Shown here: positions 1-64,000 of the stretch, one piece after another
How positions within the stretch are numbered: the first letter of the stretch is position 1
Layout: each line of letters begins with the position of its first letter
IMG/VR virus record: IMGVR_UViG_3300020171_000021
Coordinates: 2,972 to 66,971 of that record
Length of the DNA stretch: 64,000 nucleotides
Strand: one strand, 5' to 3'
Origin: a virus
Notes under the pieces: generated by a model
The model's database searches: none
Told to the model about the DNA's origin: nothing
What the model saw: only the letters and a program-made list of their open reading frames with translations
Made by a program: the position numbers and the translations under genes

Positions 1-396
1 ACTGATACTGACCCAATGATGTTACAACAGGTAAGAACAAACTTTCCAAACATTAAAATGCGTTATAAAGTCGCAACATTACCATATATTAGTGACCAGT
101 TTGCTGAACAATTTGATGTGGTTTTCAACGAAGGAACTATTGAGCATTTTCTTAATAATACCGCCCGTCTACGTGCAATAGAAGATATGATAAAATGCTT
201 GAGACCAGGCGGAGTTTTCTTTCTTATAGTTCCATATTATCCACACTCAAATCCGCCAGAAGATGAATTTAAATATACACCTGACATTTTAAAAGCAGAA
301 GTAGCAGTGTTTATAACCTCAAGACCTCCCGATACATGGGTGCTCAAAGAAGTAGATGGTGATAGACACTTTTTAGGAGTAATAATAAAAAAGTGA
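1..396 (+). CDS. Class I SAM-dependent methyltransferase, 5'-truncated by window edge
   Basis: Frame is open from position 1. FDVVFNEGTIEH and LRPGGVF are post-motif II/III of Methyltransf_11-type enzymes. Confidence 0.8.
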   Translation, partial: TDTDPMMLQQVRTNFPNIKMRYKVATLPYISDQFAEQFDVVFNEGTIEHFLNNTARLRAIEDMIKCLRPGGVFFLIVPYYPHSNPPEDEFKYTPDILKAEVAVFITSRPPDTWVLKEVDGDRHFLGVIIKK

Positions 397-400
397 TAAA

Positions 401-643
401 ATGGTACTAAGACTTTTATTTTTTATTCTTGGTATTGTTGGACATGAATTTTATCATGTGTACCAATTGAATAAACTTGGTATTCATAATTTCTGGATTC
501 AATGGTTTCCAATTCCAACGGTACATTTTTATTATCAAGAAAAACTTAAACCAATTGTAACTTCATGGCAAATGGAAATAATTCCGTCAATCATAACTAT
601 AATATGTTGGGCAATAGTCCTTTACATAGAGATAACAAATTAA
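401..643 (+). CDS. Small membrane protein with HEXXH motif (possible zincin-like)
   Basis: GHEFYH follows a hydrophobic N-terminus; second hydrophobic segment at C-terminus. Confidence 0.5.
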   Translation: MVLRLLFFILGIVGHEFYHVYQLNKLGIHNFWIQWFPIPTVHFYYQEKLKPIVTSWQMEIIPSIITIICWAIVLYIEITN

Positions 644-706
644 CCTGTGGCCGCCCAGTTATGGGCAAAAAAGATTGAAGGTCTGGAGGACAGTTTTGCC
701 ACAGGT
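643..706. ncRNA. Candidate structured intergenic RNA
   Basis: 9-bp outer stem ACCTGTGGC (643-651)/GCCACAGGT (698-706) encloses hairpin GCCCA-GTTA-TGGGC and GGAGGACAG. Minus-strand TATA-like TTTATTAT at 728-735. Confidence 0.4.
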
Positions 707-754
707 ACTACTATGTTGGTTTGGTAGATAATAAACATTGTGGAAAAAATAATT

Positions 755-865
755 ATGGCAGATAACATTGAAGATGACTCACTAGTGAAAGAATTGATTG
801 CAATTCATAATAGAATAGATAAACGAGAAGTTGCAACACCAGTAACTGGTGGGCTGTTTGAATAA
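755..865 (+). CDS. 36-aa peptide ending GGLFE (not in ORF track)
   Basis: ATG 755 to TAA 865 fills the gap before the exonuclease: MADNIEDDSLVKELIAIHNRIDKREVATPVTGGLFE. Confidence 0.55.
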   Translation: MADNIEDDSLVKELIAIHNRIDKREVATPVTGGLFE

Positions 866-875
866 GGAGGATTGT

Positions 876-1445
876 ATGGCAAAACTTGATAAAATACTTG
901 TGGTGGATGTTGAAGCCACATGCTGGGATAAAAAAGAACAAGAAGGTAAAACCAATGAAATCATTGAAATTGGAATATGCGAATTAGATAAATTACCAAC
1001 TGGTGAATACTTTATCAATCACCATGAAGGATTTTTAGTTACTCCACAACATTCAACGGTATCTGATTACTGTCAGAAACTAACTGGAATATCTCAACAA
1101 ATGCTTGATGAATCGAGTATCACATTTGAAAATGCTTGTAGAATTCTTCACAACAAATATAATTCGAACCAATATATGTGGGCGTCATACGGCGATTATG
1201 ATTGCTATATGTTCGCACAACAATGTAAGAGGGAGCATGTTGATTATCCATTCAGCAGAACACATATGAACGTAAAAAATTTATTTGCGTTACTGCATCA
1301 ATTTCCACGTGAAGTTGGAATGGTAGAGGCGCTTCGTTATATGGAAATTCCATTAGAAGGAACACATCATAGAGGCGGAGATGATGCATTTAATATAGCA
1401 AAACTATTTGCGCAGTTATTAAACGATGCGCGAGGAGTAAAATAA
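876..1445 (+). CDS. DEDDh 3'-5' exonuclease (ERI-1/KapD-like)
   Basis: VVDVEATCW, EIIEIG, WASYGDYD and HHRGGDDA motifs. GGAGG RBS supports a start at 876. Confidence 0.9.
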   Translation: MAKLDKILVVDVEATCWDKKEQEGKTNEIIEIGICELDKLPTGEYFINHHEGFLVTPQHSTVSDYCQKLTGISQQMLDESSITFENACRILHNKYNSNQYMWASYGDYDCYMFAQQCKREHVDYPFSRTHMNVKNLFALLHQFPREVGMVEALRYMEIPLEGTHHRGGDDAFNIAKLFAQLLNDARGVK

Positions 1446-1852
1446 TGAGAATAAAAGCAACTATCGGACAAGAAAACGACGCATTTATCTGGGATGAAGA
1501 TTTTACTGTTTCATCTGACAAAACTGCGAGAACAGAAATTCAAAAAGTAATTGACAATTTCAACGCATCACTTCGTCCTGGAGAAAGAAAAAGACACATT
1601 GTTGGACTTCAAGTGTTTGAAATAAAAACGCTCAACGATTATCTCAAAGAGGCGCAGCGATTTGTTTCAAGAGTTACTAGAGAATCAAACAATGGGTATG
1701 GTTCACCGTGGGCAAAACAAAACGCTGGCAAGTGTTATGAAAGAATGAATCGTATTGAAACCAAAGGCGGGCTTACCAGATTTAAGAGAATAGTGCGGGA
1801 TTCTTGTTTTTCAGAAGAGTTCCAACACTTACAAGACTGGAAGGGATTTTGA
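1445..1852 (+). CDS. Hypothetical protein
   Basis: Translationally coupled ORF in the + strand operon. Confidence 0.7.
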   Translation: MRIKATIGQENDAFIWDEDFTVSSDKTARTEIQKVIDNFNASLRPGERKRHIVGLQVFEIKTLNDYLKEAQRFVSRVTRESNNGYGSPWAKQNAGKCYERMNRIETKGGLTRFKRIVRDSCFSEEFQHLQDWKGF

Positions 1853-1985
1853 GTAAAAAGATGCCAGAGCATCATAGGCTCTTTAAACAACTGAAAGCAG
1901 GCCTTTTCAAATGGAAAGACCTGGACGAAAGACAGAAACAATTAATACAGATACATTATCCGTTTTTATTTATAGAGGAAATATA

Positions 1986-2360
1986 ATGACAGAATTTGCA
2001 GATAGAGACGACCCAAGTGTTAGAATAGGACAATATAGTACCGTAATACCAAATTTTATTACCACAAGAATAAATATAACCTCACGACTCAAAGACCATC
2101 AAGTGACTCGACGTAGTGTGCATAATTGTTATATAGAATATTGCAAACTATGTAATGTCAAACCACTAGCAATAAAAGTTTTTGGCAAAGTATTTAGCAA
2201 CATAATCGAACGTGATTATAAGTTTAGTATTCCGCCAAGAGTAAACTTTGAATCGATAGATGATAATGAAGAAGCCATGCGTTGCTGGTACGGCATAAAA
2301 TTTAAACACGCGCTTGAAACAGAAGAACTCAACGAGATACACAAAGGATTATTTGCCTAA
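1986..2360 (+). CDS. Stand-alone winged-helix protein similar to the D5/P4 helicase C-terminal domain
   Basis: VHNCYIEYCK...FGKVF...WYGIKFK parallels LYDWYKSYC...FSRAV...WVGIRRR of ORF 25530. GAGG RBS before ATG 1986. Confidence 0.6.
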   Translation: MTEFADRDDPSVRIGQYSTVIPNFITTRINITSRLKDHQVTRRSVHNCYIEYCKLCNVKPLAIKVFGKVFSNIIERDYKFSIPPRVNFESIDDNEEAMRCWYGIKFKHALETEELNEIHKGLFA

Positions 2361-2418
2361 TCCTTTAAGTTTAAATACTGTAAAATACATTTAAACATAA
2401 TAACGGAGGACATTTCAA

Positions 2419-3429
2419 ATGGAAATTCCACAAAATAGAAAAGATTTTATAACACAAGTTGCTTCAGTAAATGGTATCCCGTTAGAGGATATGCTGAAGT
2501 GGTATCAAAAGAAAATTGACGACACTACGCTCATTGCGCAATTCGCTACTCCAGATGCATTGCTAGATTATGCTGACCAAATCCTGTCAACATATATTCA
2601 AGATTATCATGGTTCTAAATTAACAGACTGTGAAATTTTTGTTATGGCATCACAATCACCACATTATACAAAAGCTGGAGCAATGGTTAATATGCATACA
2701 GGCCTTGCTATAAAAGTCGGTGATACAAAAACAAAATGGATTACCATAACAAATATGGAAGACGGAGAACAGGTCAAAAAACTAAAGCCGCTCATCACAG
2801 GAGTTATGGGAGTCAACATTGCTGAAGAAACTGACACAACAATAACTGCATTCTCAAGACCAAACGGCGAATTTATTGAGCAAACAATTCCTTGGATAAA
2901 ACCTGACATGGAAAGTAAGCGTGTGCTTATTCGAAAATTGCTTAAACATATTGAAATTAAGGATGCCCAACAGAACATAACTCCAAAAGATGCAAAAGGA
3001 TACAATGTTCCTTTCCATATGGTATTAATCAGAGCGGTTCTTGCTAGAGTTTCGGTTAATCTACAGGATGACGGACACGGCGGGCAGCGAGAATCTTGCC
3101 CAATAAAATTAACTGATAAATCAACCATGCTTATGCCAGGAGATTTCTTTAAAGATTCTGAAATAATTGACCCAAAAGACCCAACTGGGCAGAAGAAGAA
3201 AAAAGTATATGGCGGGTTTGGTGGTTTTGCTGAAGCAGACGACGTGAGAGACTTGGGCAAGGGCTCTGAAGTTGAAGTTATCTGCCAAATTGACGACGCT
3301 CATAATATCAAACCACTTGCAGTATTGCCAATAACTGTTATTGCTTCTAAAAAAGCAACTGACAGATTACAAAAGTCAACTCCCCCGCAAGCGCCGTTAG
3401 TGAATGCCCCAAACGCAGCATCGGTGTAA
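2419..3429 (+). CDS. Hypothetical replication protein, possibly OB-fold ssDNA-binding
   Basis: Long ORF with its own TATA (TTTAAATA ~2370) and GGAGG RBS. Helical N-terminus and beta-rich C-terminus, adjacent to the Sak4-like ATPase. Function is inferred from context only. Confidence 0.45.
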   Translation: MEIPQNRKDFITQVASVNGIPLEDMLKWYQKKIDDTTLIAQFATPDALLDYADQILSTYIQDYHGSKLTDCEIFVMASQSPHYTKAGAMVNMHTGLAIKVGDTKTKWITITNMEDGEQVKKLKPLITGVMGVNIAEETDTTITAFSRPNGEFIEQTIPWIKPDMESKRVLIRKLLKHIEIKDAQQNITPKDAKGYNVPFHMVLIRAVLARVSVNLQDDGHGGQRESCPIKLTDKSTMLMPGDFFKDSEIIDPKDPTGQKKKKVYGGFGGFAEADDVRDLGKGSEVEVICQIDDAHNIKPLAVLPITVIASKKATDRLQKSTPPQAPLVNAPNAASV

Positions 3430-3432
3430 AAT

Positions 3433-4572
3433 ATGGTAGGAATTTTACCAATCGAGGCACCAAGACCAAGTGAAGACGTGGTTCCAACCACGTTCGACAC
3501 AAGTCCTGACACTACAAAAGGAAAAACCATCACTACCATATATGGCAATAAAGGTGGTGGAAAAACTACCGTTGGTTTTCTTTTAACACAAGGATTTCTT
3601 GGATTACCGGGCGGAAAGACAGCGGCTATCTCTTTTGATGATAAAACAAAAATAACCAAAGAGCAGCTGTTTCCAAAAGAGGATATCACCGTTTATGATG
3701 GGAAGAGGTACTTTAATGAAGACCCTAAACAGATAACCAAATCGGGCTATATTTCATACAAATATCTTATAGCAATACTTGATAGTATTGACTATGAGCC
3801 AGACTGGATAATGTTTGATGGGCTAACTATCCTGTCGTTAATGCTGGAACAAGCGATGAGATTCCAAAATAATCTCCGTCCTACACAGGGTGTTGCAAAT
3901 TTTAATGTCTGGAAAGACAGAAAGTTTATGTTGCAAGCACTTCATAATCTAGCAGTAAGAAAAGCAAAGTACGGCGTTATCTATACAACATATTCAGAAA
4001 AGAATAAAATCATCACTGACGGTAATATGGTTACTGAAGAAGATGTTCCAATATATATTGACATCATCATGCAGGAAACAGACATTGTTATGCATTCCTC
4101 AAAATTAAAAGGCAAAAACGGCAATATGTTTTATTACACAGTGGATTCAACAAAATACAGGAATTATACTGGCTATGATGGGCAGCCGTTACTGCGCGCA
4201 AATGAAGTCCTTAAGGAAGGTAGACTCATTGATATAACTGGAATGCCGGACACTCCTGAAGTTAAACCAATCTATGCACCTGCACTAATTACAGAAAAAC
4301 CTGCAATAATCGGAACTGCCACTGACGTACAAAACGCAGTTGAAATAGTAGCATCTTCTGCAGTTGAACAAATTGCTGTGGATTTAGCTCCGATTTCACC
4401 ACAAGAAGAACCAAGATATGGTCACGGTGTAGAAGAACCTAAAACAATAACTCTAGCATCACCAGTGGTTGAAGTAGTTCCTACTCCGGTAGTACCAGTA
4501 ACAAAACCTGAGGAAAAGAAAACCGTAACTGAAGCCCCAATGTTTGAAGTACCTGACTTATTTAATCTATGA
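3433..4572 (+). CDS. RecA-fold ATPase, Sak4/AAA_24-like single-strand annealing protein
   Basis: Walker A YGNKGGGKTT, Walker B WIMFDGLT, disordered Pro/Glu-rich tail. Confidence 0.75.
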   Translation: MVGILPIEAPRPSEDVVPTTFDTSPDTTKGKTITTIYGNKGGGKTTVGFLLTQGFLGLPGGKTAAISFDDKTKITKEQLFPKEDITVYDGKRYFNEDPKQITKSGYISYKYLIAILDSIDYEPDWIMFDGLTILSLMLEQAMRFQNNLRPTQGVANFNVWKDRKFMLQALHNLAVRKAKYGVIYTTYSEKNKIITDGNMVTEEDVPIYIDIIMQETDIVMHSSKLKGKNGNMFYYTVDSTKYRNYTGYDGQPLLRANEVLKEGRLIDITGMPDTPEVKPIYAPALITEKPAIIGTATDVQNAVEIVASSAVEQIAVDLAPISPQEEPRYGHGVEEPKTITLASPVVEVVPTPVVPVTKPEEKKTVTEAPMFEVPDLFNL

Positions 4573-4578
4573 GGAAAC

Positions 4579-4992
4579 ATGGAAGAAAAAAATATTGACG
4601 AACAATTATCGTTACTTATGTCTCAGCTGAGAACGGTCTCAACTGAGATGAATTTTTTAATACGACCATATAATACGATTATAGACGAAAATCTTAAAAA
4701 GGTTGAAGAACTTTCAACACCATACGTGCATACCGCAGAAGAACTTCGAACACAGATTAAAAAACTTGCACTTATTCGTGCTGAGTCATATAAATGTGTT
4801 GCTGGTGCAATAACATATACAAAAGGCAGCACCCGTCGAAGTTGGGATTTAGACGAGATGGACAAATTATGCAAAATAGATGAGAAACTTAAAAAACAAA
4901 TCTGGAATCTTAGAACAGAAACGCTAGTAGACCCTACAGTAAGAATAAAAATTATCGACAAACCTATAGCAGTAGATGCAACAAATGTGTAA
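4579..4992 (+). CDS. Gam/Gp157-like coiled-coil protein
   Basis: Coiled-coil N-terminus followed by a GAITYTKG...PTVRIK beta region; lies next to the Sak4-like gene. Confidence 0.45.
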   Translation: MEEKNIDEQLSLLMSQLRTVSTEMNFLIRPYNTIIDENLKKVEELSTPYVHTAEELRTQIKKLALIRAESYKCVAGAITYTKGSTRRSWDLDEMDKLCKIDEKLKKQIWNLRTETLVDPTVRIKIIDKPIAVDATNV

Positions 4993-4994
4993 AC

Positions 4995-5975
4995 ATGGAT
5001 GCACGCGAGGTATTATTCAGAAGCTTTCCCAGAACAGTAGGCAATCCTGGGCAGTATTTAATTTATAATGCTGCCCAATTTAATTGGTTTGCATCTGTCA
5101 ATTCTGGTAATAACGACCAATGTTATTCAAGCGTGTGTTCTTTTTATAATGGTGCTCCAGTTACTGAAAATTTATTTTTAGAAAATGATTGCACTGATTT
5201 GGACGCTGGATTAATTCCAGTAAGAAAAGTTATCCTTTGGTACGAAGCACATAAAATTCCATGGATATGTTTATTCAGTGCAAATAGAAGTTATCATCTT
5301 CATGGACTATTTGAACCAGAACTTCTTACTACAAAAACTATCAGACATTTTGTTGATATGATATTGGAACAAACAGAAACCACTGGGTTGTTTGATACAC
5401 ACGTCATTGGTGATGCAAGACGATTGTGTAGAATTCCAAATACACAACGTGATAACGGATTGTGGTGCATTCCGCTGTCACGAGAAACTATTTTTAATCA
5501 CAATGCAGCTTTTATAAAAAAACTTGCAGTGACCCCACAGTTTCTTTCTTATATGGATGTTAAACGTCCAAAAATATCAGACTTTATTGAGGTCAAAAAA
5601 GAGACAATAACAGTTCAACGTGAAATCACTATTGCAGGCTGTAAAGAAGTTTTTATGCTAAGGGATGTTTTAAGACCTTGTATCTTTAAAAAGATTTGCG
5701 AACCTAATCCCAGAGAAAATATTCGACTCACTGCAACAATAGAAGCAATGAATCATGGAATAACTGTTTCACAATTAATCAGTGCTTATGAAAAACTTGG
5801 ATGGGTAGACTGGGATAGAGATTACACAAGATATAAAATTGAAATTTTAGAACATAAACGAAATGTTGAAAAAGATTACTTAATACCGTTTACAAAAAAG
5901 CAAATTGGTTGCACAAAGAAAACCACTTGCTTAAAATGTATTTTAAAAGGCGACGAATGGAACGAATTAAAATAG
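4995..5975 (+). CDS. priS: Archaeo-eukaryotic primase, PriS catalytic domain fused to a PriL/PriX-like C-terminal domain
   Basis: LENDC (DxD-like), SANRSYHLH and DTHVIGDARRLCRIPNT motifs. C-terminal RPCI...WVDWDRDYTRYKI segment and Cys cluster. Confidence 0.8.
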   Translation: MDAREVLFRSFPRTVGNPGQYLIYNAAQFNWFASVNSGNNDQCYSSVCSFYNGAPVTENLFLENDCTDLDAGLIPVRKVILWYEAHKIPWICLFSANRSYHLHGLFEPELLTTKTIRHFVDMILEQTETTGLFDTHVIGDARRLCRIPNTQRDNGLWCIPLSRETIFNHNAAFIKKLAVTPQFLSYMDVKRPKISDFIEVKKETITVQREITIAGCKEVFMLRDVLRPCIFKKICEPNPRENIRLTATIEAMNHGITVSQLISAYEKLGWVDWDRDYTRYKIEILEHKRNVEKDYLIPFTKKQIGCTKKTTCLKCILKGDEWNELK

Positions 5976-5984
5976 AGGACAACT

Positions 5985-6413
5985 ATGTGTGAAAAAGAAA
6001 TATATTACCCAGATGGAAAAATACCAATTGTTGGTGAAAGATTGATTCATGTACATAACAGAGAAAATAATGTTTGGGCGTGGATGTGTACAATGTGTGG
6101 TAAAATAATGGCACCACATAAAATGAATACGCCACATGGTGAAGATGGCTCCTGGCGAGTATTGCAATCCAAAGGTGCAGCATCAAGACATCTTGGAAGT
6201 CACGACCTAAGATATGTTAATCATGGACGACCTATTGATGAGATAACCAGACAGGGCAAAACTTTATGTAAGAAGTGCGGCAATATAGCAAGTAACAAGA
6301 AGGTCGGAGAATTATTTTCATATTCTCTCGATAAAGAAGAAAAATATTATTGTTTCGATTGTGGTTGGCTTAAAAAGTCAGATACCACAAAAATAATTAT
6401 AAGAAAACTATAA
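5985..6413 (+). CDS. Zinc-finger protein
   Basis: CTMC, CKKC and CFDC pairs. Confidence 0.65.
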   Translation: MCEKEIYYPDGKIPIVGERLIHVHNRENNVWAWMCTMCGKIMAPHKMNTPHGEDGSWRVLQSKGAASRHLGSHDLRYVNHGRPIDEITRQGKTLCKKCGNIASNKKVGELFSYSLDKEEKYYCFDCGWLKKSDTTKIIIRKL

Positions 6414-6415
6414 AG

Positions 6416-6685
6416 GTGAATCAAATGAGAAGAATAATGATTTCAGACGATTTGTACAGGGTATTGCAGAGCATTCATCCTGACCCAACAATGGCGGTAG
6501 GAATATTGAACCAGTCAGCAACAATGTCTGGCGCACTCTATGTTGTTAAAACAGGGATTTCTCCTGAACTGATAAAATTCATAGAAACTATTCCAACAGA
6601 TGCCCAGGACAAATATGTGGAAATTGCCGGAACAACTATTGCTGAACTCTGCAAGTCAGAGAAAACTGAAATAGTCCACGTATGA
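6416..6685 (+). CDS. Hypothetical, possible RHH-like N-terminus
   Basis: RRIMISDDLYRVL pattern. Confidence 0.5.
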   Translation: MNQMRRIMISDDLYRVLQSIHPDPTMAVGILNQSATMSGALYVVKTGISPELIKFIETIPTDAQDKYVEIAGTTIAELCKSEKTEIVHV

Positions 6686-6799
6686 AGAAATTAACAAAAT
6701 ACATCGCAAAACTTTTACATGTGTATATCACATGTCATCCAAAAGAAAAAGATGTTTAGCTTCATCAGTGGCGTCATATGAACAGATACGGATAGTCAT

Positions 6800-7507
6800 A
6801 TGAAAATAAGCGTAAGTGATAACGAAGTACATCAAAATCCGCAAATAGTTGACGGCTTAAAAATGCTTGGCCACGAAATCGTGGTCGAGCATCGTGAAGT
6901 TGGAGATTACCTTTGCGGAAGAACTTTGATTGAATATAAACGACTTGGTAATTGGGTTGGTGATGTTGATAATGACCACATATTTCAGCAAGCACAAGAC
7001 ATGCGCTATTCTATGTCATTAGACCCAAATCTTAAATGCTATATTTTTGTATCTGGAAACCTTGACGGAATGTTTAATTTAACCAAATTAGAAATAAAAG
7101 ATGGCATAAAGAAAATAGTACCAATAAAAGTACGACCAGAAGGGCAAATTGCCGCTGCAGCATCATTATCTTCTGAACATTATGGCATACCAGTACATTT
7201 TTTAAGCAATGACTGGTTTGTAATTCGAAAAATGCACTATCTGTTTCTTAAAGATAATGATGGAAAAATTACCGAAGTAAATCCAGTTAGAACGCCAATC
7301 AAATATGAAGACCAAGTGCTAACAAATTATGCGTCAATTGATGGTGTGGGCGAAGTAAATGCAAAAAAACTTCGCGCAGCATTTTCAAAACCAAAAGATT
7401 TGTATAATGCAACTGAATTACAATTGAAACAAATACCTGGATTTGGAGAAAAAACTATAAGTAAACTTTTAAATTTCTTCAATGGCATAGAAGATAAAAA
7501 AACTTAA
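6800..7507 (+). CDS. ERCC4/XPF-family nuclease with HhH2 domain
   Basis: VGDY...IEYKR nuclease motif; IDGVG and IPGFGEKT HhH motifs. Confidence 0.88.
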   Translation: MKISVSDNEVHQNPQIVDGLKMLGHEIVVEHREVGDYLCGRTLIEYKRLGNWVGDVDNDHIFQQAQDMRYSMSLDPNLKCYIFVSGNLDGMFNLTKLEIKDGIKKIVPIKVRPEGQIAAAASLSSEHYGIPVHFLSNDWFVIRKMHYLFLKDNDGKITEVNPVRTPIKYEDQVLTNYASIDGVGEVNAKKLRAAFSKPKDLYNATELQLKQIPGFGEKTISKLLNFFNGIEDKKT

Positions 7508-7541
7508 ATACTGATAAAACAGTTTATAATATGAGGACAGA

Positions 7542-7739
7542 ATGGTAACTTATGAACTTCTCCCTAAATGGGCAATTGACAATATGCTTGAATATATTGA
7601 GAATGCAAAAACTGCTATAGCGTTTGGTCATGCTAATAATCCTGAGCTATCATTAAGAGCAACTGAAGAACTTGACAAAGCAATTAAAGAAATTAAAATA
7701 AATCGAACAGAGTGCAATGTTCGGCCAGTTGGAGTATAA
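7542..7739 (+). CDS. Hypothetical protein
   Basis: Own TATA-like box and GAGGACAG leader. Confidence 0.6.
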   Translation: MVTYELLPKWAIDNMLEYIENAKTAIAFGHANNPELSLRATEELDKAIKEIKINRTECNVRPVGV

Positions 7740-7741
7740 GT

Positions 7742-8728
7742 ATGGATTTATGGGTGGACGAATTTGCACCAACAAAACTTATTGACTTAATTGGTCAAAA
7801 AGAACTGGTGTTTTATTTTCAACAGTGCATTAAGCTAGGATTAGTTCCAAATTTAACTCTTGCCGGCGCACCAGGAACTGGAAAAACTACTATCATCAAA
7901 TGCTTTTTGAACGACCTTGGATATTTTGATATGCCAGGGCAATATGAAATCTTAAATGCATCTGACGAACGTGGAATAAACATGGTTCGTGAAAAATTAA
8001 AGAATGCTGCTAAAAAGCCGACCTTGTTTGGACTGCCGAGACTCATTGTGCTTGATGAAGGAGATTCAATAACAGGAGATGCTCAAGCAGCTATGAGGGC
8101 AGTCATTGAAGATTATTCGTCTACAACCAGATTCATTATAATCTGCAACTATCCAAATGAGTTACTTGACCCAATTATATCAAGATGCCCAATGAAAACT
8201 GCTTATCCATTAAGCAAAACTGATATTGAAGCAGCTTGCAAAAGATTACAGCAATCAAAGAATTTTTCTATAACCACAGAAGCATTTGATATTCTATATA
8301 CGAAGTGCCGAGGAGATTTAAGAAAGTTTATCGGAATGGTTCAAGATGCTTGTTTAATGTCAAACTTTGCTATCACAAAAGAAACGGTTGCATTACATGA
8401 TGTTGAACCCGAATTAGCAAAAACTATTTTGAAAACAGCACTAACAAATTTTGAGCAGGCAAGAGATGTTCTAATTACTACGGTTGCTCAAAATAAAGAC
8501 ATTAAATCATTGCTGGAGCAAATGTTTGATGCTGCTGAAAAAATTGATTATGCTGTCAATATTACTCCAGAGGAAAACGAAATAATAGCAAGAAAAATTC
8601 AAGACAGAATTGCTGAAATAGATTACAGATTAACACAGGGCACGAATGTTTTAATTCAACTGGTTTCAATCTTAGCATATATCCGGTGGATAAGATATAT
8701 GCCATTGACCTGTCCAAAAGCGAGGTAA
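7742..8728 (+). CDS. rfcS: Replication factor C small subunit
   Basis: WVDEFAP, GAPGTGKTT, LNASDERG, LDEGD and SRC motifs. Confidence 0.93.
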   Translation: MDLWVDEFAPTKLIDLIGQKELVFYFQQCIKLGLVPNLTLAGAPGTGKTTIIKCFLNDLGYFDMPGQYEILNASDERGINMVREKLKNAAKKPTLFGLPRLIVLDEGDSITGDAQAAMRAVIEDYSSTTRFIIICNYPNELLDPIISRCPMKTAYPLSKTDIEAACKRLQQSKNFSITTEAFDILYTKCRGDLRKFIGMVQDACLMSNFAITKETVALHDVEPELAKTILKTALTNFEQARDVLITTVAQNKDIKSLLEQMFDAAEKIDYAVNITPEENEIIARKIQDRIAEIDYRLTQGTNVLIQLVSILAYIRWIRYMPLTCPKAR

Positions 8729-8729
8729 A

Positions 8730-8876
8730 ATGTCAAAAGTAAAATGCACATTATGTGGAGATATAATCGAAAGCAAATATCGTCACGATTATGTAGAATG
8801 CTCATGTGGATACACATTTGTAGATGGCGGCAATGATTATATTAGAACCACGCCACATGGAGAAGTGATAGTATGA
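8730..8876 (+). CDS. Small Zn-ribbon protein (not in ORF track)
   Basis: MSKVKCTLCGDIIESKYRHDYVECSCG...VDGG, a common small viral protein pattern. Confidence 0.7.
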   Translation: MSKVKCTLCGDIIESKYRHDYVECSCGYTFVDGGNDYIRTTPHGEVIV

Positions 8877-9355
8877 ACTTTTGTCAATTTTATAATCGTA
8901 GTATGAAAAAATTACAAGGAACATGGTACCCAGCAGATTCTATAAATGTTCTATTAGGAATTTTGATATTAACTGGTGCCATATTAGAATATGTAATCGT
9001 TTGGCCAATTTGTTATATAATAAGTAAATTGCCCGAACTTCCAAAAATAAAAATACCTTATGCAGAACTTACAGGAGCAATATTTGTTATTACAGCAGCA
9101 TGGCTAGTTGCGATGATAAGTCTAGACTTTTTTATACAACCAATGTCAACTTCTTGGGTTGAACTTGTACTAGGAATTTTCTTGTTGAACATGATATATA
9201 TTGGAGAAGTTTTATGCTTGACCATATGTCATAAAAATTATGACCTATCTATGAAATTTTTTATTGCCGGATTTACGCCATACATCATAATAGGAAAGTT
9301 CTTTAATCAGCTCTATAATAAAACATCATCTTCATGTCCACTTAAAAAGGAGTAA
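8873..9355 (+). CDS. Integral membrane protein
   Basis: About four hydrophobic segments. Confidence 0.65.
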   Translation: MNFCQFYNRSMKKLQGTWYPADSINVLLGILILTGAILEYVIVWPICYIISKLPELPKIKIPYAELTGAIFVITAAWLVAMISLDFFIQPMSTSWVELVLGIFLLNMIYIGEVLCLTICHKNYDLSMKFFIAGFTPYIIIGKFFNQLYNKTSSSCPLKKE

Positions 9356-9357
9356 TC

Positions 9358-10431
9358 ATGGAAAGAAAATTAGCAACAATTCAAATAATAAGTGAACTGC
9401 GTCCAATAGAAGGTGCAGACAAAATAGAGGTAGCAAAAGTAATGGGCTGGCAGGTAGTCGTTAAAAAAGGCGAATTTACCATCGGAGACCTATGTATTTT
9501 CTGCGAAATTGATAGTGTAATGCCCGAAAAACCCGAATTTGAATTCCTTAGAGAAAAGAAATTTAGAGTGAAATCTATCAGATTGCGTAAACAAATTTCG
9601 CAAGGACTGGTACTTCCGATGCATTTACTTGGATTAAAAGAATCTATCGGGATGACACGTGACCATTATTTTGGTAAATCCAATCTTATCGGGCTCAATG
9701 TAACAAAAATGCTTGGCATCATAAAATATGAATTGCCTACATCACCAGGTAGTGGAGGAATAGCACTTGGAGACTTTCCTTCTTTTCTCATTCCAAAAAC
9801 AGATGAGATAAGAGTACAGAGTGCACTGGGTGTCATTGAGGAAATGCGTGGTAAAGACGTTTATATTGCAGAAAAAGAGGACGGAACGAGTTTCACGGCG
9901 TATCATTGGAGATTTAAAAATCCTGACGAAGAAGAAAAATACCATTATGGGGTCTGTTCAAGAAATCGTGAACTGAAAGACGAAGGGTCTGATGTTTATT
10001 GGAAGATTTCACACAAATATAACCTTGAAAATAAACTCAAAGAATATTATGAGAAATACAAGGTTAATCTTGCAGTCCAGGGAGAAATCTGTGGAGGTAT
10101 CATTCAGAGCAATCCACTTGGATTAAAACAAGACCAACTCTTCTTTTTCAATATTTATAATTTGGACACGCACAACTATATGGATTTTGCTCAATTCTTG
10201 TTTACAGCACAAGAACTTGATTTGCCAATTGTTCGAATATTAGGTGAATGTAAATTTAACTTTACTCTTGAGGAACTACTTGATATAGCAAAGGGTAAAT
10301 ATCCTGGAACTAATAATAACAGAGAAGGAATTGTGATACGCCCAGTGAATGAAACATATTCAGAAACTTTAGCGGGCAGAATGAGCTTTAAAGTAATCAA
10401 TAACGATTATTTATTAAAGGACGAAAAATGA
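9358..10431 (+). CDS. ATP-dependent RNA ligase, DRB0094/Rnl5 family
   Basis: N-terminal RKLATI...PIEGADKIE module; motif I EKEDGTS, QGE, REGIV and FKVINNDYL. Confidence 0.92.
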   Translation: MERKLATIQIISELRPIEGADKIEVAKVMGWQVVVKKGEFTIGDLCIFCEIDSVMPEKPEFEFLREKKFRVKSIRLRKQISQGLVLPMHLLGLKESIGMTRDHYFGKSNLIGLNVTKMLGIIKYELPTSPGSGGIALGDFPSFLIPKTDEIRVQSALGVIEEMRGKDVYIAEKEDGTSFTAYHWRFKNPDEEEKYHYGVCSRNRELKDEGSDVYWKISHKYNLENKLKEYYEKYKVNLAVQGEICGGIIQSNPLGLKQDQLFFFNIYNLDTHNYMDFAQFLFTAQELDLPIVRILGECKFNFTLEELLDIAKGKYPGTNNNREGIVIRPVNETYSETLAGRMSFKVINNDYLLKDEK

Positions 10432-10597
10432 TGGAGGAACTATATTATATGGATAATTCAATTGCACCTAGTGGTGTGAAAACATTTTTTAAACAGCATG
10501 AAGCGCAAAAAGCAGCAGTAGATGAACTTATTGCAGCTCATAAAAAAGAATTTAAAATTATTCTTGAAAGATGTATGAAAACGGATGAGTGAATTTA

Positions 10598-11383
10598 ATG
10601 AAATTTCAAAGTCCAAGTTCAGTTGGATTGTTTCACGATTGTCCAAACGCTTATCGGTTGCATTATATTGACCGATATGAATCTTTATCAATGGATGATA
10701 CCGCCTTAAGAATGGGAAGAAGTGTTCACTCAATCTGTGAAAACTTTTATAAGGATTTAGACCTTAACAGTCTAGAACCTGAAAGGCATTTTGTTGAACA
10801 TCTTAAAAATGTAGCTTTTGCATATTGGGATAGAAGTATTGATGCTAAAAAGCGTGAAGCAATGGATGTTGCATTGAGAGGTTGGGTGCATGTTGAATTA
10901 ACAAGATTCATAAAGTATAGAACTATGAACATACTTGATAGATTCAAACCAATTGCTGTTGAAGAAGATTTAAGGTCTCCGTTGTTAGGCCTTCACTGCA
11001 TAGTAGATAAACGTGGTATTGGAGCAGATGGCAGTAAATATGCTTGGGATTACAAAACAAATTCTTATTTGCCATCTAAGAAGGCATTTGAAGGCGATAT
11101 GAAAGCTTTAAAACTGAACTTTAAAGTTCAGGCAGCCATAAACGCATTAATATTAAAACAAGTTGGAACACCAATCGACAAGTTTTATTTCCAATTTGTA
11201 AGATTCCCTGATAAACTACTTGAAATTCCGTTGACTCCTGCCTTATTTAAAGAGGCACAAGCTGCAATTGATGCGGTACTAACTGCAACTGAATACCCAA
11301 AAAATAAAAAACATTGTCACTTGTGTAATTATAAGGTGTATTGTGAAGCAGAGTCGCAGTCAATCTATTGCTGCAGCCCGTAG
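10598..11383 (+). CDS. Cas4/RecB-like PD-(D/E)xK nuclease with Fe-S cysteines
   Basis: N-terminal CP, GRSVH, VD...DYK and C-terminal CxxCxxxxxC. Confidence 0.85.
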   Translation: MKFQSPSSVGLFHDCPNAYRLHYIDRYESLSMDDTALRMGRSVHSICENFYKDLDLNSLEPERHFVEHLKNVAFAYWDRSIDAKKREAMDVALRGWVHVELTRFIKYRTMNILDRFKPIAVEEDLRSPLLGLHCIVDKRGIGADGSKYAWDYKTNSYLPSKKAFEGDMKALKLNFKVQAAINALILKQVGTPIDKFYFQFVRFPDKLLEIPLTPALFKEAQAAIDAVLTATEYPKNKKHCHLCNYKVYCEAESQSIYCCSP

Positions 11384-11424
11384 ACTTTATAAATATAAAA
11401 GCAGTTAAGTAACTAGAGGACAAA

Positions 11425-11745
11425 ATGAAAATAAACGGATTAATTATAGAATCATTTGTTGACTATCCAAATAGTTTTCTTGCAGATTTTGCCACAGATA
11501 TAGAAATCCGAAGAGAATTAAATGAATTGGATACACCATCACTTAAAAGATTAAGTGGATTGTTTGCACTTGATAGTCATGCGTTACGTTTTGCAAAAGT
11601 TGTTGGAATACATCCAGTAACCGGGCTTCCGTGGGATTTAACACCTAACGGAATAGACTGTGAACGCTATGACCAGTTAAAGGAACGAAATACAACCATT
11701 ATATTAAAAATAAAAGAAATTCTTGAACAGAGGACAGAAACATGA
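11425..11745 (+). CDS. Hypothetical protein
   Basis: TATA TTTATAAA and GAGGACA leader upstream. Confidence 0.65.
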   Translation: MKINGLIIESFVDYPNSFLADFATDIEIRRELNELDTPSLKRLSGLFALDSHALRFAKVVGIHPVTGLPWDLTPNGIDCERYDQLKERNTTIILKIKEILEQRTET

Positions 11746-12620
11746 AATCAATAACTACAATACTCACCCTTAGTGAGATGTTAAGAAAAATCGCCTGCGG
11801 CGGGCTGGTAAACAGTGCCGTCATCACAATTAGTGACGGAAAAATGCATGCGGAGGGATTAGGAATAGAGACTAGCGAAAGTAAAGGCGCAGACGGAACA
11901 TTAATCTGGGCAGTAACCTATCCACTAGTATCTGTTGAAGAGCCAGGAGAAATTACTGTCGCGGACATAAAAGACCTACTTTCAAAGTTGGGAGCGTTTG
12001 AAAAAGATGACCAGGTAGCCATGTTCACAGATGGCATAACCAAACTGATAATAAACAGAGAATCTCCAAAGCGGGTTTTAACTTATGATATGGTTGACAA
12101 GAAGTATATCAAAACCCAGCATGTTGGGACAAAGGTACAGCTCGGCAATCCAATCCTATTAACAAGAGCTGATGGCACGCAGAAGAAGATTGAATTCCAG
12201 GGGCATGTAAAGCTAAATTCAGTTACACTCAAAGAATTGAGTAAAGCAGTGGGCATAATAAACCCAACAGATATACCCTTGCAGATAACAGCAGATAAAT
12301 TCTATTCGCTATTGAAGGGACAGAATGCATCATTGATGCCTGAACTAAAATACGACGAGATATCCGGCGCAGCAGTTTCGAAATACACAGAAGAGATAAC
12401 AAATATCTTCAATCTAGGATTTGGAAATGCTACAGTAGATATTGGTAACAATGCACCAGTACATATCAGATATGATGCACCAGGCCAGATAGCAGAATAC
12501 ATGCTGTTAAACGCGGGTGCAATGAAAAAGAAAACTCCAGCAGCGGCAACTCCAACAACGACACCAACAACGGCTCCGGCTGCAACTACGACAACGGCTC
12601 CAACTGCACCTATAGTGTAA
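11742..12620 (+). CDS. Divergent PCNA-like sliding clamp with Pro/Thr/Ala tail
   Basis: About 255-aa two-domain alpha/beta pattern ending GNNAPVHIRY...EYMLL, as in PCNA. RFC-S, RFC-L and PolB occur in the same window. Confidence 0.65.
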   Translation: MKSITTILTLSEMLRKIACGGLVNSAVITISDGKMHAEGLGIETSESKGADGTLIWAVTYPLVSVEEPGEITVADIKDLLSKLGAFEKDDQVAMFTDGITKLIINRESPKRVLTYDMVDKKYIKTQHVGTKVQLGNPILLTRADGTQKKIEFQGHVKLNSVTLKELSKAVGIINPTDIPLQITADKFYSLLKGQNASLMPELKYDEISGAAVSKYTEEITNIFNLGFGNATVDIGNNAPVHIRYDAPGQIAEYMLLNAGAMKKKTPAAATPTTTPTTAPAATTTTAPTAPIV

Positions 12621-12654
12621 AGTAAGAGGATAATCCTCTTATCTTTCTATTTTT

Positions 12655-13062
12655 ATGACTAAATATCATTTTATACGTGCAGAACAAAAAATAGAAGGAA
12701 ACATTCCTTTTCTATATCTTATCGGAAGAGAACTTGATTCATTAAAGAAGCGCACGTTTAAAGTACATGGATTTAGAACATATTTTTATGCTCTGGAAGA
12801 AGAGAATCTTCCAAAAAGTTCTGGAATCATAGACATTATTCCGGGGTTCATATCAATCTTCGGCGATAAATGCAAGAAAGTTATTGTTGCTTCCACAAAT
12901 GACATTAATCAAATTAATAAGTTTCTGTCAAAACATTTTGAAGCAGATGTTGGTAGAAACTATGTACGACGCTTTTTAATAGACACTGGAATAAAGAGTT
13001 ATTTTACAGTTCCGGAACAAACAGACAATGATATATATTATACACAAATAACAGGAGAATGA
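12655..13062 (+). CDS. Family B DNA polymerase N-terminal domain (split gene)
   Basis: YLIGR...FRTYFY...FEADV...RRFLIDTGI matches the archaeal PolB N-terminal domain. ORF 20404 begins at ExoI and lacks this domain. Confidence 0.8.
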   Translation: MTKYHFIRAEQKIEGNIPFLYLIGRELDSLKKRTFKVHGFRTYFYALEEENLPKSSGIIDIIPGFISIFGDKCKKVIVASTNDINQINKFLSKHFEADVGRNYVRRFLIDTGIKSYFTVPEQTDNDIYYTQITGE

Positions 13063-13063
13063 T

Positions 13064-13354
13064 ATGCTATTTTCAACAAATTATATTGAAATTTTATTCA
13101 TTTTAGCAAATGCCGCGTTCCTTGGAGGAACATTAATGTTGGCCAGGAGAGTTTTTAAAAATCGTGGCTCTATAAAAGATTATGACCCAACTGGTTCATT
13201 AATAAACTTTATAGGAATGACCATATCTGGGATTGCTTTTTATTTATCTGGGTTAGGCACAACTGTTCTATTAATTTTACCCACATGGGCATTTTGGGGT
13301 ATGGCGTTTGTGTTTTCATACAAACACCACAGATACAACCTATGGAAACCATAG
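13064..13354 (+). CDS. Small 3-TM membrane protein (PQ-loop/SemiSWEET-like size)
   Basis: Three hydrophobic helices. Confidence 0.5.
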   Translation: MLFSTNYIEILFILANAAFLGGTLMLARRVFKNRGSIKDYDPTGSLINFIGMTISGIAFYLSGLGTTVLLILPTWAFWGMAFVFSYKHHRYNLWKP

Positions 13355-13406
13355 TATTAAATACTTTTAGAACAAATACTGACTTAATATATCTGGAGGA
13401 TGTAAA

Positions 13407-13766
13407 ATGAAAATTTCAAAAGATTTTGAATTTGCGGCAGCACATAAATTAAATTTACCATACGATAGCCCTTGCGAAAGATTACACGGACACAACTATA
13501 AACTCAGTGTAACATTAGTGGGCGAACTTAACAAAGACGGAATGATTATGGACTTTAAAGAATTAAAGTCTATTGTTACTCAAGAAGTTATCTCCATGCT
13601 TGACCATCAGGATTTAACAGGGTTTTTCATTATAAACCACCAACCGGTTAATGCAACAGCAGAAATCATGAGTAAATGGATTTATGAACGTCTTATTTAC
13701 AGACTACCAGAACTTCATAAAGTTCGGCTCTGGGAAACCACAGATAGTTCGGCGGAATATCCATGA
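13407..13766 (+). CDS. queD: 6-carboxytetrahydropterin synthase
   Basis: FAAAH, CERLHGHNY, MDF, LDH, TAE and LWET motifs. Confidence 0.95.
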   Translation: MKISKDFEFAAAHKLNLPYDSPCERLHGHNYKLSVTLVGELNKDGMIMDFKELKSIVTQEVISMLDHQDLTGFFIINHQPVNATAEIMSKWIYERLIYRLPELHKVRLWETTDSSAEYP

Positions 13767-13954
13767 GAAGTATATTTGCACTTGTGGTGGTATTTATTAT
13801 GGTATTTATTGCATTATTACCACCAGTTGGCATAGTAAGACTTGACTACTTTATAGAATCAATCTTATTTGCAGAAGCTGCTTGGTTTGCTGTCATATTT
13901 GTATTCAATAATATTTATGGGGGGCAGGAGGAACTATGTCAAACTACCATATAA
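13763..13954 (+). CDS. Small membrane protein
   Basis: Two hydrophobic segments; ATGA overlap with queD. Confidence 0.55.
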   Translation: MRSIFALVVVFIMVFIALLPPVGIVRLDYFIESILFAEAAWFAVIFVFNNIYGGQEELCQTTI

Positions 13955-14154
13955 CAATGAAATTAATAATCCTTGGACTGTTTGTATTAGGCAGCCCGTT
14001 ATTAATACTGTTTCAAGCAGCATTAATATTTGCACCAATTGGCTTTTGGCAATTAATAACCTTTACTATGATTGCACTAATGGTGTATATACCATTAGTG
14101 ATAATCTTCTGGTGTATCTTCTGGCTGATTATAGAAGTCTTAGGGATAAAGTGA
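13936..14154 (+). CDS. Small membrane protein
   Basis: Two hydrophobic segments; GGAGG RBS. Confidence 0.55.
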   Translation: MSNYHITMKLIILGLFVLGSPLLILFQAALIFAPIGFWQLITFTMIALMVYIPLVIIFWCIFWLIIEVLGIK

Positions 14155-14158
14155 AATT

Positions 14159-14824
14159 ATGGGAATAATGGAAATTTTTGAGTCTATACAAGGTGAAGGA
14201 AAGTATATTGGTGTTCCTTCAATCTTTATCAGATTTGCAGGATGTAATCTGCGATGCCCATGGTGTGATACAAAATATTCATGGAAAGAAAAAGGTGAAT
14301 ATACCACAACATCTGCTATTGAATTTATCAAATCAAAACCAAAATTTAAACATATCGTTTTCACTGGTGGAGAACCATTATTATATCAATATGATATTCT
14401 CGAAATAATTCGAGAAATAATGGCTAGAGACTTGGTAATAACAATAGAAACCAATGGAACAATTATTCCTAGATTAGACCTATACGGTTTTATGAAATAT
14501 ATTGGACTATGGAGCGTTTCGCCAAAACTCTTTATGGGTGCTGATATGAACTATGCTGCTATCAGATGGTTTAACCAACAGCAGGGCGTTCAGTGGAAAT
14601 TTGTGGTTGATGGATTACTGGATATTGACCAGATACTTGATATGAAGGAACAGGCAATAATAACACCTGTAGAACATATTATAGTTCAACCAAACGGTAT
14701 GGTTCCAGATTATCAAAAAGCCTGTCAAAACTTAGCGGAATATGTAATTGACCACGGATTAACAGAACTTCGTGTATTGCCCCAATTCCACAAGATTTGT
14801 TGGAGTAATAAAAGAGGTGTGTAA
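14159..14824 (+). CDS. queE: 7-carboxy-7-deazaguanine synthase (radical SAM)
   Basis: EIFESIQGEG, CNLRCPWCDT, TGGEP, IETNG, SVSPK and PQFHK. Confidence 0.95.
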   Translation: MGIMEIFESIQGEGKYIGVPSIFIRFAGCNLRCPWCDTKYSWKEKGEYTTTSAIEFIKSKPKFKHIVFTGGEPLLYQYDILEIIREIMARDLVITIETNGTIIPRLDLYGFMKYIGLWSVSPKLFMGADMNYAAIRWFNQQQGVQWKFVVDGLLDIDQILDMKEQAIITPVEHIIVQPNGMVPDYQKACQNLAEYVIDHGLTELRVLPQFHKICWSNKRGV

Positions 14825-15390
14825 TGGAAAAAAGTTATAATGACGCAGTAGCAGAACATTGTGTGAGAAAACTCTTACGTTATATCGGCGAAAATCCAGA
14901 AAGAGAAGGATTAATTGAAACACCAGAACGTGTTGTAAGAATGTATAAGGAAATATTTGCCGGATATATAACACCGTGCCCAAATATGAAAGCGTTTACA
15001 TCAAAAAGTAAAAGCATGGTGGTAAAATCTGGGATACTATCATTTTCACACTGTGAGCACCATGTTGTGCCAATAAAAATGTATGTTGATTTTGCTTACA
15101 TTCCAAACGGTAAGGTAGTAGGTATTTCAAAAATTATCAGGCTCATAAGATGGTGCAGTGCGCGCCTAACTTTACAGGAAGAACTTGTTGAAAATATCGC
15201 AGATGAATTTATGGAACAGGTTAATCCAGCAGGATGTATGGTTGTAATAAGAGGGCATCATTTTTGTGAGGAGATGCGAGGTGTCAGAACAGAAAACTGC
15301 ACCACGACATCAGCGATTCGTGGAGTTTTCGAGGAAGACCGTAACGTACAGAAAGAGGCGCTCAGCCTCATGAAAGAAGGTTGCAATTGA
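14824..15390 (+). CDS. folE: GTP cyclohydrolase I
   Basis: REGLIETPER, CEHH, GISK, LQE, HFC and MRG. Confidence 0.95.
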   Translation: MEKSYNDAVAEHCVRKLLRYIGENPEREGLIETPERVVRMYKEIFAGYITPCPNMKAFTSKSKSMVVKSGILSFSHCEHHVVPIKMYVDFAYIPNGKVVGISKIIRLIRWCSARLTLQEELVENIADEFMEQVNPAGCMVVIRGHHFCEEMRGVRTENCTTTSAIRGVFEEDRNVQKEALSLMKEGCN

Positions 15391-15402
15391 GGAGGTGAGA
15401 AG

Positions 15403-15630
15403 ATGCGAAGAGAATACACAGTATCCAATAAAACAGTAATCGAACAAGTTCTTGCCGGAAAGACAGACGGTATGAAATTGGACGATGCAGTAACCGCAGT
15501 AAAAGCAGTAAAAACACTCGACAGAAAGGATGTAGACGCGGGATGGAAGGCAGGTTTCAGAACTTATGCCACAGTCTACGACCAAGAAGGAATATTGATG
15601 GTAAAGCCCAAGACAGGAGTCCAGACTTAA
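15403..15630 (+). CDS. Small hypothetical protein
   Basis: Strong GAGGAGGTGA RBS; followed by an oligo-T terminator. Confidence 0.7.
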   Translation: MRREYTVSNKTVIEQVLAGKTDGMKLDDAVTAVKAVKTLDRKDVDAGWKAGFRTYATVYDQEGILMVKPKTGVQT

Positions 15631-15635
15631 ATCAT

Positions 15636-15650
15636 CTTTTTTTTCTTTTT
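15636..15650 (+). terminator. Archaeal oligo-T terminator
   Basis: CTTTTTTTTCTTTTT immediately after the stop codon. Confidence 0.6.
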
Positions 15651-15658
15651 AACAGCTT

Positions 15659-15724
15659 GGCGTGCTATGGTTAAATAACGTTGAAAGCTTGGCACCATCG
15701 TGGTTCAATTCCGCGAGCACGCCC
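15659..15724 (+). ncRNA. tRNA-like RNA lacking a D-arm
   Basis: 8-bp acceptor-like stem GGCGTGCT/AGCACGCC, T-arm CGTGG-TTCAATT-CCGCG, one central ATGGT/ACCAT stem. Confidence 0.55.
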
Positions 15725-15787
15725 TTAAAATTTTATTAGCCATAGATTTATAAACTTAAAAACTAATTACTTCTTGAAGGTTTAATT

Positions 15788-16147
15788 ATGGACAGACACA
15801 TATACATTCAAACTCAATTTATCGGTTATCACCGATGGGATGATGCACCAGAATGTGTTGCATTTTTACGCAATACGCACCGGCATGTTTTTCACGTAAA
15901 AGTAACCGTTCCTGTACGGCATAATGATAGAGCAATCGAATTCTTTATGATGAAACGTATGATTGATAATTTTATTTCACGTGAAATTATTTTTCAAACT
16001 CCACCAGATGGAAATATGGGTAGCTGCGAAATGATGGCAGAAAAAATTGCAACATATATTCATCAATATTATAAATTCAAATGGAACGAAATTGTTACTG
16101 TAGAAGTAAATGAAGATAATGAAAACGGGGCAATTATTAGAACTTAA
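15788..16147 (+). CDS. dpdL: QueD paralog, DpdL-like T-fold protein (putative CDG decarboxylase)
   Basis: LRNTHRHVF fits the LxxxHRHxF signature I recall for DpdL; also IEF, SCE and EDNENGA. Confidence 0.7.
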   Translation: MDRHIYIQTQFIGYHRWDDAPECVAFLRNTHRHVFHVKVTVPVRHNDRAIEFFMMKRMIDNFISREIIFQTPPDGNMGSCEMMAEKIATYIHQYYKFKWNEIVTVEVNEDNENGAIIRT

Positions 16148-16190
16148 TAATGACAGGTAGAAAAGGACAATGTAATTGTGAGGACAGAAA

Positions 16191-16649
16191 ATGGAACAAT
16201 CATCAAAACATAATCCAAGAATTTGGGTAGGAACAGAAGTCGAAGGCAGATTAAAAGGACTCAAAACTCTTTTTATCGCCTGCAGCATAGATAAAGAATT
16301 CTTTGGGCATCCGGTTGGAATAAACGCAATTTGTCAAAAGCACCACATACATCATCTTTATTTCAATGCTGGAAAAACAAATTTTAATGAATATACTCAC
16401 ATTGAATACTTTTTAAATCGTGGATATTTTGTAACCATAGAGACTACAGACCCACAAGACATTCCAACTGCATTAAGATTTAATATTCGTTTGCATATCA
16501 TCTGGAGGATAAGTGAAAATCATCTAGATTTAATAAAACATACAGATACAATAAAAATTGAAGGACGACATGGAATTTATTGCACTACACCAGAACAAAT
16601 GGTCAAAACAAAATGGACAGATTATAACGATGACCAAGTAATTTGTTAA
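16191..16649 (+). CDS. Hypothetical protein in deazaguanine cluster
   Basis: GAGGACAG leader; WVGTEVEG...GLKTLF N-terminus. Confidence 0.65.
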   Translation: MEQSSKHNPRIWVGTEVEGRLKGLKTLFIACSIDKEFFGHPVGINAICQKHHIHHLYFNAGKTNFNEYTHIEYFLNRGYFVTIETTDPQDIPTALRFNIRLHIIWRISENHLDLIKHTDTIKIEGRHGIYCTTPEQMVKTKWTDYNDDQVIC

Positions 16650-16650
16650 T

Positions 16651-17223
16651 ATGCCAGTTCCACCACAATATTGTTATCTTTATCCTTCTATTCCTATACT
16701 TTGTAATTGTGGATGCGGCACAATTATTTGGCATAAAGGGTCGCAATTTGCACCTGGGCATTACAACAAAGGAAAACAAATTCATACAACAGAACAAAAA
16801 CAAAAATGGGCGAAAATACGTAAAGGTCGTCCGAGTCCAACTAAAGGAAAAATTGGACATGTAGCCTGGAACAAAGGATTATTAGGATATCATGCAGCTG
16901 AGCATCATTATAATTGGCAAGGAGGAATATCTTTTCTTCCTTACTGTGAAAAATTTAATCGAAAACTGAAAGAAGCAATCAAAGAACGAGATAATCATAC
17001 TTGCCAGTTATGCGGTATAAAACAAAACAAAAGATTACAGGTTCATCATATTCATTATAAAAAAGAAGATTGTGAGCCTGATTTGATAGCACTTTGCGTA
17101 AGATGCAATCCTAAAGTAAATTTTAACAAAAACTATTATGAAAATTTATTCATGAACAAGTTGAATGATAGAGAATTATTGTTCTGGACAAAAAGATATA
17201 TAACTAATAAAAATAAACTATAA
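16651..17223 (+). CDS. HNH homing endonuclease with CxCGC and NUMOD3-like modules
   Basis: ERDNHTCQLCG...VHHIHY...LCVRCN. Confidence 0.85.
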   Translation: MPVPPQYCYLYPSIPILCNCGCGTIIWHKGSQFAPGHYNKGKQIHTTEQKQKWAKIRKGRPSPTKGKIGHVAWNKGLLGYHAAEHHYNWQGGISFLPYCEKFNRKLKEAIKERDNHTCQLCGIKQNKRLQVHHIHYKKEDCEPDLIALCVRCNPKVNFNKNYYENLFMNKLNDRELLFWTKRYITNKNKL

Positions 17224-17234
17224 TAGAGGACAAA

Positions 17235-18332
17235 ATGACATTAATTTATTTGCCAATCGAAAAATATTCGGAAAGATATACAACTCAATTGCACTCGTGG
17301 ATAATTGCAGAATTACAAAAACATAATGTTGATTATATAACGGTAGAAGGCGAACAATTAACTGACCGCATTGATGACGGACAAGTATTGGACGGATGCG
17401 GTAGGCCACATTATGCGCTAACACAAATGGCGCAGATTATGAGAATGATGCGACGCGACGAAATAAAATCTGGCGATAAGATTTTTAGCATGGATGTGTG
17501 GACGCACGGACTTGAAGCAATTCCTTATGCTGCAACGGTGCAAAAGAAAAATATTGATATGTACCACTTTAATTGTGCTGGGTCGTTTGAAAAGAATGAT
17601 TTTATAAATCTGACCGGGATGACACCGTGGGCGCATTATCAAGAAAAAGCTTGGTTTGCAGCTTGCAAGAAAGTCTTCTTTGCAGCTGATACATTAAGGC
17701 AAATGGCATTCCAAGAAGATATGTTTGATGACCGTAATGACAAAGCAGTGCTGACAGGGTTAGCATTTAATTCAACGGATGTCTATAATACCATTCCTAA
17801 AGAAGACCATCGTGATTTGGACGAAAAAGAAAACATCTGTGTTTTTCCTCATAGATGGGACAATGAAAAAAGACCGGAAAGATTTTTAGAAGTAGCTAAA
17901 GAAGTTAAAAAAGAATATCCAGACGCGCGATTTGTAATAACTACTGGTAGAAAAGAATTTACAGGAACGGCACCGATTGAAGAAGCATTACAACTTCAAA
18001 AGAAAGGTATTGTTGAAATCATGACAAATTTACCCAAAGTTGAATATTACAAATTACTGGCCAAATCTAAGGTAATTTTTAGTTCTGCTTTGCAGGACAC
18101 CGTTGGAAATTGTCTCCTTGAAGCGATAACGCATGGTTGCACTCCAGTTGCTACGGATGAAGTATCATATCATGAATATTTACCAGATAATTTTTTATAT
18201 CAAGATAAAAACTTAAACCAAGCAGCAGATATGGTTACAGAATATCTTGACCATCCAGTGGACTGTTTTGAATTTATTCAGAAATATGACCATAGTATCG
18301 AAAACATGCTTAAAGAAATGGAGTTGATTTAA
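17235..18332 (+). CDS. GT-B (GT4-like) glycosyltransferase inside the deazaguanine cluster
   Basis: FPHRWDNEKRP and QDTVGNCLLEA...GCTPV nucleotide-sugar-binding motif. Confidence 0.85.
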   Translation: MTLIYLPIEKYSERYTTQLHSWIIAELQKHNVDYITVEGEQLTDRIDDGQVLDGCGRPHYALTQMAQIMRMMRRDEIKSGDKIFSMDVWTHGLEAIPYAATVQKKNIDMYHFNCAGSFEKNDFINLTGMTPWAHYQEKAWFAACKKVFFAADTLRQMAFQEDMFDDRNDKAVLTGLAFNSTDVYNTIPKEDHRDLDEKENICVFPHRWDNEKRPERFLEVAKEVKKEYPDARFVITTGRKEFTGTAPIEEALQLQKKGIVEIMTNLPKVEYYKLLAKSKVIFSSALQDTVGNCLLEAITHGCTPVATDEVSYHEYLPDNFLYQDKNLNQAADMVTEYLDHPVDCFEFIQKYDHSIENMLKEMELI

Positions 18333-18847
18333 TGCGAATTAAAACAGCAAATCTTATCCTGGAACTGTATGAATCAGAACTTAAAGATGCACCTTGTTCA
18401 AAAGTGCATCATTTAAATGTTCGTGGCGGACTAATGCGACACTTACTTCATGTTGGAATAGAGGCAATAGAACTCGACCCAATGAATGAAACTTTAACTG
18501 CATTAGCATTTATACATGATATTGGAAAGGCCAGGACATATAAGATTTCAAAGCATGTGGTTGCAGGGGTTATCGAAGATAAAATCGAATATGTTGAACC
18601 CGCAGTTGACCACTTAATAAATACCATCGCAATGATAGAAGAAGTCCATGAATATACTGAACATCATTTAACTCAGGAAGAACTTCACGCGCTTCAATAT
18701 CATCATGGAGGCTTTAGTCCATTTGCAATTGCAAATAAATCTCCGCACGGTACAGTTTTAACTGAACTTGCTATAAAATTGCATTACTGTGATATCCTTG
18801 CGTCGTTAAGAGAAACCAACGGTTATTACGAACCTAAACATATATAA
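18332..18847 (+). CDS. HD-domain phosphohydrolase
   Basis: HH...GGLMRH...HDIGK...HHG...D. Confidence 0.88.
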   Translation: MRIKTANLILELYESELKDAPCSKVHHLNVRGGLMRHLLHVGIEAIELDPMNETLTALAFIHDIGKARTYKISKHVVAGVIEDKIEYVEPAVDHLINTIAMIEEVHEYTEHHLTQEELHALQYHHGGFSPFAIANKSPHGTVLTELAIKLHYCDILASLRETNGYYEPKHI

Positions 18848-18883
18848 ACCCTAAAATCAATTAAGATTCAGAGGACAGTAACA

Positions 18884-20263
18884 ATGAATCAAGAAGAAAA
18901 AGGTGATGCAAAATTTTTGCCCGCATCCACTACAACTTGTGCAGGAACATTCGGAAGTCATCCTGATATGCAATATATACCCGCCATGCTTGGGGCGGTC
19001 GAAAATGAGATTTTAAAAAGTAAGTATGTTCCTTCTCAGCTTGGTCAAAAGAATGGAATCTATGAACAAACACGCTTTATACCTGCTACATATATTAGGT
19101 GGGCAAGTGACACTTATGCCAATTCAAAATTCATTCCTGCGGATGTTTTGACCTCAAGAACAAACCAGGTTGAAGACAAAGGCTTCTCGGTAACCTGGTG
19201 GCAAAAAGATTCAATGTTCCATTACGACAGCATGCTTGTAAGTGCATTTTATGGAATAAAAATTCCCAATTACAGAGAAAAATATAATATTCCGAGAAAA
19301 GGATTTACATTAATCGGTGACTCTGGAGGATTTCAAGTAGCTAATGTTGAAGGAGCAACAATGAATCCTGCAAATTTGGCTAGATGGTATAACGAAAACG
19401 TAGACAAGGGATTTATATTGGATACACCAATTGTCAAATACGACCCACATCATAAAAAGTCTATGCCATTTGATTTTGAAACGGCGCTAAATAGAACTTA
19501 TAGTGATACTGAAACTATGATGAAAATTACAGACGTTCCTCTTTATGGCATAATGCATGGACATAATAAGGAGCAACTAAATGCCTGGTGGAAGAAGATG
19601 AGTGACTTTCATTTCGACGCCTGGTGTGGCGGTGCTAAACCTGCATCAGACCCAATGCTTCAAGCACTTATGTGCATGCAACTAAAAGAGTTTGACATCA
19701 AGAGAGTTCACATACTGGGAGTTTCTGGATTTAGTGTGGTTCCAGTTCTCGCATACGCATCGAAATATTTTGATTTTCTAAGTTACGACTCTGGTTCATA
19801 TGGCGAAGGAGCCATGTACCGCGCCTACCGGTTTCCGCAAAATCCACAAGCAAAAATATATTTTGGACGTGACAATAAAAATCATCTTAAAACATTACCA
19901 TGTGACTGCGAAGTATGCAGATGGGCAGAACCAGAAATGCTTTACAAAGAAGATTCATTAGCTGGAGCATTGTTATCATTACATAACCTGATAATTTATA
20001 TCCGATATAATCAGTTTATGAAAAGTATTGCAAAGGATGAAGAATACTTCAGACAATACCTCCAAGGAAATTTTGAGCCAAGTGATTGTGGAGAAAAAGA
20101 AGGACGCAAAGGTATGAAGCCAAAAGTTCTTGAAGCAATTGACTTCATCGAGTACACGGCCACAAATGGATTAGATGCAGGATATCAAAAGTACAAAAAA
20201 TATTTTGAAACTGAAACTGTAGCTCCAGTGTTTGCAGAAGAACGTGGTTCATTGTTTGATTAA
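18884..20263 (+). CDS. dpdA: TGT-superfamily transglycosylase (DpdA-like)
   Basis: GDSGGFQ, ILD, MHG, HILGVS, YDSGS and the Zn site CDCEVC...HN. Confidence 0.8.
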   Translation: MNQEEKGDAKFLPASTTTCAGTFGSHPDMQYIPAMLGAVENEILKSKYVPSQLGQKNGIYEQTRFIPATYIRWASDTYANSKFIPADVLTSRTNQVEDKGFSVTWWQKDSMFHYDSMLVSAFYGIKIPNYREKYNIPRKGFTLIGDSGGFQVANVEGATMNPANLARWYNENVDKGFILDTPIVKYDPHHKKSMPFDFETALNRTYSDTETMMKITDVPLYGIMHGHNKEQLNAWWKKMSDFHFDAWCGGAKPASDPMLQALMCMQLKEFDIKRVHILGVSGFSVVPVLAYASKYFDFLSYDSGSYGEGAMYRAYRFPQNPQAKIYFGRDNKNHLKTLPCDCEVCRWAEPEMLYKEDSLAGALLSLHNLIIYIRYNQFMKSIAKDEEYFRQYLQGNFEPSDCGEKEGRKGMKPKVLEAIDFIEYTATNGLDAGYQKYKKYFETETVAPVFAEERGSLFD

Positions 20264-20403
20264 CTCGGTAGTAATATGAAAGCAAAATCACAAGCTGAAA
20301 TAGACATTGTGGATAAAATAAATGCAATTACCGATACAATAACAGGATTGGAAAACGGTATTAAAGTATTGCAACAAGAATTAATAATAGTGAGAAATAC
20401 ACA

Positions 20404-22437
20404 ATGAAAGAATTGCGCTTAGGATTTATAGACATAGAGGTAGAGAGTCCTTTAGAATTTCCTAAGCCAGAATTTGCTAAATTTCCAATAACTGGCATTA
20501 CTCATTATGACAGTTTTTTGGATAAGTATTTCACTTTAACATATCAAGCAGGGCAAAAAGTTGAATTTATTCAGCGTGCGCCAAACTGGGATGTCTACCA
20601 TTTTGACGACCCGTTGCAACTTGGAATAAGATATGTGAAATTAATGCGATTTTTAGACCCTGATGTAATTATTGGATTCTACAGTAGAAAGTTCGACTTA
20701 CCTTATCTATTCAAGTGGTTTGAAAATAATAAACTTCCAGTTGGGTCGTTCTCAAATCTGGGCAATGCCTATTACAGCAGAGAAAAACCTGTTATTGAAG
20801 GTCGCCATACATTTGACTTACATGATGCTGATAGAACTTTTAAGAAAAGAACGTCTTACAAATTAAAAGATATTGCCATCGAAGAAAATCTTCCTGTGAA
20901 AAAAATGGAGATTGATTGCAACCCGGGCAGAGTTCTTGAGCTGCGTGGCATGGCAATAATGGAAGAATACAATAAGGTAGACGTTGAAACCACTGTTGAA
21001 ATGGATAAAAAACTTCAGCACTTAAAACGATTTGTTGCCAGGTGGAGACTTGCAGGTCTTAATGACATAGATAAAGCAATGTCTAATTCTGTGGTTATTG
21101 ATAATGTAATGCTGCGAGATGCAAAAAACAATAATATAGTTCTTCCATCAAAACCTGATAAAGTTTCAGATAATGATGAAGACGACGATATAACTGGCGG
21201 GCTTGTTCTTCAACCAATAATCGGAATACATGACTGGGTAGACGTATTTGATATGACAAGATTCTATCCTATGCTAATTCTTCTACTTTGCATGAGTCCT
21301 GAAAATATCAGTGAATTTGGAACTTTTGTTTCGTCAAACGGAACTCGATTTATAAATAATCCAAATGCTTTCTTGCCACGTATTGTTGCAAAACTCTTTT
21401 TAGAACGAGATAAAGTTCAAGCAGAGAAAAAGAAATTATCTCCTGATGACCCATTATATTGGAAGTTATCAGAAGAAGATGAGAATATTAAATTCCTAGT
21501 AAATTCTATTTTTGGCGTTACTGGATTGAAAACATTCAGATTATATGACCCAAGAATAACAGATAGTATAACCACATCTGGTCAAACTATGATTCGAGAG
21601 GTTAAAACATATAACGAATCAAAAAACCTTGTTGTAACTTACGGTGACACAGATAGTAATCATACAAAAATGAATGTGTCAAACATTGATGACGCATTAA
21701 AAACCGGAGAAATTTTAGCAACTGAACTTAATACCATGTTTCCGATTTGGGCAAAAAAACATTTTAATGTTGACAATGGAGAGACATTAAAAATTGTATT
21801 TGAAAAAATATATCGCAGAATAGTTTATATTCCAAAAAAGGATGGCGATGGTGCAAAGAAACGATATTTTGCTAGATTGGTTTATGAGAAAGGTAAAATA
21901 ACAGACCAAATATATGTTAGAGGTCTGGATTATAGACGGTCTGACGCATCAAAAGTAACCAAGGATATGCAATGGGAAATAATGAAAATAATTTTATATA
22001 CCGAGAATATGCAAGAAATGAAAAATAAAATAATTGCATATCTGAGACCAATTATAGATAATTTTGAAAATTTACCATTATCTGATATCGGAATGCCTCA
22101 ATCTTTTACAAAACCATTAACATCATATGGTAGAGAAGGAAAAGGCGGCCAGAAAATCGGTCTTGACCCAGAAATCAGAGCTGGATTATATTGTAATAAT
22201 TATTTGAACACAAATTATGGTGAGGGGTCAACGGTAAAATTATTGCACATAACAAAAATAGAAGGATATCCGCAGACGGACGTTATTGTATTTGATGACG
22301 AGAAAACACTTCCAAAAATTGAAGTAAATTATTCTAAAATGATTGATTCCACAATAAAAAAGAAAATTGAAAGAATTATTTCAGTTGCTGGGGTTTCATG
22401 GAATGAAGTTATAGGGACGCCGACACTATTTGACTAA
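20404..22437 (+). CDS. polB: Family B DNA polymerase, exonuclease and polymerase domains
   Basis: DIE (ExoI), FDLPY (ExoII), YNKVD (ExoIII), DMTRFYP (motif A), KFLVNSIFG (B), YGDTDS (C) and KKRY. Confidence 0.95.
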   Translation: MKELRLGFIDIEVESPLEFPKPEFAKFPITGITHYDSFLDKYFTLTYQAGQKVEFIQRAPNWDVYHFDDPLQLGIRYVKLMRFLDPDVIIGFYSRKFDLPYLFKWFENNKLPVGSFSNLGNAYYSREKPVIEGRHTFDLHDADRTFKKRTSYKLKDIAIEENLPVKKMEIDCNPGRVLELRGMAIMEEYNKVDVETTVEMDKKLQHLKRFVARWRLAGLNDIDKAMSNSVVIDNVMLRDAKNNNIVLPSKPDKVSDNDEDDDITGGLVLQPIIGIHDWVDVFDMTRFYPMLILLLCMSPENISEFGTFVSSNGTRFINNPNAFLPRIVAKLFLERDKVQAEKKKLSPDDPLYWKLSEEDENIKFLVNSIFGVTGLKTFRLYDPRITDSITTSGQTMIREVKTYNESKNLVVTYGDTDSNHTKMNVSNIDDALKTGEILATELNTMFPIWAKKHFNVDNGETLKIVFEKIYRRIVYIPKKDGDGAKKRYFARLVYEKGKITDQIYVRGLDYRRSDASKVTKDMQWEIMKIILYTENMQEMKNKIIAYLRPIIDNFENLPLSDIGMPQSFTKPLTSYGREGKGGQKIGLDPEIRAGLYCNNYLNTNYGEGSTVKLLHITKIEGYPQTDVIVFDDEKTLPKIEVNYSKMIDSTIKKKIERIISVAGVSWNEVIGTPTLFD

Positions 22438-22460
22438 AAGTTTATATAAAGAGAAAACAG
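22438..22460 (+). promoter_or_regulatory. Archaeal TATA promoter, 23-bp exact repeat copy 1
   Basis: AAGTTTATATAAAGAGAAAACAG, identical at 24007-24029. Confidence 0.75.
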
Positions 22461-22467
22461 TTTAAGT

Positions 22468-22962
22468 ATGAGGACAGTAACAATGAACATAGCTATAGAC
22501 CTTGATGGTACACTTACAAAAGAAGATGTCGGTAGTCTACCGCTCAATATGTTTGATGACCGAGATTATATTGATTTATTCTTAGAAAATTGTACTCCAG
22601 CAAACGGAATAGAAGTATTGAACGAGTACGGAATAATTCCATTAATCATTACTGGAAGAGATGAGAAGCGTCGTGAATTAACCACTGCATGGTTGAATAA
22701 ACATAATATTCGTTTCAAATCGCTTATTATGGCGCCACATAATTATTATCTTGAAAACGGCCAAGTAAATTTTACCTGGGAGAAATATTCTCAATTAAAA
22801 CTTAACCAACATAGACAACATGATATAAGTATGGCATTTGATGACAAATTATGTTCGGTTGAAATATTGAACCAGCATGGTATCTTATCATTCTTAGTTC
22901 AAAATAATCTGCGTGAAATTATTGAAAATGCTATGAATAATTACGGAGGACAATATGTTTGA
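22468..22962 (+). CDS. HAD-family phosphatase (PNK 3'-phosphatase/nucleotidase-like)
   Basis: IDLDGTL, ITGR, K and FDD motifs. Real start is probably ATG 22483. Confidence 0.85.
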   Translation: MRTVTMNIAIDLDGTLTKEDVGSLPLNMFDDRDYIDLFLENCTPANGIEVLNEYGIIPLIITGRDEKRRELTTAWLNKHNIRFKSLIMAPHNYYLENGQVNFTWEKYSQLKLNQHRQHDISMAFDDKLCSVEILNQHGILSFLVQNNLREIIENAMNNYGGQYV

Positions 22963-23533
22963 ACATTTTAAAAATAAAATCGTGACGATTGAAGGAGCAG
23001 ATGGAACTGGGAAGGATACCATCTGTAATCTTCTGCAAGAAAAACTTCCAAATAGTGTTATAGTAAGGTTTCCAAATAGAGCCAACCCATCAGGACAAGT
23101 TATAGATGCTATTTTGAAAAAACAAAAACCTATGGAGCCGTTGTCATTTCAGGCACTGCAAGTCATAAATAAAATCGAAACTTTAAAACATATCGAGCGC
23201 AGTTCTGTAATTTGTAATCCTGATTATTTTATCTTCTGCAGATATTATCAGTCGGCATATGTGTACGGAATGAATGATGGAATCCCGTTAGAATATTCGC
23301 AGGACATTAATTCAGTTCTTCCAGAGAGTTGGCTAACCATCATTCTGCACGGTAAAAATTACGGAAAGCACGAAGAGTATTATGAACAGGATGATGTCCA
23401 GAATAAGATTTCTCAAAGTTATCTGGATTTAGCAAAAAAGTTTGGGTGGACAAAAATAATAAATCATCATACACCAGACGAAATTGTTTCAATGATACTT
23501 GATGCAATAAGTAGGAGACAAGAGGAATCATGA
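22955..23533 (+). CDS. Thymidylate-kinase-family dNMP kinase
   Basis: IEGADGTGKDT and RFP. The usual DRY motif reads CRY here. Confidence 0.85.
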   Translation: MFEHFKNKIVTIEGADGTGKDTICNLLQEKLPNSVIVRFPNRANPSGQVIDAILKKQKPMEPLSFQALQVINKIETLKHIERSSVICNPDYFIFCRYYQSAYVYGMNDGIPLEYSQDINSVLPESWLTIILHGKNYGKHEEYYEQDDVQNKISQSYLDLAKKFGWTKIINHHTPDEIVSMILDAISRRQEES

Positions 23534-23868
23534 TTGACATTAAACGATTGATAACAGATTGCGCAGAAAATGCCAACAAACATGGTTGGTTTATTTTATG
23601 GGATATCAAAAAAATAATTCGCCAAGATGAAAAAATAAAAGTATTATCTATCGGCGATGCTCTTTGCTTATGTCATTCAGAATTAAGTGAAGCTTTAGAA
23701 GCACATAGAGATGATGATATTGAGCAGTTTTCAGAAGAAATTGCAGATGAGTTTATTCGACTTTTTCACTTATGTGGTGACTTAAACATAGATATTGAAA
23801 AATATATTGTTTTAAAAATGTCAAAAAACAAATTAAGACCGATTAATCACGGTAGAATAAATTATTAA
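23530..23868 (+). CDS. MazG-like nucleotide pyrophosphohydrolase
   Basis: HSELSEALEA...EEIADEFIR. Confidence 0.88.
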   Translation: MIDIKRLITDCAENANKHGWFILWDIKKIIRQDEKIKVLSIGDALCLCHSELSEALEAHRDDDIEQFSEEIADEFIRLFHLCGDLNIDIEKYIVLKMSKNKLRPINHGRINY

Positions 23869-24006
23869 AGGTATAGTTATCATTTGTGTTTAAATACCTT
23901 ACCTTTACCTTTTTGTATTAATTTTAAGTGGATAAGCCCCTTGTCCATCAAATTTATAGGAGAGCTGCACCCTATTAAATGATAGAGGGATTGTTGTCTG
24001 GACATT

Positions 24007-24029
24007 AAGTTTATATAAAGAGAAAACAG
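24007..24029 (+). promoter_or_regulatory. Archaeal TATA promoter, 23-bp exact repeat copy 2
   Basis: Identical to 22438-22460; followed by GAGGACAG. Confidence 0.75.
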
Positions 24030-24099
24030 ATAAAGATAAGAGGACAGAAGAATGAATCATATTGTATCTTCTACTAATTACGCATAACAAAAAGAAAAC

Positions 24100-24285
24100 A
24101 TGATAGATTATACAAAAAGAAATACTCGTAACGCATGGAGTAATTTAAGAAAATGGACACGTGCATTAAAATTAAGGTTAGAAATACCTAAAAGCAGAAG
24201 AACATATAAAATGAGATGGCAAATAAGAGAATGTGCTTTAAATATTGGTTATGCTAACAAAATATTAACATGGAGCCGAAAATAA
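24100..24285 (+). CDS. Small basic protein
   Basis: Arg/Lys-rich ORF in operon orientation. Confidence 0.45.
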   Translation: MIDYTKRNTRNAWSNLRKWTRALKLRLEIPKSRRTYKMRWQIRECALNIGYANKILTWSRK

Positions 24286-24292
24286 AGAAGAA

Positions 24293-25252
24293 TTGTGGCG
24301 GAAGATGAAACAACTACTGGTGGACGAATTACGACCAACGACGATTGATGACATAGTCGTTGACGAACAAGTTTTAGACCCAATCATAACGTGGGCGAAC
24401 CTCTGGGCAAACATGCTGCCAAATCCAGAGAAACCAGGCATACTTTTTATAGGACATCCTGGAACTGGGAAGACCACTATGGCCAAAGCTTTAGCAGCTG
24501 ATATGGGATGGAATTTAATTGAAACAAATGCCTCAGACGTACGAAGTAGCTCAAAAATAAACAATATATCAATTGGGCAAAAAGATTTATTTGACCGTAT
24601 AAATTGTTTATTATTTGATGAAGTAGATTCGATGCATGGTAAAGATGATAAAGGTGGAGGTGCAACAATAGCTGAAATGATTACAGAAGCTAGAATACCT
24701 ATCATTTTAACCGCAAACAATAAACATAAAGTTTCAAAAAAGATAATGAACAAATGTGAAGTGGTGCAATTTAGACGCCCGTCAGTAAGTGCATTAAAAA
24801 CATATTTGTTTACACTTGTTAGAAATCGCAATATGGTTGTTTCATCTGACGTAATGACTGCAGCTGCAGCAACTCAAGATTACAGACTTGGGCTAGCTAT
24901 GATTGAAGCAAATACCATTTATTGTATGATGCCCAGAGAAGGATGGATTGAAGCAGAATCTAAGAAAGCACTAAATGGTGAGCCGTGGAATCTTGATGAT
25001 GTAACTTCGTTGCTTTATAATCTTGAAGAGAATGCGTTTCGTAATATGGGATATGCAGATACGGTTAAAGCATATGATATTTTTTCACTTTCGGACAGAT
25101 ATAAAAGAAGGAGACAGTCTCATTTTAGTAAACAGGTAATAAAGAGGTTGCCGAAATTGATTTTAGAGGAGCCTCTTGAATTTGTGAGGCCAATTTTTTT
25201 CCAGAAGAAAAAAGATAAAGAAAAGAAAGAAGATAAAGATGACGGAAATTAA
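24293..25252 (+). CDS. rfcL: Replication factor C large subunit (short)
   Basis: ELRP, GHPGTGKTT, ETNASD, FDEVD and PIILTAN. Start is probably ATG 24305. Confidence 0.85.
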   Translation: MWRKMKQLLVDELRPTTIDDIVVDEQVLDPIITWANLWANMLPNPEKPGILFIGHPGTGKTTMAKALAADMGWNLIETNASDVRSSSKINNISIGQKDLFDRINCLLFDEVDSMHGKDDKGGGATIAEMITEARIPIILTANNKHKVSKKIMNKCEVVQFRRPSVSALKTYLFTLVRNRNMVVSSDVMTAAAATQDYRLGLAMIEANTIYCMMPREGWIEAESKKALNGEPWNLDDVTSLLYNLEENAFRNMGYADTVKAYDIFSLSDRYKRRRQSHFSKQVIKRLPKLILEEPLEFVRPIFFQKKKDKEKKEDKDDGN

Positions 25253-25439
25253 ATGTGTTCTTTTTGGACGTAAAATTAAGACTGGAACGATTTGTCCAAG
25301 TGCATTTAATGAAGACAGATTACGATGCTATAAAGAATGTGGATTCAATAAAACTAAATGGAATCCGGAAAAAGGTGCATCTTTAAGAATTCAAAGAAAT
25401 AAAAACGATGGGCGGAAACAATCTTGTTTTAAAAATTAG
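25239..25439 (+). CDS. Small Cys-containing protein
   Basis: Overlaps the rfcL stop; several Cys residues. Confidence 0.5.
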   Translation: MTEIKCVLFGRKIKTGTICPSAFNEDRLRCYKECGFNKTKWNPEKGASLRIQRNKNDGRKQSCFKN

Positions 25440-25529
25440 TGTTTCGATATAGAATTTTTAAAAATTCGTTATCGGCAATTTTTTATTTTTTCTATACGGA
25501 TTTAAAGAATTGTCTAAACATTTATATAA

Positions 25530-27158
25530 ATGAATTACTGTAAAGATATTAATAAGGTAAATATGACACAAAGTAAAGAAGATTTGGTACAGGAATGGCG
25601 TTCACGTGCAATTGATTTGGTGGATAAATATCATGTTAAAACTCTTCCGGCAAGAAAGGAAGGCGAGATGTGGATATGGAACGGAAAGTATTATAACAGA
25701 TATGGACAGCAACAACTTTGTTCTGAACTTTTAAACGGACAGGATGGCAGATATTTGACCCCAAGTGATGCTGATAAAGTTTTAAAATATATTGCCTCAA
25801 TTTCATTAGTTGAAAAGTGTGACCCTAAACCACGCTGTATAAATTTTGATAACGGCGTGCTTGAATATGATGTCATCGGACAAGTTCTTTTTAGAAAGCG
25901 CGAAGACCTTGCAGAACCGTGGAATTATAATTTCACTAATATCGTGCCTATTACATATGACACAACCGCAAATTGTCCAATTATTGACACTGTGCTTCAG
26001 CAAATCTTGATTGATAAAACCATTACTGAAGAAACAAAAATTAAAGAAGATTATGATGAATGGCAGTTAGCTTGGCAAGATGAATTAGAAAGAGAAGCTA
26101 AACAAGACGAATACATGATAGGATTGGCGCAAAAACATGAAGCAAGTCTGCTGCCTACTCCAGGAGAAGCCGACTGGAGCATAGTACAGAAGCCAAGGAT
26201 ACCCGCACAGATAGAAAGTATTAATGAAAAGATGCGTAAGATATACATCTTCGAAGAATATCTTGGATTATGTTTAATGTCTGACTACGAAATCAAGAAA
26301 GCGTTACTATTTGTCGGACGTAATGACACAGGTAAAACCACTATCATCAATATTGTGGAACAATTTTTATCAGAATCAAATGTTGCTCATTTAACCTTGC
26401 AGCGATTAGATGTCACCCAAAGTCCATTTAGTCCTGAAAAATTAAGAGATAAAATGGCAAATATAGCAGATGAAATGCCAATCATTCCCGTAAAAACCCT
26501 TGACACCTTCAAAAATGTAATTGGTGGAGGCAAAATCAGTGCATCAGTAAAATATAGTGACGATGTAATATTCATCAATACCGCAAAGATGCTTTTCACT
26601 GCAAATGAATTACCGTCTTTAAGTGCAGCTGCTAAAAACAGTGTATTGAATCGTTTTGTAATTGTAGAATTCTTAAACGAATTTATTGCTAGTGAAAATG
26701 GAACCAACCGAAAAATAAAAGATAAACGATATGACCCAAAAGAATTATCTGGTTTATTAAATCATGCGATTAATGGATTACAAAGACTTCTTAATCATGG
26801 ACGTTTCACTTATGATGATGAAGAAACGCCAACATTATGGGAAAAATGGCAAACTATGTCAAATCCATTAGAAGAATTCTTTGTGGTTAGAGTAGAAATT
26901 ACTCGACGAAAAGAGGATATGGTGCCAAAAAGTTTGCTTTATGATTGGTATAAATCATATTGTGCTGAAAATAAACTTCCTTCATCTATGACTTTAAATA
27001 AATTTAGTCGAGCAGTTGCACAGATGGATGGTGTTAAATCAGACAAGAAGTATGATGCTGATAAAACCAAAGGTGCAGGTGCAAGTCGTATGACAAATTA
27101 TTGGGTTGGCATTAGAAGAAGGGCAGGAATGGAAGCTCCTACATTATTCACAGAGTAA
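25530..27158 (+). CDS. SF3 helicase (D5/P4-type) with C-terminal winged helix, no primase domain
   Basis: INFDNG (D5_N), Walker A GRNDTGKTT, Walker B ANIADE and motif C FTAN. Start is probably 25562. Confidence 0.9.
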   Translation: MNYCKDINKVNMTQSKEDLVQEWRSRAIDLVDKYHVKTLPARKEGEMWIWNGKYYNRYGQQQLCSELLNGQDGRYLTPSDADKVLKYIASISLVEKCDPKPRCINFDNGVLEYDVIGQVLFRKREDLAEPWNYNFTNIVPITYDTTANCPIIDTVLQQILIDKTITEETKIKEDYDEWQLAWQDELEREAKQDEYMIGLAQKHEASLLPTPGEADWSIVQKPRIPAQIESINEKMRKIYIFEEYLGLCLMSDYEIKKALLFVGRNDTGKTTIINIVEQFLSESNVAHLTLQRLDVTQSPFSPEKLRDKMANIADEMPIIPVKTLDTFKNVIGGGKISASVKYSDDVIFINTAKMLFTANELPSLSAAAKNSVLNRFVIVEFLNEFIASENGTNRKIKDKRYDPKELSGLLNHAINGLQRLLNHGRFTYDDEETPTLWEKWQTMSNPLEEFFVVRVEITRRKEDMVPKSLLYDWYKSYCAENKLPSSMTLNKFSRAVAQMDGVKSDKKYDADKTKGAGASRMTNYWVGIRRRAGMEAPTLFTE

Positions 27159-27460
27159 TTTTTAATTTCTATCTCTTCTATACTGATATTTTGCAATGTG
27201 ATGCTAAATCCATCAAATTGTTTTTATGTCAGAGCAAAAAATCAGTATAGAAACAGTAGAAGAACCACAATACGTCATTGTTCTATATCTATTGGTCGAT
27301 TTTATATCTTTATATGTATGCGTATGTATATAGTAGATAGTTAGTAAATCAAGATAGATAACATAGAGTATGGTATGCCATCAAAATTTATTTGTCGATA
27401 TAGAAGAAAAAATAATCACAATCCGTAAGGTTTAAATCACATAAAAAGAATATATAATTA
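27159..27460. other. Candidate replication origin
   Basis: Largest non-coding gap, next to the helicase. Contains an 18/19 inverted repeat (27176-27194/27234-27252), several TATAGAA copies and an AT-rich tract. Confidence 0.5.
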
Positions 27461-27464
27461 AATT

Positions 27465-27719
27465 ATGCCAGCAAACGTAACTCAAAAAATTATCACTATG
27501 TCAGATGCTTCTAGAAAAAATTTAGGAGATTTAGTGACAATGGCAAAACTTGAAGAAATAAAAATTACAGATTCAAGCATGATTGCATGGGCAATTAAAA
27601 CCTTAAGAGATTCAATCATAGAGATGAAAAATAGTGGACTTAATTTAAAGCCAGTGTTTTTAGATGGACAATCATTTAGAAATCGTAAACAAAAAAAGAA
27701 TAAATTTATGGAGGATTAA
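27465..27719 (+). CDS. Small putative RHH-type DNA-binding protein
   Basis: Strand-helix-helix pattern KIITMSD...SSMIAWAI. Confidence 0.5.
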   Translation: MPANVTQKIITMSDASRKNLGDLVTMAKLEEIKITDSSMIAWAIKTLRDSIIEMKNSGLNLKPVFLDGQSFRNRKQKKNKFMED

Positions 27720-27722
27720 CTC

Positions 27723-29090
27723 ATGGGACTAAGAGATTGGTTAGCAAATAAAATAAAAGGAGATAAAGACTTCGGAGGAAGTCTGATGTTTGAGCCGGGT
27801 ACGGATGATTCCGACCCAAGATTAAAAGGTTTCAGTCCTGTGACTATTGATGGATTGATAAAAAGATTCAATATGAGAAAGGATAGCCGCATAACTACTT
27901 TCTCAGAAATGCTGGATTGGCTTGAAGAACATGACCAAACTTGGGTGCTTCTTAAAAATGATAAGATGATTGCACGGTATGATACTTTCCCAGATTTTGA
28001 TGCTATAATGGATGACCATTATGATAAATATGGTGGAGGTACTTATGTCATTAAGTGTCTAGTACCAAAACCAGTAAGAGTAGGTTCATACAAGGTAGAG
28101 GGAGAAGACAAGATGGAAGAGGCTATGGAAAAAGAAGCTAATAAAGGCAAAAAGAAAGAAGCTAAGTCTCTTAAAGACCGTGAAGATGAAATATTCCTCA
28201 CAGCTCTTGAGTCAAATTCAGAATTTAAAGAAGCATATCTTAAAAATCTGCTTAAATCAAAAGGAATCTCCTCAGATGGAAAATCAGAAAAAAAACAGAC
28301 CATTGAGGAAATTGTTGCTGATGAAATGACAAGAGACCCAGCTGTACGTGACCAGTTGGTAAAAGCAGAAATTCAGAAACGGCTTGGAAAAGCAGGTAAT
28401 GCAAAGCCAAAGACTCCCCTTGAGGAAGCAAAAGAGCTTCACGAATACTGGGAGACTATGCGTGGAATGTTTGGTGATAAACAGCAAGGAACCGACTGGG
28501 GTAAAGTGCTTGAAACATTTATCAAGCAAGGCGGTATAGGAGAACTTGCAGAAACACTTGGTACGGTTATGGCACCAGATGCAGCAGCTCAAGCAGCTGC
28601 CCAAGTAAATCAACCAGCACAATTAATGGCACCTATAACTCAAAAACTTGCGGTTCCGTCTTCACAACCAATAACAAAAGAAGATAATTTAAGCAAGTCA
28701 TTAATTGAATATATGCCAACCATGGCAAAATTAGTTCAAACCGTAGAACCAACTGCAGCGTTTGAATTGATAAATGCCATGAAGCCAGAATACTGTGACA
28801 TGCTGTATGAGTTATCAGAGGAAATGGTGTATGCCTTACTTGAGCCCGCAGCACAAATACCTGAACTGAAAGGTAAAATTGATATATTCTTCTCAGATAA
28901 AGGACATAAATGGGTAAAAGAGTTCTTGAGTGTGAATAAGAGTATGATTGATGCAGAAATGGCTATGCAAAATATTCAAGGAACAAAAGCGTCTGTCACT
29001 CAATCAGAAGAGGAGCCAATATATAATTTACCAGAATCAAGAATGTCTAGTGATGAAATAAAAGTTCATATGCCGTCTGCAGGAAAGTGA
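27723..29090 (+). CDS. Hypothetical helical protein
   Basis: 455-aa ORF with GGAGG RBS and charged helical composition. Confidence 0.75.
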   Translation: MGLRDWLANKIKGDKDFGGSLMFEPGTDDSDPRLKGFSPVTIDGLIKRFNMRKDSRITTFSEMLDWLEEHDQTWVLLKNDKMIARYDTFPDFDAIMDDHYDKYGGGTYVIKCLVPKPVRVGSYKVEGEDKMEEAMEKEANKGKKKEAKSLKDREDEIFLTALESNSEFKEAYLKNLLKSKGISSDGKSEKKQTIEEIVADEMTRDPAVRDQLVKAEIQKRLGKAGNAKPKTPLEEAKELHEYWETMRGMFGDKQQGTDWGKVLETFIKQGGIGELAETLGTVMAPDAAAQAAAQVNQPAQLMAPITQKLAVPSSQPITKEDNLSKSLIEYMPTMAKLVQTVEPTAAFELINAMKPEYCDMLYELSEEMVYALLEPAAQIPELKGKIDIFFSDKGHKWVKEFLSVNKSMIDAEMAMQNIQGTKASVTQSEEEPIYNLPESRMSSDEIKVHMPSAGK

Positions 29091-29095
29091 TTTAA

Positions 29096-29500
29096 ATGGG
29101 AAGTGAACAAACAACAAGACAACTTAACGATGAAGAACGTGATTTGGTTAGGCGATTAAAAGAGATTCAAAAAGTAAAAAAAGCAGAACATATAGACGAT
29201 GCTCCGATTGAAGCCCAATACCGTGTAATTGACCCAGATACTCATCAGGAAACATCTGTTCTTGACGACTTAGGGCAAATGGGATTTAGAGACGTTCTTA
29301 TGGAGCCAACAAATCCTATCAGAACAGTTAATTTCCTTAAAAATCTAAAGGGGCGGCCTGATATTATAGAAAAAGTTAAACGGCAATTAACAACAGAAGA
29401 GTTTCTTGAAAAAGCAGCACTAGTAACTGGTGGAGCAATTCTCGGATATTGGTTGAAGGGTAAAAGAGATGATTGGAACCGCCCAAAATATACCCCATAA
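29096..29500 (+). CDS. Hypothetical protein with C-terminal hydrophobic segment
   Basis: AALVTGGAILGYWL. Confidence 0.65.
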   Translation: MGSEQTTRQLNDEERDLVRRLKEIQKVKKAEHIDDAPIEAQYRVIDPDTHQETSVLDDLGQMGFRDVLMEPTNPIRTVNFLKNLKGRPDIIEKVKRQLTTEEFLEKAALVTGGAILGYWLKGKRDDWNRPKYTP

Positions 29501-29631
29501 AATAATATGATAACAGAACGGCGTGCTTGGGATGCTTTTATCGGCAGTGGTATAGCTGGTAATATTTTTTTGTATCAGATTATTTTGTTGCCGATTTATC
29601 AAAAATTAAAACATATATTAAAGAGACAACA

Positions 29632-29850
29632 ATGAATAGTCGTATTTTACAAAATTTACAACATGTAGTTGGTGGAATTTATTCTATTTTGTTAATGTTG
29701 ACTGCAACATTTGCAGGAATGGCGGTAAGCAAAACTTTAGATATAAGTGTTCCAATTATTGTAGGAACAATAACTTTCTTTATAAGTAGAATTTCAAGTG
29801 AACTTACTTATCAAATCAACAAGGCATTACTAAAAGAGCATAACGCCTAA
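29632..29850 (+). CDS. Small 2-TM membrane protein
   Basis: Two hydrophobic helices. Confidence 0.55.
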   Translation: MNSRILQNLQHVVGGIYSILLMLTATFAGMAVSKTLDISVPIIVGTITFFISRISSELTYQINKALLKEHNA

Positions 29851-29900
29851 GATATAATTTTAACAACAAGGTTTTTAAACTCGAAGAACATTTTAGTATT

Positions 29901-30464
29901 ATGGAGAAAAGAAGTTATCTGCTTGCTTCAGTCCCAACAAAAACGATTGAATTACCAAAGGACGAAGGAGCTAAAAATCGGAAAGTAGCTGAAATACTCA
30001 AACAGATGGCTTTAAATTCAAGAAAGTCAAGATTAGTTCGACAATTCACTATTCAAATCATAAAAAAGCGCGGTGTACCGCCAAAAGATTATATGGGTGA
30101 AATACGCGCAGTTTATGAATATGTTCGTGATGAAGTAGATTATCGTAGGGATGCAACTTTCTTAGACACCTTTGTAACACCAGATAGAATGGTACGCGAT
30201 ATATTGTTTGCACAAGGTGCAGCAGATTGTGACGATAAAGCACTTCTACTCGCCTCTATGCTCTTGCATATAGGGCAAATACCACGATTTGTACTGACAA
30301 ATAATACGCCTGGTGGAAGTTATTCACATATTTATGTTCAGGTCAAACATCCAAAGACTGGTGAATGGATTGGATTAGAAACTACGGAACCAGTGGAAAT
30401 GGGTTGGGAGTGCCCTACATTTAAACGTGGGATAATCAATATAATAGAAAAAGAAGAGAGGTGA
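29901..30464 (+). CDS. Transglutaminase-like cysteine protease (candidate maturation protease)
   Basis: YEYVRDEVDYRRD, ADCDD (Cys), SHIY (His) and WIGLET (acidic) form a papain-like triad pattern. Confidence 0.85.
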   Translation: MEKRSYLLASVPTKTIELPKDEGAKNRKVAEILKQMALNSRKSRLVRQFTIQIIKKRGVPPKDYMGEIRAVYEYVRDEVDYRRDATFLDTFVTPDRMVRDILFAQGAADCDDKALLLASMLLHIGQIPRFVLTNNTPGGSYSHIYVQVKHPKTGEWIGLETTEPVEMGWECPTFKRGIINIIEKEER

Positions 30465-30606
30465 AAATATGAGTCTGGAGATGGAATTGCCAATAACGGT
30501 AAAATGCCCGCACTGCGGAAAAGAAGCAGTAAGAGTAGTCATACCATTGCCGATAGATAAAGCAATGGAATTGATAAAAGCCTGGAAAGGAAAATAAGAG
30601 GAAACA

Positions 30607-31011
30607 ATGGTACTTTTAGCATCACAAGTAGAAACAACAACGCGGTATCTTGCAAAAATACAATTTTTACAAATAAAAATAAAAGATATCGTTTATCCAT
30701 CTGTTATATTAACACCAACTATAGAAGCACAAATCGCAAAAAAAGATTCAGAAATTGGTGAAGCTAGGCGATTATCAGGACTAGAAAGTTGGAATCATGA
30801 TAAGTATGTTTCTATTGTTGCTCCTTTAAAATTGCAGCTATATACATTGCAAAAGCAAAATAGGATTATCATTGCAGCAAATCAGTTTTTATTATCACGA
30901 GCAGAATCTGATTACCAAAAAGCATGCGTTCCTAAAAGAATAGCATTACAAGAGACAGAAGAAGAATTTGCTGCATATTTGCGTTCTATACAGACAAATA
31001 TTGTAGGATAA
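30607..31011 (+). CDS. Coiled-coil hypothetical protein
   Basis: GAGG RBS; helical composition. Confidence 0.6.
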   Translation: MVLLASQVETTTRYLAKIQFLQIKIKDIVYPSVILTPTIEAQIAKKDSEIGEARRLSGLESWNHDKYVSIVAPLKLQLYTLQKQNRIIIAANQFLLSRAESDYQKACVPKRIALQETEEEFAAYLRSIQTNIVG

Positions 31012-31015
31012 TAAC

Positions 31016-31381
31016 ATGGTAAAAAGAGGACAGGCCACAGTTGAAGATATAATTCCAATTGTGAAACGTCTTCTCCCTATTCTTAAAAAAGCAGTAAAGA
31101 TAAAATTTCACGTTAAGATTTGTGCTGGGCTAGTATGCGAATTATGGCGTCGTGACCCAAAAACAAAACCAAATACTATGATGATTGGTGTTGACGCAAT
31201 AAATTTCTTTTGGGTTGAATATGGTAAATCACTTGAAAAAACCATCCAAAATATATTAGTTCATGAAGCAATTCATATTCGTGGTTTAGAACATAATACC
31301 GAAGGATATAAACTTGGATTTTATTCTGACCCAAATCGTGATACTTGGACACCGCAAATTGAAAAACTAATATTTAAGTGA
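31016..31381 (+). CDS. Zincin-like metallopeptidase
   Basis: VHEAIH...H motif. Confidence 0.65.
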   Translation: MVKRGQATVEDIIPIVKRLLPILKKAVKIKFHVKICAGLVCELWRRDPKTKPNTMMIGVDAINFFWVEYGKSLEKTIQNILVHEAIHIRGLEHNTEGYKLGFYSDPNRDTWTPQIEKLIFK

Positions 31382-31439
31382 ATTCAGCATAGTATTATAA
31401 ATACTTTTAAAAAAATATAACATAAAGAAGGATTAAATT

Positions 31440-31760
31440 ATGGATAATGAACCAGAAAAGTCAGTTGAAGCAAAACCAGCAAAATATTGTATTATACCAA
31501 TTAGGTTTTCGCCAACACAAGAAGTTGGTGTAGATGAGATTGTCGGTAGTGTTAATAAAATATCTGGCAAATCATATCTAAATTTCATTGATGTCTCCGG
31601 AAGAATGTGGAAAGGCGCAGAAGAAGAATTTATTGTAATTCGAAACTTTCCAACTGAAGAAGATTTATCAGATTTCGCAAGATTAATGCGAGAGACTGAA
31701 AAGCTTGAACAAATCATCAAAAATAAAAAACTTGAGGAACTCGACCGTGCTTTCAGCTAA
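31440..31760 (+). CDS. Hypothetical protein
   Basis: TATA-like box upstream. Confidence 0.6.
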   Translation: MDNEPEKSVEAKPAKYCIIPIRFSPTQEVGVDEIVGSVNKISGKSYLNFIDVSGRMWKGAEEEFIVIRNFPTEEDLSDFARLMRETEKLEQIIKNKKLEELDRAFS

Positions 31761-32268
31761 GTTAAAATTTTTTAAATGGGAAATAATTATTCGCGATGAA
31801 AATTTGGGCAAACTTCATATAACAGACTTTCAGCATAATGATGTAGAGGATGACCAAAATCCACCAATAAATGGAATGTTGGGTTTTAAGTATTATGATA
31901 TTGACCCATTAAATACTTCAAAACGCGTTTGTGCATTAGCAGGCGACCACGGAATGATTGATTATATTTTCCGTGGATTAGGACAAGCGCTGTTAATGTA
32001 TCATGATGATGCAATAACACTTCTTAATGGTGTAATGAAATCATTAACACAAATGAGAAGCGACCTTTGGGTGCATAATGCAACAACCAGAGAACTTGAT
32101 GTGTTTGACAATAAAGTTTATAAAAATTTTTGTCTAATGTTAGGTGAAATAAAATCTAAAGCATTTGACCCAAATAATGAAATTAAAGAGTTGGATAAAC
32201 AGTTATATGATATTGTGAAACAATACGATATTCTAAACTATCAAATCGGTAATAAATACTACAAATAA
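31705..32268 (+). CDS. Hypothetical protein (start uncertain)
   Basis: Long ORF in operon orientation. Confidence 0.55.
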   Translation: MNKSSKIKNLRNSTVLSAKLKFFKWEIIIRDENLGKLHITDFQHNDVEDDQNPPINGMLGFKYYDIDPLNTSKRVCALAGDHGMIDYIFRGLGQALLMYHDDAITLLNGVMKSLTQMRSDLWVHNATTRELDVFDNKVYKNFCLMLGEIKSKAFDPNNEIKELDKQLYDIVKQYDILNYQIGNKYYK

Positions 32269-32284
32269 TTTTTGATGTGACATA

Positions 32285-33109
32285 ATGAAAGCAATAGAAA
32301 AAACAATAACACTTGACGACAAGAAGAAGCCATTGATATTAATACCATTTGGTGATGTCCACTTAGGAAACGCAAATTGCGATAAAAAATATTTTAAGAA
32401 AACTCTTAATTGGATACTTGATAAACCAAATGCTTATGCAATCGGAATGGGAGACTATTGCGATGCAATTATTCCCACTGATAAACGATTTGATTTTAAA
32501 GAAGTTGATAAACAATTTGTAGGTGACATGGATAATCTTCCAATGGCTCAAGTTGAATATATGTCAGAACTATTAACGCCTTTAAGTGAAGATAATAAAT
32601 TGTTGACTTTAATTCCCGGTAATCACGAAGATATGTTCCGTTTAAGAAATGGAGTTAATGTTATGAAGTCAATTTGTAAGCCTCTAAATATTCCGGAAGG
32701 TGATATGATGACCTTCTTGAGGATAAAATTTGACAAAAAACAGTTTCACACATCGTCGTTGATTATTTGGATGCATCATGGATGGTACTCAGGTCGTAAA
32801 CTTGGAGGAAAGGTTAATCAGTTGACCGATATCGCAAATGGGTATGACGCCTCAATTTATTTAGCTGGACACTCTCATGAATTATCAGCACATCAAATTG
32901 TAAAAATTAGTATGGCGCAAACAGGAATTGAAACTGTAGCTAATAAAAAAACATTTGGCAATACCGGAACATTTATGAAGACATTATCTAAAGATGGTGG
33001 TAATGGTTATGCTGAAAGAAAAGCATATACACCAGCAAAAATAGGAGTTTTACGGTTTGACATCTATCCAAGAAAGATGGGAATACCTGACGTTCATGTA
33101 AGAGTTTAA
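32285..33109 (+). CDS. Calcineurin-like metallophosphoesterase
   Basis: GDVH, GD, GNHE, HG and GHSH motifs. Confidence 0.92.
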   Translation: MKAIEKTITLDDKKKPLILIPFGDVHLGNANCDKKYFKKTLNWILDKPNAYAIGMGDYCDAIIPTDKRFDFKEVDKQFVGDMDNLPMAQVEYMSELLTPLSEDNKLLTLIPGNHEDMFRLRNGVNVMKSICKPLNIPEGDMMTFLRIKFDKKQFHTSSLIIWMHHGWYSGRKLGGKVNQLTDIANGYDASIYLAGHSHELSAHQIVKISMAQTGIETVANKKTFGNTGTFMKTLSKDGGNGYAERKAYTPAKIGVLRFDIYPRKMGIPDVHVRV

Positions 33110-33204
33110 TATGAAAATTGAATATAAACGAAGAAGATATAGTGATTGTTTATATACCTTCTTTTCTTTTACAATATCTGAAATTAGTATAAATTTATGC
33201 TTGT

Positions 33205-33450
33205 TTGGATGTAGCATGTGGATATTTTGGAATAGAAAATATTATTATGACTGAAGACGTGCCTTATTATTTTCAAACAAAATTTCGTATTTGGGATAGA
33301 GCAATCATTGAACAAATGATTGTCAAATACGAACAACAGTTTGAAATGAAGGCACCTGAATATCATGAATTATTTTTAGAAGGTAAGATTAAAGGAGAAG
33401 ACGGCCAAAGATTTATGTTCCTTTATGAATTTTATGTATCATCATACTGA
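33205..33450 (+). CDS. Hypothetical protein
   Basis: ORF in operon orientation; start probably near 33248. Confidence 0.45.
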   Translation: MDVACGYFGIENIIMTEDVPYYFQTKFRIWDRAIIEQMIVKYEQQFEMKAPEYHELFLEGKIKGEDGQRFMFLYEFYVSSY

Positions 33451-34027
33451 AGCAACAAAATTAAAAATGTCAGTTGCACATAAGGGAAGAAAGTTTACTG
33501 AAGAGCATAAGCAAAATATTTCTATTGCTAATAAAGGTGTATTACGGTCTAACGAAACAAAATGTAAAATATCAGCCGCAAATAAAGGAAAAATATTTAC
33601 CAAAGAACATAAACAAAAAATATCTATAGCAAGAAAAGGCAAATATTGCGGAAAAGAAAATTTTAATTTTGGAAATGTGCCTCCGGCGTGTTGCGGTTAC
33701 GGAGTGCATTCTCATTACCTCTCGCCACTTCAAGGTGAAGTCTGTTTCCGTTCATCTTATGAGTTAGCATACGCCAAATATCTTGATTCAATCTCCGAAT
33801 TATGGATGTACGAAATGGAAACATTTGATTTAGGAGATACTACCTACACTCCTGATTTCTTCCTACCTAGATTAGAAAAATTCGTCGAGATTAAAGGCTA
33901 TATGCTTCCAAAAGCACAAGATAAAATAAATCAATTCAGAGAACAATATCCTTGGGATTTGGAAGTATTGAGATTGAAAGAACTGAAGGAATTAGGAGTA
34001 TTTGAGCAAAAGATTAATGTTATTTGA
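33425..34027 (+). CDS. Homing-endonuclease-like: NUMOD3 repeats plus PD-(D/E)xK domain
   Basis: Repeats of H/F-T-EEHKQ-IS-A-KG; FRSSYE...YTPDF...EIKG. Confidence 0.82.
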   Translation: MNFMYHHTEATKLKMSVAHKGRKFTEEHKQNISIANKGVLRSNETKCKISAANKGKIFTKEHKQKISIARKGKYCGKENFNFGNVPPACCGYGVHSHYLSPLQGEVCFRSSYELAYAKYLDSISELWMYEMETFDLGDTTYTPDFFLPRLEKFVEIKGYMLPKAQDKINQFREQYPWDLEVLRLKELKELGVFEQKINVI

Positions 34028-34076
34028 TAAACATCTTAGTATAATTACAAATGACTCAGAAGGACTTAAAAATACC

Positions 34077-34148
34077 GGGGTCGTATATCAGCGGTAGATA
34101 GCCTGCTTTGCAAGCAGGAAGCCAGGGGTTCAAATCCCCTCGACTCCA
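34077..34148 (+). tRNA. tRNA-Ala(TGC)
   Basis: Acceptor GGGGTCG/CGACTCC, anticodon arm CCTGC-TTTGCAA-GCAGG, T-arm AGGGG-TTCAAAT-CCCCT. Confidence 0.95.
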
Positions 34149-34150
34149 TC

Positions 34151-34224
34151 GGGAATATGAGGTAGCCTGGTTATCCCTGGACGTTTGGAACGTTCAGACC
34201 TCGGTTCAAATCCGAGTATTCCCA
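34151..34224 (+). tRNA. tRNA-Pro(TGG)
   Basis: Acceptor GGGAATA/TATTCCC, anticodon arm GGACG-TTTGGAA-CGTTC, T-arm CTCGG-TTCAAAT-CCGAG. Confidence 0.95.
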
Positions 34225-34259
34225 TATTTTAATATACTGATAAAACAATTTGATATTAT

Positions 34260-34427
34260 ATGGTAAAAGAAAAATGTGAGTTTTGTAATACTGAAACAAC
34301 ATGCAATTTTGGAATGATGGGAAAAGACATTAGACTTTTCTTTTGTTCTGTGGATTGTATGGTCGGATATGCACAAGTACATGGTTATCATCCATATAAT
34401 GGATTGATAAATGTAATAGAAAAATAA
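34260..34427 (+). CDS. 55-aa TRASH/MYM-type Zn-finger protein between tRNAs (not in ORF track)
   Basis: CEFC...FCSVDC; the stop codon abuts tRNA-Gln. Confidence 0.65.
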   Translation: MVKEKCEFCNTETTCNFGMMGKDIRLFFCSVDCMVGYAQVHGYHPYNGLINVIEK

Positions 34428-34561
34428 AGCCCTGTAGGGTAGCGGTCAATCCTTCTGGCCTTTGGATACCGCAATCTAACAGCAGAATTGTCTCAAGGTA
34501 TGCTTAGGAGTAGTGCGGGAGAAGACATCCAGAGACAACGGTTCGAATCCGTTCAGGGCTA
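34428..34561 (+). tRNA. tRNA-Gln(TTG) with 61-nt intron (34466-34526) at position 37/38
   Basis: Acceptor AGCCCTG/CAGGGCT and anticodon TTG at 34462-34464. BHB motif is a CTTT/GAAG helix flanked by 3-nt bulges GGA and ACA. Confidence 0.9.
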
Positions 34562-34742
34562 TTAATATAATCCAATATCTTTATCTTTTAAATTTACATT
34601 TTAAGTATATGGAACAGCAAAAGAAAAAGCCGTGTAATTGTCTGAAAGGGAAAGAAGCAGATGCACGTATTGCTCATTGGCGACAGATATTGTCTGAAGT
34701 CTCTAAAGATATTGATGATATTTAATTTAATGTGTAGAAATT

Positions 34743-35318
34743 ATGTGGATAGAAGAAGCAGCTAAGTGGGTATCACAAGAACAATTAAAATACGTTCAAT
34801 GTAAGTGCGGGTGTGGAAACAAAATAATAATTAAGTTACAGCATTATTATACAAAAATTCCAGATTTTATTACTGGACATTTTAGCAAAACTGAAGATTT
34901 TAAAAAGAGTGCGTCTGAAAGAGGAAAACAGCAAATACATCCACCTTGTTCTGATAATACACGAAAAAAATTATCTCAAAAATTTAAAGGACGTATATCT
35001 GGAAGAAAAGGCAAAACAGCGTGGAATAAAGGAAAAAAATTTCCTGAATACTGTGGTATAAATAATCCTAAATATAGTGGTGGAAAACGCATGTCAATTG
35101 CCAGAAGCAATCATAAACGAAGACTTAAAGGATTTATTCCATTAACACTTAATAATCCATATTCTGAAGAAATAATATATCATCATATTAATCCCAATTT
35201 ACCTTATGTTGTACCTTGTCCAAAAAGAATTCACGAAATATTTAGAGAAGGAAAAGAAAACCAAAGACACTGTGAATATGTAAATTTATTTCTTGGTATA
35301 ATAAAAATAGATTTTTAA
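34743..35318 (+). CDS. HNH-like homing endonuclease with CKCGC and NUMOD3-like module
   Basis: CKCGCG, TRKKLSQKFKG, AWNKG and YHHIN...H. Confidence 0.7.
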   Translation: MWIEEAAKWVSQEQLKYVQCKCGCGNKIIIKLQHYYTKIPDFITGHFSKTEDFKKSASERGKQQIHPPCSDNTRKKLSQKFKGRISGRKGKTAWNKGKKFPEYCGINNPKYSGGKRMSIARSNHKRRLKGFIPLTLNNPYSEEIIYHHINPNLPYVVPCPKRIHEIFREGKENQRHCEYVNLFLGIIKIDF

Positions 35319-36073
35319 CCTTTATTACGGCTTATAGATGTCGTCCATCCACGCGCTAAGCCTGTTTTAATGACACCACGAAAATCTTGATGAACAACAT
35401 AGGTATAGAATTTTCGTTGTGATTTATTTAACGAATCAAAAAATGGCCTAACTTTTTCTTCTATTAGTTTACCGATAAAGTCTCGGTCTAAAGACATTTG
35501 AAACAACGCAGGCTCTTTAAAAAATAGGGCTCTCGTTTGCGAAATTATTTGTTTATTTAAACTTGATGAATCTTGAACATTAATTAAAAAGCAAATATCT
35601 AAATGCCTGGCTATAAACGATAACTTTTTCATAGTTTCGTTTTGGTCAGTGTACATTTTATTTGACTCCAAAATATTAGCTGCATCGTCAATTATGATGG
35701 TGCAGCCTTTATCTGCTGGTGCAGTATTTCCATTTGGAAATATAAAATAGCAGTCATAATTTGTATCACTTTCTTCAATATGTAGTTTTGATACAGGAAT
35801 TATCCAGTTTGGAACTTTTAGCATATTTATTGCATAAACTGGTCTGCCTAAAAATTCAGCCAGCCTCATACACAATGCTGTCTTACCCCCTCCCGACTTT
35901 CCAACAACAAGATTTATACCCCAGGGCTCTTTTTTAAAAATAGATAAAAATTCTTGTTTTGACACTCCAGCACCCCCAAAATTATTTATTGATGACTGTC
36001 CACTTGTTTGACCTGGCGACCGCATTCCTTTTCCAATTGCTATATCAAATAGTATAGCGAGCGGATTATCCAT
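35315..36073 (-). CDS. FtsK/HerA-superfamily ATPase, A32-like candidate packaging ATPase
   Basis: Walker A GKSGGGKT, Walker B IIIDD, arginine-finger ARH followed by a strand ending in Q. Confidence 0.7.
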   Translation of the reverse strand: MDNPLAILFDIAIGKGMRSPGQTSGQSSINNFGGAGVSKQEFLSIFKKEPWGINLVVGKSGGGKTALCMRLAEFLGRPVYAINMLKVPNWIIPVSKLHIEESDTNYDCYFIFPNGNTAPADKGCTIIIDDAANILESNKMYTDQNETMKKLSFIARHLDICFLINVQDSSSLNKQIISQTRALFFKEPALFQMSLDRDFIGKLIEEKVRPFFDSLNKSQRKFYTYVVHQDFRGVIKTGLARGWTTSISRNKG

Positions 36074-36297
36074 TAAAATTGTTCCTGTTTCACTTTTAAA
36101 AATTTAGCTTTAATTTCTTTACGTGCAATCCCATATTTTTCCATTAAAACTTTCATCATCACTTGCCCGCTACTCTTCATATCTATGTAATGAATCAATA
36201 ATAAACAAACGGCGTCTGGCAATTTTAAATCTCGAGGAACTGCTTTTTTAAAGTTCATCCAGACATCATCGTCAATATCAATAAGAATTTTTGTCAT
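36073..36297 (-). CDS. RHH-type transcription regulator
   Basis: IDIDDDVWMNFK pattern; transcribed divergently from the structural operon. Confidence 0.7.
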   Translation of the reverse strand: MTKILIDIDDDVWMNFKKAVPRDLKLPDAVCLLLIHYIDMKSSGQVMMKVLMEKYGIARKEIKAKFLKVKQEQF

Positions 36298-36406
36298 CCA
36301 ATTAAAGTATAATTCTTTTATTAGTATTTAAATTTAACTTAATTTGTTTATTTTTTACCAAATGTTTATTAACCAACGGTAACAAATTAACAGTGAAGAT
36401 GAAAAT

Positions 36407-38419
36407 ATGCTAAATATTGATGCTGAATTTAATGAATTATTGCTTGTCTTTAGACCAAACCCACGTGGACTGGGTGCAATAGGCGAATTTGGCGAATTTG
36501 GGTCAGCATTGGGAGAACTCTCTGCCGTTGAACAAGAAATACATGCACAGTGGAGAGGGATAGTTAAATCTGGATTGGGAGAATTGTCAGATATTACAGC
36601 GGATATTGCAGCAGCAAAAGCAGCAATTTCAAAAGCAACAGATATTGGTGGGCAAATAAATTCATTAAAAAGTAGAATTTCACGATTACAAAATAAAATT
36701 GCTAAAGTTAAAAATCCAGCAGCAAAAGCAAAAATTCAAAGTAGATTAACAGCAGCATTGCCACAATTAGCTATTGCAGAGGGCGCATATAATGCAATGA
36801 AATCAGTAGTAGGAGCCGCTACAGATTTTCTTAAAAATGCAGGTATAGCGGTTGAAGAAGCAAAAAAAGCAGTTGTTGAAACTGCTGGCAAAGCAAGAGA
36901 AAAAGCAATGGAAGTTGTTGGGAAGGCAAAAGAAATGGCTGTAGCTGCTGGAGAAAAAGTAAAAGCAGCAGCAGGTGCAGCAGCAGCAGCAGCAAAGGCA
37001 GCAGCGGTAAGAGTAAAAGCAGCAGCAGGTGCAGCAGCAGCAGCAGCAAAGGCAAAAGTTGCTCAAGTTGGTGTAAAAGCAAAAGCAGTTGCAGCGGCGG
37101 CGGCGGCAAGAGCGGCACAGATGGCGGCGGCAGCAAAGGCTGCAGCGGCTCAAAAGGTAGCCCAAGCAAGAGCAATGGCTGCCGCAGCAGCACAAAGAGT
37201 TCAACAAGCGGCAGCAGCAGCACGTGCGAGAGCAGCACAGATAGCAGCTCAAGCGGCGGCGACAGCAAGAGCTCGGGCACAAGCAGCAGCACAAAGAGTT
37301 CAACAAGCGGCAGCAGCAGCAGGTGCAGCAGCTGCGGCGGCGGCAGCAAGAGCAGCACAAGTAGCTGCGTCCGCACGTGCAGCAGCCGCAAGTGCAGCGT
37401 CAAAAGTTAAATCGTGGTTTGGATTTAAGGGACTTGAAGAATATAACGGACTTGGAGTAGTATTTACAGCTGGTGCAGCAACTCTTGCAATTACTGCAGC
37501 AATGGCAGCATTACAAATAGCCAATATGTATATTGGGCAAGGAGAAGCGGTTCCAGAAGATAGCACAGCAATTCCAGAAACTATCCCTATGGTAGAAATG
37601 GAAAAATATAAAGATGCGGCTGCTGATTGTTATAATTCTGCAGTAGCTCAAGGATATAAGGTTGATACTGCTGAAAAATCTGCATTGCTTGAAAAAACTT
37701 GCAGAGAAAGAGCAGCAGTACAATTTGCTGTACCATCTGATATGATTCCATATACAGGTACAGATTTAATAGATGAATTTGAAGTTCCTCCAGGATATAC
37801 TCCAGGAGTAGATTATCCAATTCAATTACCAGAAGGCGGCGGATGTTTTAGTTTATCTACAGGAATGCCGGAACCTTGCAGAGATGTGGAACCATATGTT
37901 CCTCCAGGAGGATATACACCAGGATATGATATTCCAACTGGAGATTATTATCCAGAGCAACCATTACCAGATGGAAGAAGAATTATTTATCCTACGCCAA
38001 GTGAACCAGGAATTTATGATGAATTTGAAACTTTAGTTCCGGGTATGGAACCAGTTCCAGGATATCCGCCAGGTATGCCAACAACCGTTCCAAGTTATCC
38101 TCCAGGTGTGACTCCATCATATCCAGGTTATGAACCAGGTATAACTCCATCTTATGAACCAGGAGCACCACCAACTTATGCACCAGGTGTAGAAATGCCA
38201 TCAGGTGTAGAATGTCCAGATTATCCAGATATGACTGATGCTGAATATTGTTCATATTTTCCACAATGTTGTGAAGACATTCCAGAGGGATGCCCAGATA
38301 TTCCAGATATGACCGATGACGAATATTGCGCAAACTTCCCACAATGTTGTGAAGAAGCAGGTGAAGCAGAAACTGGTAAATCACCTTGGGAATTTGACAC
38401 AGGCATATTTGGGTTTTGA
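36407..38419 (+). CDS. Large low-complexity putative virion protein
   Basis: Ala-rich coiled coil, hydrophobic segment, Pro/Gly/Tyr repeats and two CPDxPxMxDxEYCxxxPxCC repeats. Confidence 0.8.
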   Translation: MLNIDAEFNELLLVFRPNPRGLGAIGEFGEFGSALGELSAVEQEIHAQWRGIVKSGLGELSDITADIAAAKAAISKATDIGGQINSLKSRISRLQNKIAKVKNPAAKAKIQSRLTAALPQLAIAEGAYNAMKSVVGAATDFLKNAGIAVEEAKKAVVETAGKAREKAMEVVGKAKEMAVAAGEKVKAAAGAAAAAAKAAAVRVKAAAGAAAAAAKAKVAQVGVKAKAVAAAAAARAAQMAAAAKAAAAQKVAQARAMAAAAAQRVQQAAAAARARAAQIAAQAAATARARAQAAAQRVQQAAAAAGAAAAAAAARAAQVAASARAAAASAASKVKSWFGFKGLEEYNGLGVVFTAGAATLAITAAMAALQIANMYIGQGEAVPEDSTAIPETIPMVEMEKYKDAAADCYNSAVAQGYKVDTAEKSALLEKTCRERAAVQFAVPSDMIPYTGTDLIDEFEVPPGYTPGVDYPIQLPEGGGCFSLSTGMPEPCRDVEPYVPPGGYTPGYDIPTGDYYPEQPLPDGRRIIYPTPSEPGIYDEFETLVPGMEPVPGYPPGMPTTVPSYPPGVTPSYPGYEPGITPSYEPGAPPTYAPGVEMPSGVECPDYPDMTDAEYCSYFPQCCEDIPEGCPDIPDMTDDEYCANFPQCCEEAGEAETGKSPWEFDTGIFGF

Positions 38420-38425
38420 GGAATT

Positions 38426-38875
38426 ATGACAAAAATACTATACAATAGAGCAGCAAAAACTTTTATGGATGCTATTAGCGCAGGATTTGACGAAGATGGT
38501 GCTTATGAAAAAGTAAAGAAGAAGCACGGAAAAGTATTAGCAGATGCGGTTTATGCTGAGGCATTAACTGAAATGAAGGCGATGAAGAAAAATCCACGCG
38601 AAAGACTCGACGTTGTTAAGAATCAAAAAGGTGTAATAAGAATAAATCCAGCCCAATTAAGTATTCTTGTTGACGCACATCGGTCAAAATCAGGATTTTG
38701 GTATGCAAAATCTGAAACCCAGTCAATGAACGCAGCAAAATTAGCATCGAAAGATATGCTTAAACGGGTTCCAAACCAAAATCGCGAAGGATATAAATTA
38801 ACTGATAAAGGTAAATCACTATTAGAAAGATTTTTAAAATCAGTTCATCAATCAGGAAAAATAAGAAGAGATTAA
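38426..38875 (+). CDS. Basic NP-motif protein with winged helix
   Basis: KKNPR; YKLTDKGK wing motif. Confidence 0.7.
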   Translation: MTKILYNRAAKTFMDAISAGFDEDGAYEKVKKKHGKVLADAVYAEALTEMKAMKKNPRERLDVVKNQKGVIRINPAQLSILVDAHRSKSGFWYAKSETQSMNAAKLASKDMLKRVPNQNREGYKLTDKGKSLLERFLKSVHQSGKIRRD

Positions 38876-38876
38876 C

Positions 38877-39101
38877 ATGGCAGCACAGAAAAACTACAGC
38901 AAATACATAGAGTCCGCAATTCGTGAATCTGAAGAACGTGATATACCCACAATACTAAGTAAAACTGGAGTTATAAACAGAAAAGAACTTATAAAATTTT
39001 TAAATCACGAAGTTAATCTTGCAAAAAAACCTGCAAAAAAAGGAGACGCTTATTCAGCAGGATATATGGATGCAATGAAGTCAGTTAGAGAATTTATTTA
39101 A
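38877..39101 (+). CDS. Hypothetical protein
   Basis: Tightly packed ORF in the operon. Confidence 0.65.
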   Translation: MAAQKNYSKYIESAIRESEERDIPTILSKTGVINRKELIKFLNHEVNLAKKPAKKGDAYSAGYMDAMKSVREFI

Positions 39102-39104
39102 AGA

Positions 39105-40193
39105 ATGATTAACATGGCAGCAAAAAGAAGAGATTATTTTAAATTAAAAGGTAGTGAAGCCTTTCAAGTAGACAGGACTGGGGCTCCATTAGGCGAGCTT
39201 GGAATATCAATACCAAGTCTAACAGATTTAACAAATTTTTTGTCAAATGCAAAGAAAGTTTTGTCAGACACCACAAAATTGGGTGCAAGATTACAAAATA
39301 TAAGAAACGCAATCGGTAAAATAAAAACCACCAGTGTTCGAAATAATATTGCGCAGAGATTTGCATCTGCGTCTGCAAAATTTACCACAATTTCAAAGCA
39401 ACTTGATATTATACGAAAAGCTTATTCTGCTGCCGTTAATATAATCAATTCTATAAAAGGTGCGGTTGGACTTAGAGGATTACGTGGAAACGGACTTGGA
39501 CTGTCTCCACAAGCACTTGCATTAATTCCTACAGTTATAAAAGGAATATCAGTTCTTGCCATTGCAGTTGGAGCAATATACACCATAAATAATTATCTTA
39601 GTATGGTTGAAAAGGATATTGCAAAACAGATTCAAATAGAACAAATTACAGCGGCTAGAGAGAAAGAAGCAACACAGGCAGATATTTATAGACACCAGCA
39701 AGAGGCAATTTATGAATATCAGGTACAGCAGCCCGCCGTATCAGAATGTCCGGATTTGCCGCAAATGAGCGATGCTGAATATTGTGCAAGATATCCAAAC
39801 TGCTGTGAAGCTGCGCCAGAGTGTCCAGATTTACCGCAGATGAGTGACGAAGAGTATTGTGCTAGATATCCAGATTGCTGTGAAGCTGCAGAAGGCGGGG
39901 GATTTTGGGGTCTTAGTGGAAGAGACCAGAGATGGGATAATGTTCCGCATGTAAGACGCATCGGTGTAAAGATGGCAGGACTTTCAGCAAGGAATAGGAT
40001 GTATGATAATAAACCCGAACATCAAGTCGCAAGAATTCAAGGACTTGGGTCATCGTCAGACCAGAACAGAATGAATCGCAGAAAGATGGGACTTGAGAAA
40101 GCAAGAGACCAGAGATGGGATGTCTTAAGACAAGCACGGCTCAGCGGAATATTCCAGCAACTAAAGAAAGCAATGACAGAGGCAGGTATTTAA
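39105..40193 (+). CDS. Paralog of 36407: putative membrane-associated virion protein
   Basis: Same order of GELG, coiled coil, GLG plus hydrophobic helix, and two CPDLPQMSDxEYCARYPxCC repeats. Confidence 0.8.
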   Translation: MINMAAKRRDYFKLKGSEAFQVDRTGAPLGELGISIPSLTDLTNFLSNAKKVLSDTTKLGARLQNIRNAIGKIKTTSVRNNIAQRFASASAKFTTISKQLDIIRKAYSAAVNIINSIKGAVGLRGLRGNGLGLSPQALALIPTVIKGISVLAIAVGAIYTINNYLSMVEKDIAKQIQIEQITAAREKEATQADIYRHQQEAIYEYQVQQPAVSECPDLPQMSDAEYCARYPNCCEAAPECPDLPQMSDEEYCARYPDCCEAAEGGGFWGLSGRDQRWDNVPHVRRIGVKMAGLSARNRMYDNKPEHQVARIQGLGSSSDQNRMNRRKMGLEKARDQRWDVLRQARLSGIFQQLKKAMTEAGI

Positions 40194-40194
40194 C

Positions 40195-40392
40195 ATGACA
40201 ACAAAAATAATAAAAATCACGCATAAACAATTTGATGCGTTGCATGAGGCTATGTTTTCTGATAGATATTTAATACAGAGTCAATCAGACCGTAGAACCG
40301 CGAAAACTTTGGAAACAAAAGGACTTTTGAAAGAAAGTAAACAAAGAGATGATGTATATCATCTAACTGTTAAAGGAAAAACACTTTTTTAA
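40195..40392 (+). CDS. Small winged-helix protein
   Basis: LETKGLL...YHLTVKG. Confidence 0.65.
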   Translation: MTTKIIKITHKQFDALHEAMFSDRYLIQSQSDRRTAKTLETKGLLKESKQRDDVYHLTVKGKTLF

Positions 40393-40449
40393 AAAGTATT
40401 TTCCAAAAAGTATTCCGAGGAATAAATAATTATAGAACCAGGATTTAAT

Positions 40450-40809
40450 ATGGCAAGAATTTTAGCACAGAATCCAATTGAAGCAGCACTTTATGAAATG
40501 GAACATCTTGGGCTTGGTGATATTGGTGTGCTTGTTAGAAAAACAACTGCACCAACATCAAGACGAAAAACTGCAGCAGTAACAAGAATTCTTCCAGCAG
40601 GCGGAGTAGGTGCAAAACCAAGAACAGCAGCAGAGATTCAGCTGGAATCAGAACGCATCAAAGCAGAGACGGTGTCAAAAACTCAACCATCGCTTATTGA
40701 GTCTACAATGCAACCTTTTATTCAACTTGGCATGATAGGCATTGGCGCCATTCTTGCAGTGAACTTGCTTCCCCCGATTCTTGAAGCAATAAGTAAAAAG
40801 AGGAATTAA
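40450..40809 (+). CDS. Membrane-anchored basic protein
   Basis: NP and GLG motifs; C-terminal TM. Confidence 0.7.
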   Translation: MARILAQNPIEAALYEMEHLGLGDIGVLVRKTTAPTSRRKTAAVTRILPAGGVGAKPRTAAEIQLESERIKAETVSKTQPSLIESTMQPFIQLGMIGIGAILAVNLLPPILEAISKKRN

Positions 40810-40810
40810 A

Positions 40811-41113
40811 ATGAAACTTTTAAACATGCTAATTTCAGCATTTAATGAAATAGATGGAACAGCTCCAGAATATAGAGCTGCAGTGTATGGTAATGGCAGA
40901 TTGGGAGCAATAAGTCCAGCTGATATGTATAAACAATACCAAACAAGAACACAATTTAAAATGCCTTCTATTTGGGGAACAGCAAAAAAAGTAATCAGTG
41001 CACCATTTAAAAAATTCCAGGAAAGACAATCTGCAAAAAAGAAAACAAGAGGAACATATCCGTCCTTACCAGTAACCATTTTGCCGAGAAGCAGAAGCAG
41101 AAATAGAAGGTAA
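40811..41113 (+). CDS. Basic protein
   Basis: Arg/Lys-rich C-terminus; RLGAIS. Confidence 0.65.
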   Translation: MKLLNMLISAFNEIDGTAPEYRAAVYGNGRLGAISPADMYKQYQTRTQFKMPSIWGTAKKVISAPFKKFQERQSAKKKTRGTYPSLPVTILPRSRSRNRR

Positions 41114-41116
41114 AAC

Positions 41117-41395
41117 ATGAGTAAATTTTTAAAAAATTTTATAAAATCTGTTGAAAATTTTAATATAATGTTATCAAAAGATGACGGTGGTAAATTATTA
41201 AAAAAAAATATCAGAAATGTTATTGCACAACGGTCTGAAGAAGAAGAAGATGGTGCCAAACAATATGATAAATATGCACAAGAATTAAAAGATTATGGTG
41301 CACCAACAGAAATAGTAAACGCGTTTCGTTTGATGGCATTAGATGAATTTCAACATCATTTTATTTTAAATAGATTACTTTATGGATTAAAATAA
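41117..41395 (+). CDS. Half-ferritin/rubrerythrin-like protein
   Basis: EEEDGAKQY...DEFQH (ExxH) helix pair. Confidence 0.6.
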   Translation: MSKFLKNFIKSVENFNIMLSKDDGGKLLKKNIRNVIAQRSEEEEDGAKQYDKYAQELKDYGAPTEIVNAFRLMALDEFQHHFILNRLLYGLK

Positions 41396-41650
41396 ATGCC
41401 AGAAAATCTCTATAAGCGGTTTCATCATAAAAATCCAGACCGAGTTCAAAAACTTGAATTTGAAGTTCCAAAAGAACTTACTCGGCTTGGTGTTATTACT
41501 GCCATAGAGTATAAAGCCACTCCTCCATCAAAATTTACTGAAGGAACATATCGTCATGAATTTAAGAAGCCAAAATTACTTGCAGCAGATAAGAATGGCG
41601 TTCTATATGTTATAAAAGTAAAAATAACCAAACGGGGGATTGAAGGTTAA
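41396..41650 (+). CDS. Hypothetical basic protein
   Basis: YKRFHHKNP...YRHEF...ITKRGIEG. Confidence 0.7.
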   Translation: MPENLYKRFHHKNPDRVQKLEFEVPKELTRLGVITAIEYKATPPSKFTEGTYRHEFKKPKLLAADKNGVLYVIKVKITKRGIEG

Positions 41651-42024
41651 TGTTTAAATTTTTCAAAAAAACAAAACCAAAACCTGAGCCTGTTCGACTT
41701 GAAGACCTAATCATAAAAACAAGACAAGTTCGTCCTGGTGTATGGCGTGATAATCCCAGAAAAACTGGCTATACTGAACAGCCATCAGAAAAAGATTGGA
41801 AAGAATTTGATGCATATGAAAAAAGAATAGAAGCACGTCACGCTCAAATAAAACAAAATCCCAGATTAAAAGGTCATCATAAAATTTATATTATTCGAAC
41901 AATGGCCGGTATTCCACTTGGGGCATACGGCGGTCTTGAACTTACAAAAAAATATGCTCAGAAATGGGCAGATAGAACAAATGAACAAATAGCAATTGAC
42001 GTTATGACGGTGCCAAAGAAATGA
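41650..42024 (+). CDS. NP-motif protein
   Basis: RDNPRK and KQNPRL. Confidence 0.7.
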   Translation: MFKFFKKTKPKPEPVRLEDLIIKTRQVRPGVWRDNPRKTGYTEQPSEKDWKEFDAYEKRIEARHAQIKQNPRLKGHHKIYIIRTMAGIPLGAYGGLELTKKYAQKWADRTNEQIAIDVMTVPKK

Positions 42025-42527
42025 CAATACAAGAAGACAGCACAAAACATTATCCTGGATTTAAAGGCGGCGCAAAACGTCCAACGTATGAATTCAGATA
42101 CATAAAAGTTCCTGGTGGGCATAATCACATAAAAGATGAACCTGGATTGTCCACTTTTGTTAAAACAAAATATACGATTACATTCACGTATTACGGCAAA
42201 AAGAAAAAGCAGGTAGTTTGGGCAAAGGATGAAAAAGAAGCATTTGAAATGATAAATGACCTTTATCCAGGAATCAAGGGGTCATTGAAGAAAAATCCAC
42301 GTGGCGCCGGTATTCCGATTAATTCAATGCAACTTGACTTAATGGTAAATGCACATAAACAAAAAGCAGTTTATACAGATAATAACAAAGAAAGAATTGC
42401 AATGATACGACTGGTTATTAGTGGACTTATGTGCCCAACCGATAAAGAAGGAGACATATATAAACTTACTTCACATGGAAAAAAATTATTAATTGAATAT
42501 CTTAAAGAACAGGAGAAATACACATGA
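42021..42527 (+). CDS. NP-motif protein with winged helix
   Basis: KKNPRG; YKLTSHGK. C-terminal half resembles that of 38426. Confidence 0.7.
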   Translation: MTIQEDSTKHYPGFKGGAKRPTYEFRYIKVPGGHNHIKDEPGLSTFVKTKYTITFTYYGKKKKQVVWAKDEKEAFEMINDLYPGIKGSLKKNPRGAGIPINSMQLDLMVNAHKQKAVYTDNNKERIAMIRLVISGLMCPTDKEGDIYKLTSHGKKLLIEYLKEQEKYT

Positions 42528-43294
42528 TTCATCAGGGAATAACAATTCTTGACCAAAATTTAAAACCATGTGATTCTATAGGAATTGGCGGAGATTGGAA
42601 AGTAAAAATTTTAGACAAGATTGTCAATTGGGCTAAAAATCAGGATACAAAAATTGTGTCAGTGGTAAGACTTGTTCATCCAGGAGAAGCGGCAGCATTT
42701 GGTGTTGATGATACTATTAGTATTGGAACTCAAGGGACAGGAACTGTAAAATTTGGAATTTGGAAAGTATATGGCGATGTGTCAACAATTCCAAAAGGTA
42801 ATCCTAGACTTACTCAGGAGGAATTACATAAAAAATATTTAAATGTTGCAAAAGATTATTATATTAAGGCTTCTGATGTGAAAAGATGGGAGAAAATAAA
42901 AAAACAATCATATCGTCCATTTACTCCAAATACTCATTATATTCCATTTACTAAATCAAATCCCAGAAAGAAAGAAATGAACATGGGTGCACCTGATAAA
43001 AAAGCTTCACTGTCAAAAATATTAGATGAAATTGACGAAACGCCAAATGAATATAGATTCAGAATGATGCCACCAAGTAAATTCCACGAAGATAGTCTCA
43101 AATACGGCAGCAAATCAATTACCACAGGCGTCCGTGCAATTTATGGATGTTTAAAAGATGCATGGGCACCACGATTACAAAAATGTAAAAAAGGCATGGT
43201 TATGCAGTCATTACGATTAAGCAAAGATGTATTTCATTCAGCAACTGAAGCAGCAGGATGGATTGCAAAACATACAAAACCCAGGAGAGAATAA
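42524..43294 (+). CDS. Multidomain NP-motif protein
   Basis: KGNPRL and KSNPRK separate apparent domains. Confidence 0.7.
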   Translation: MIHQGITILDQNLKPCDSIGIGGDWKVKILDKIVNWAKNQDTKIVSVVRLVHPGEAAAFGVDDTISIGTQGTGTVKFGIWKVYGDVSTIPKGNPRLTQEELHKKYLNVAKDYYIKASDVKRWEKIKKQSYRPFTPNTHYIPFTKSNPRKKEMNMGAPDKKASLSKILDEIDETPNEYRFRMMPPSKFHEDSLKYGSKSITTGVRAIYGCLKDAWAPRLQKCKKGMVMQSLRLSKDVFHSATEAAGWIAKHTKPRRE

Positions 43295-43296
43295 TT

Positions 43297-43533
43297 ATGT
43301 CAAAATTTAATCAAGCAATATTTGTCGGTGGAGCGTTAGGCGCACTTGTTGTTATCTTAGGATATGCAGCAATAAAAGACTATAAAAATTATCGCAATCA
43401 GCCTCCATTAACAACAGTATCGAGATTTGGAAATAAATCCAGATTTGCATTAGATGGATTGGGAGTAGGAAAAAGTTATACCTTCCCAAGAAATTCAATG
43501 CCGGTAGACCCAACATTTGTGAAAGAGGTTTAA
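43297..43533 (+). CDS. Small membrane protein
   Basis: N-terminal TM; LDGLG motif. Confidence 0.65.
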   Translation: MSKFNQAIFVGGALGALVVILGYAAIKDYKNYRNQPPLTTVSRFGNKSRFALDGLGVGKSYTFPRNSMPVDPTFVKEV

Positions 43534-43601
43534 ATTCTTTAGTTTTTACCAAAAGGTTATAAACCACAAAAAGAAAATAGTATCATATAAACAGAGGAAA
43601 A

Positions 43602-43832
43602 ATGTCAGAATTACCATTAAAGCATTATATTATCTTAGCCGGATTGTTGTTTACAGTAGGTATAGCTACTAATTTAATTGGTGCATATGCTTGGAATACG
43701 TATTTGAATAAACAAAAAGAAAAAACAATCATAGCAAAATTAACAGCTATTCGTGCAGCGCAAATAAGAAAAGGGAATAGTTATACCGCAGCACATTCAG
43801 CAAGAATTATAGAAGGAGATAGGCGATATTAA
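43602..43832 (+). CDS. Small membrane protein
   Basis: N-terminal TM and basic tail; TATA and GAGG upstream. Confidence 0.65.
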   Translation: MSELPLKHYIILAGLLFTVGIATNLIGAYAWNTYLNKQKEKTIIAKLTAIRAAQIRKGNSYTAAHSARIIEGDRRY

Positions 43833-43984
43833 TGACTGACACTAAATCTTTTCTCTGGGTATTTATACTTGGACTTGGAAGTGCTTTTTTAGCAAATCAT
43901 GTTTATCAGACGTATGTAATTGACAAACCAGTAACCAAAAAACAAATTGCAGATACTATGGATAGAAAACTTAAGGTGGTTTAA
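43832..43984 (+). CDS. 50-aa membrane protein (not in ORF track)
   Basis: MTDTKSFLWVFILGLGSAFLAN... fills the gap exactly. Confidence 0.6.
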   Translation: MTDTKSFLWVFILGLGSAFLANHVYQTYVIDKPVTKKQIADTMDRKLKVV

Positions 43985-44236
43985 ATGTCAAAAATTCTTA
44001 ATGAACTAAGACACGTAACTAATACAGACCTAAAGAAAATAGAACACATAATGAAAAAAGATATTGACGTTCTTGAAGAGATGAGCGAACGAGACCACGC
44101 GTGGAGCAAAAATTTAGAAAAAGTTGGCTACAAAGATTTAGCTAAATTTTACAAAGGGTTAGCAGAAAAAGCCACAGAATTATCAGAAGAGTACATATCA
44201 CTTCAAGTTGAAATTGATGAAAGAAAGGAAATGTAG
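43985..44236 (+). CDS. Helical hypothetical protein
   Basis: Coupled ORF with a helix-hairpin pattern. Confidence 0.6.
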   Translation: MSKILNELRHVTNTDLKKIEHIMKKDIDVLEEMSERDHAWSKNLEKVGYKDLAKFYKGLAEKATELSEEYISLQVEIDERKEM

Positions 44237-44245
44237 GTGACTACC

Positions 44246-44368
44246 ATGGGTAAGAAAATCGGCGAAGAGAAAATCAAAAAGAAAGATGGATATATCTATT
44301 ATGTAGGTAAAGATGGATACGTCCACGAAGCAAAGATGAATAGAAAAGGAAGAAAGAAGGGAACTTAA
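44246..44368 (+). CDS. 40-aa CC1-like chromatin/DNA-binding protein (not in ORF track)
   Basis: KIKKKDGYIYYVGKDGYVHEAKM resembles the CC1 repeat unit; AGGTGA RBS. Confidence 0.6.
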   Translation: MGKKIGEEKIKKKDGYIYYVGKDGYVHEAKMNRKGRKKGT

Positions 44369-44527
44369 ATGAAACTAGATTTAATAAACATGGCCGCTCT
44401 CGGTATCATATCATATCTTGGATATAAAGCATTCTCAGAAGGTATTCCGTCAGACCAGATGGCACAAAGTGTTACTGCAGCACCCGCAATGGTTCGTAAA
44501 GTTGTAAGACGACGGGTCAGCGCATAA
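44369..44527 (+). CDS. 52-aa membrane protein (not in ORF track)
   Basis: MKLDLINMAALGIISYLGYKAF...RKVVRRR. Confidence 0.6.
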   Translation: MKLDLINMAALGIISYLGYKAFSEGIPSDQMAQSVTAAPAMVRKVVRRRVSA

Positions 44528-44558
44528 ATTAAATTTTGAAAACGGAGAAAGACCCCGT

Positions 44559-44873
44559 ATGGACTCAGCAAAAATATTAGAAAAACTTTCAAATGATATG
44601 TCAACAGTAACCGCTGGAATGACAGACATGAGAGCGGAGTTAGGGGTCGTGTCAACAAAAGTTGACCATTCGATTGAAATTCACGAAACCATTTGTAAAT
44701 ATCATGAGTCACAATTTAAAACTCATGACGAACAAATAGAACAATTGCAAAAAGACCAAAAAGACATAAATCAATCTATGTCGGCTTCCGCGGGGGCATT
44801 AAAATTAAGTTCTTGGCTCGTTGCAACGGTGATTACCCTAGTTGGTATTTATATTGCATTTGTTCCTAAATGA
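44559..44873 (+). CDS. Coiled-coil protein with C-terminal TM
   Basis: Heptad pattern followed by WLVATVITLVGIYIAF. Confidence 0.7.
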   Translation: MDSAKILEKLSNDMSTVTAGMTDMRAELGVVSTKVDHSIEIHETICKYHESQFKTHDEQIEQLQKDQKDINQSMSASAGALKLSSWLVATVITLVGIYIAFVPK

Positions 44874-44910
44874 TTAAATACTTGGCATACATATAAAGAG
44901 ATAAGAAGAA

Positions 44911-45153
44911 ATGGCAGCATACGACGAAGAAATTGCAAGAAATCTTTACGGTTTACAAGAAATGATTCAATGTCAATCAAAGCCAGCTTCTGCACCTGTT
45001 TCGGTTATGAGAACAATGCCAAGACAAGGGCAGAGTGTCGGAATTTCTGATGGAACTGTTGTAAAGTTTGCAATGATTGTTGGAATAATGGTCGTTGCAT
45101 ATATGATGATAAAAGGTTCATCAAATTATTCTCATCAAGGTAGAAGAAATTAA
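44911..45153 (+). CDS. Small membrane protein
   Basis: C-terminal TM. Confidence 0.65.
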   Translation: MAAYDEEIARNLYGLQEMIQCQSKPASAPVSVMRTMPRQGQSVGISDGTVVKFAMIVGIMVVAYMMIKGSSNYSHQGRRN

Positions 45154-45161
45154 AATAAAAG

Positions 45162-45719
45162 GTGATTATTATTGTAGCATCGGTCAGGGTCAAAGAAATT
45201 AACGGAGCAGCTCCAGGAACATTTGCAACAATTACAACTGCAAGATTTGCAACAATGGATTCAAACAATCCAGGAATATCAAATCCTATTCCTATTCCTA
45301 CAACAGGAGTTAGACGCGCATATAAAAAAGCATTTGCTCTTGCATTTGCAGGAACTTTCACACAAATAAATAATGTGACTATTTATACAGATGGCACTGA
45401 CTTCGGGACAGGAATTCTTACATTGATAGGTTCAAATGTAGGGGCAGGATGTCATGTACTTGGTTCATATAGAGCCGCATTAGGACAGTTAGGAGTTGAC
45501 GGGTCACTTTTAACGTATGCAAGACAGGCAGGTAGTGTAATTACAGGAACGGGTTCATTCTTTACATATACATCTGGGGCTAAAAAACTTGTTGGTTCAC
45601 AGATATTTGCAGCTGCAGGAACCACAAGGTTTGTTGCATTGCAATTAAAAGTAGGGTCAAATGCAGTGCAAGGTGTTCTTTCAAGTGAGACAATAACTTT
45701 TACGTATGACGAAATTTGA
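45162..45719 (+). CDS. Beta-rich putative virion protein
   Basis: Gly/Thr-rich beta pattern ending FTYDEI. Confidence 0.6.
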   Translation: MIIIVASVRVKEINGAAPGTFATITTARFATMDSNNPGISNPIPIPTTGVRRAYKKAFALAFAGTFTQINNVTIYTDGTDFGTGILTLIGSNVGAGCHVLGSYRAALGQLGVDGSLLTYARQAGSVITGTGSFFTYTSGAKKLVGSQIFAAAGTTRFVALQLKVGSNAVQGVLSSETITFTYDEI

Positions 45720-45727
45720 GGTGAATC

Positions 45728-46057
45728 ATGAAAGGGTTTGATTCACTTGCATATATTTGGTTAGCAGAATATCGCGATGGTGCAATATTAAAACAATTTG
45801 AAATTGATGGAAAAGAACATCTTTTTTCTGAAGTTGACCAATTAAAATTAAAAAGATTTGGATGGATTCCAGTTGACTCTAGTTTAAAGCCAATCAGTAT
45901 TTCTCTTAATGAAGGAGATAAATTAATTTGTTATAGAAAGAATTTTCTTTCTTTTATGACTGGTGCTCAAAGTGTAGTATTCGTTCTTGGAAAAATAGGA
46001 CATCCATTAATTTGGATATTTGCAGATGAAATTGTAATTACAGAGGAAAATATATGA
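45728..46057 (+). CDS. Hypothetical protein
   Basis: GAGGTGA RBS. Confidence 0.7.
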   Translation: MKGFDSLAYIWLAEYRDGAILKQFEIDGKEHLFSEVDQLKLKRFGWIPVDSSLKPISISLNEGDKLICYRKNFLSFMTGAQSVVFVLGKIGHPLIWIFADEIVITEENI

Positions 46058-47229
46058 CTGATTTGGTAACAAATTTTGGAAAAGCAACAGTTTCACTTGG
46101 ATATCTTTCTACTGATTTAACAATAGTTCTCACAGCTGGTCACGGAGCAAAATTTCCATCAGCCGCGACTGCTAACAGTGCAACACATTTTAATGTTGTT
46201 TATTATAATTCAACAGATTATCCAGACCCAGCAGATGACCCTAACGTTGAAATTGTTCGAATTACAAATCGTTCTACTGATACATTAACTGTTGTTCGTG
46301 CACAAGAAGGAACAACTGCAACCGATAAAAATATTGCAGGAAAAACATATAAAATGATTCTTGCGCCAACAAGAAAAACAATTTTAGATTTACAAATAAA
46401 AGAACCTTCTGAATATGTTACAACAGTGTTACATGGAAACACTCCTCATAGAGATGCAGGTGTAGCATTTACCATTGGCTCTTTTATGAAATATGGAAAC
46501 ATAAAAAAACTTACAATTCGCGGAAGTTATACATGTGGAACTTTATATTCTTGGGCGGCGTATGCAAGTAATTTAACAGGAATAACTCCAGCGCTTGGAA
46601 GTATTGCATTTTATGGAAAAACTGGAACGGTAATCATTGATGATTATGTTGGTTTGGATAATGAAATTATGCGAATCTCTGGAACCGCTGGAGCATATCT
46701 TACTGTAACTAGAGGCGTGAAAGGTACAAACCCCACTTATCACGAACACGCTGCAGTTATAACAAAAATGATAAACGGTGTTCGTGTTGCTTTATATCCA
46801 AATAGTTTTAAGAAAGAGGCAACAAAAGTTTTAGAGTTGAATAATGCCTTTATTTATTCTGGACTTACTTTTGGTTCAATTAATGTAAGTGGTACTGTAA
46901 TAAGAATGACTGCGGTACCAAGAAATCTTAATAGTAACGATTATATTTTAGTTCAAGATACAATACCAGAAACTGCAATTGTCCAGAAAACATTTGGAAG
47001 CGCAAGAGGTGCTTCAGATAATACTATATTTGTAAAAGGAACGCTTGCGCTTCATGTATCTGCAAAAAATGTTCAGAAAGTTATAACATATGACATACCA
47101 ACTCCATATAAAGGGTCTTCTAATACTTTATACGGGCATCTTTATATTGATGAAAGACTTCCTGCTGGAACAATTGGTATAACACTTGGAATTACCTGTG
47201 ATAAATTTGGAAGTATAGCACTAGGTTGA
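46054..47229 (+). CDS. Putative spike/fibre protein
   Basis: Two E-I-x-R-I...LTVxR(A/G)xxGT beta modules. Confidence 0.65.
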   Translation: MTDLVTNFGKATVSLGYLSTDLTIVLTAGHGAKFPSAATANSATHFNVVYYNSTDYPDPADDPNVEIVRITNRSTDTLTVVRAQEGTTATDKNIAGKTYKMILAPTRKTILDLQIKEPSEYVTTVLHGNTPHRDAGVAFTIGSFMKYGNIKKLTIRGSYTCGTLYSWAAYASNLTGITPALGSIAFYGKTGTVIIDDYVGLDNEIMRISGTAGAYLTVTRGVKGTNPTYHEHAAVITKMINGVRVALYPNSFKKEATKVLELNNAFIYSGLTFGSINVSGTVIRMTAVPRNLNSNDYILVQDTIPETAIVQKTFGSARGASDNTIFVKGTLALHVSAKNVQKVITYDIPTPYKGSSNTLYGHLYIDERLPAGTIGITLGITCDKFGSIALG

Positions 47230-47233
47230 TATT

Positions 47234-48070
47234 ATGCCAACCGTTGATAATAGAATTTTAGAAGCTCTGAAAAGACAGCAAGTAGTGACAGAATATATTG
47301 TTTATCCTCAACAAAATTCAAATATAGAAAATTATCAAATTTTACTTTCTAATGTTCCTTCTACGTCAAAAGAAGACGTTCTAGTTGTGCATAAAAATAA
47401 AATTATTCCGCATTGGGTGGAATCAAAAGGAAAAGTGTGGACAAAAATTCCAAACTTATTGACAAAAACACCATTAAAAATATATACATTAACTGGTAAT
47501 CCTTCTGCCGCATCCGCAAGCAACGGGACGAATACGTTTGTGGCATGGCATGGTGTAGCAACATCAAATTTTCATGATAGTAATATTATTCCATCCGGCT
47601 CAATTATATATGAGGCAAAAGGAAGGTCTACAATTGTTTCCGGTAATGAAGTATTGATGTGGGGGATAGGTGTAGATGGAAATCTTGAAATTAATTCTGG
47701 AACGGATGGTGTTGCATTAAAGTCATATGAATGGAGTAGTGTCCCTGGTAGATATTTTTTAACAACGAATGGAGCAGCATATACACAGGTTCAAGGTACT
47801 GGTGGAAAATATGGATATAATGTATGGAAACAACTTAAAATAGTTATTGATTCTACACCGAGCGCACATGGTTATGTTGACGGGGTTGAACAGGCAACTG
47901 GAATTACTACTAACTTACCGAACGAAAATTTAGGATTAGCGATGTATACCTCGGCGGGAACAATGGCTCAAGAATATTCATTTGTCCGCAAATACGCCTC
48001 GCCTGAGCCGATTGTTAAAAAAATTAGAACTTTAAATAAATCATTATTACTCAAAGAATTGATGAGGTAA
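47234..48070 (+). CDS. DUF2341-like / lectin-fold adhesin
   Basis: IPHWVE...VWTKIP...GNPSAASASNGTNTF...VRKYASPEP. Confidence 0.7.
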   Translation: MPTVDNRILEALKRQQVVTEYIVYPQQNSNIENYQILLSNVPSTSKEDVLVVHKNKIIPHWVESKGKVWTKIPNLLTKTPLKIYTLTGNPSAASASNGTNTFVAWHGVATSNFHDSNIIPSGSIIYEAKGRSTIVSGNEVLMWGIGVDGNLEINSGTDGVALKSYEWSSVPGRYFLTTNGAAYTQVQGTGGKYGYNVWKQLKIVIDSTPSAHGYVDGVEQATGITTNLPNENLGLAMYTSAGTMAQEYSFVRKYASPEPIVKKIRTLNKSLLLKELMR

Positions 48071-48073
48071 TTT

Positions 48074-48853
48074 ATGTCGTACGGCTCTTTTGAGTACGGT
48101 GGAGCTGCATATGGTGGGGCAGTTGTAGCACCAACAAAAACTATAACTTATACACTTGATGCACGTATTTTAAAACAAGCTACACTTTCATTTACAATAG
48201 ATGCACGTGTTTTAAAAACGCAATCAAATACATTTACATTAAATGCAATATTATTAAAAACGCAATCAAATACATTTACATTAAATGCAATATTATTAAA
48301 AACGCAATCAAACACATTTACACTAAATGCAGCATTATTAAAAATTGATATAAAAACCTTTACTTTTGATTCAGCATTATTTAAGTCAAATATAGTAAAA
48401 ACTTTTACCATCAGTTCAACATTATTAAAAGCAGATAATTTAAAGACATTTACTTTTGATTCTGTATTATTAAAACCTATAACAAAAACTGTTGTGTTTG
48501 ATTCAGCATTATTAAAAACTATATCGGCGTCATTTACTCTTAATGCAAATCTTTTAAAAACAAATGTAGCTCAGTTTACAATAGATTCAATTTTGGTTTT
48601 TAATCGCACAAAAACTTTTACAATAGATTCAAAATTAGTATTTTTTACCACATATACAAAAACATTTGGTCTTGATGCAAAACTTGTTTTTGCAAAGTCT
48701 ACAGTGCTTACAATAGATGCGTGGACATCATATAAGGAGCAAATATATCAGATGCAAGCAGATATTGCAGACCTTAAGGCAAATGGCGTGGGTGGTGGAG
48801 GAGACGTGACGGTTGGAACATTATATGGGTCTGACGGAATAAAGAATTGGTGA
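48074..48853 (+). CDS. Beta-repeat stalk/fibre protein (about 13 degenerate ~14-aa repeats)
   Basis: Repeating KTFTxDxxL units. Confidence 0.75.
   Translation: MSYGSFEYGGAAYGGAVVAPTKTITYTLDARILKQATLSFTIDARVLKTQSNTFTLNAILLKTQSNTFTLNAILLKTQSNTFTLNAALLKIDIKTFTFDSALFKSNIVKTFTISSTLLKADNLKTFTFDSVLLKPITKTVVFDSALLKTISASFTLNANLLKTNVAQFTIDSILVFNRTKTFTIDSKLVFFTTYTKTFGLDAKLVFAKSTVLTIDAWTSYKEQIYQMQADIADLKANGVGGGGDVTVGTLYGSDGIKNW
48212..48337 (+). repeat. 42-bp tandem repeat, three copies, in frame
   Basis: TTAAAAACGCAATCAAATACATTTACATTAAATGCAATATTA; two exact copies and one diverged. Confidence 0.9.
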
Positions 48854-49311
48854 TTAAAATGATTCATGAATTAAGAAAAAAAGGATTAATTTACATACGA
48901 AAAAGCAAAACAATTACTGCTGGAGAAATGGGAGTGTTGTTAGCAAATTGGATTTCTCCTAAATATGATGAAACTGAAGATGGTTATGAGATACAAACAA
49001 AAGCAGAAATAACACATTTAGGAAATGCCATAGCAACTAATTTATTTTATGAGATACAATACGGTGAAAAATGGCGGTTTGACTATCAAATTGCTCCTCC
49101 TAATCGTCCATTAGAATTTCCAGTTTCGTTGCCGGTTGAAACCGAGGATATAAATATTATAGTAGATAATAAAAGTACAGCAGATGCGGTTGCAGAAATT
49201 TGCTTGATTGGAATTTATGAAAGAGAAAGATTTTCAGTTATTGAAAAGAGACGGCCTACTGCAATTCATTCATCAAGATTGGCTTCGGTTGACGGAAGAC
49301 GGGTAATATGA
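48847..49311 (+). CDS. Beta-rich hypothetical protein (possible minor capsid protein)
   Basis: Beta-sandwich-like pattern ending EICLIGIYE. Confidence 0.5.
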   Translation: MVIKMIHELRKKGLIYIRKSKTITAGEMGVLLANWISPKYDETEDGYEIQTKAEITHLGNAIATNLFYEIQYGEKWRFDYQIAPPNRPLEFPVSLPVETEDINIIVDNKSTADAVAEICLIGIYERERFSVIEKRRPTAIHSSRLASVDGRRVI

Positions 49312-49937
49312 ATAAAGGAAAAAGAACAGAGGAGCAGAATAGAAAAAATTCAGAACGACAAAAAGGTAAACGAACTGGTGCAGATAATCATTTCTTTGGT
49401 AAACATCATACACTTGAAGCAAAAAAAGCAAACTCAGATTGGCATAAAGGAAAAACACAATCTGAAGAATCAAATAAAAAACGGTCTATTGCACATAAAG
49501 GCATACCTTGTTCAGAAAAAGCTAAGAAAAAAATATCGATTGCAAATATTGGTAGACGTCGCACAGAAGAACAAAAGAAGAAAATGTCAATAGCACATAA
49601 AGGAATACCTACAGGAAGAACTGGTGAAAAAAGTCCAAATTGGAAAGGCGGAATATCTTTTGAACCGTATTGTTCAAAATTCAATAAACCTTTAAAAGAA
49701 AAAATTCGTGATAAATTCGAACGGAAATGTTTTCTCTGTAATAAACCCGAGTCTACTGAAAAAACTTGTTTATCAGTTCACCACATTGATTATGATAAAG
49801 ACCAAGGATGTAATGGAAAAACTTTTGAATTAGTTCCTTTATGCAGAAGTTGTCATTCAAAAACAAATGGTGAACGAGAAGAACAACAAATTATGATTAT
49901 AAATAAATTGAGGGATATGAATGACACTTGTAACTAA
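49308..49937 (+). CDS. HNH homing endonuclease with NUMOD3 repeats
   Basis: HFFGKHHT, KKMSIAHKG and CFLC...VHHIDY...LCRSCH. Confidence 0.88.
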   Translation: MNKGKRTEEQNRKNSERQKGKRTGADNHFFGKHHTLEAKKANSDWHKGKTQSEESNKKRSIAHKGIPCSEKAKKKISIANIGRRRTEEQKKKMSIAHKGIPTGRTGEKSPNWKGGISFEPYCSKFNKPLKEKIRDKFERKCFLCNKPESTEKTCLSVHHIDYDKDQGCNGKTFELVPLCRSCHSKTNGEREEQQIMIINKLRDMNDTCN

Positions 49938-50199
49938 AACAAATATGGTAACAAAACCTAGCGGTGATTATTTTTATACTTATATTCCTTCTGAAATTGC
50001 ACAAAAGTTAGGATTAAGAAAAGGACAAGAACATCTTATATGGGGGTTGTATGGAAGTAAAGCAGAGATTACAACATTACCACTTGATGTTGCAAGAAAA
50101 ATTCTTTCTGATATTCAACCACAAATTACTACTGCTACTAAAAAATCGCCAAGAATTTTTATTAAAAATGGTAGAGCTACCGATGACGATTTGATTTAA
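49921..50199 (+). CDS. AbrB/SpoVT-like regulator
   Basis: YIPSEIAQKLGLRKG. Confidence 0.7.
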   Translation: MTLVTKTNMVTKPSGDYFYTYIPSEIAQKLGLRKGQEHLIWGLYGSKAEITTLPLDVARKILSDIQPQITTATKKSPRIFIKNGRATDDDLI

Positions 50200-50344
50200 G
50201 CTAAAAACCGTACATTGACCGTACTTTCTTTTTTGAACCGTGGCTTTACTATTAATAAAAAACATAGTATCGGTAACAATAAAAAGTTCTGTGTAGACGT
50301 TCTGTCTACAAATCAATCAATAAATAAATAAAAGAGGTAAAAAT

Positions 50345-50803
50345 ATGTATGGCGAGTCACTCATGTTAGTGAACCCAAGAAAGACATCTAAGCGTTCAAT
50401 GCTTGGAAAACTTGGAATGGGCGGAAAATTGACCAGAGGCGTCACAATCTACGACGCAGCGACAGGCGCAGCGGGCGCAGTTGTAGTATTGGTACTTCCA
50501 AAAATGGCACCCAGCGGGTGGGGCTATGGCATCAAAGGTGTCATGACTTCAGCACTAGTAACGGTAGCCGCAGGGGCAGTAACCTATATGGCAACAAAGA
50601 ACAACAGATACGCATACGCAGTAGTTCTCGGCGGAGCAATCATCACGGGCCTTAGGGCATTGAAGGTTATCACCAAGACAGCAGGCGTAAGACCGATTGG
50701 TCTCGAAGGTGCAGAAATGGCCGGACTTGGGCAAATCCCAGAGGAAGAGCTTCTTACCGGTATCGACGCATATCGTAGCGATGATTCAGTAAAGGTGTTA
50801 TAA
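50345..50803 (+). CDS. Major membrane-associated virion protein candidate
   Basis: VNPRK, three hydrophobic helices and MAGLG; C-ending codons suggest high expression. Confidence 0.65.
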   Translation: MYGESLMLVNPRKTSKRSMLGKLGMGGKLTRGVTIYDAATGAAGAVVVLVLPKMAPSGWGYGIKGVMTSALVTVAAGAVTYMATKNNRYAYAVVLGGAIITGLRALKVITKTAGVRPIGLEGAEMAGLGQIPEEELLTGIDAYRSDDSVKVL

Positions 50804-50804
50804 A

Positions 50805-51362
50805 ATGACAGCACTCGATTTAATAGTCGGCGAAACAAAATTCCTCGTCGGCGAAAGAATGAAAATAATGAACGAAGCCTTTAGGGCAGCAGTTCAGAAA
50901 GCAGAAGAGGCATGGGGTCTCAAATACGGCGGCATGTATCCACAAGCCGGCGAATTCGGTGTAACAACCATCAGACCACGGCACATGCAGCACGGCACAA
51001 CTTCAAACGTTCCAGAGAGCTGGGAGTTTGCATTAAGCACTGTTGGATGGGCAACCCTCGTCAATAACAATGTAATCCAAGATGTCTATCTCGGTATTGT
51101 CGGTTTTGCATTCCCTAATGTAAAGAAAGCAATCAACCTGATGCAGATAGATGCAGGTGGACAGACATTGCCAGTTATCGACATTGAAGAGACTCACGCA
51201 TACGAAGAGCCAATGGTGCTTTTCAAACAGCCACTGGTCATTCAAGAAAATCAGCCTGTAAAAATCCAGGTCAGCAATGACACACCAGTAAGGCAGAAAG
51301 TCATCCCACTCGGATTTGCACTCGTCAAGACCGCGAAACTGATAAGTCAGACTCCAACTTAA
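50805..51362 (+). CDS. Candidate single-jelly-roll major capsid protein
   Basis: 185 aa, N-terminal helix then roughly eight beta strands. Strongly shifted codon usage (TTC/ATC/GGC). Fold not verified. Confidence 0.55.
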   Translation: MTALDLIVGETKFLVGERMKIMNEAFRAAVQKAEEAWGLKYGGMYPQAGEFGVTTIRPRHMQHGTTSNVPESWEFALSTVGWATLVNNNVIQDVYLGIVGFAFPNVKKAINLMQIDAGGQTLPVIDIEETHAYEEPMVLFKQPLVIQENQPVKIQVSNDTPVRQKVIPLGFALVKTAKLISQTPT

Positions 51363-51373
51363 GCGTCTAAACC

Positions 51374-51439
51374 ATAGGTGAATAAAATGGCAAAGACGTT
51401 TTATATCTTAGGAGAAATAACCCCGAAGCGCCCCGGCGA
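51374..51439 (+). repeat. 66-bp exact direct repeat, copy 1 (copy 2 at 52132-52197)
   Basis: ATAGGTGAATAAAATGGCAAAG...CCCCGGCGA. Confidence 0.9.
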
Positions 51440-51770
51440 GTCGAAGATAGTTATCGGCAGGGCAATTTTAGCTCCGGGTAAAGAAGCAGTACATGCTGAA
51501 GATGTAAGACTCCGTCGGATGATTTCATTCGACGCAAATAGTTTTGTTCCAGGAACACTTGGGATAGTAAATGCAGCTGGTACAGGTCTTGTTTTTACAA
51601 CAAGATTAAGTCCCAGAATAGCAGCAGCAGTAGCATACGCAAGTATCTCTCCTGCCCCAAGGAACTTTGCATCCATTGTTGTGATACGCGGTTCACTTAA
51701 CGGAACAAATCTTATGAGCACAACCAGGAATGGTAGCGTTGCATTCAACTTTATGGCAATAGGTGAATAA
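51387..51770 (+). CDS. Tandem paralog 1, small beta-rich virion protein
   Basis: MAKTFYILGEI...AFNFMAIGE. Confidence 0.8.
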   Translation: MAKTFYILGEITPKRPGESKIVIGRAILAPGKEAVHAEDVRLRRMISFDANSFVPGTLGIVNAAGTGLVFTTRLSPRIAAAVAYASISPAPRNFASIVVIRGSLNGTNLMSTTRNGSVAFNFMAIGE

Positions 51771-51771
51771 G

Positions 51772-52143
51772 ATGGTAAAAACATTTTACATATTTGGAGA
51801 AATAAATCCAAAGCACCCACATGAACCAAAAATAGTTGTAGGACGTGCTGTGCTCGGGCAAGCTTCAGAAGCAGTACATGCTGAAGATGTAAGACTCAGA
51901 CGCCTTATCCACTTTGAAGCCTCTGGATTTTTAGCAGGAACATTAACAAACATGGTTGGTACATGCATTCAAGTAAGATTGCATCCCAGACTTGCAGCAG
52001 TTCCTAAATACGGAAGCATCACGCCAACGCCAAGAAATGCAGCATCACTTGTTGTAGTTTCAAGAGCGCTTAACGGAACAAATCTCGGCGGTGCAACTAG
52101 AAATGGTAGCATTGCATTTGATTTTGTGGCGATAGGTGAATAA
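51772..52143 (+). CDS. Tandem paralog 2
   Basis: MVKTFYIFGEI...AFDFVAIGE. Confidence 0.8.
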   Translation: MVKTFYIFGEINPKHPHEPKIVVGRAVLGQASEAVHAEDVRLRRLIHFEASGFLAGTLTNMVGTCIQVRLHPRLAAVPKYGSITPTPRNAASLVVVSRALNGTNLGGATRNGSIAFDFVAIGE

Positions 52144-52144
52144 A

Positions 52145-52474
52145 ATGGCAAAGACGTTTTATATCTTAGGAGAAATAACCCCGAAGCGCCCCGGCGACCT
52201 TAAAATGGTTATCGGGCGTGGTGTACTTGCACCAGCAAAGGAAGCAGTGCATGCAGAAAATATCGGATTAAGAACTTTGGTAAATTTCAAAGTCACAGGT
52301 TCTAATGCAATAGCAGGAAGAGCCATTGGCGCAAAAATGACACCAAGACTTGCAGCAGTTCAAAAATACGGAAGCATTAATCCCGATGTAAGAAACGCAG
52401 CATCGCTTATACATACAGCAGGCGCAATAGTAGCGGGTTCAATCAGTTTTGATTTCGTAGCATATGGTGAATAA
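52145..52474 (+). CDS. Tandem paralog 3
   Basis: MAKTFYILGEI...SFDFVAYGE; followed by oligo-T. Confidence 0.8.
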   Translation: MAKTFYILGEITPKRPGDLKMVIGRGVLAPAKEAVHAENIGLRTLVNFKVTGSNAIAGRAIGAKMTPRLAAVQKYGSINPDVRNAASLIHTAGAIVAGSISFDFVAYGE

Positions 52475-52550
52475 TCTTCACCAACCCTTTTATTTTTTTG
52501 CTGGGTAAATCATAATAAACTCTAACTCAAAAAATTAGGAGTAAATACTA

Positions 52551-53117
52551 ATGACCAAATGGATAGAAGAGGGACACTTTGTCTCTTTCGATAATAGGTT
52601 CTTCTGGGTTGTTGGTTCTGAAAAAAGCCGGTATGTTTATAATTGGACAGTAGTATTAGCCGGACAAACAGAGGCAGCAGCAGAAGATATAGAGAATCTT
52701 AAGCCCCTTTCACTGGATAGATTATTCCAGATAGCAATGGGCGTCCCTGATGGTGTTCTTGCATACGTCAAGATACCAACAGATAAAGCAAGATTCGGTA
52801 CAGATAAGGTTCCAGAACAGTCAAGTTCAAACAGATTTGTAGGATGGGTAGATGCAAATATGTCTCCATTCACAAGACCGTCATTGACTGATACAGAATT
52901 CTTCACGCAGAAAGTGGGTAACTATGAATTCCCAAGAGTAGTTTTGTATAATCAGACCAAGAGAAGGATGAAACCATCTTTAAGATTTGATGTAAACAGA
53001 ATGATTCTGCAAGAAGTCACAAATCCGGAAACCGTAGATAAGCTGGTAAAGAAATTTATACCAAGTAGACCATTGACATTGACAGGCTTACCATCCGTAA
53101 GAAGCGGAAGAGGATAA
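52551..53117 (+). CDS. Beta-rich virion protein, second capsid-protein candidate
   Basis: 188 aa with a beta pattern, in the structural operon. Confidence 0.45.
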   Translation: MTKWIEEGHFVSFDNRFFWVVGSEKSRYVYNWTVVLAGQTEAAAEDIENLKPLSLDRLFQIAMGVPDGVLAYVKIPTDKARFGTDKVPEQSSSNRFVGWVDANMSPFTRPSLTDTEFFTQKVGNYEFPRVVLYNQTKRRMKPSLRFDVNRMILQEVTNPETVDKLVKKFIPSRPLTLTGLPSVRSGRG

Positions 53118-53120
53118 ATC

Positions 53121-53579
53121 ATGGCAGAAGAAGGCGCAAACGCACCCAAAATCATTATAGTAAGGAAGGAAATTTATAATCCTTCCCTTGAAAGATACGT
53201 GTCAGAAGAACTTCCAACCGTTACGGTAAACAGGCAGAGAATACGACCATCATGCACAGCCAATGCGGCATTTGCATCCCATTACATTGGGTCAGGCACC
53301 GCAGCAACTGGAGCAGGAACTGTAGGATACGGTTCAGTTGGTAGACTTGTTTATTTGAATATATTCACCACACAGCCACAGACATTCTATATGAAGGACA
53401 GAAAAGGCACCCTTGGGTTCCATAACTTCATAGCAGCTGGTGAGAAGACAATTCAAGGTGAAGCAGGAAAACCCATACGTGTTGTAGAAGGAACATTCAT
53501 CATTGCGGGTCTCGGCTCGTTACCTGGTGGAACTTATACAATAGACTTCGAACTTGTTAAAAGGAGTCAGAAGTGGTAA
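53121..53579 (+). CDS. Beta-rich putative virion protein
   Basis: Gly/Thr-rich beta pattern; hairpin plus T-tract after the stop. Confidence 0.6.
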   Translation: MAEEGANAPKIIIVRKEIYNPSLERYVSEELPTVTVNRQRIRPSCTANAAFASHYIGSGTAATGAGTVGYGSVGRLVYLNIFTTQPQTFYMKDRKGTLGFHNFIAAGEKTIQGEAGKPIRVVEGTFIIAGLGSLPGGTYTIDFELVKRSQKW

Positions 53580-53616
53580 TCCACTTCTCCTTTTAATTTA
53601 AAATAAGGAGGCTATT

Positions 53617-53904
53617 ATGCAAGGAGTTCTCAGAACACAAAAAGTAAAAAACACTGCAAGAAATAAAAGCCATACAATGGGTATTCAGCAAGGAAGTGTT
53701 GCAACAAAATTTGGGACAACATTATATTATAAGTCGTTTCCAACCGCATTTGCAGCAGCCCCAGACGGATTACAATTAACTCCACGAACAGGAACTGTTG
53801 TAACAATGGTGTATAAAAATCTTAATCCAGGAAGTTTCAATGTTGTTGGAACACCAGTGAATAAATATGTGTGGTATAGTGCATACGGAAGCTTAACAGT
53901 ATAA
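53617..53904 (+). CDS. Small fibre-tip/H-type-lectin-like protein
   Basis: FPTAFAAAP...VWYSAYG pattern. Confidence 0.55.
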   Translation: MQGVLRTQKVKNTARNKSHTMGIQQGSVATKFGTTLYYKSFPTAFAAAPDGLQLTPRTGTVVTMVYKNLNPGSFNVVGTPVNKYVWYSAYGSLTV

Positions 53905-53912
53905 GAGGAAAT

Positions 53913-54095
53913 ATGACAATAACTGATGCAATAACAGATACAGTAGAAGTCTTAACAGACAATTTTATAGCAATTGGTATTGTTGGCGTGTCATTATATT
54001 TGGCCGTAACAACCAATACACCAGAATGGTTAATAGCCTTATCTGGTCTAATTGTGAAAGACTATCTGCCATCAATGAAGCAGAAAACAGAATAA
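53913..54095 (+). CDS. Small 2-TM protein
   Basis: Two short hydrophobic helices. Confidence 0.6.
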   Translation: MTITDAITDTVEVLTDNFIAIGIVGVSLYLAVTTNTPEWLIALSGLIVKDYLPSMKQKTE

Positions 54096-54150
54096 ACATA
54101 AATCTGTCGGAGAGGACATCCTCTCCAAATTTTATTATTATCAGGTTATC

Positions 54151-55032
54151 ATGGAACAGCGCAAAAAAGGTTTCAATCAATCAATGGACGACACATCAAA
54201 AGACGTAGACGCCTTTGCGGTAGATATTGCAAGAGCAATTAAAAAGCATCTTGGAGGAAAGAATGCTACGGGAGTCGGCGAAGAAATGGCAAATAGATTC
54301 ACTGACCCAACAAAAGACCCAATGTCAATAAAAGATGACAAGGGGCATTTTACAGTAATGTATCCACCATCAAGTGGACAGAGCACAGGGTCAAAAACAG
54401 TAGACGCAAATACAATACGAATTGACTTCTGGGACGGTTCTGTATGGGTAGGAGAAGCGGTTCAATCAAACGGTTTGACTAAATCATTACAGATGACAGG
54501 CCAAGAATCGATGCAGTCACTCTTTATAAGAGTTTCAAAAGCATGCAGACTTGTGATTGATGGACAGGGAGAAAGAATCATTGCAGGGGACTTCATTATA
54601 AGAGGTATCCCAATAAAAGCAATTGAACTTACTTCAACTGACTTGGGTTCATTCACGTTTAATCTGCTTGCATCATCAAATACAGATGCAGTTTTTAATG
54701 ACGAATCAGAATCATTTCCAATCGAAAAGGCCACAGTAAGACAAATACAAATTGCTGCAGCTACGCACTTTTTAAATGCAGATATTGAACCAACAAATGC
54801 ACCAACATATTTGAAAACAGCAGTGGCGTTATCACAATCTGGAGTTTTGAGTGCAGTTTACAATTATAATGGAGGAAGCGCGACCGTACAATTAAATGGC
54901 GGGAGCGCACTGACCCCAAATGTTTTATATCAATTTGATATTCCAGCAAATGTTGGAGATAAGGTAAATTATCAGACGTCAGTTGCAGGAACGATTCAGG
55001 TCTTAAGAGTACACGAAACACCAGAAGTTTAA
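54151..55032 (+). CDS. Beta-rich putative virion protein
   Basis: 293 aa with two beta domains. Confidence 0.65.
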   Translation: MEQRKKGFNQSMDDTSKDVDAFAVDIARAIKKHLGGKNATGVGEEMANRFTDPTKDPMSIKDDKGHFTVMYPPSSGQSTGSKTVDANTIRIDFWDGSVWVGEAVQSNGLTKSLQMTGQESMQSLFIRVSKACRLVIDGQGERIIAGDFIIRGIPIKAIELTSTDLGSFTFNLLASSNTDAVFNDESESFPIEKATVRQIQIAAATHFLNADIEPTNAPTYLKTAVALSQSGVLSAVYNYNGGSATVQLNGGSALTPNVLYQFDIPANVGDKVNYQTSVAGTIQVLRVHETPEV

Positions 55033-55118
55033 TAGTGACAAGGTGCTACGCAGGGAGGTCTAATCAGCCTCCTGTCTTTCAATAAATTTATATACTTTTC
55101 TGTCAATTAAGTTATAAC

Positions 55119-55769
55119 ATGAAGGACAGTTATCCGGTTATTCCTACATTATGTCAGTGTGGTTGTAACGAAGTTATTTGGCACAGAGGACAGAAATATT
55201 TACATGGACACAATGGTAGATTTCGTGTGTCTTGGAGTAAAGGATTAAATAAATATAATCATCCTTCTATATTAAAAATGTCATTAACTTTAAAGAAAAA
55301 CGGAATAGTACCACCATCAAGAAAAGGAAAACCATCGCCAAGAAAAGGAAAATATTTAACTGAGGAACATAAAAAAATTATGAAAGAAGTAAATATTGGT
55401 AATAAAAATGCTCTTGGCCATACTCCAGCAAGAAATTTCAAAGAGAAAAATGGGAACTGGCAAGGTGGGTTGTCATTTCTTCCATATTGTGAAAAATGGA
55501 CGAAGGAATTAAGAGAAGCAGTAAGAGAACGAGACGGATATATTTGTCAACTATGTGGTAAAAAACAAAAAGAATTAACTGGACGATTTAAGAAATTATC
55601 AGTTCACCATGTGCACTATGATAAAGAAAACTGTTATCCAGACTTGATTATATTGTGTAATTTTGATAATAGCAACGTCAATTTCAATCGCAAACATTAT
55701 GAGGAATTATTTATGAATAAGTTGAATGATAGAGGATTGTTATTCTGGACTAAGGAGAAACTATTATGA
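55119..55769 (+). CDS. HNH homing endonuclease, paralog of 16651
   Basis: CQCGC; ERDGYICQLCG...VHHVHY; shared end LFMNKLNDRxLLFWTK. Confidence 0.85.
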   Translation: MKDSYPVIPTLCQCGCNEVIWHRGQKYLHGHNGRFRVSWSKGLNKYNHPSILKMSLTLKKNGIVPPSRKGKPSPRKGKYLTEEHKKIMKEVNIGNKNALGHTPARNFKEKNGNWQGGLSFLPYCEKWTKELREAVRERDGYICQLCGKKQKELTGRFKKLSVHHVHYDKENCYPDLIILCNFDNSNVNFNRKHYEELFMNKLNDRGLLFWTKEKLL

Positions 55770-56944
55770 AAATATTATGGTATGGGAACAGCGTCTGGAC
55801 GAATTCGGGCTATGGTAGATGTGCTAAATATATTACTTATGGATTAGCGCGAGCGGGACATCAAGTCGGAATTCAAAGTAATTTTGGGCTACTTGGAGGA
55901 ATCGTTAATGATGGATTAGTTACCCATTATCCTCAAGGGGGCGGTTTTTCTGAAGGCGAACTGTTTTCAAATTATGTTGCTGATAAGTTTGACATGATTT
56001 GTGTGCAATATGACCTGTGGGCTTTGGATTCAGTTCCAGACCGCATACGGCAAACCAATGCAGTATTCTGTCCATACACTCCACTTGACCATGAATTTAT
56101 TACACCAAGATTAAAACCAAAGTTGGATGCATCGTTTGAAATAATTGCAATGTGCGATTACGGCGAAAAATTACTCCGGGCAGATGGATACAAAAATGTT
56201 CGAACAATTTACCATGGAGTAGATACTGAATTTTATAAGCCATCTGAAAAACCAAAAGAGCAGTGTAAGCAATTGATTGGCTTCAGCGGAAAAGACTTTG
56301 TAATCGGCATGGTAGCAATGAATCGCACAGGAAGAAAAGATATTCCAAGACAGCTTGAAGCAATCGCCACATTCAAAAATAATCATCCAGAACTTTCAAC
56401 CAAAGTTTATCTCCATACAAATCTGTTTCAGCCGGATGGTGACAGATTAAAAGAAATCATTGATTACCTCGGATTAGGAGATTGTGTTCGAACACCAGCA
56501 GACCGCGAATATTCATTAGGATATACTGACGTAGAAATGTCCACCGTCTATAACGGTTGTGATGTAATGTTGCAGGCATCTCAATCAGAAGGATTTGGAA
56601 TGCCAATTGTAGAAGCGATGGCATGTGGTACTCCGGTTATTACTTCTGATACCACAGCAATGACTGAAATGATTAAACCAGTAACACCAGAATTCTTAGT
56701 TCAACCACTGGATACAACATGGATTGGTTCAATACCGGCTAAAGTTGCTATCATGGATAGAAAAAGCATGGTAGAAAAACTTGAACTTGCCGCATCCACA
56801 GATTTATTAAGTATGAGTGACAAATTATCTTTATACGCCCATAAAAAATATGACTGGAATAAAATAATCCCGCAGTGGATTAAATTAGTTGAAGATGTTG
56901 GAAAGAGAATTGAGGACGAATGTATTAAAGTTCCTGATGTTTAA
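55766..56944 (+). CDS. GT4 glycosyltransferase
   Basis: IYHGVD, RKDIP and SEGFGMPIVEAMACG. Confidence 0.93.
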   Translation: MKILWYGNSVWTNSGYGRCAKYITYGLARAGHQVGIQSNFGLLGGIVNDGLVTHYPQGGGFSEGELFSNYVADKFDMICVQYDLWALDSVPDRIRQTNAVFCPYTPLDHEFITPRLKPKLDASFEIIAMCDYGEKLLRADGYKNVRTIYHGVDTEFYKPSEKPKEQCKQLIGFSGKDFVIGMVAMNRTGRKDIPRQLEAIATFKNNHPELSTKVYLHTNLFQPDGDRLKEIIDYLGLGDCVRTPADREYSLGYTDVEMSTVYNGCDVMLQASQSEGFGMPIVEAMACGTPVITSDTTAMTEMIKPVTPEFLVQPLDTTWIGSIPAKVAIMDRKSMVEKLELAASTDLLSMSDKLSLYAHKKYDWNKIIPQWIKLVEDVGKRIEDECIKVPDV

Positions 56945-56967
56945 AATAATAGGTTTGGAGGAAAATA

Positions 56968-57213
56968 ATGTCAAAAGAAGATAACGCAAGAGCACATCAA
57001 ATCGTGGCTCGTTGGATTCGATTACTTGATGAAGAAAGAGAACGTCTAAAAAATATTTTTGATGAAGAAAAACCCAGAATAGACGAACTTATTGGGCTAG
57101 TTGGAGAAGTTCGTGCAATTGATATATGCCGTCAGGCAGCACTTGATAATGGATTCGACACATATAAACATAAAGTAGATTGGTTTTATGTTGATGCTCC
57201 GGCGTGGAAATAA
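56968..57213 (+). CDS. Hypothetical protein
   Basis: GGAGG RBS. Confidence 0.65.
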   Translation: MSKEDNARAHQIVARWIRLLDEERERLKNIFDEEKPRIDELIGLVGEVRAIDICRQAALDNGFDTYKHKVDWFYVDAPAWK

Positions 57214-57259
57214 ATATGAAAATATTATTTTTACAAAACTATAATTTTGAGCTATAATT

Positions 57260-57913
57260 ATGCCAAAAGGAAGCCCTGGTGTTAAAAAAACAATTACTCA
57301 TAATCAGATAAATTCTGCATCTCAGTTGCTGAGAAATAGATTTATAGAACAACATGGAGTTTTTCCTCCAATATTTGATTTATGTCATTGTCTTGAGATT
57401 AATTGTAATGAAATAGTATGGGGCGGTAAACAATATTTGCATGGACATAATCAAAGACATAAATATAGTTGGAATAAAGGATTAACAAAAGAAACAGATA
57501 AACGCATTAAAGAAATATCTATACGTGCAAAAGGTCATGGAATGAAGTATGTGCGTAATGGTATAAATAAACAAGAAGAAAAGATATTGCAATTTCTTGA
57601 ACAGATTGATGCAAATTGGAAATATGTTGGTGACGGAAAATTTTGGGTTGTACGAAAAAATCCAGACTTTATAAATCGAAAAACAAACCAAATAGTAGAA
57701 TATTTTGGAGACTATTGGCACTATAATAAAGGACATGACGAAAGATGGCAAGAAGAAATATTGCGTCAAGCACACTTTGCAAAGTATGGATATAGGTGTA
57801 TTATTGTCAATTCTCAAATATTTAAGTTAAATGACCCAATAGATTATCTGTCTGAAAAGTTATTAAAAGAACAAGAACAATTTTGTATTGAAATATTGGA
57901 GGACTTATGTTGA
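57260..57913 (+). CDS. Vsr/DUF559-like PD-(D/E)xK endonuclease (homing-endonuclease-like)
   Basis: WNKGLTKETD module; PDF...IVEYFGDYWH. Confidence 0.8.
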   Translation: MPKGSPGVKKTITHNQINSASQLLRNRFIEQHGVFPPIFDLCHCLEINCNEIVWGGKQYLHGHNQRHKYSWNKGLTKETDKRIKEISIRAKGHGMKYVRNGINKQEEKILQFLEQIDANWKYVGDGKFWVVRKNPDFINRKTNQIVEYFGDYWHYNKGHDERWQEEILRQAHFAKYGYRCIIVNSQIFKLNDPIDYLSEKLLKEQEQFCIEILEDLC

Positions 57914-58812
57914 ATATTTTATGGTTACAAGACTATAATTTTTTGTTAGAATCTGGTGGTGGAGCTGAAATAAGTGACAGCATAATTTTTGCGTATGGTT
58001 TAACACAATTGGGGCATCATATCGAATTAATGACACCAAAGAATATACAGACAGAAAATATCGAATCATATGACATTGTTGTTGTTAGTAATGTCACACA
58101 ATTTAATAAAAATATATTATTTAATATCATGTCACGTGCAAAACAAGTAGTATTTTATGCGCATGATTATTTTGACCACTGTAAGTGGAGACTTTATAAA
58201 AACAATCGTGAGACCTGTAGAACTACCTGCCCGAGATTAAGAGATTTTGGTAGAGAATTTTGGAGTTATGTTGATAAAGCAGTATGGCTGTCATCAAAAC
58301 ATAGAGAATCATATCTATTTTCTATGCCAGAGTTAGTAGAAATTCCGTATATTTTGATGCCATCACCGATTGATATATGGGAAATTGATGAAATTAAAGA
58401 AGAAATTAAACGAATCCCTAATACTGTGATTGGTGGAAATGTTTTGCCATTTAAAGGTGCAAAAGAAATTCTTAAATACTGTCGTTCTCATCAGGAATAT
58501 ACTTTCAATTTCATTGGAGCAGAGCCAGAAAACATTAGTGAATTTCCTTCAAATGTAAATTTTATTGGAAGAGTAAATCATAAAGATGTTTATAGATTAA
58601 TGAAGTCACACGAATTTGCAATCGAATTACCAGCGACTATTCAGCCTTACGAAAGGTTTGTTAGTGAAAGCGTATTGTGTGGATGTAAAATAATAGGAAA
58701 TGATAATATTGGCGCAATGTCATATTCATGGTTTGATGATTACAATGAACACAAAAAACAGGTTTCAACATCACCGAAACTTTTTTGGAAATTCATCGAG
58801 AGTTTATTATGA
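57907..58812 (+). CDS. GT-B glycosyltransferase
   Basis: GGGAE, KG and QPYERFVSESVLCGC. Confidence 0.8.
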   Translation: MLNILWLQDYNFLLESGGGAEISDSIIFAYGLTQLGHHIELMTPKNIQTENIESYDIVVVSNVTQFNKNILFNIMSRAKQVVFYAHDYFDHCKWRLYKNNRETCRTTCPRLRDFGREFWSYVDKAVWLSSKHRESYLFSMPELVEIPYILMPSPIDIWEIDEIKEEIKRIPNTVIGGNVLPFKGAKEILKYCRSHQEYTFNFIGAEPENISEFPSNVNFIGRVNHKDVYRLMKSHEFAIELPATIQPYERFVSESVLCGCKIIGNDNIGAMSYSWFDDYNEHKKQVSTSPKLFWKFIESLL

Positions 58813-59864
58813 GAATAGCAATAACCGGACACAGTCTGGTGCATCCCCGCCAATATAAGTTGGCAGATACACTCGGAAAAACAGAGGATGTAATAAATAT
58901 TTGCCCCAGTCAGTGGGGAAACGAATTTGCTCCTAAAAATGCAATTGGCATTCCGCCACAATTTTTAGACCCACGGCACCCAAATATGATGCAATATTTC
59001 CTTGGACAAAATATGTTTACGGAGGCTTTTAAATTTACTTTGCCTGAACTTATTTATTGCCAGGAAGAAACTTTTTCTCTTTATGCCAAACAATGCGCAG
59101 TTATGGCAGAAGCGATAAACTGCAAGCTGGTATATTTCAATTGGGAGAATAAGGTTACTGATTTACCAGCCCAAATGCAAGAAATAGAAAAAGAAAATCT
59201 AGAAGCAGCAGACTTGGTAATATGTGGAAACCCAGAAGCTGAACTTAGAATACGTGGCTTAAATCCAGAGGTAAAAACGAAAGTGATTCCGCAAACAGGA
59301 GTCGACACAGAGTTATTTGCGCCGATGCCAGAAATAGAGAAACCATATCATATTGGGTATATCGGAAGATATGTTCCTGAGAAGGTAAATATTTTTCATA
59401 AATTTGTACAAGAGCACATGCATTTAAAAGCATTATCAGTAGGCGGGAGAGGCGATGGGCTGCCAATTTCAGTCAATCTTACAATACAACCGTGGATTGA
59501 ATACGAACATTTGCCCGAATGGTATAACATGATACGAGTTTTCATGCATCTGCCGCACTCACAAATTAATGGCTTCAAAGAACAATTTGTTTATACCATT
59601 GGAGAAGCACTTGCATGCGGACTGCCAGTGATTTGTTCTGATAATGGTTCATTGTTATCAATTTATGGTACAGCACCAAATGTTTTCTTTGTTGAAGAAG
59701 GAGAACAAGGACTAATACAAGCTGATTATTATGTGAACAACATAATTGACTATACATATGGTAATTTAAAATCCTATCCAAAAGAAGGCAGATGCTGGGT
59801 CGAAAATAACATATCATTACAGTCAATTGCAAATAAACTTATAACAACATTTAACGAATTATAG
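58809..59864 (+). CDS. GT4 glycosyltransferase
   Basis: GVDTELF, YIGRYVPEK and EQF...EALACGLPV. Confidence 0.9.
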   Translation: MRIAITGHSLVHPRQYKLADTLGKTEDVINICPSQWGNEFAPKNAIGIPPQFLDPRHPNMMQYFLGQNMFTEAFKFTLPELIYCQEETFSLYAKQCAVMAEAINCKLVYFNWENKVTDLPAQMQEIEKENLEAADLVICGNPEAELRIRGLNPEVKTKVIPQTGVDTELFAPMPEIEKPYHIGYIGRYVPEKVNIFHKFVQEHMHLKALSVGGRGDGLPISVNLTIQPWIEYEHLPEWYNMIRVFMHLPHSQINGFKEQFVYTIGEALACGLPVICSDNGSLLSIYGTAPNVFFVEEGEQGLIQADYYVNNIIDYTYGNLKSYPKEGRCWVENNISLQSIANKLITTFNEL

Positions 59865-59872
59865 GAAATAAT

Positions 59873-60607
59873 ATGACGTTATGCGCATGTGGTTGTGGTG
59901 AGCAAATTATTCAAAAAGTATATCACTGCAATCGTCCTGTAAAATATCTCCGTGGACATCACATGCGAGTGAAACATCATCGTAAAGGAAAGAAAAAATC
60001 TATAGAAACCATAGAAAAATTTAAACAGACACGACGATTAAATATAAAAGTGGCACCACTTTGGTTATGCGAATGCGGATGTAATGAAATTACGTTTGGT
60101 GGCAAAAGATTTATTTGTGGGCATGATAGAAGGAATATTCCACAATCAAATGCAGCAAAGAGAAAACTTTCAATTGCAAATACAGGACAACACATTCATT
60201 CTGAAAAACAAAAAAAAATATGGTCTAAGCAACGAAAAGGAACACGGTGTGGTAAAAATAATCCAAGATATGGAAAAATTGCTGCAAATGGTGCAGGTCG
60301 CGGAAAACGTTCCTATTATATTTCACCGCTTCAAGGACAAGTCTGTTTTCGTTCTTCATATGAACTCGCATACGCCAAATATCTTGATTCAATCCATGAG
60401 TTATGGATGTACGAGATGGAAACATTTGATTTAGGAAACACAACATATACTCCCGATTTCTTCTTACCACGAAGAGAGCTGTTTATCGAAATCAAAGGAT
60501 ACATGAGCGAAAAATCTCAACAAAAGATTAATAAGTTTAATGAACAATATACATTTAATCTGGAAATTATCGGATTAAAAGAATTAAAATTATTAGGAGT
60601 AAAATGA
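59873..60607 (+). CDS. Homing-endonuclease-like: two CxCGC, NUMOD3 and PD-(D/E)xK; paralog of 33425
   Basis: SPLQGQVCFRSSYELAYAKYLD...YTPDFF...EIKG is nearly identical to 33425. Confidence 0.82.
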   Translation: MTLCACGCGEQIIQKVYHCNRPVKYLRGHHMRVKHHRKGKKKSIETIEKFKQTRRLNIKVAPLWLCECGCNEITFGGKRFICGHDRRNIPQSNAAKRKLSIANTGQHIHSEKQKKIWSKQRKGTRCGKNNPRYGKIAANGAGRGKRSYYISPLQGQVCFRSSYELAYAKYLDSIHELWMYEMETFDLGNTTYTPDFFLPRRELFIEIKGYMSEKSQQKINKFNEQYTFNLEIIGLKELKLLGVK

Positions 60608-60755
60608 ATAATATTATCAAAGGTGCATTATTCTTATGCGGCATTGATATTCTATTCAATGAAGGCCGTGTAACAAGAGAGGTTATTACCTTCTTTAAAA
60701 TAAGAGCTAAAAAATTAAAAATAGAAACACCATCAGAAGAAGAACTCGTAGATTT

Positions 60756-61007
60756 ATGTTTCGGGTGTTAAAAATGGAATCAATACGAAAAGCGTTTTGT
60801 GCATTACTAAAGAAAAGATATCCAATAAATGTATTGCCATGTTACATTGGAGATATTCGGTGCCATATGAAACAGTGTAAAGTAAGAATGGCAAACAGTG
60901 TAGAAATAGGACAAATGGAACTTTTGCGTTCGCAAGATTTGGAAACAGAATTAAAACAGATTGAACTTGAAGTAGCAGCGGAGCAAGCAAAGAAAGTAAC
61001 AGTATGA
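60756..61007 (+). CDS. Hypothetical protein
   Basis: ORF in operon orientation. Confidence 0.5.
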   Translation: MFRVLKMESIRKAFCALLKKRYPINVLPCYIGDIRCHMKQCKVRMANSVEIGQMELLRSQDLETELKQIELEVAAEQAKKVTV

Positions 61008-61465
61008 ATCTAAATATCGGTTGCGGTAACCAGAGATATAAAAATCTTTTAGGTGTTGATGTAAGAAAAACACCAGCGGTAGATGTTCAAGCAGATATAA
61101 GAATTCTTCCGTTTAAAGATAATTCTATTGATAATATTGCGGCTGAGGATATTGCCGAACATTTTAGGAGACAAGAATTTCCTGACGTGGTTAAAGAGTG
61201 GCATCGGGTTTTAAAAAGTAATGGTGTTTTAAGAATCAAGACGCCTTACTTCAGTTTTCTTGTTCAACTATTTACTTTAGGAAAAATTCCACAAGTAGAA
61301 GCAGCAAGAAAACTTTATGGTAATCAAGATTATCCAGAGAATACCCATTATACATGCTATGACCCAGCAGAACTTGGGGTGGTATTAAAAGACGCAGGAT
61401 TTCAAATCGCAAATTTATTCAAAACAGATAACACAAATTTTATAATGGACGGTATCAAATTATGA
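61004..61465 (+). CDS. Class I SAM methyltransferase (type 11)
   Basis: LNIGCG, LPFKDNS, EH and WHRVLK. Confidence 0.9.
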   Translation: MNLNIGCGNQRYKNLLGVDVRKTPAVDVQADIRILPFKDNSIDNIAAEDIAEHFRRQEFPDVVKEWHRVLKSNGVLRIKTPYFSFLVQLFTLGKIPQVEAARKLYGNQDYPENTHYTCYDPAELGVVLKDAGFQIANLFKTDNTNFIMDGIKL

Positions 61466-62319
61466 AAATATGTTTAGCAGCACCATTAAATCGTGGTGCA
61501 TTTGGGGTAAGTGTTCTTTTAAAATTACAAAAAATGAGGCATCAAGTCATTCCATTTGATTATCGGGCATGCATTCAAGATGTTGGTCAAGCAGAGATGA
61601 ATAAGTTTTTTGTTCAGGCTCAAGATAAGTGCGATTTAACATTGGTAATAAAAGGAGAATCTATTGACCCAGCAACATTAAAACATCCTGCAGCTATATG
61701 GTTTACAGATGACCCTGCAAGATATCCGTGGGCGGATAAACTTGGTGAGGCGTATGATGTTAAATATGCAGTGCGTCCATCAAACGTTTTTAAATATCTT
61801 CCAATTGGAGTAGATATGGACGTTCATAAACCAGTTGCGGCTAACCCAATACATTTAGTTGGATTTGCGGGAACAGGACGGCCAGAACGAACTGAACTTA
61901 TAAGACATCTCTGGGAGAAATATCAGATTCAAATTTATGGAAATTCATGGAATCCTGCTGCACCTTATTTTAAAGGCAAAGCTATCTATAACAAAGACTT
62001 AAACCAGTTCTATTCATCATTATCCTTTGTTTTTAACGTGAGTTCGTTTGGTGAGCTTAATTCTCGGATACTCGAAACCATGTCAATTGGTTGCAGTGTA
62101 TTATTAACCAATTACAGCAAAGAAGTTGGAAGTTATTTCCGGCATGGTCAACATCTCTTTTTCTATAATGACATAGAAGAACTTGATGAAATTCTATCTA
62201 ATATACCAACTGAAGCAAAACTATCTGCGATGAGACTTCGAGCACGTGAGGCAGTAATGAACGGTCATACGATTGAAAAACGATTAGAACGAATATTTAA
62301 AGATATAGGTGAACTATGA
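61462..62319 (+). CDS. CgeB-like glycosyltransferase
   Basis: WFTDDP, FAGT, IYGNSW and NSRILE. Confidence 0.85.
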   Translation: MKICLAAPLNRGAFGVSVLLKLQKMRHQVIPFDYRACIQDVGQAEMNKFFVQAQDKCDLTLVIKGESIDPATLKHPAAIWFTDDPARYPWADKLGEAYDVKYAVRPSNVFKYLPIGVDMDVHKPVAANPIHLVGFAGTGRPERTELIRHLWEKYQIQIYGNSWNPAAPYFKGKAIYNKDLNQFYSSLSFVFNVSSFGELNSRILETMSIGCSVLLTNYSKEVGSYFRHGQHLFFYNDIEELDEILSNIPTEAKLSAMRLRAREAVMNGHTIEKRLERIFKDIGEL

Positions 62320-62451
62320 ACATATACAAATATACATTAATCAGAATCCCCCCAGAATTTATATATTATATTACGATTGGAGTTATTGTATTGTGTATTC
62401 AAAAGATTATCGGCGGATAATGATAATGATATAAAGGAATCGGTGATAATA

Positions 62452-63555
62452 GTGACAAAAGAAGGACTAACCTACAGTGCTCCATATAAACTTGGAGATT
62501 TTGGGCTTGGGAATGTTGTTTTTCAGCAGGTACTTGCTCTTTATGAAGCAGGATTACTTGAAAAATGTTATTGCGCTTCTAATGGACAAACAATAATCCC
62601 AACAAGATATATAAATGAAGTTGGACATTTTACTGGCTGTCGCCCCGACGTTCAGTCCGATAAAAGGATGGCAGTTCGCCTCATAAACACAAAAGCTCCT
62701 AAAAATTTTTTAGGATGGAGTTCAGGATATCAGCAACATACATTAAGAAAACATCGTAGAGATAAAGTAGCATTATTCAAATTTAGCGGTAGTCATCATC
62801 CAATAATTCAAAATGCAATACTAGAAAGAGAAGCAATTATCCAAGGATATAATTTTCCAAACATTCCTATTAATCAGATTGATTATACTTCATTACGGTA
62901 TGGAATAACTGAAATGAACGACCTTGACCACGTAATGGGCTGCTCCAAACAAGTTAAGGACAGTTATCTTAAAGTGGGCTATCCAGAGGATAAAGTAAGT
63001 TTTCTTTACTTAGGTGTGGACACCGATTACTTCTATTCTGAACACATTCCTGATGAAACTTTCAGAGTATTGTTTTTAGGATTCAACTGGTTTAGAAAAG
63101 GATTTTTGTATGCTGCAACCATGTTTGCAAATCTAAAACCTGGATGCAAAGATAAAGTGCATTTTACAGCAAAAACAAATATTCAACTTCAAATGCCAAA
63201 CACGACATTTATCACAGGAATTGAAGATACAATAAAACCACTTTATGATAAGGCAGATTTATTATTCTTGCCAACTATAGAAGAGGGATGCGTCCAGGTT
63301 GTTCTTGAAGCGATGGCATGTGGTGTACCTTGCTTAACAACAAAGGCAGCTGGGTCATCTGAACTGATAGAACATGGAGTAGACGGATTTGTTTATCCTG
63401 ATGCGGGCTCGTGCGCAGAAGCATTGCAATCTGTTTATGATGAACGGTATAAACTGCCGGTTATGGGTCAAATAGCTCATGATAAAATGCAGCAGCATGA
63501 CTGGAAAGATTATAGAAAACAGTTTGCAAAATGGGTAAATTCAAGATTGATATGA
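62452..63555 (+). CDS. GT4 glycosyltransferase
   Basis: LGVDTDYF, RKG and EEG...LEAMACGVP; GTG start after GGTGA. Confidence 0.9.
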   Translation: MTKEGLTYSAPYKLGDFGLGNVVFQQVLALYEAGLLEKCYCASNGQTIIPTRYINEVGHFTGCRPDVQSDKRMAVRLINTKAPKNFLGWSSGYQQHTLRKHRRDKVALFKFSGSHHPIIQNAILEREAIIQGYNFPNIPINQIDYTSLRYGITEMNDLDHVMGCSKQVKDSYLKVGYPEDKVSFLYLGVDTDYFYSEHIPDETFRVLFLGFNWFRKGFLYAATMFANLKPGCKDKVHFTAKTNIQLQMPNTTFITGIEDTIKPLYDKADLLFLPTIEEGCVQVVLEAMACGVPCLTTKAAGSSELIEHGVDGFVYPDAGSCAEALQSVYDERYKLPVMGQIAHDKMQQHDWKDYRKQFAKWVNSRLI

Positions 63556-63791
63556 CACTTAAATCGCAAATAAAAAAAACTGTTCTGTGGTTTATTCCAT
63601 CATCAAAAGAAAGATTAAAAAAAATGTCATTATACTGGGCAGAGTGGTTAATTCCATCATCAACCGCAGCATATATTATACTTCATGAATGGTACGGCTA
63701 TGATATGATTCCATCATATATTGTTGCAAGTTTATTGCCAGGTATAATTTATTATCCGTTGAATAAGTATATTTTTAAGAAAGATATTTAA
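63552..63791 (+). CDS. GtrA-like small membrane protein
   Basis: Two TM helices ending YPLNKYIFK. Confidence 0.55.
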   Translation: MTLKSQIKKTVLWFIPSSKERLKKMSLYWAEWLIPSSTAAYIILHEWYGYDMIPSYIVASLLPGIIYYPLNKYIFKKDI

Positions 63792-63933
63792 CGCCACAAT
63801 ATTTATTAAGTCTCCAGTCATATTAATCTTGAAGATAACCGACCCGCCAATTCAAATACTGACCGCAAGCAGTAAAGTGCAATTGGTTGATAGGTTCAAC
63901 GGTTATCTTCATATTAAATTTAAGAGGACAGTA

Positions 63934-64000
63934 ATGAAACATGAAGTTGTATTGGTAAATCCGCCATCACCATTCCTAAAAGACCAATTGGTTATGCCGC
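63934..64000 (+). CDS. N-terminus of a probable B12-binding radical SAM protein (truncated)
   Basis: MKHEVVLVNPPSPFLKDQLVMP, with a GAGGACAG leader. Confidence 0.5.
   Translation, partial: MKHEVVLVNPPSPFLKDQLVMP

Follow-up and report, generated by a model that had tools for sequence, protein, structure and literature searches.

Organisation of the gene cluster

The window, a stretch of 64,000 nucleotides of viral DNA (IMG/VR record IMGVR_UViG_3300020171_000021, positions 2,972 to 66,971), carries on its + strand a set of deazaguanine biosynthesis genes interleaved with a DNA polymerase. The cluster is headed by an open reading frame for a 135-aa protein with no family match (12655..13062), found at the same position in the closest relative (locus L097, 4e-55) and in locus L090 (6e-34), and by a small hydrophobic protein of 96 aa, recognised from its translation (13064..13354) and kept in L097 (2e-50). 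These precede the CPH4 synthase QueD (13407..13766; PF01242 8.5e-33, TIGR03367 2.6e-25, CERLHGH motif), the radical SAM CDG synthase QueE (14159..14824; phrog_2076 5.8e-47, TIGR03963 3.9e-32), GTP cyclohydrolase I, FolE (14824..15390; PF01227 1.4e-56; NF006826 200 bits, cut-off 162), a 75-aa protein with no family match that is also kept in L097 (15403..15630; 4e-43), and a second T-fold protein, the QueD paralog DpdL, a proposed CDG decarboxylase (15788..16147; LxxxHRHxF motif, phrog_17812 6.6e-20).

Further along lie orf16191, encoding a conserved 152-aa protein (16191..16649), an HNH homing-type endonuclease gene that appears to be a mobile insertion (16651..17223; PF01844 9e-5, PHROG HNH families), a GT4 (GT-B) glycosyltransferase (GT) gene (17235..18332; PF00534 46.5 bits, cut-off 26.4), an HD-domain gene (18332..18847; PF01966 0.0019, below cut-off; phrog_5889 2.9e-8) and a gene for a DpdA-like transglycosylase of TGT fold with a disordered N-terminal tail (18884..20263; weak Pfam match, PF01702 0.002). 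The family B DNA polymerase (PolB) follows (20404..22437; PF00136 3e-31, phrog_262 8.5e-90; 50% identical to the PolB of L090), and after it come a weakly matched HAD phosphatase of the PNKP-phosphatase type (22468..22962; PF25109 0.001, phrog_415 2.3e-13), a kinase of the thymidylate-kinase family (22955..23533; PF02223 5.1e-17) and a MazG-like NTP pyrophosphohydrolase (23530..23868; phrog_3301 1.9e-19, PF12643 6.4e-4). The queD, queE, folE, second T-fold, GT-B, HD, TGT-fold, polB, HAD, kinase and MazG genes listed in a first-pass annotation of this DNA were all recovered at these positions and on this strand.

That annotation did not mention orf16191, the HNH endonuclease or the small hydrophobic open reading frames within the que cluster. 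Fourteen homologs of orf16191 were found, none of them with a Pfam family; they adjoin the GT gene in loci L024–L037 and are present in 12 of 80 metagenomic loci anchored on the GT, making orf16191 an occasional partner of that gene. The HNH homolog in L097 sits on the opposite side of the GT.

The host is probably archaeal, as had been supposed: the virus has RFC and Hef genes, and one relative was assigned to a Nitrosotalea MAG by binning. Two tRNAs, tRNA-Ala and tRNA-Pro, are also encoded.

A QueC-less pathway with a DpdL

Neither QueC nor a true QueF turned up anywhere in the 66,971-base record, estimated to be only 60% complete, which extends to the entire record what had been noted for the window; the sole QueF match is weak and falls inside FolE. 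DpdL is told from QueD by the motif LxxxHRHxF in place of CxxxHGH. The second T-fold protein carries FLRNTHRHVF at residues 26-35, fitting the DpdL motif, and this segment aligns with the DpdL of phiST and ACP17, whereas three QueD sequences have C..LHG[HY] instead. In tblastn comparisons the protein is 34% identical to phiST DpdL over 95% of its length (3e-9) and 32% identical to ACP17 DpdL over 97% (1e-9), and every DpdL block aligns between it and the reference DpdL. Its companions in the record are FolE, QueD, QueE and a DpdA. On motif and homology we assign it as a true DpdL, with CDG decarboxylation as its proposed activity. The earlier identification of a DpdL-like gene is borne out, and that of a CDG/7-deazaguanine-derived base system is supported, with gene content placing it in the QueC-less DpdL type.

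Conversion of CDG to 7-deazaguanine by DpdL is a published proposal, with the activity unproven in the accessible text of PMC10516641. The same text reports that reconstitution of dDG from the DpdL and DpdA of phiST or ACP17 failed, and allows for missing enzymes; in the work described there, the DpdL branch was never reconstituted.

When 80 loci were anchored on the TGT-fold gene, GT or DpdL occurred in 0 of the 24 with QueC versus 41 of the 56 without it. In the relative binned with the Nitrosotalea MAG, a virus with the same backbone, QueC occupies the exact slot held in the window by DpdL, orf16191 and GT, a natural module swap that marks the genes of the chemistry.

A TGT-fold enzyme, probably DpdA2-like

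The model of the transglycosylase (AF2 pLDDT 75) matches the TGT fold with a Foldseek probability of 1.0 and Z of 24-26. Members of the DpdA superfamily share this fold, a pair of catalytic Asp residues and a zinc site of the form CxCxxC...H; the window enzyme has the fold, D146 and D302, and the zinc site. Across 37 relatives D146, D180 and D302 are invariant and the zinc site (C340/C342/C345/H367) is nearly so.

The family profile resembles archaeosine transglycosylase (arcTGT, 3e-24): among solved structures archaeosine TGT scores highest (89 bits), and a Nitrosotalea arcTGT reaches 92 bits. Together with the two virus-encoded tRNAs, this would fit a tRNA-guanine transglycosylase acting on host or viral tRNA, a reading that we consider very improbable. 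Against the curated arcTGT model (TIGR00432) the protein scores 24.1 bits, the cut-off being 350 bits. A PUA or other C-terminal tRNA-binding domain was not found, Pfam giving PF01702 only, and the alignment to arcTGT stops at the end of the catalytic domain. In a quick tree, whose backbone is unresolved, the protein falls outside cellular arcTGT, two true arcTGTs forming a separate clade (99*, stem 1.47); the grouping with tRNA-acting arcTGT that the first-pass annotation had named as telling against a DNA role did not appear there. Moreover, more than 100 loci place the family inside a viral replication module together with PolB and DpdL, and the gene lies directly upstream of PolB in the window, a placement that DpdA shares in CAjan and phiST.

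Several established DpdA classes were tried and rejected. The bacterial DpdA model (NF041059) gave 22.3 bits, its curated cut-off being 200 bits. For DpdA1, the CAjan protein scored 23 bits against the family profile, and an iterated search from it returned 40 ORFs, 0 of them common to the family of the window enzyme. The phiST DpdA3 scored 8.5 bits with no meaningful BLASTP alignment, and an iterated search starting from it never reached this family. DpdA4 was set aside on two grounds, there being no PF20314 (DUF6610) match at E up to 0.01 and an E of 0.39 between the family profile and HVTV-1 DpdA4 (HVTV1_69). DpdA2 proteins came closest, with 64 bits for ACP17 and 63 bits for the VH7D type in profile comparisons, the pairwise score not being significant; all 93 viral-locus ORFs reached by an iterated search from ACP17 DpdA2 were also matched by the family profile. 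A placement among DpdA1-4 and TGT had been suggested: the enzyme stands outside arcTGT and is not DpdA1, DpdA3 or DpdA4, and it merges with DpdA2 in the iterated search, the tree backbone being unresolved. We infer a DpdA of a DpdA2-like radiation, family and context pointing to DNA rather than tRNA as its probable substrate. Pocket residues showed a weak trend between QueC-linked and DpdL-linked enzymes.

A glycosyltransferase conserved beside DpdL

The GT was modelled at an AF2 pLDDT of 93.7 as a two-Rossmann GT-B protein. Its nearest solved structures are BshA, MshA, GlgM and PglA (E about 1e-13), and it matches its ACP17 homolog in structure (TM 0.77/0.82) and sequence (7e-16). Residues R207, E211, K212, Q287 and E296 do not vary across the 33 family members compared; by analogy with other GT4 enzymes we take them to be donor-side. 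On the model the protein is confidently of GT4 fold, with sugar transfer as its putative activity. T4 glucosyl-hydroxymethylcytosine, made by DNA glucosyltransferases, offers the concept of a GT-B enzyme decorating a non-canonical viral DNA base, but on another base, and the window GT has no specific similarity to those enzymes: a DNA alpha-GT of a cyanophage was the sole match labelled as a DNA glycosyltransferase, and it ranked 38 among viral models (TM 0.57).

Gene neighbourhoods tie the family to DpdL. Among 50,697 phage records, 23 were GT-positive and 29 DpdL-positive, 18 of the 23 carrying both genes no more than about 3.1 kb apart; these 18 come from six or more lineages, the accompanying DpdA being DpdA2 or DpdA3. 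Of the 80 GT-anchored metagenome loci, 21 were well flanked (3 kb or more of sequence to either side), and these contained DpdL in 21/21, QueE in 21/21, FolE in 17/21 and DpdA in 20/21. DpdL was found in 29 of 31 GT lineages. The gap from GT to DpdA had a median of -6 bp and was at most 100 bp in 47 of 72 cases, and sugar-nucleotide enzymes adjoin the GT in some loci. Judged by gene order, the GT is a conserved member of the DpdL-type deazaguanine module, and it occurs with DpdA1, DpdA2 and DpdA3 partners, here in a probable archaeal virus. The possibility of a glycosylated base, raised in the first-pass annotation, gains from this conserved partnership with DpdL and DpdA. No published description of a DpdL-GT link was found.

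The FolE and PTPS-like T-fold enzymes could instead, with the GT, make a glycosylated pterin and no DNA base, FolE and PTPS-type enzymes being makers of pterins and a tetrahydrobiopterin glucosyltransferase (9v0l) appearing among the GT4 structural matches at rank 34. Yet QueE, whose reaction commits the flux to deazapurines, is as constant at the well-flanked loci as DpdL, DpdA is nearly so, and dozens of other GT4 enzymes match at least as closely as 9v0l; we give this reading only the slightest chance.

A more serious alternative is that the DNA holds plain, unsubstituted 7-deazaguanine, as in phiST, the GT acting on an intermediate, as a non-catalytic partner, or on protein. An unsubstituted 7-deazaguanine base offers no evident hydroxyl group to which a sugar could be O-linked. 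BshA and MshA, the closest GT4 enzymes of solved structure, use small-molecule substrates, a point against a sugar on DNA, and the window holds five other GT-like genes (55.7-63.6 kb), so glycosylation of other targets is within the repertoire of the virus. In addition, phiST makes dDG with full replacement of G and does so without this GT, according to the accessible text of PMC10516641. Against this alternative stand the confinement of the GT family to deazaguanine clusters, its unbroken association with DpdL at the well-flanked loci, its usual abutment on DpdA, its absence from all 24 loci with QueC, and the invariance of the presumed donor-side residues. On this evidence we regard it as possible but rather doubtful.

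Nucleotide-pool genes are not conserved members of the module

A test of co-occurrence with dpdL had also been suggested for the HD, kinase and MazG genes, and here the GT parts company with them. The 21 well-flanked loci contained one HD homolog and no HAD, Tmk or MazG homolog; all 80 GT-anchored loci contained one HD (marginal) and one MazG homolog, with no HAD or Tmk. In a set of 84 loci, homologs of HD, HAD, Tmk and MazG were absent, one marginal HAD match excepted. The HD gene is also absent from L097, and the HD protein is a window-specific insertion between GT and DpdA.

Z-genome phages use a nucleotide-pool system of DatZ, MazZ and PurZ, and, like the window, encode HD and MazG-like proteins near a polymerase. 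It had been suggested on such grounds that substitution might occur at the nucleotide level, instead of or alongside base exchange; in such a scheme the kinase would phosphorylate a deazaguanine nucleotide, HD and MazG would purge dGTP, and PolB would incorporate the analogue. The HD, HAD, kinase and MazG-like genes do flank PolB; phiST, with complete replacement of G, likewise has MazG-like and P-loop proteins beside DpdL, and 8 of the 31 related GT lineages include a type-I phosphoribosyltransferase. Nevertheless, the idea is without support because the pool genes are not conserved companions of the module (0-1/21) and HD is missing from the closest relative. Unlike Z-genome phages, the window has no dedicated nucleotide-synthesis analogue, and no phosphoribosyltransferase was found in the record; where present, such an enzyme could equally salvage guanine freed by base exchange, and an intact DpdA accompanies nearly every well-flanked GT locus. 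The kinase matches PDB TMPKs at about 1e-9, in keeping with its thymidylate-kinase family. Neither the HD nor the MazG-like protein has a sequence match to any solved HD/MazG structure in the PDB at E below 0.1, and therefore none to the Z-genome enzymes. The consulted text of PMC8651126 lists MazG and Tmk among the genes commonly carried by archaeal tailed viruses. We thus hold pre-replicative substitution to be improbable, and the Z-genome-like reading of the flanking genes, tempting but unsupported, has been removed; we propose that the HD, HAD, Tmk-like and MazG-like genes belong to the replication module, where they serve nucleotide metabolism in a general or accessory role, outside the modification pathway.

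Proposed pathway and relation to known systems

The reading that we prefer, and consider moderately probable, is a QueC-independent, DpdL-type 7-deazaguanine DNA-modification module, with the GT4 as a fixed member, in a tailed virus of archaea. FolE, QueD and QueE would take GTP to 7-carboxy-7-deazaguanine by the established pathway, and DpdL would convert this to 7-deazaguanine as published. After replication, the DpdA2-like enzyme would, by family and context, swap guanine in viral DNA for 7-deazaguanine. The GT4 would most likely, going by its conservation, glycosylate the deazapurine, either in DNA or as the free base, with a hypermodified purine as the predicted product. More tentatively, we suggest that the DNA of this virus and of many DpdL-GT-DpdA phages may hold a sugar-bearing 7-deazaguanine derivative, and that the GT may be the missing enzyme behind the failed reconstitution from DpdL and DpdA alone.

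The phiST dDG system comprises FolE, QueD, QueE, DpdL and DpdA3 in the accessible text of Cui, Hutinet et al. 2023 (PMC10516641). Like the window, it has FolE-QueD-QueE with DpdL and no QueC, a transglycosylase gene immediately preceding that of the replicative polymerase, and a MazG-like gene nearby; it differs in having DpdA3, which the window transglycosylase is not, in lacking the GT4 and orf16191, and in its Pol III alpha polymerase, whereas the window has PolB and a probably archaeal host. The cluster of the Acidovorax phage ACP17 (QueD, FolE, DpdA2, the GT-like ASD50404, DpdL and QueE) shares with the window DpdL, the same GT family and a DpdA2-type enzyme side by side, although ACP17 is a T4-like bacteriophage. 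Neither the GT of ACP17 nor its DNA base is reported in the main text of PMC10516641, as far as that text was available. The haloarchaeal HVTV-1 (DpdA4/preQ1) is, like the present virus, an archaeal tailed virus with que genes, RFC, PolB and Tmk in one replication module, but it has QueC, QueF and DpdA4 (DUF6610), none of which is in the window record. The DpdL-GT module appears to reach archaeal viruses with a DpdA other than the 'archaeal' DpdA4.

Viral 7-deazaguanine DNA modifications are already known, and the derivatives described in the literature available to us bear only small groups at C7; no paper was found on glycosylated purines in DNA as a class. From a GT fixed within the DpdL branch we predict a hypermodified purine not described so far. 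For PA5oct, the source consulted gives modified G as known from restriction digests only; this phage is one of the GT-bearing phages in culture, together with ACP17, BCSR5, BUDD, BUCT-ZZ01 and Phosso.

A QueC-less deazaguanine cluster upstream of the viral polymerase

Every gene that the first-pass annotation had named in the stretch 12655..23868 was recovered in place and on the + strand. The biosynthetic part of the cluster, headed by an ORF starting at 12655 (orf12655), comprises QueD (13407-13766; PF01242, 8.5e-33; motif CERLHGH), QueE (14159-14824; phrog_2076, 5.8e-47) and FolE (14824-15390; PF01227, 1.4e-56). Absent from the initial gene list were a conserved gene, orf16191 (16191-16649, +), which had 0 family matches and for which ESM Atlas gave nothing usable; an HNH endonuclease (16651-17223, +); and three small, strongly hydrophobic ORFs within the que cluster (13064-13354, 13763-13954 and 13936-14154), the first of which is kept in L097, the closest relative of the locus. 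The lack of queC and queF, originally noted for the window (bases 2972-66971), extends to the whole 66,971-base IMG/VR record (estimated 60% complete), which contained no QueC and a sole weak QueF match lying inside FolE. A type-I phosphoribosyltransferase was likewise not found in this ~60% complete record.

The second T-fold protein (15788-16147, +) carries FLRNTHRHVF, an exact instance of LxxxHRHxF, the published signature of the QueD paralog DpdL (PMC10516641). In tblastn comparisons it showed 34% identity to DpdL of phage phiST and 32% to that of phage ACP17, over 95-97% of its length. All DpdL-specific blocks in the alignment were common to these three proteins, and the three QueD sequences included retained C..LHG[HY]. 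On these sequence grounds, the protein is a member of the DpdL family, as had been suggested from the motif. The decarboxylase activity of DpdL is treated in the published account as a proposal, without proof in the literature (PMC10516641).

A virus-encoded DpdA-like transglycosylase

The TGT-fold protein (18884-20263, +; weak Pfam match) has 780 relatives at E ≤ 1e-3 among 1.84 billion representative proteins. Across an alignment of 37 relatives, D146 (in DSGGFQ), D180 and D302 were invariant and the zinc site CxCxxC...H nearly so. When pocket residues were compared for specificity determinants between QueC-linked and DpdL-linked enzymes, no more than a weak trend emerged, at residue 227. 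Its AF2 model combined a confident core with a disordered tail (residues 1-98), and the TGT fold was retrieved with a Foldseek probability of 1.0 and VIA Z scores of 24-26 (rmsd 3.1-3.8 Å, 288-315 residues). The TGT classes were not separable by structure: arcTGT, bacterial TGT and eukaryotic TGT shared the same Z range of 24-26, and the 50 matches listed did not include a bacterial DpdA.

The family profile matched P. horikoshii arcTGT at 89 bits versus 41 bits for bacterial DpdA, and two true arcTGTs from archaeal MAGs at 92 and 69 bits. Among viral subfamilies, it matched DpdA2 of ACP17 and ValKK3 at 64 and 63 bits, DpdA1 of CAjan at 23 bits and DpdA3 of phiST at 8.5 bits, with no match to DpdA4 of HVTV-1 (E 0.39). 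Pairwise BLASTP against the phiST DpdA3 and ACP17 proteins gave nothing informative. An iterated search from ACP17 DpdA2 collected 93 viral-locus ORFs, all of which (93/93) were also matched by the family profile; iterated searches from DpdA1 and DpdA3 did not converge on this family. A quick tree (85 rows; backbone not resolved) placed the window protein with two metagenome proteins (support 100) and, loosely, near the sequence from a virus-like contig of a Nitrosotalea MAG. It fell outside the separate clade made up of the two cellular arcTGTs (support 99), in keeping with the DNA-modification role proposed for it at the outset. Taken as sequence evidence, these comparisons point to a virus-encoded, DpdA-like enzyme, probably part of a broad DpdA2-like radiation, and the genomic context suggests DNA as its substrate. 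Although DpdA4 has been described as specific to archaeal viruses, the window enzyme is not of the DpdA4 type.

Against two curated models the protein scored far under the cut-off, arcTGT (24 bits versus a 350-bit cut-off) and bacterial DpdA (22 bits versus a 200-bit cut-off), and no PUA domain was found by Pfam. The tail (window 18884-19177) contains four [KRQ][FY][ILV]PA repeats (KFLPA, QYIPA, RFIPA and KFIPA) as well as KYVPS; one to several copies are kept in seven relatives, and the repeats may constitute a putative docking motif. On a number of related viral contigs the TGT-like gene is present as two or three tandem paralogs (L007:9371-12878, L008:9905-13412, L013:916-3325).

A glycosyltransferase is part of the DpdL/DpdA module

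The glycosyltransferase (GT; 17235-18332, +; PF00534, 46.5 bits versus a cut-off of 26.4) is predicted from its structural model (pLDDT 93.7, pTM 0.91) to be a GT4-type GT-B enzyme. The nearest solved structures were BshA, MshA, GlgM and PglA, and close viral matches were limited to an unnamed protein at TM 0.90 and, at TM 0.77/0.82, the ACP17 protein adjoining DpdL. Three independent samples place this GT in the DpdL/DpdA module.

Among 50,697 phage records, 23 matched the window GT and 29 the window DpdL, with both present in 18: BCSR5, BUCT-ZZ01, BUDD, X1, Phosso, ACP17 (two) and eleven PA5oct-like records, at a GT-DpdL spacing of ~20 bp to 3.1 kb. According to table DS1 of the 2023 paper, ACP17, BUDD and BCSR5 carry DpdA2 and PA5oct carries DpdA3 (PMC10516641). 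The remaining five GT matches, from the PhiXhv/Ep026 group, were weaker (~1e-7), with no DpdL detected. Eleven DpdL records were without GT, including five Cellulophaga phiST-like phages; in a DpdL tree, phiST sat on a long branch and was the sole confirmed GT-less sequence in the sample.

The second sample consisted of 80 TGT-anchored viral-contig loci, in which profile searches found GT in 30/80, DpdL in 27/80 and both in 16/80. QueC was present in 24/80 loci, and GT or DpdL occurred in 0/24 of these versus 41/56 of the QueC-less loci (GT and/or DpdL; Fisher p ~1.5e-10, relatedness not corrected for). In the third sample, of 80 GT-anchored metagenome loci, DpdL was found in 57/80, always on the same strand as GT and at a median gap of 624 bp. 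Where at least 3 kb flanked GT on both sides (n = 21), DpdL and QueE were each present in 21/21, FolE in 17/21, QueD in 15/21 and DpdA in 20/21 (17 of DpdA1 type, 3 of window type). Pooling both sets gave 31 GT lineages, of which 29 carried DpdL, 27 FolE and 26 QueD/QueE; 16 had a TGT of the window type and 15 a DpdA1-type enzyme. A same-strand DpdA lay downstream of GT in 72/84 loci at a median gap of -6 bp (≤100 bp in 47), exceptions being the window itself (519 bp, HD inserted) and L097 (600 bp, HNH inserted).

Further genes accompany GT in some of these loci. NDP-sugar enzymes adjoin it in L057 (epimerase/dehydratase), L051 (cytidylyltransferase-like) and L038 (PIG-L deacetylase). Several lineages have a second radical-SAM enzyme directly upstream of GT (L119:9108-9998, SPASM; L127:9036-10004; L038:6279-6995), with none in the window. 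Type-I phosphoribosyltransferases (PF00156) lie inside related deazaguanine clusters in 8/31 GT lineages (for instance L037:5073-5579, L057:15648-16136, L047:15775-16314 and L017:5136-5570) and could serve salvage of exchange-released guanine or deazapurine nucleotide synthesis.

An archaeal host and a QueC-bearing relative

The identification of the virus as archaeal held up. Among the window's genes are those for a clamp loader of archaeal type (RFC small subunit, 2.7e-64; RFC large subunit, 8.5e-42) and for a Hef/XPF-type nuclease. When 185,579 species genomes were scanned for the TGT-like gene, two relatives turned up, and both lie on contigs of archaeal MAGs, one assigned to Nitrosotalea sp. 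and the other to a Methanosarcinaceae archaeon. The Nitrosotalea contig, L090 (102.6 kb, 31% GC), shares with the window an ORF starting at 11742 (orf11742), orf12655, QueD, QueE (1e-79), FolE (1e-78), TGT (4e-71) and PolB (2e-150). Its gene order is QueD-QueE-FolE-QueC-TGT-methyltransferase-DUF6884-PolB, with QueC occupying the slot that holds orf15403-DpdL-orf16191-HNH-GT-HD in the window. PolB relatives were found in only 2/301 sampled genomes of this MAG's class, one being the MAG itself and the other a weak 32% match, so the thaumarchaeal assignment rests on one binned contig. An archaeal host is thus well supported and a thaumarchaeal one tentative.

L090 also carries a gene related to Gad1, an anti-defence protein against Gabija (1644-2540; PF25705, 1e-43), which is notable for an archaeal contig, and its PolB (10557-13458) is interrupted by a NUMOD/endonuclease-type ORF. 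DUF6884 (PF21818) adjoins the TGT-like gene in QueC-type relatives (L006:9524-9952, L090:10051-10554).

Nucleotide enzymes are not conserved with the module

PolB (20404-22437, +) is preceded by an HD protein (18332-18847, +; weak matches only, under cut-off) and followed by a PNKP-phosphatase-type HAD protein (22468-22962, +), a kinase of the thymidylate-kinase family (22955-23533, +; PF02223, 5e-17) and a MazG-like protein (23530-23868, +; phrog_3301, 1.9e-19). The first-pass annotation had read HD, MazG and kinase as a possible sign of Z-genome-like substitution at the nucleotide level, before replication. None of the 84 loci in the first locus sample had a homolog of the window's HD, Tmk-like or MazG-like protein, and HAD gave one marginal match there; in the 80 GT-anchored loci HD occurred once (8e-4), MazG once, and HAD and Tmk in none. 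In the 21 well-flanked GT loci, all of which have DpdL, HD was present in one and HAD, kinase and MazG in none. In L097, whose GT is 85% identical to that of the window, the order is orf12655, small membrane ORF, QueD, QueE, FolE, orf15403, DpdL, orf16191, GT, HNH, TGT, and HD is absent.

The best solved relatives of the kinase were eukaryotic and poxvirus thymidylate kinases (~1e-9); for the HD and MazG-like proteins, no solved structure matched significantly by sequence. HVTV-1 carries Tmk within its RFC/PolB module, and MazG, Tmk and other nucleotide enzymes have been listed among the genes that archaeal tailed viruses generally carry (Liu et al. 2021, PMC8651126). Pre-replicative substitution therefore found no comparative support in this analysis, and we consider it very improbable. 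On its side is phiST, where DpdL is accompanied by genes for a MazG-like and a P-loop protein (BLASTP of the window MazG-like protein against phiST gp039, E 0.012 only); because of these neighbours, a pool-sanitising role could still apply. An ATP-dependent RNA ligase lies at 9358-10431 (TIGR02306, 8.8e-51) and might form an RNA-repair pair with the PNKP-type HAD protein, rather than the latter having a nucleotide-pool role.

Proposed pathway

FolE, QueD and QueE would supply CDG by the established route, which DpdL would convert to 7-deazaguanine, as proposed in the literature. Family and context suggest that the DpdA-like enzyme would then swap guanine in viral DNA for 7-deazaguanine after replication. 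GT, to judge by its conservation, might place a sugar on the deazapurine, in DNA or as the free base, or be otherwise needed by the DpdL branch. In E. coli, the DpdL and DpdA proteins of phiST or of ACP17 did not yield dDG, and the authors allowed for missing enzymes (PMC10516641). PA5oct, which carries GT, resists cleavage at G-containing restriction sites, from which a modified G was deduced (PMC12191111). It may also be that GT does not glycosylate the deazapurine: 7-deazaguanine offers no obvious acceptor hydroxyl, phiST produces dDG without GT, and small molecules are the substrates of the nearest solved GT4 enzymes. Of the deazaguanine-derived, possibly glycosylated base envisaged initially, the QueC-less DpdL system is supported, and glycosylation is a suggestion drawn from GT conservation.

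Nothing relevant on a glycosylated deazaguanine, or tying a GT to DpdA or DpdL, emerged from the published literature searched; the main text of PMC10516641 has 0 mentions of a glycosyltransferase, 7/7 occurrences of 'glycosyl' being 'transglycosylase'. The chief new content of the window is its archaeal host, a non-DpdA4 DpdA and a natural swap of QueC versus a DpdL/GT module. Elsewhere in the window, a block at 55766-63555 contains a methyltransferase gene alongside five genes of GT4 or GT-like type, and it has no relationship to the family of the DpdL-linked GT.

Follow-up and report, generated by a model that had tools for sequence, protein, structure and literature searches.

A recurrent GLG motif in proteins encoded downstream of a viral transglutaminase-like enzyme, a candidate cysteine protease

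Protease-driven maturation at a consensus site is textbook biology for adenoviruses, poxviruses and tailed phages, and our literature searches found no description of consensus-site virion maturation by an enzyme of transglutaminase fold. Published accounts give the adenovirus pVI cut site as IVGL|G, which contains GLG (PMC4246237, PMC3386624). They describe LapG as a transglutaminase-fold enzyme whose site-specific cut at small residues (Ala-Ala) frees a protein that had been anchored (PMC10990149), and report that N-terminal leader peptides are removed by the lasso-peptide B protein, a transglutaminase homolog and cysteine protease (PMC10368454).

The window analysed here (the whole 64,000-nucleotide stretch, from IMG/VR virus record IMGVR_UViG_3300020171_000021) encodes on the + strand a small transglutaminase-like enzyme of 187 aa (29901..30464). 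Over residues 63-159 the protein matches the Pfam family Transglut_core (PF01841) with 34.6 bits, well over the cut-off of 23, and an E of 2.5e-8; the family is also present in 7 of 7 homologs. Its predicted catalytic residues, Cys110 (30228-30230), His143 (30327-30329) and Glu160 (30378-30380), are invariant in 8/8 aligned sequences; among distant relatives the Cys and His are invariant in 11/11 and the third residue is, by eye, D or E. An earlier reading of the sequence alone had taken 29901 for a transglutaminase-like protein with a Cys-His-Glu triad, and Pfam, the alignment and the AF2 fold (pLDDT 79.6), which has the papain-like alpha+beta core of this superfamily, agree on this assignment. 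Comparison of the model by VIA gave Z scores of 10.9 for 3kd4, 10.0 for factor XIII, 9.0 for TG2, 8.6 for 3isr and 8.2 for PNGase, as well as 7.1 for LapG (rmsd 4.6, 120 residues aligned; Foldseek E 3e-3), 6.8 for PeiP, 6.5 for PeiW and 6.2 for CPR-C4; the presence of proven proteases, LapG and CPR-C4, among the nearest folds favors a cleaving enzyme. The top Foldseek matches were all of transglutaminase fold, the best with an E of just 1.8e-3, and BFVD gave a weak match to psiM2 Pei. A PDB sequence search returned no relevant protein at E <= 1, the Pei families and the lasso-peptide B-type families gave no Pfam match at E <= 0.01, and adenain is absent from the listed Pfam and fold matches. 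A Kyte-Doolittle hydropathy scan found no hydrophobic segment, hence no predicted TM helix, in 29901. The fold is equally common to cross-linking transglutaminases, PNGase and acyltransferases, so protease activity of 29901 can only be inferred.

Downstream of the enzyme gene, the sequence-only reading had picked out GLG tripeptides in the proteins starting at 36407, 39105, 40450, 43297 and 50345, all of which are present where it placed them. LGELG and MAGLS, which it also listed for 39105, do exist in that protein, yet neither is GLG. The genes are all on the + strand. A 670-aa membrane protein (36407..38419) has a helical Ala-rich N-part, a TM helix at aa 348-369, and a Pro-rich C-part with a Cys motif. 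Its GLG sites lie at aa 21, 56 and 348 (36467-36475, 36572-36580 and 37448-37456); the first directly follows an NPR (36458-36466) and the third is at the start of the TM helix. The homolog P0007 keeps RGLG, SGLGEL and the pre-TM KGLGELG, with NSR replacing NPR. Paralogous to 36407 in architecture is a 362-aa membrane protein (39105..40193, TM aa 135-162) that has the tandem Cys motif in common with it (sequence match E 6e-24). Its two GLG sites, at aa 130 (39492-39500, GNGLG-LSP, pre-TM) and aa 313 (40041-40049, IQGLG), flank the helix on opposite sides. All 5 of the homologs P0001-P0005 have G[L/I]G at the pre-TM position (GIG in P0004, GLKGLG in P0005), and IQGLG becomes FGLS in P0005. In both membrane proteins a GLG directly precedes the hydrophobic helix, as had been claimed. 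A 119-aa protein (40450..40809) carries GLG at aa 21 (40510-40518), MIGIG at the start of a C-terminal TM helix, and a KKRN tail. LDGLG (GLG 43456-43464) is found in a 91-aa protein with an N-terminal anchor (43258..43533), at aa 67 when numbered from the longer start at 43258 rather than from 43297, and ILGLG (GLG aa 14, 43871-43879) in a 50-aa hydrophobic ORF of uncertain coding status (43832..43984). The 152-aa membrane protein at 50345..50803 has an N-terminal LMLVNPRK (NPR 50372-50380), TM segments, and a C-terminal tail, EMAGLGQIP (GLG aa 127, 50723-50731), that matches the extended motif described below; an N-terminal LLLINPRR(K/R) with a basic region, as in 50345, was found in L030_10148 and L066_9517. 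Another 152-aa protein, beyond the range of the earlier reading (53121..53579), matches the extended motif with IIAGLGSLP (GLG 53508-53516).

Between 36407 and 50803, GLG occurs nine times against 1.96 expected from per-protein composition, in 6/28 + strand ORFs (4628 aa), and GGL and LGG, its permutations of equal composition, are each found a single time. The rest of the window holds six against 4.78 expected, in 6/81 ORFs. GLG is present in 5/8 TM proteins vs 1/20 non-TM proteins (Fisher 0.003, window). The enrichment in this region is seen in the counts (nominal Poisson p = 2e-4) but did not survive post hoc correction: GLG is only tenth by enrichment among the tripeptides of the region, and 42% of 400 per-protein shuffles yielded at least one tripeptide with an equally low p, so that the window by itself is no proof of anything beyond chance. 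The window count may then reflect chance or composition, and the signal across viruses, treated next, may be spurious, produced by kinship among the loci and by crude ORF calling; five of the nine window sites fall in two proteins of like architecture, and conserved orthologous sites are common to loci within a lineage. We regard this explanation as very improbable, given the behavior of GLG at other loci. The suggestion that the sites follow the adenain consensus was not supported by the counts in the 28 ORFs. MAGLG, IAGLG, IQGLG and LDGLG of the window match its first form, but [MIL]xGxG is not enriched (8 observed vs 4.66 expected), the second form [MIL]xGGx is absent (0 vs 4.66), and P4 is M/I/L at only 4/9 GLG sites of the region. 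Among the proteins scanned, neither Pfam nor PHROGs gave a match to a capsid, portal or terminase, and the label "structural proteins" given to the GLG-bearing proteins is an assumption, their role in the virion being unproven.

The excess of GLG beyond chance is established, at the level of sequence, by independent viral loci and not by the window alone. We collected 21 IMG/VR loci with the enzyme, of which 17 remained after de-duplication (L010, L012, L014 and L020 removed). The contigs with enzyme relatives appear to be viral and otherwise unrelated to the window virus. GLG was found 68 times in the downstream + strand ORFs of the 17 loci against 25.1 expected (p 1e-12), ranking first of 8000 tripeptides and present in 50/128 ORFs, whereas its permutations were not enriched (GGL 23, LGG 32, 25.1 expected). 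The effect is limited to the downstream side: ORFs upstream of the enzyme gene held 13 GLG against 12.7 expected, and families with GLG in at least half of their members made up 7/8 downstream and 1/13 upstream (Fisher 5e-4). Once the motif was fixed, 13 new loci were fetched, 11 of which were kept (L072 and L073 were near-duplicates). Downstream of the enzyme gene these again gave GLG as first of 8000 tripeptides, with 45 sites in 9/11 loci against 18.1 expected (p 7e-8) and no enrichment of GGL (18) or LGG (17) over the same 18.1; their upstream ORFs showed a mild excess (12 vs 7.0). The co-occurrence of enzyme and motif, which the earlier reading had proposed as a test in related viruses, was borne out in both locus sets. 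GLG enrichment was absent from the whole genomes G004, G008 and G020 (observed/expected 34/31.0, 21/21.9 and 34/28.5), from two phage loci without the enzyme, few as such controls are (HRTV-27, 4 vs 8.1; cyanophage, 3 vs 3.3), and from archaeal chromosomal loci with weak enzyme matches (12 vs 28.3). The ORF sets behind these counts are crude (longest ORFs, overlaps removed greedily), so in high-GC DNA some ORFs will be spurious, and the loci of one lineage are kin with conserved orthologous GLG sites. By these statistics GLG is evidently a genuine short linear motif of proteins, mostly with predicted membrane anchors, encoded downstream of the enzyme.

The extended context of the motif is hydrophobic-[A/S]-G-L-G-x-x-P, and many sites lie close to the N-terminus or immediately ahead of a TM helix. 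Pro occupies +3 in 20/65 sites of the first set (4.6x) and in 8/45 of the replication set; A/S is at −1 in 27/65 sites of the former and Gln at +1 in 7/45 of the latter. Window sites that fit are MAGLGQIP, IAGLGSLP and GNGLGLSP. A GLG lies directly ahead of a TM helix in three families of other viruses as well as in 36407 and 39105, and 20/68 sites fall within the first 40 residues, which make up 16.3% of the total. The likeliest explanation, though we put it at somewhat short of an even chance, is that 29901 is a site-specific cysteine protease cutting at GLG, both its reading of the motif and the cut being presumed. Acting as a cysteine protease, the enzyme would recognize GLG, remove short N-terminal leaders, and cut the proteins where the membrane anchor begins, during particle assembly; the tagged proteins would be virion components.

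Several observations sit less easily with cleavage: the GLG sites on both sides of the TM helix in 39105, a Leu that is not strict (GMG in L006, in addition to the GIG and FGLS noted above), and an IHNIAGLG within a conserved, probably folded domain at bacterial-MAG loci. Neither a split gene nor a cleavage product was seen, and nothing pointed to the polyproteins that the earlier reading had suggested, besides precursors, as the form in which virion proteins are made.

GLG is often repeated within one N-terminal region (three in 80 aa of L074_13078, four in L011_12606), and such clusters would suit multivalent docking at least as well as cleavage. GLG may accordingly stay uncut. It would then signal docking or assembly, or act as a flexible hinge beside the membrane, and draw the tagged proteins to one partner, such as a capsid, membrane or scaffold, with the enzyme serving, for example, lysis, host-protein modification or cross-linking. 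The TM helices that adjoin many sites are in keeping with this, as is a fold as near to non-proteases as to proteases and common to the viral lysins PeiW and PeiP (Z 6.5-6.8). On the other side, the enzyme is the only recognizable catalyst that recurs with GLG (cluster HMMs, 41 loci), its catalytic Cys-His pair is invariant, and its gene lies directly upstream of the GLG-bearing genes on the same strand. In six loci (L068, L069, L072, L073, L074 and L076) the enzyme has an anchor of its own, a C-terminal TM helix plus basic stretch, beside membrane-anchored tagged proteins. We judge an uncut GLG rather unlikely, if a serious alternative to a cutting enzyme.

Sorting signals of the sortase type have three parts, a motif, a TM helix and a basic cluster, and some tagged proteins end in this way: cluster 14 (PGLG...TM...RRRR) and 40450 (GIG-TM-KKRN). 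The enzyme might thus be a transpeptidase or cross-linker, sortase-like or a true transglutaminase, that forms a thioester at GLG and moves the tagged protein onto an amine of another virion protein or of a lipid. Factor XIII and TG2/TG3 are among the best fold matches (Z 10.0-8.8). However, many GLG sites are N-terminal or distant from any TM helix, long domains follow the helix in 36407 and 39105 so that the signal is not C-terminal there, and no acceptor is known. We consider transfer at GLG unlikely.

One further window family recurs with the enzyme. The 84-aa protein at 41396..41650 (+ strand), which ends in ...RGIEG, matched L009_16441 (E 5.9e-5) and L028_9100 (E 1.7e-4) by phmmer, with the alignment judged by eye, and a cluster HMM of six proteins matches it at E 8.2e-5. 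Cluster HMMs from the 41 loci matched window proteins only for the enzyme and 41396-like families, which makes the latter the only other window family recurring at enzyme-bearing loci. A 41396-like domain stands behind the enzyme domain in a single fusion, L029_1772_2896. This family, instead of the enzyme, could read the motif, as uncut GLG would allow. Judged from gene content, enzyme, tagged proteins and 41396-like partner appear to travel together as one module, found in several uncultured viruses and virus-like elements that are otherwise unrelated. It is conceivable, but doubtful, that they represent an undescribed morphogenetic module of large, apparently non-tailed prokaryote viruses, made up of the enzyme, the partner, and [A/S]GLGxxP- and (R/K)KNPR-tagged membrane proteins, in which cleavage, or else transpeptidation, at GLG by the enzyme would drive particle maturation.

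The pairing of enzyme and motif recurs across viruses with almost nothing else in common. It offers experiments a definite entry point to assembly in a set of uncultured viruses with no Pfam or PHROG matches to their proteins. GLG together with KNPR may serve as a sequence tag by which likely substrates, or likely virion proteins, could be spotted in genomes of this kind. If the cleaving-enzyme interpretation is correct, freeing proteins from leaders and anchors would be a functional analogue of adenovirus maturation on another fold. The pseudomurein endoisopeptidases (Pei) PeiW and PeiP of methanogen viruses are virus-encoded and have the fold of 29901, with Z scores below those of many other fold members; both lyse cell walls by cleaving an isopeptide bond. 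Both are larger and have wall-binding repeats, and we know of no link between them and a protein motif. As in the adenain system, a virus-encoded cysteine enzyme is paired with a short Gly-rich motif in several viral proteins. Adenain is activated by a peptide cofactor and by DNA. Unlike adenain, 29901 has a transglutaminase-like fold, and in place of the adenain sites, (M/I/L)XGX-G and (M/I/L)XGG-X, [A/S]-GLG-x-x-P is preferred and the GG-X form is absent; the hosts here are of prokaryotic type, and cleavage at GLG would be the counterpart of an established step in adenoviruses. LapG and the BTLCP family (bacterial transglutaminase-like cysteine proteinases) resemble 29901 in fold (Z 7.1), with no relation found at the sequence level (PDB, E <= 1); LapG is periplasmic and calcium-dependent and targets one giant adhesin, whereas 29901 has no TM helix predicted by hydropathy and would have another target motif. 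The lasso-peptide B (B2) protein is alike in removing N-terminal leaders, many GLG sites here being N-terminal, but it acts in RiPP biosynthesis on a single small substrate.

Every GLG (Gly-Leu-Gly) tripeptide that the sequence-only reading had listed as a possible protease site in ORFs between 36407 and 50803 is present; two further sites on its list, LGELG and MAGLS, also occur there, yet neither is a GLG. Additional GLG tripeptides lie in a 50-aa ORF at 43832 and in the 152-aa protein 53121 (ORFs are named by their start in the window), just outside this range. Among 109 crudely called ORFs (20,052 aa; longest ORFs, overlaps removed greedily), the 28 in the region 36407-50803 contain 9 GLG in 6 ORFs (1.96 expected), and the 81 in the remainder of the window 6 in 6 ORFs (4.78 expected). 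GGL and LGG, its permutations, are each found a single time in the region, which shows that residue order counts beyond composition. The proposed enrichment over background stands as an excess in the region and loses force as statistics: the motif was picked after looking at the window, it ranks only 10th in tripeptide enrichment within the region, and 42% of 400 shuffles give some tripeptide a p value as low as that of GLG. Five of the nine sites fall in 36407 (670 aa) and 39105 (362 aa), which have a common architecture and a tandem Cys-rich motif. A hydrophobic helix is found in 8 of the 28 region ORFs; GLG occurs in 5/8 of these TM-bearing ORFs versus 1/20 of the others (Fisher 0.003). The adenain consensus, to which the sites had been likened and which PMC3386624 gives in the same form, is not enriched in the region ([MIL]xGxG 8 vs 4.66 expected; [MIL]xGGx 0 vs 4.66).

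A profile of 29901, the 187-aa transglutaminase-like enzyme proposed as the protease, identified 21 other IMG/VR loci with a GC content of 0.51-0.68 on contigs of up to 182 kb. By tblastn with all window ORFs, the enzyme is the only item common to the window and these loci; a search of the same 21 records for a 39105-like protein returned none, an empty answer that is uninformative. Pooled, the 21 loci contain 119 GLG (69.7 expected). After removal of three near-duplicates (L010, L012, L014) and of L020 (different offset), the ORFs of the remaining 17 loci were divided by position relative to the enzyme gene. GLG occurs 68 times in downstream + strand ORFs (25.1 expected, p 1e-12; GGL 23, LGG 32) and 13 times in upstream ORFs (12.7 expected). 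It ranks first of all tripeptides downstream, in 50/128 ORFs, and is present in at least half of the members of 7/8 downstream families versus 1/13 upstream families (Fisher 5e-4). The lone downstream family lacking it is that of the 84-aa protein 41396.

For replication, the motif and the downstream/upstream test were fixed before a broader enzyme alignment yielded 13 new loci, 7 of which form a separate lineage with contigs of ~29-35 kb. With L072 and L073 excluded (80% and 97% identical to others), 97 downstream ORFs of 11 loci contain 45 GLG (18.1 expected, p 7e-8; GGL 18, LGG 17) and 68 upstream ORFs contain 12 (7.0 expected). GLG is again the top tripeptide, in 9/11 loci. The predicted co-occurrence of enzyme and motif in other viruses is thus borne out as a GLG excess downstream of the enzyme gene, ranking first in each of two locus sets. 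We consider it very improbable that this signal is an artefact. The ORF calls are crude, most of all in high-GC DNA, the enzyme-free controls are few, and related loci are not independent, which the family-level and per-lineage counts mend only in part; against an artefact stand the replicated first rank and the upstream counts of the first set.

Whole-genome GLG counts show no excess in three complete genomes (34/31.0, 21/21.9 and 34/28.5, observed/expected), and controls were at or below expectation: HRTV-27 (4 vs 8.1), a cyanophage (3 vs 3.3) and chromosomal loci of archaea whose enzyme matches are weak (12 vs 28.3). Among eight examined loci of bacterial MAGs with full-length enzyme relatives, four exhibit a downstream excess (L026 7/1.8, L030 7/2.0, L028 4/1.5 and L024 2/0.7, observed/expected) and four (L023, L025 of a Streptomyces sp., L027, L029) do not. 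ORFs next to the enzyme gene in the other loci were searched against families: one PHROGs batch gave no match for 10 ORFs, and a second gave weak matches for 3/10 (two families without known function and a ribonucleotide reductase, E 9e-12). With Pfam, one batch of 10 ORFs gave no match, another run a single match well below cut-off (E 0.0099), and a third Transglut_core in three enzyme-containing ORFs only (L023, L029, L026), with nothing for the remaining 7/10. Two of the complete viral genomes (G004 and G020, with loci L046-L052 and L059-L065; 136-138 kb) have huge PTG/TGP/GPT counts, in G004 172 versus 19 expected, from long (PTG)n-type repeat proteins; neither gave a Pfam HK97-capsid or Terminase_6N match.

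The 65 sites of the first set have an extended context: Pro or Gly at −3, Val, Phe, Ile or Leu at −2 and Ala or Ser at −1 before GLG, then Ala, Val or Asp at +1, Ala, Ile, Asp or Val at +2 and Pro at +3 in 20/65 (4.6-fold). In the replication set Pro is at +3 in 8/45 sites and Gln at +1 in 7/45. Window sites that fit are EMAGLGQIP in the 152-aa protein 50345, IIAGLGSLP in 53121 and GNGLGLSP in 39105. GLG takes two main positions. One is directly before a TM helix, as had been noticed for 36407 and 39105 and as recurs in other viruses (PPVAGLGLAP-TM, PGLG-TM-RRRR); a TM helix followed by Lys/Arg forms the C-terminus of many tagged proteins. The other is near the N-terminus, preceded by a short conserved leader (MTFS...WVPRRLGLG, MSYSGLG), the first 40 residues holding 20/68 GLG sites and 16.3% of residues. 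The 'G|LSP + hydrophobic' stretch of 39105 was weighed as a possible archaeal class III (prepilin-like) signal and discarded as one, the motif lying 130-350 residues from the N-terminus.

Conservation among relatives of the window virus is suggestive, judged from few sequences. In all five homologs of 39105, four close (70-85% identity) and one distant (P0005, 241 aa), G-[L/I]-G stands immediately ahead of the TM helix, and the IQGLG of 39105 is FGLS in P0005. P0007, the one homolog of 36407, retains RGLG, SGLGEL and the pre-TM KGLGELG. No relatives were returned for 39105 by a single-protein scan of viral contigs, for its family by a scan of metagenome contigs, or for the family of ORF 50805 by an alignment scan. 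The tandem Cys-rich unit, CPDxPxM(S/T)DxEYCxx(F/Y)PxCCE, is present in two copies each in 36407 (38150-38360, aa 583-651) and 39105 (39690-39890, aa 195-262; BLASTP E 6e-24), has no Pfam match, and is down to one copy in homologs P0002-P0004.

29901 belongs to the transglutaminase-like superfamily. It matches Pfam Transglut_core above cut-off, and the Cys-His-Glu assignment holds, with Cys110, His143 and Glu160 invariant across its 7 homologs (36-90% identity). Its AF2 model (pLDDT 79.6) matches the transglutaminase-like fold, with Z scores of 10.9 to 3kd4 (a putative protease), 10.0 to factor XIII, 9.0 to TG2, 8.6 to 3isr, 8.2 to PNGase, 7.1 to LapG, 6.8 to PeiP, 6.5 to PeiW and 6.2 to CPR-C4; Foldseek returned the same fold at modest E-values. 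There is no doubt about the fold. Against PDB sequences the enzyme profile gave no relevant match, a single-protein scan of viral contigs with 29901 gave no relatives, and neither 29901 nor 50805 had a match in the phages collection. In six loci, among them L074 on a contig of ~35 kb, the enzyme bears a TM plus Lys/Arg anchor. The fold does not fix the chemistry: that of proteases, cross-linkers, amidases and acyltransferases is in each case conceivable. A variant in which the enzyme acts as a transpeptidase or cross-linker, with factor XIII and TG2 among its fold matches, seems to us improbable.

41396, which ends in RGIEG, is the only window protein besides the enzyme with relatives in these loci. 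A single ORF of L029 (1772-2896) carries a transglutaminase-like domain followed by a C-terminal 41396-like domain (end ITERGIEG), and this fusion argues for a functional link. A second motif, NPR, usually [K/R]-x-N-P-R-[K/R/G], occurs 8 times in the region versus 0.36 expected (p 5e-9), a level reached in 0/400 shuffles and far above the enrichment of GLG there. It lies in 36407 (36458-36466), 38426-38875 (aa 56), 41650-42024 (aa 35 and 70), 42021-42527 (aa 92), 42524-43294 (aa 93 and 146) and 50345 (50372-50380). Downstream of the enzyme gene NPR occurs 15 times in the 11 new loci (3.2 expected; RKN, KNP and NPR rank 2, 3 and 5) and 8 times in the first set (3.8 expected). NPR immediately precedes GLG in 36407, where P0007 has NSR, and the N-terminus of 50345, LMLVNPRK followed by a basic stretch and TM segments, has a counterpart, LLLINPRR(K/R), in L030 and L066. 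By eye, 38426-38875, 40195-40392 and 42021-42527 have a common C-terminal domain of ~65 aa (...Y(K/H)LT.(K/H)GK.L...), which follows KKNPR in two of the three and by itself constitutes 40195.

The 121-aa ORF 31016-31381, 550 bases past the enzyme gene, contains HEAIHIRGLEH (31262-31294), an exact HExxHxxGxxH zinc-site pattern; its product is possibly a second hydrolase, as predicted from this pattern. It gave weak YbeY-like matches only (Pfam E 0.006; PDB 1oz9 E 0.26) and no relative in other enzyme-bearing loci. In three bacterial MAGs or genomes, loci with the enzyme encode a conserved domain ...TGRELQN.PIHN(I/V)AGLG..G.RPF...PRSTIR...GYK(I/M)L, at L028 12307-13764 (twice in tandem), L028 13795-15135, L025 9822-10877 and L026 6466-7215. 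It has no Pfam match, and the protein could be of capsid type.

The source record (66,971 bases, 60% complete by CheckV) is an IMG/VR virus; the window, its bases 2972-66971, has a GC content of ~0.35 and nearly all genes on the + strand. Pfam identified a family B DNA polymerase (20404), a D5-type primase-helicase (25530), an RFC-like clamp loader (7712), an RNA ligase (9358) and several glycosyltransferases. The polymerase has at most 28% identity to any phage or archaeal-virus record, the best full-length matches being haloarchaeal tailed viruses. Calling the 36-51 kb proteins structural is an assumption, because none of the ~40 window proteins scanned matched a family of capsid, portal, terminase or tail-tube proteins in Pfam or PHROGs; the sole structural hint among them comes from a short stretch at the N-terminus of 46054 that matches tail-fibre PHROGs. 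The AF2 model of 50805 is poor (pLDDT 49.6) and its Atlas model reaches a TM of only 0.49 with the PM2 P2_C cluster; the Atlas comparison of 39105 yielded no usable lead. Matches of the P-loop protein 35315 (− strand) are restricted to generic AAA families, HK97 capsid and Terminase_6N match in 0/5 complete genomes, a Pox_A32 search gave sub-threshold P-loop matches only, and an NCLDV capsid search matched nothing anywhere and is hence uninformative.

Adjoining 50805, in the highest-GC stretch of the window (0.40-0.43), are three tandem paralogs of 112-130 aa (51378-51770, 51763-52143, 52136-52474) with the N-terminus MNKM(A/V)KTFYI and the C-terminus F(N/D)F(M/V)A(I/Y)GE; they are possible major structural proteins, and the one scanned (51378) had no family match. 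The 259-aa ORF 48074-48853 is built of ~14-residue units (TFTLNA.LLKTQSN), and these units explain why TFT, KTF and LLK are enriched in the region; the ORF looks fibre-like, and its neighbours are 46054 and 47234 (DUF2341). Homing-endonuclease-like ORFs with K-rich repeated 'HKG(K/R)' units (33425-34027, 34743-35318, 49308-49937, 55119-55769) are scattered between modules, and 55119 matches HNH endonuclease PHROGs (E 2.6e-11).

The reading with most support is that the enzyme recognises [A/S]GLGxxP and processes the tagged proteins at a membrane. Processing would consist of leader removal and cuts at anchor edges. That processing means cleavage by the enzyme is our tentative proposal, to which we give somewhat less than an even chance. 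Several observations argue against cleavage: GLG repeats are clustered, as suits a docking signal, the two GLG sites of 39105 flank its TM helix on opposite sides, the Leu of GLG is not strict, and GLG lies within a conserved domain in one bacterial lineage. Perhaps GLG is instead an uncut docking or hinge motif, which we regard as somewhat less likely than cleavage. A literature search (supplementary files excluded) found no published pairing of a transglutaminase-like enzyme and a motif in viruses of prokaryotes. Adenovirus maturation, in which pVI is cleaved at IVGL|G (PMC4246237), is similar in outline, and the module described here does not belong to that family: its enzyme has another fold, and the adenain consensus is not enriched. 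29901 is related to LapG, the Pei proteins and lasso-peptide B proteins at the level of the fold only. Two of these transglutaminase-fold proteases, LapG, which cuts at Ala-Ala (PMC10990149), and the lasso-peptide B protein (PMC10368454), offer a precedent for cuts at small residues that release anchored proteins or leaders.
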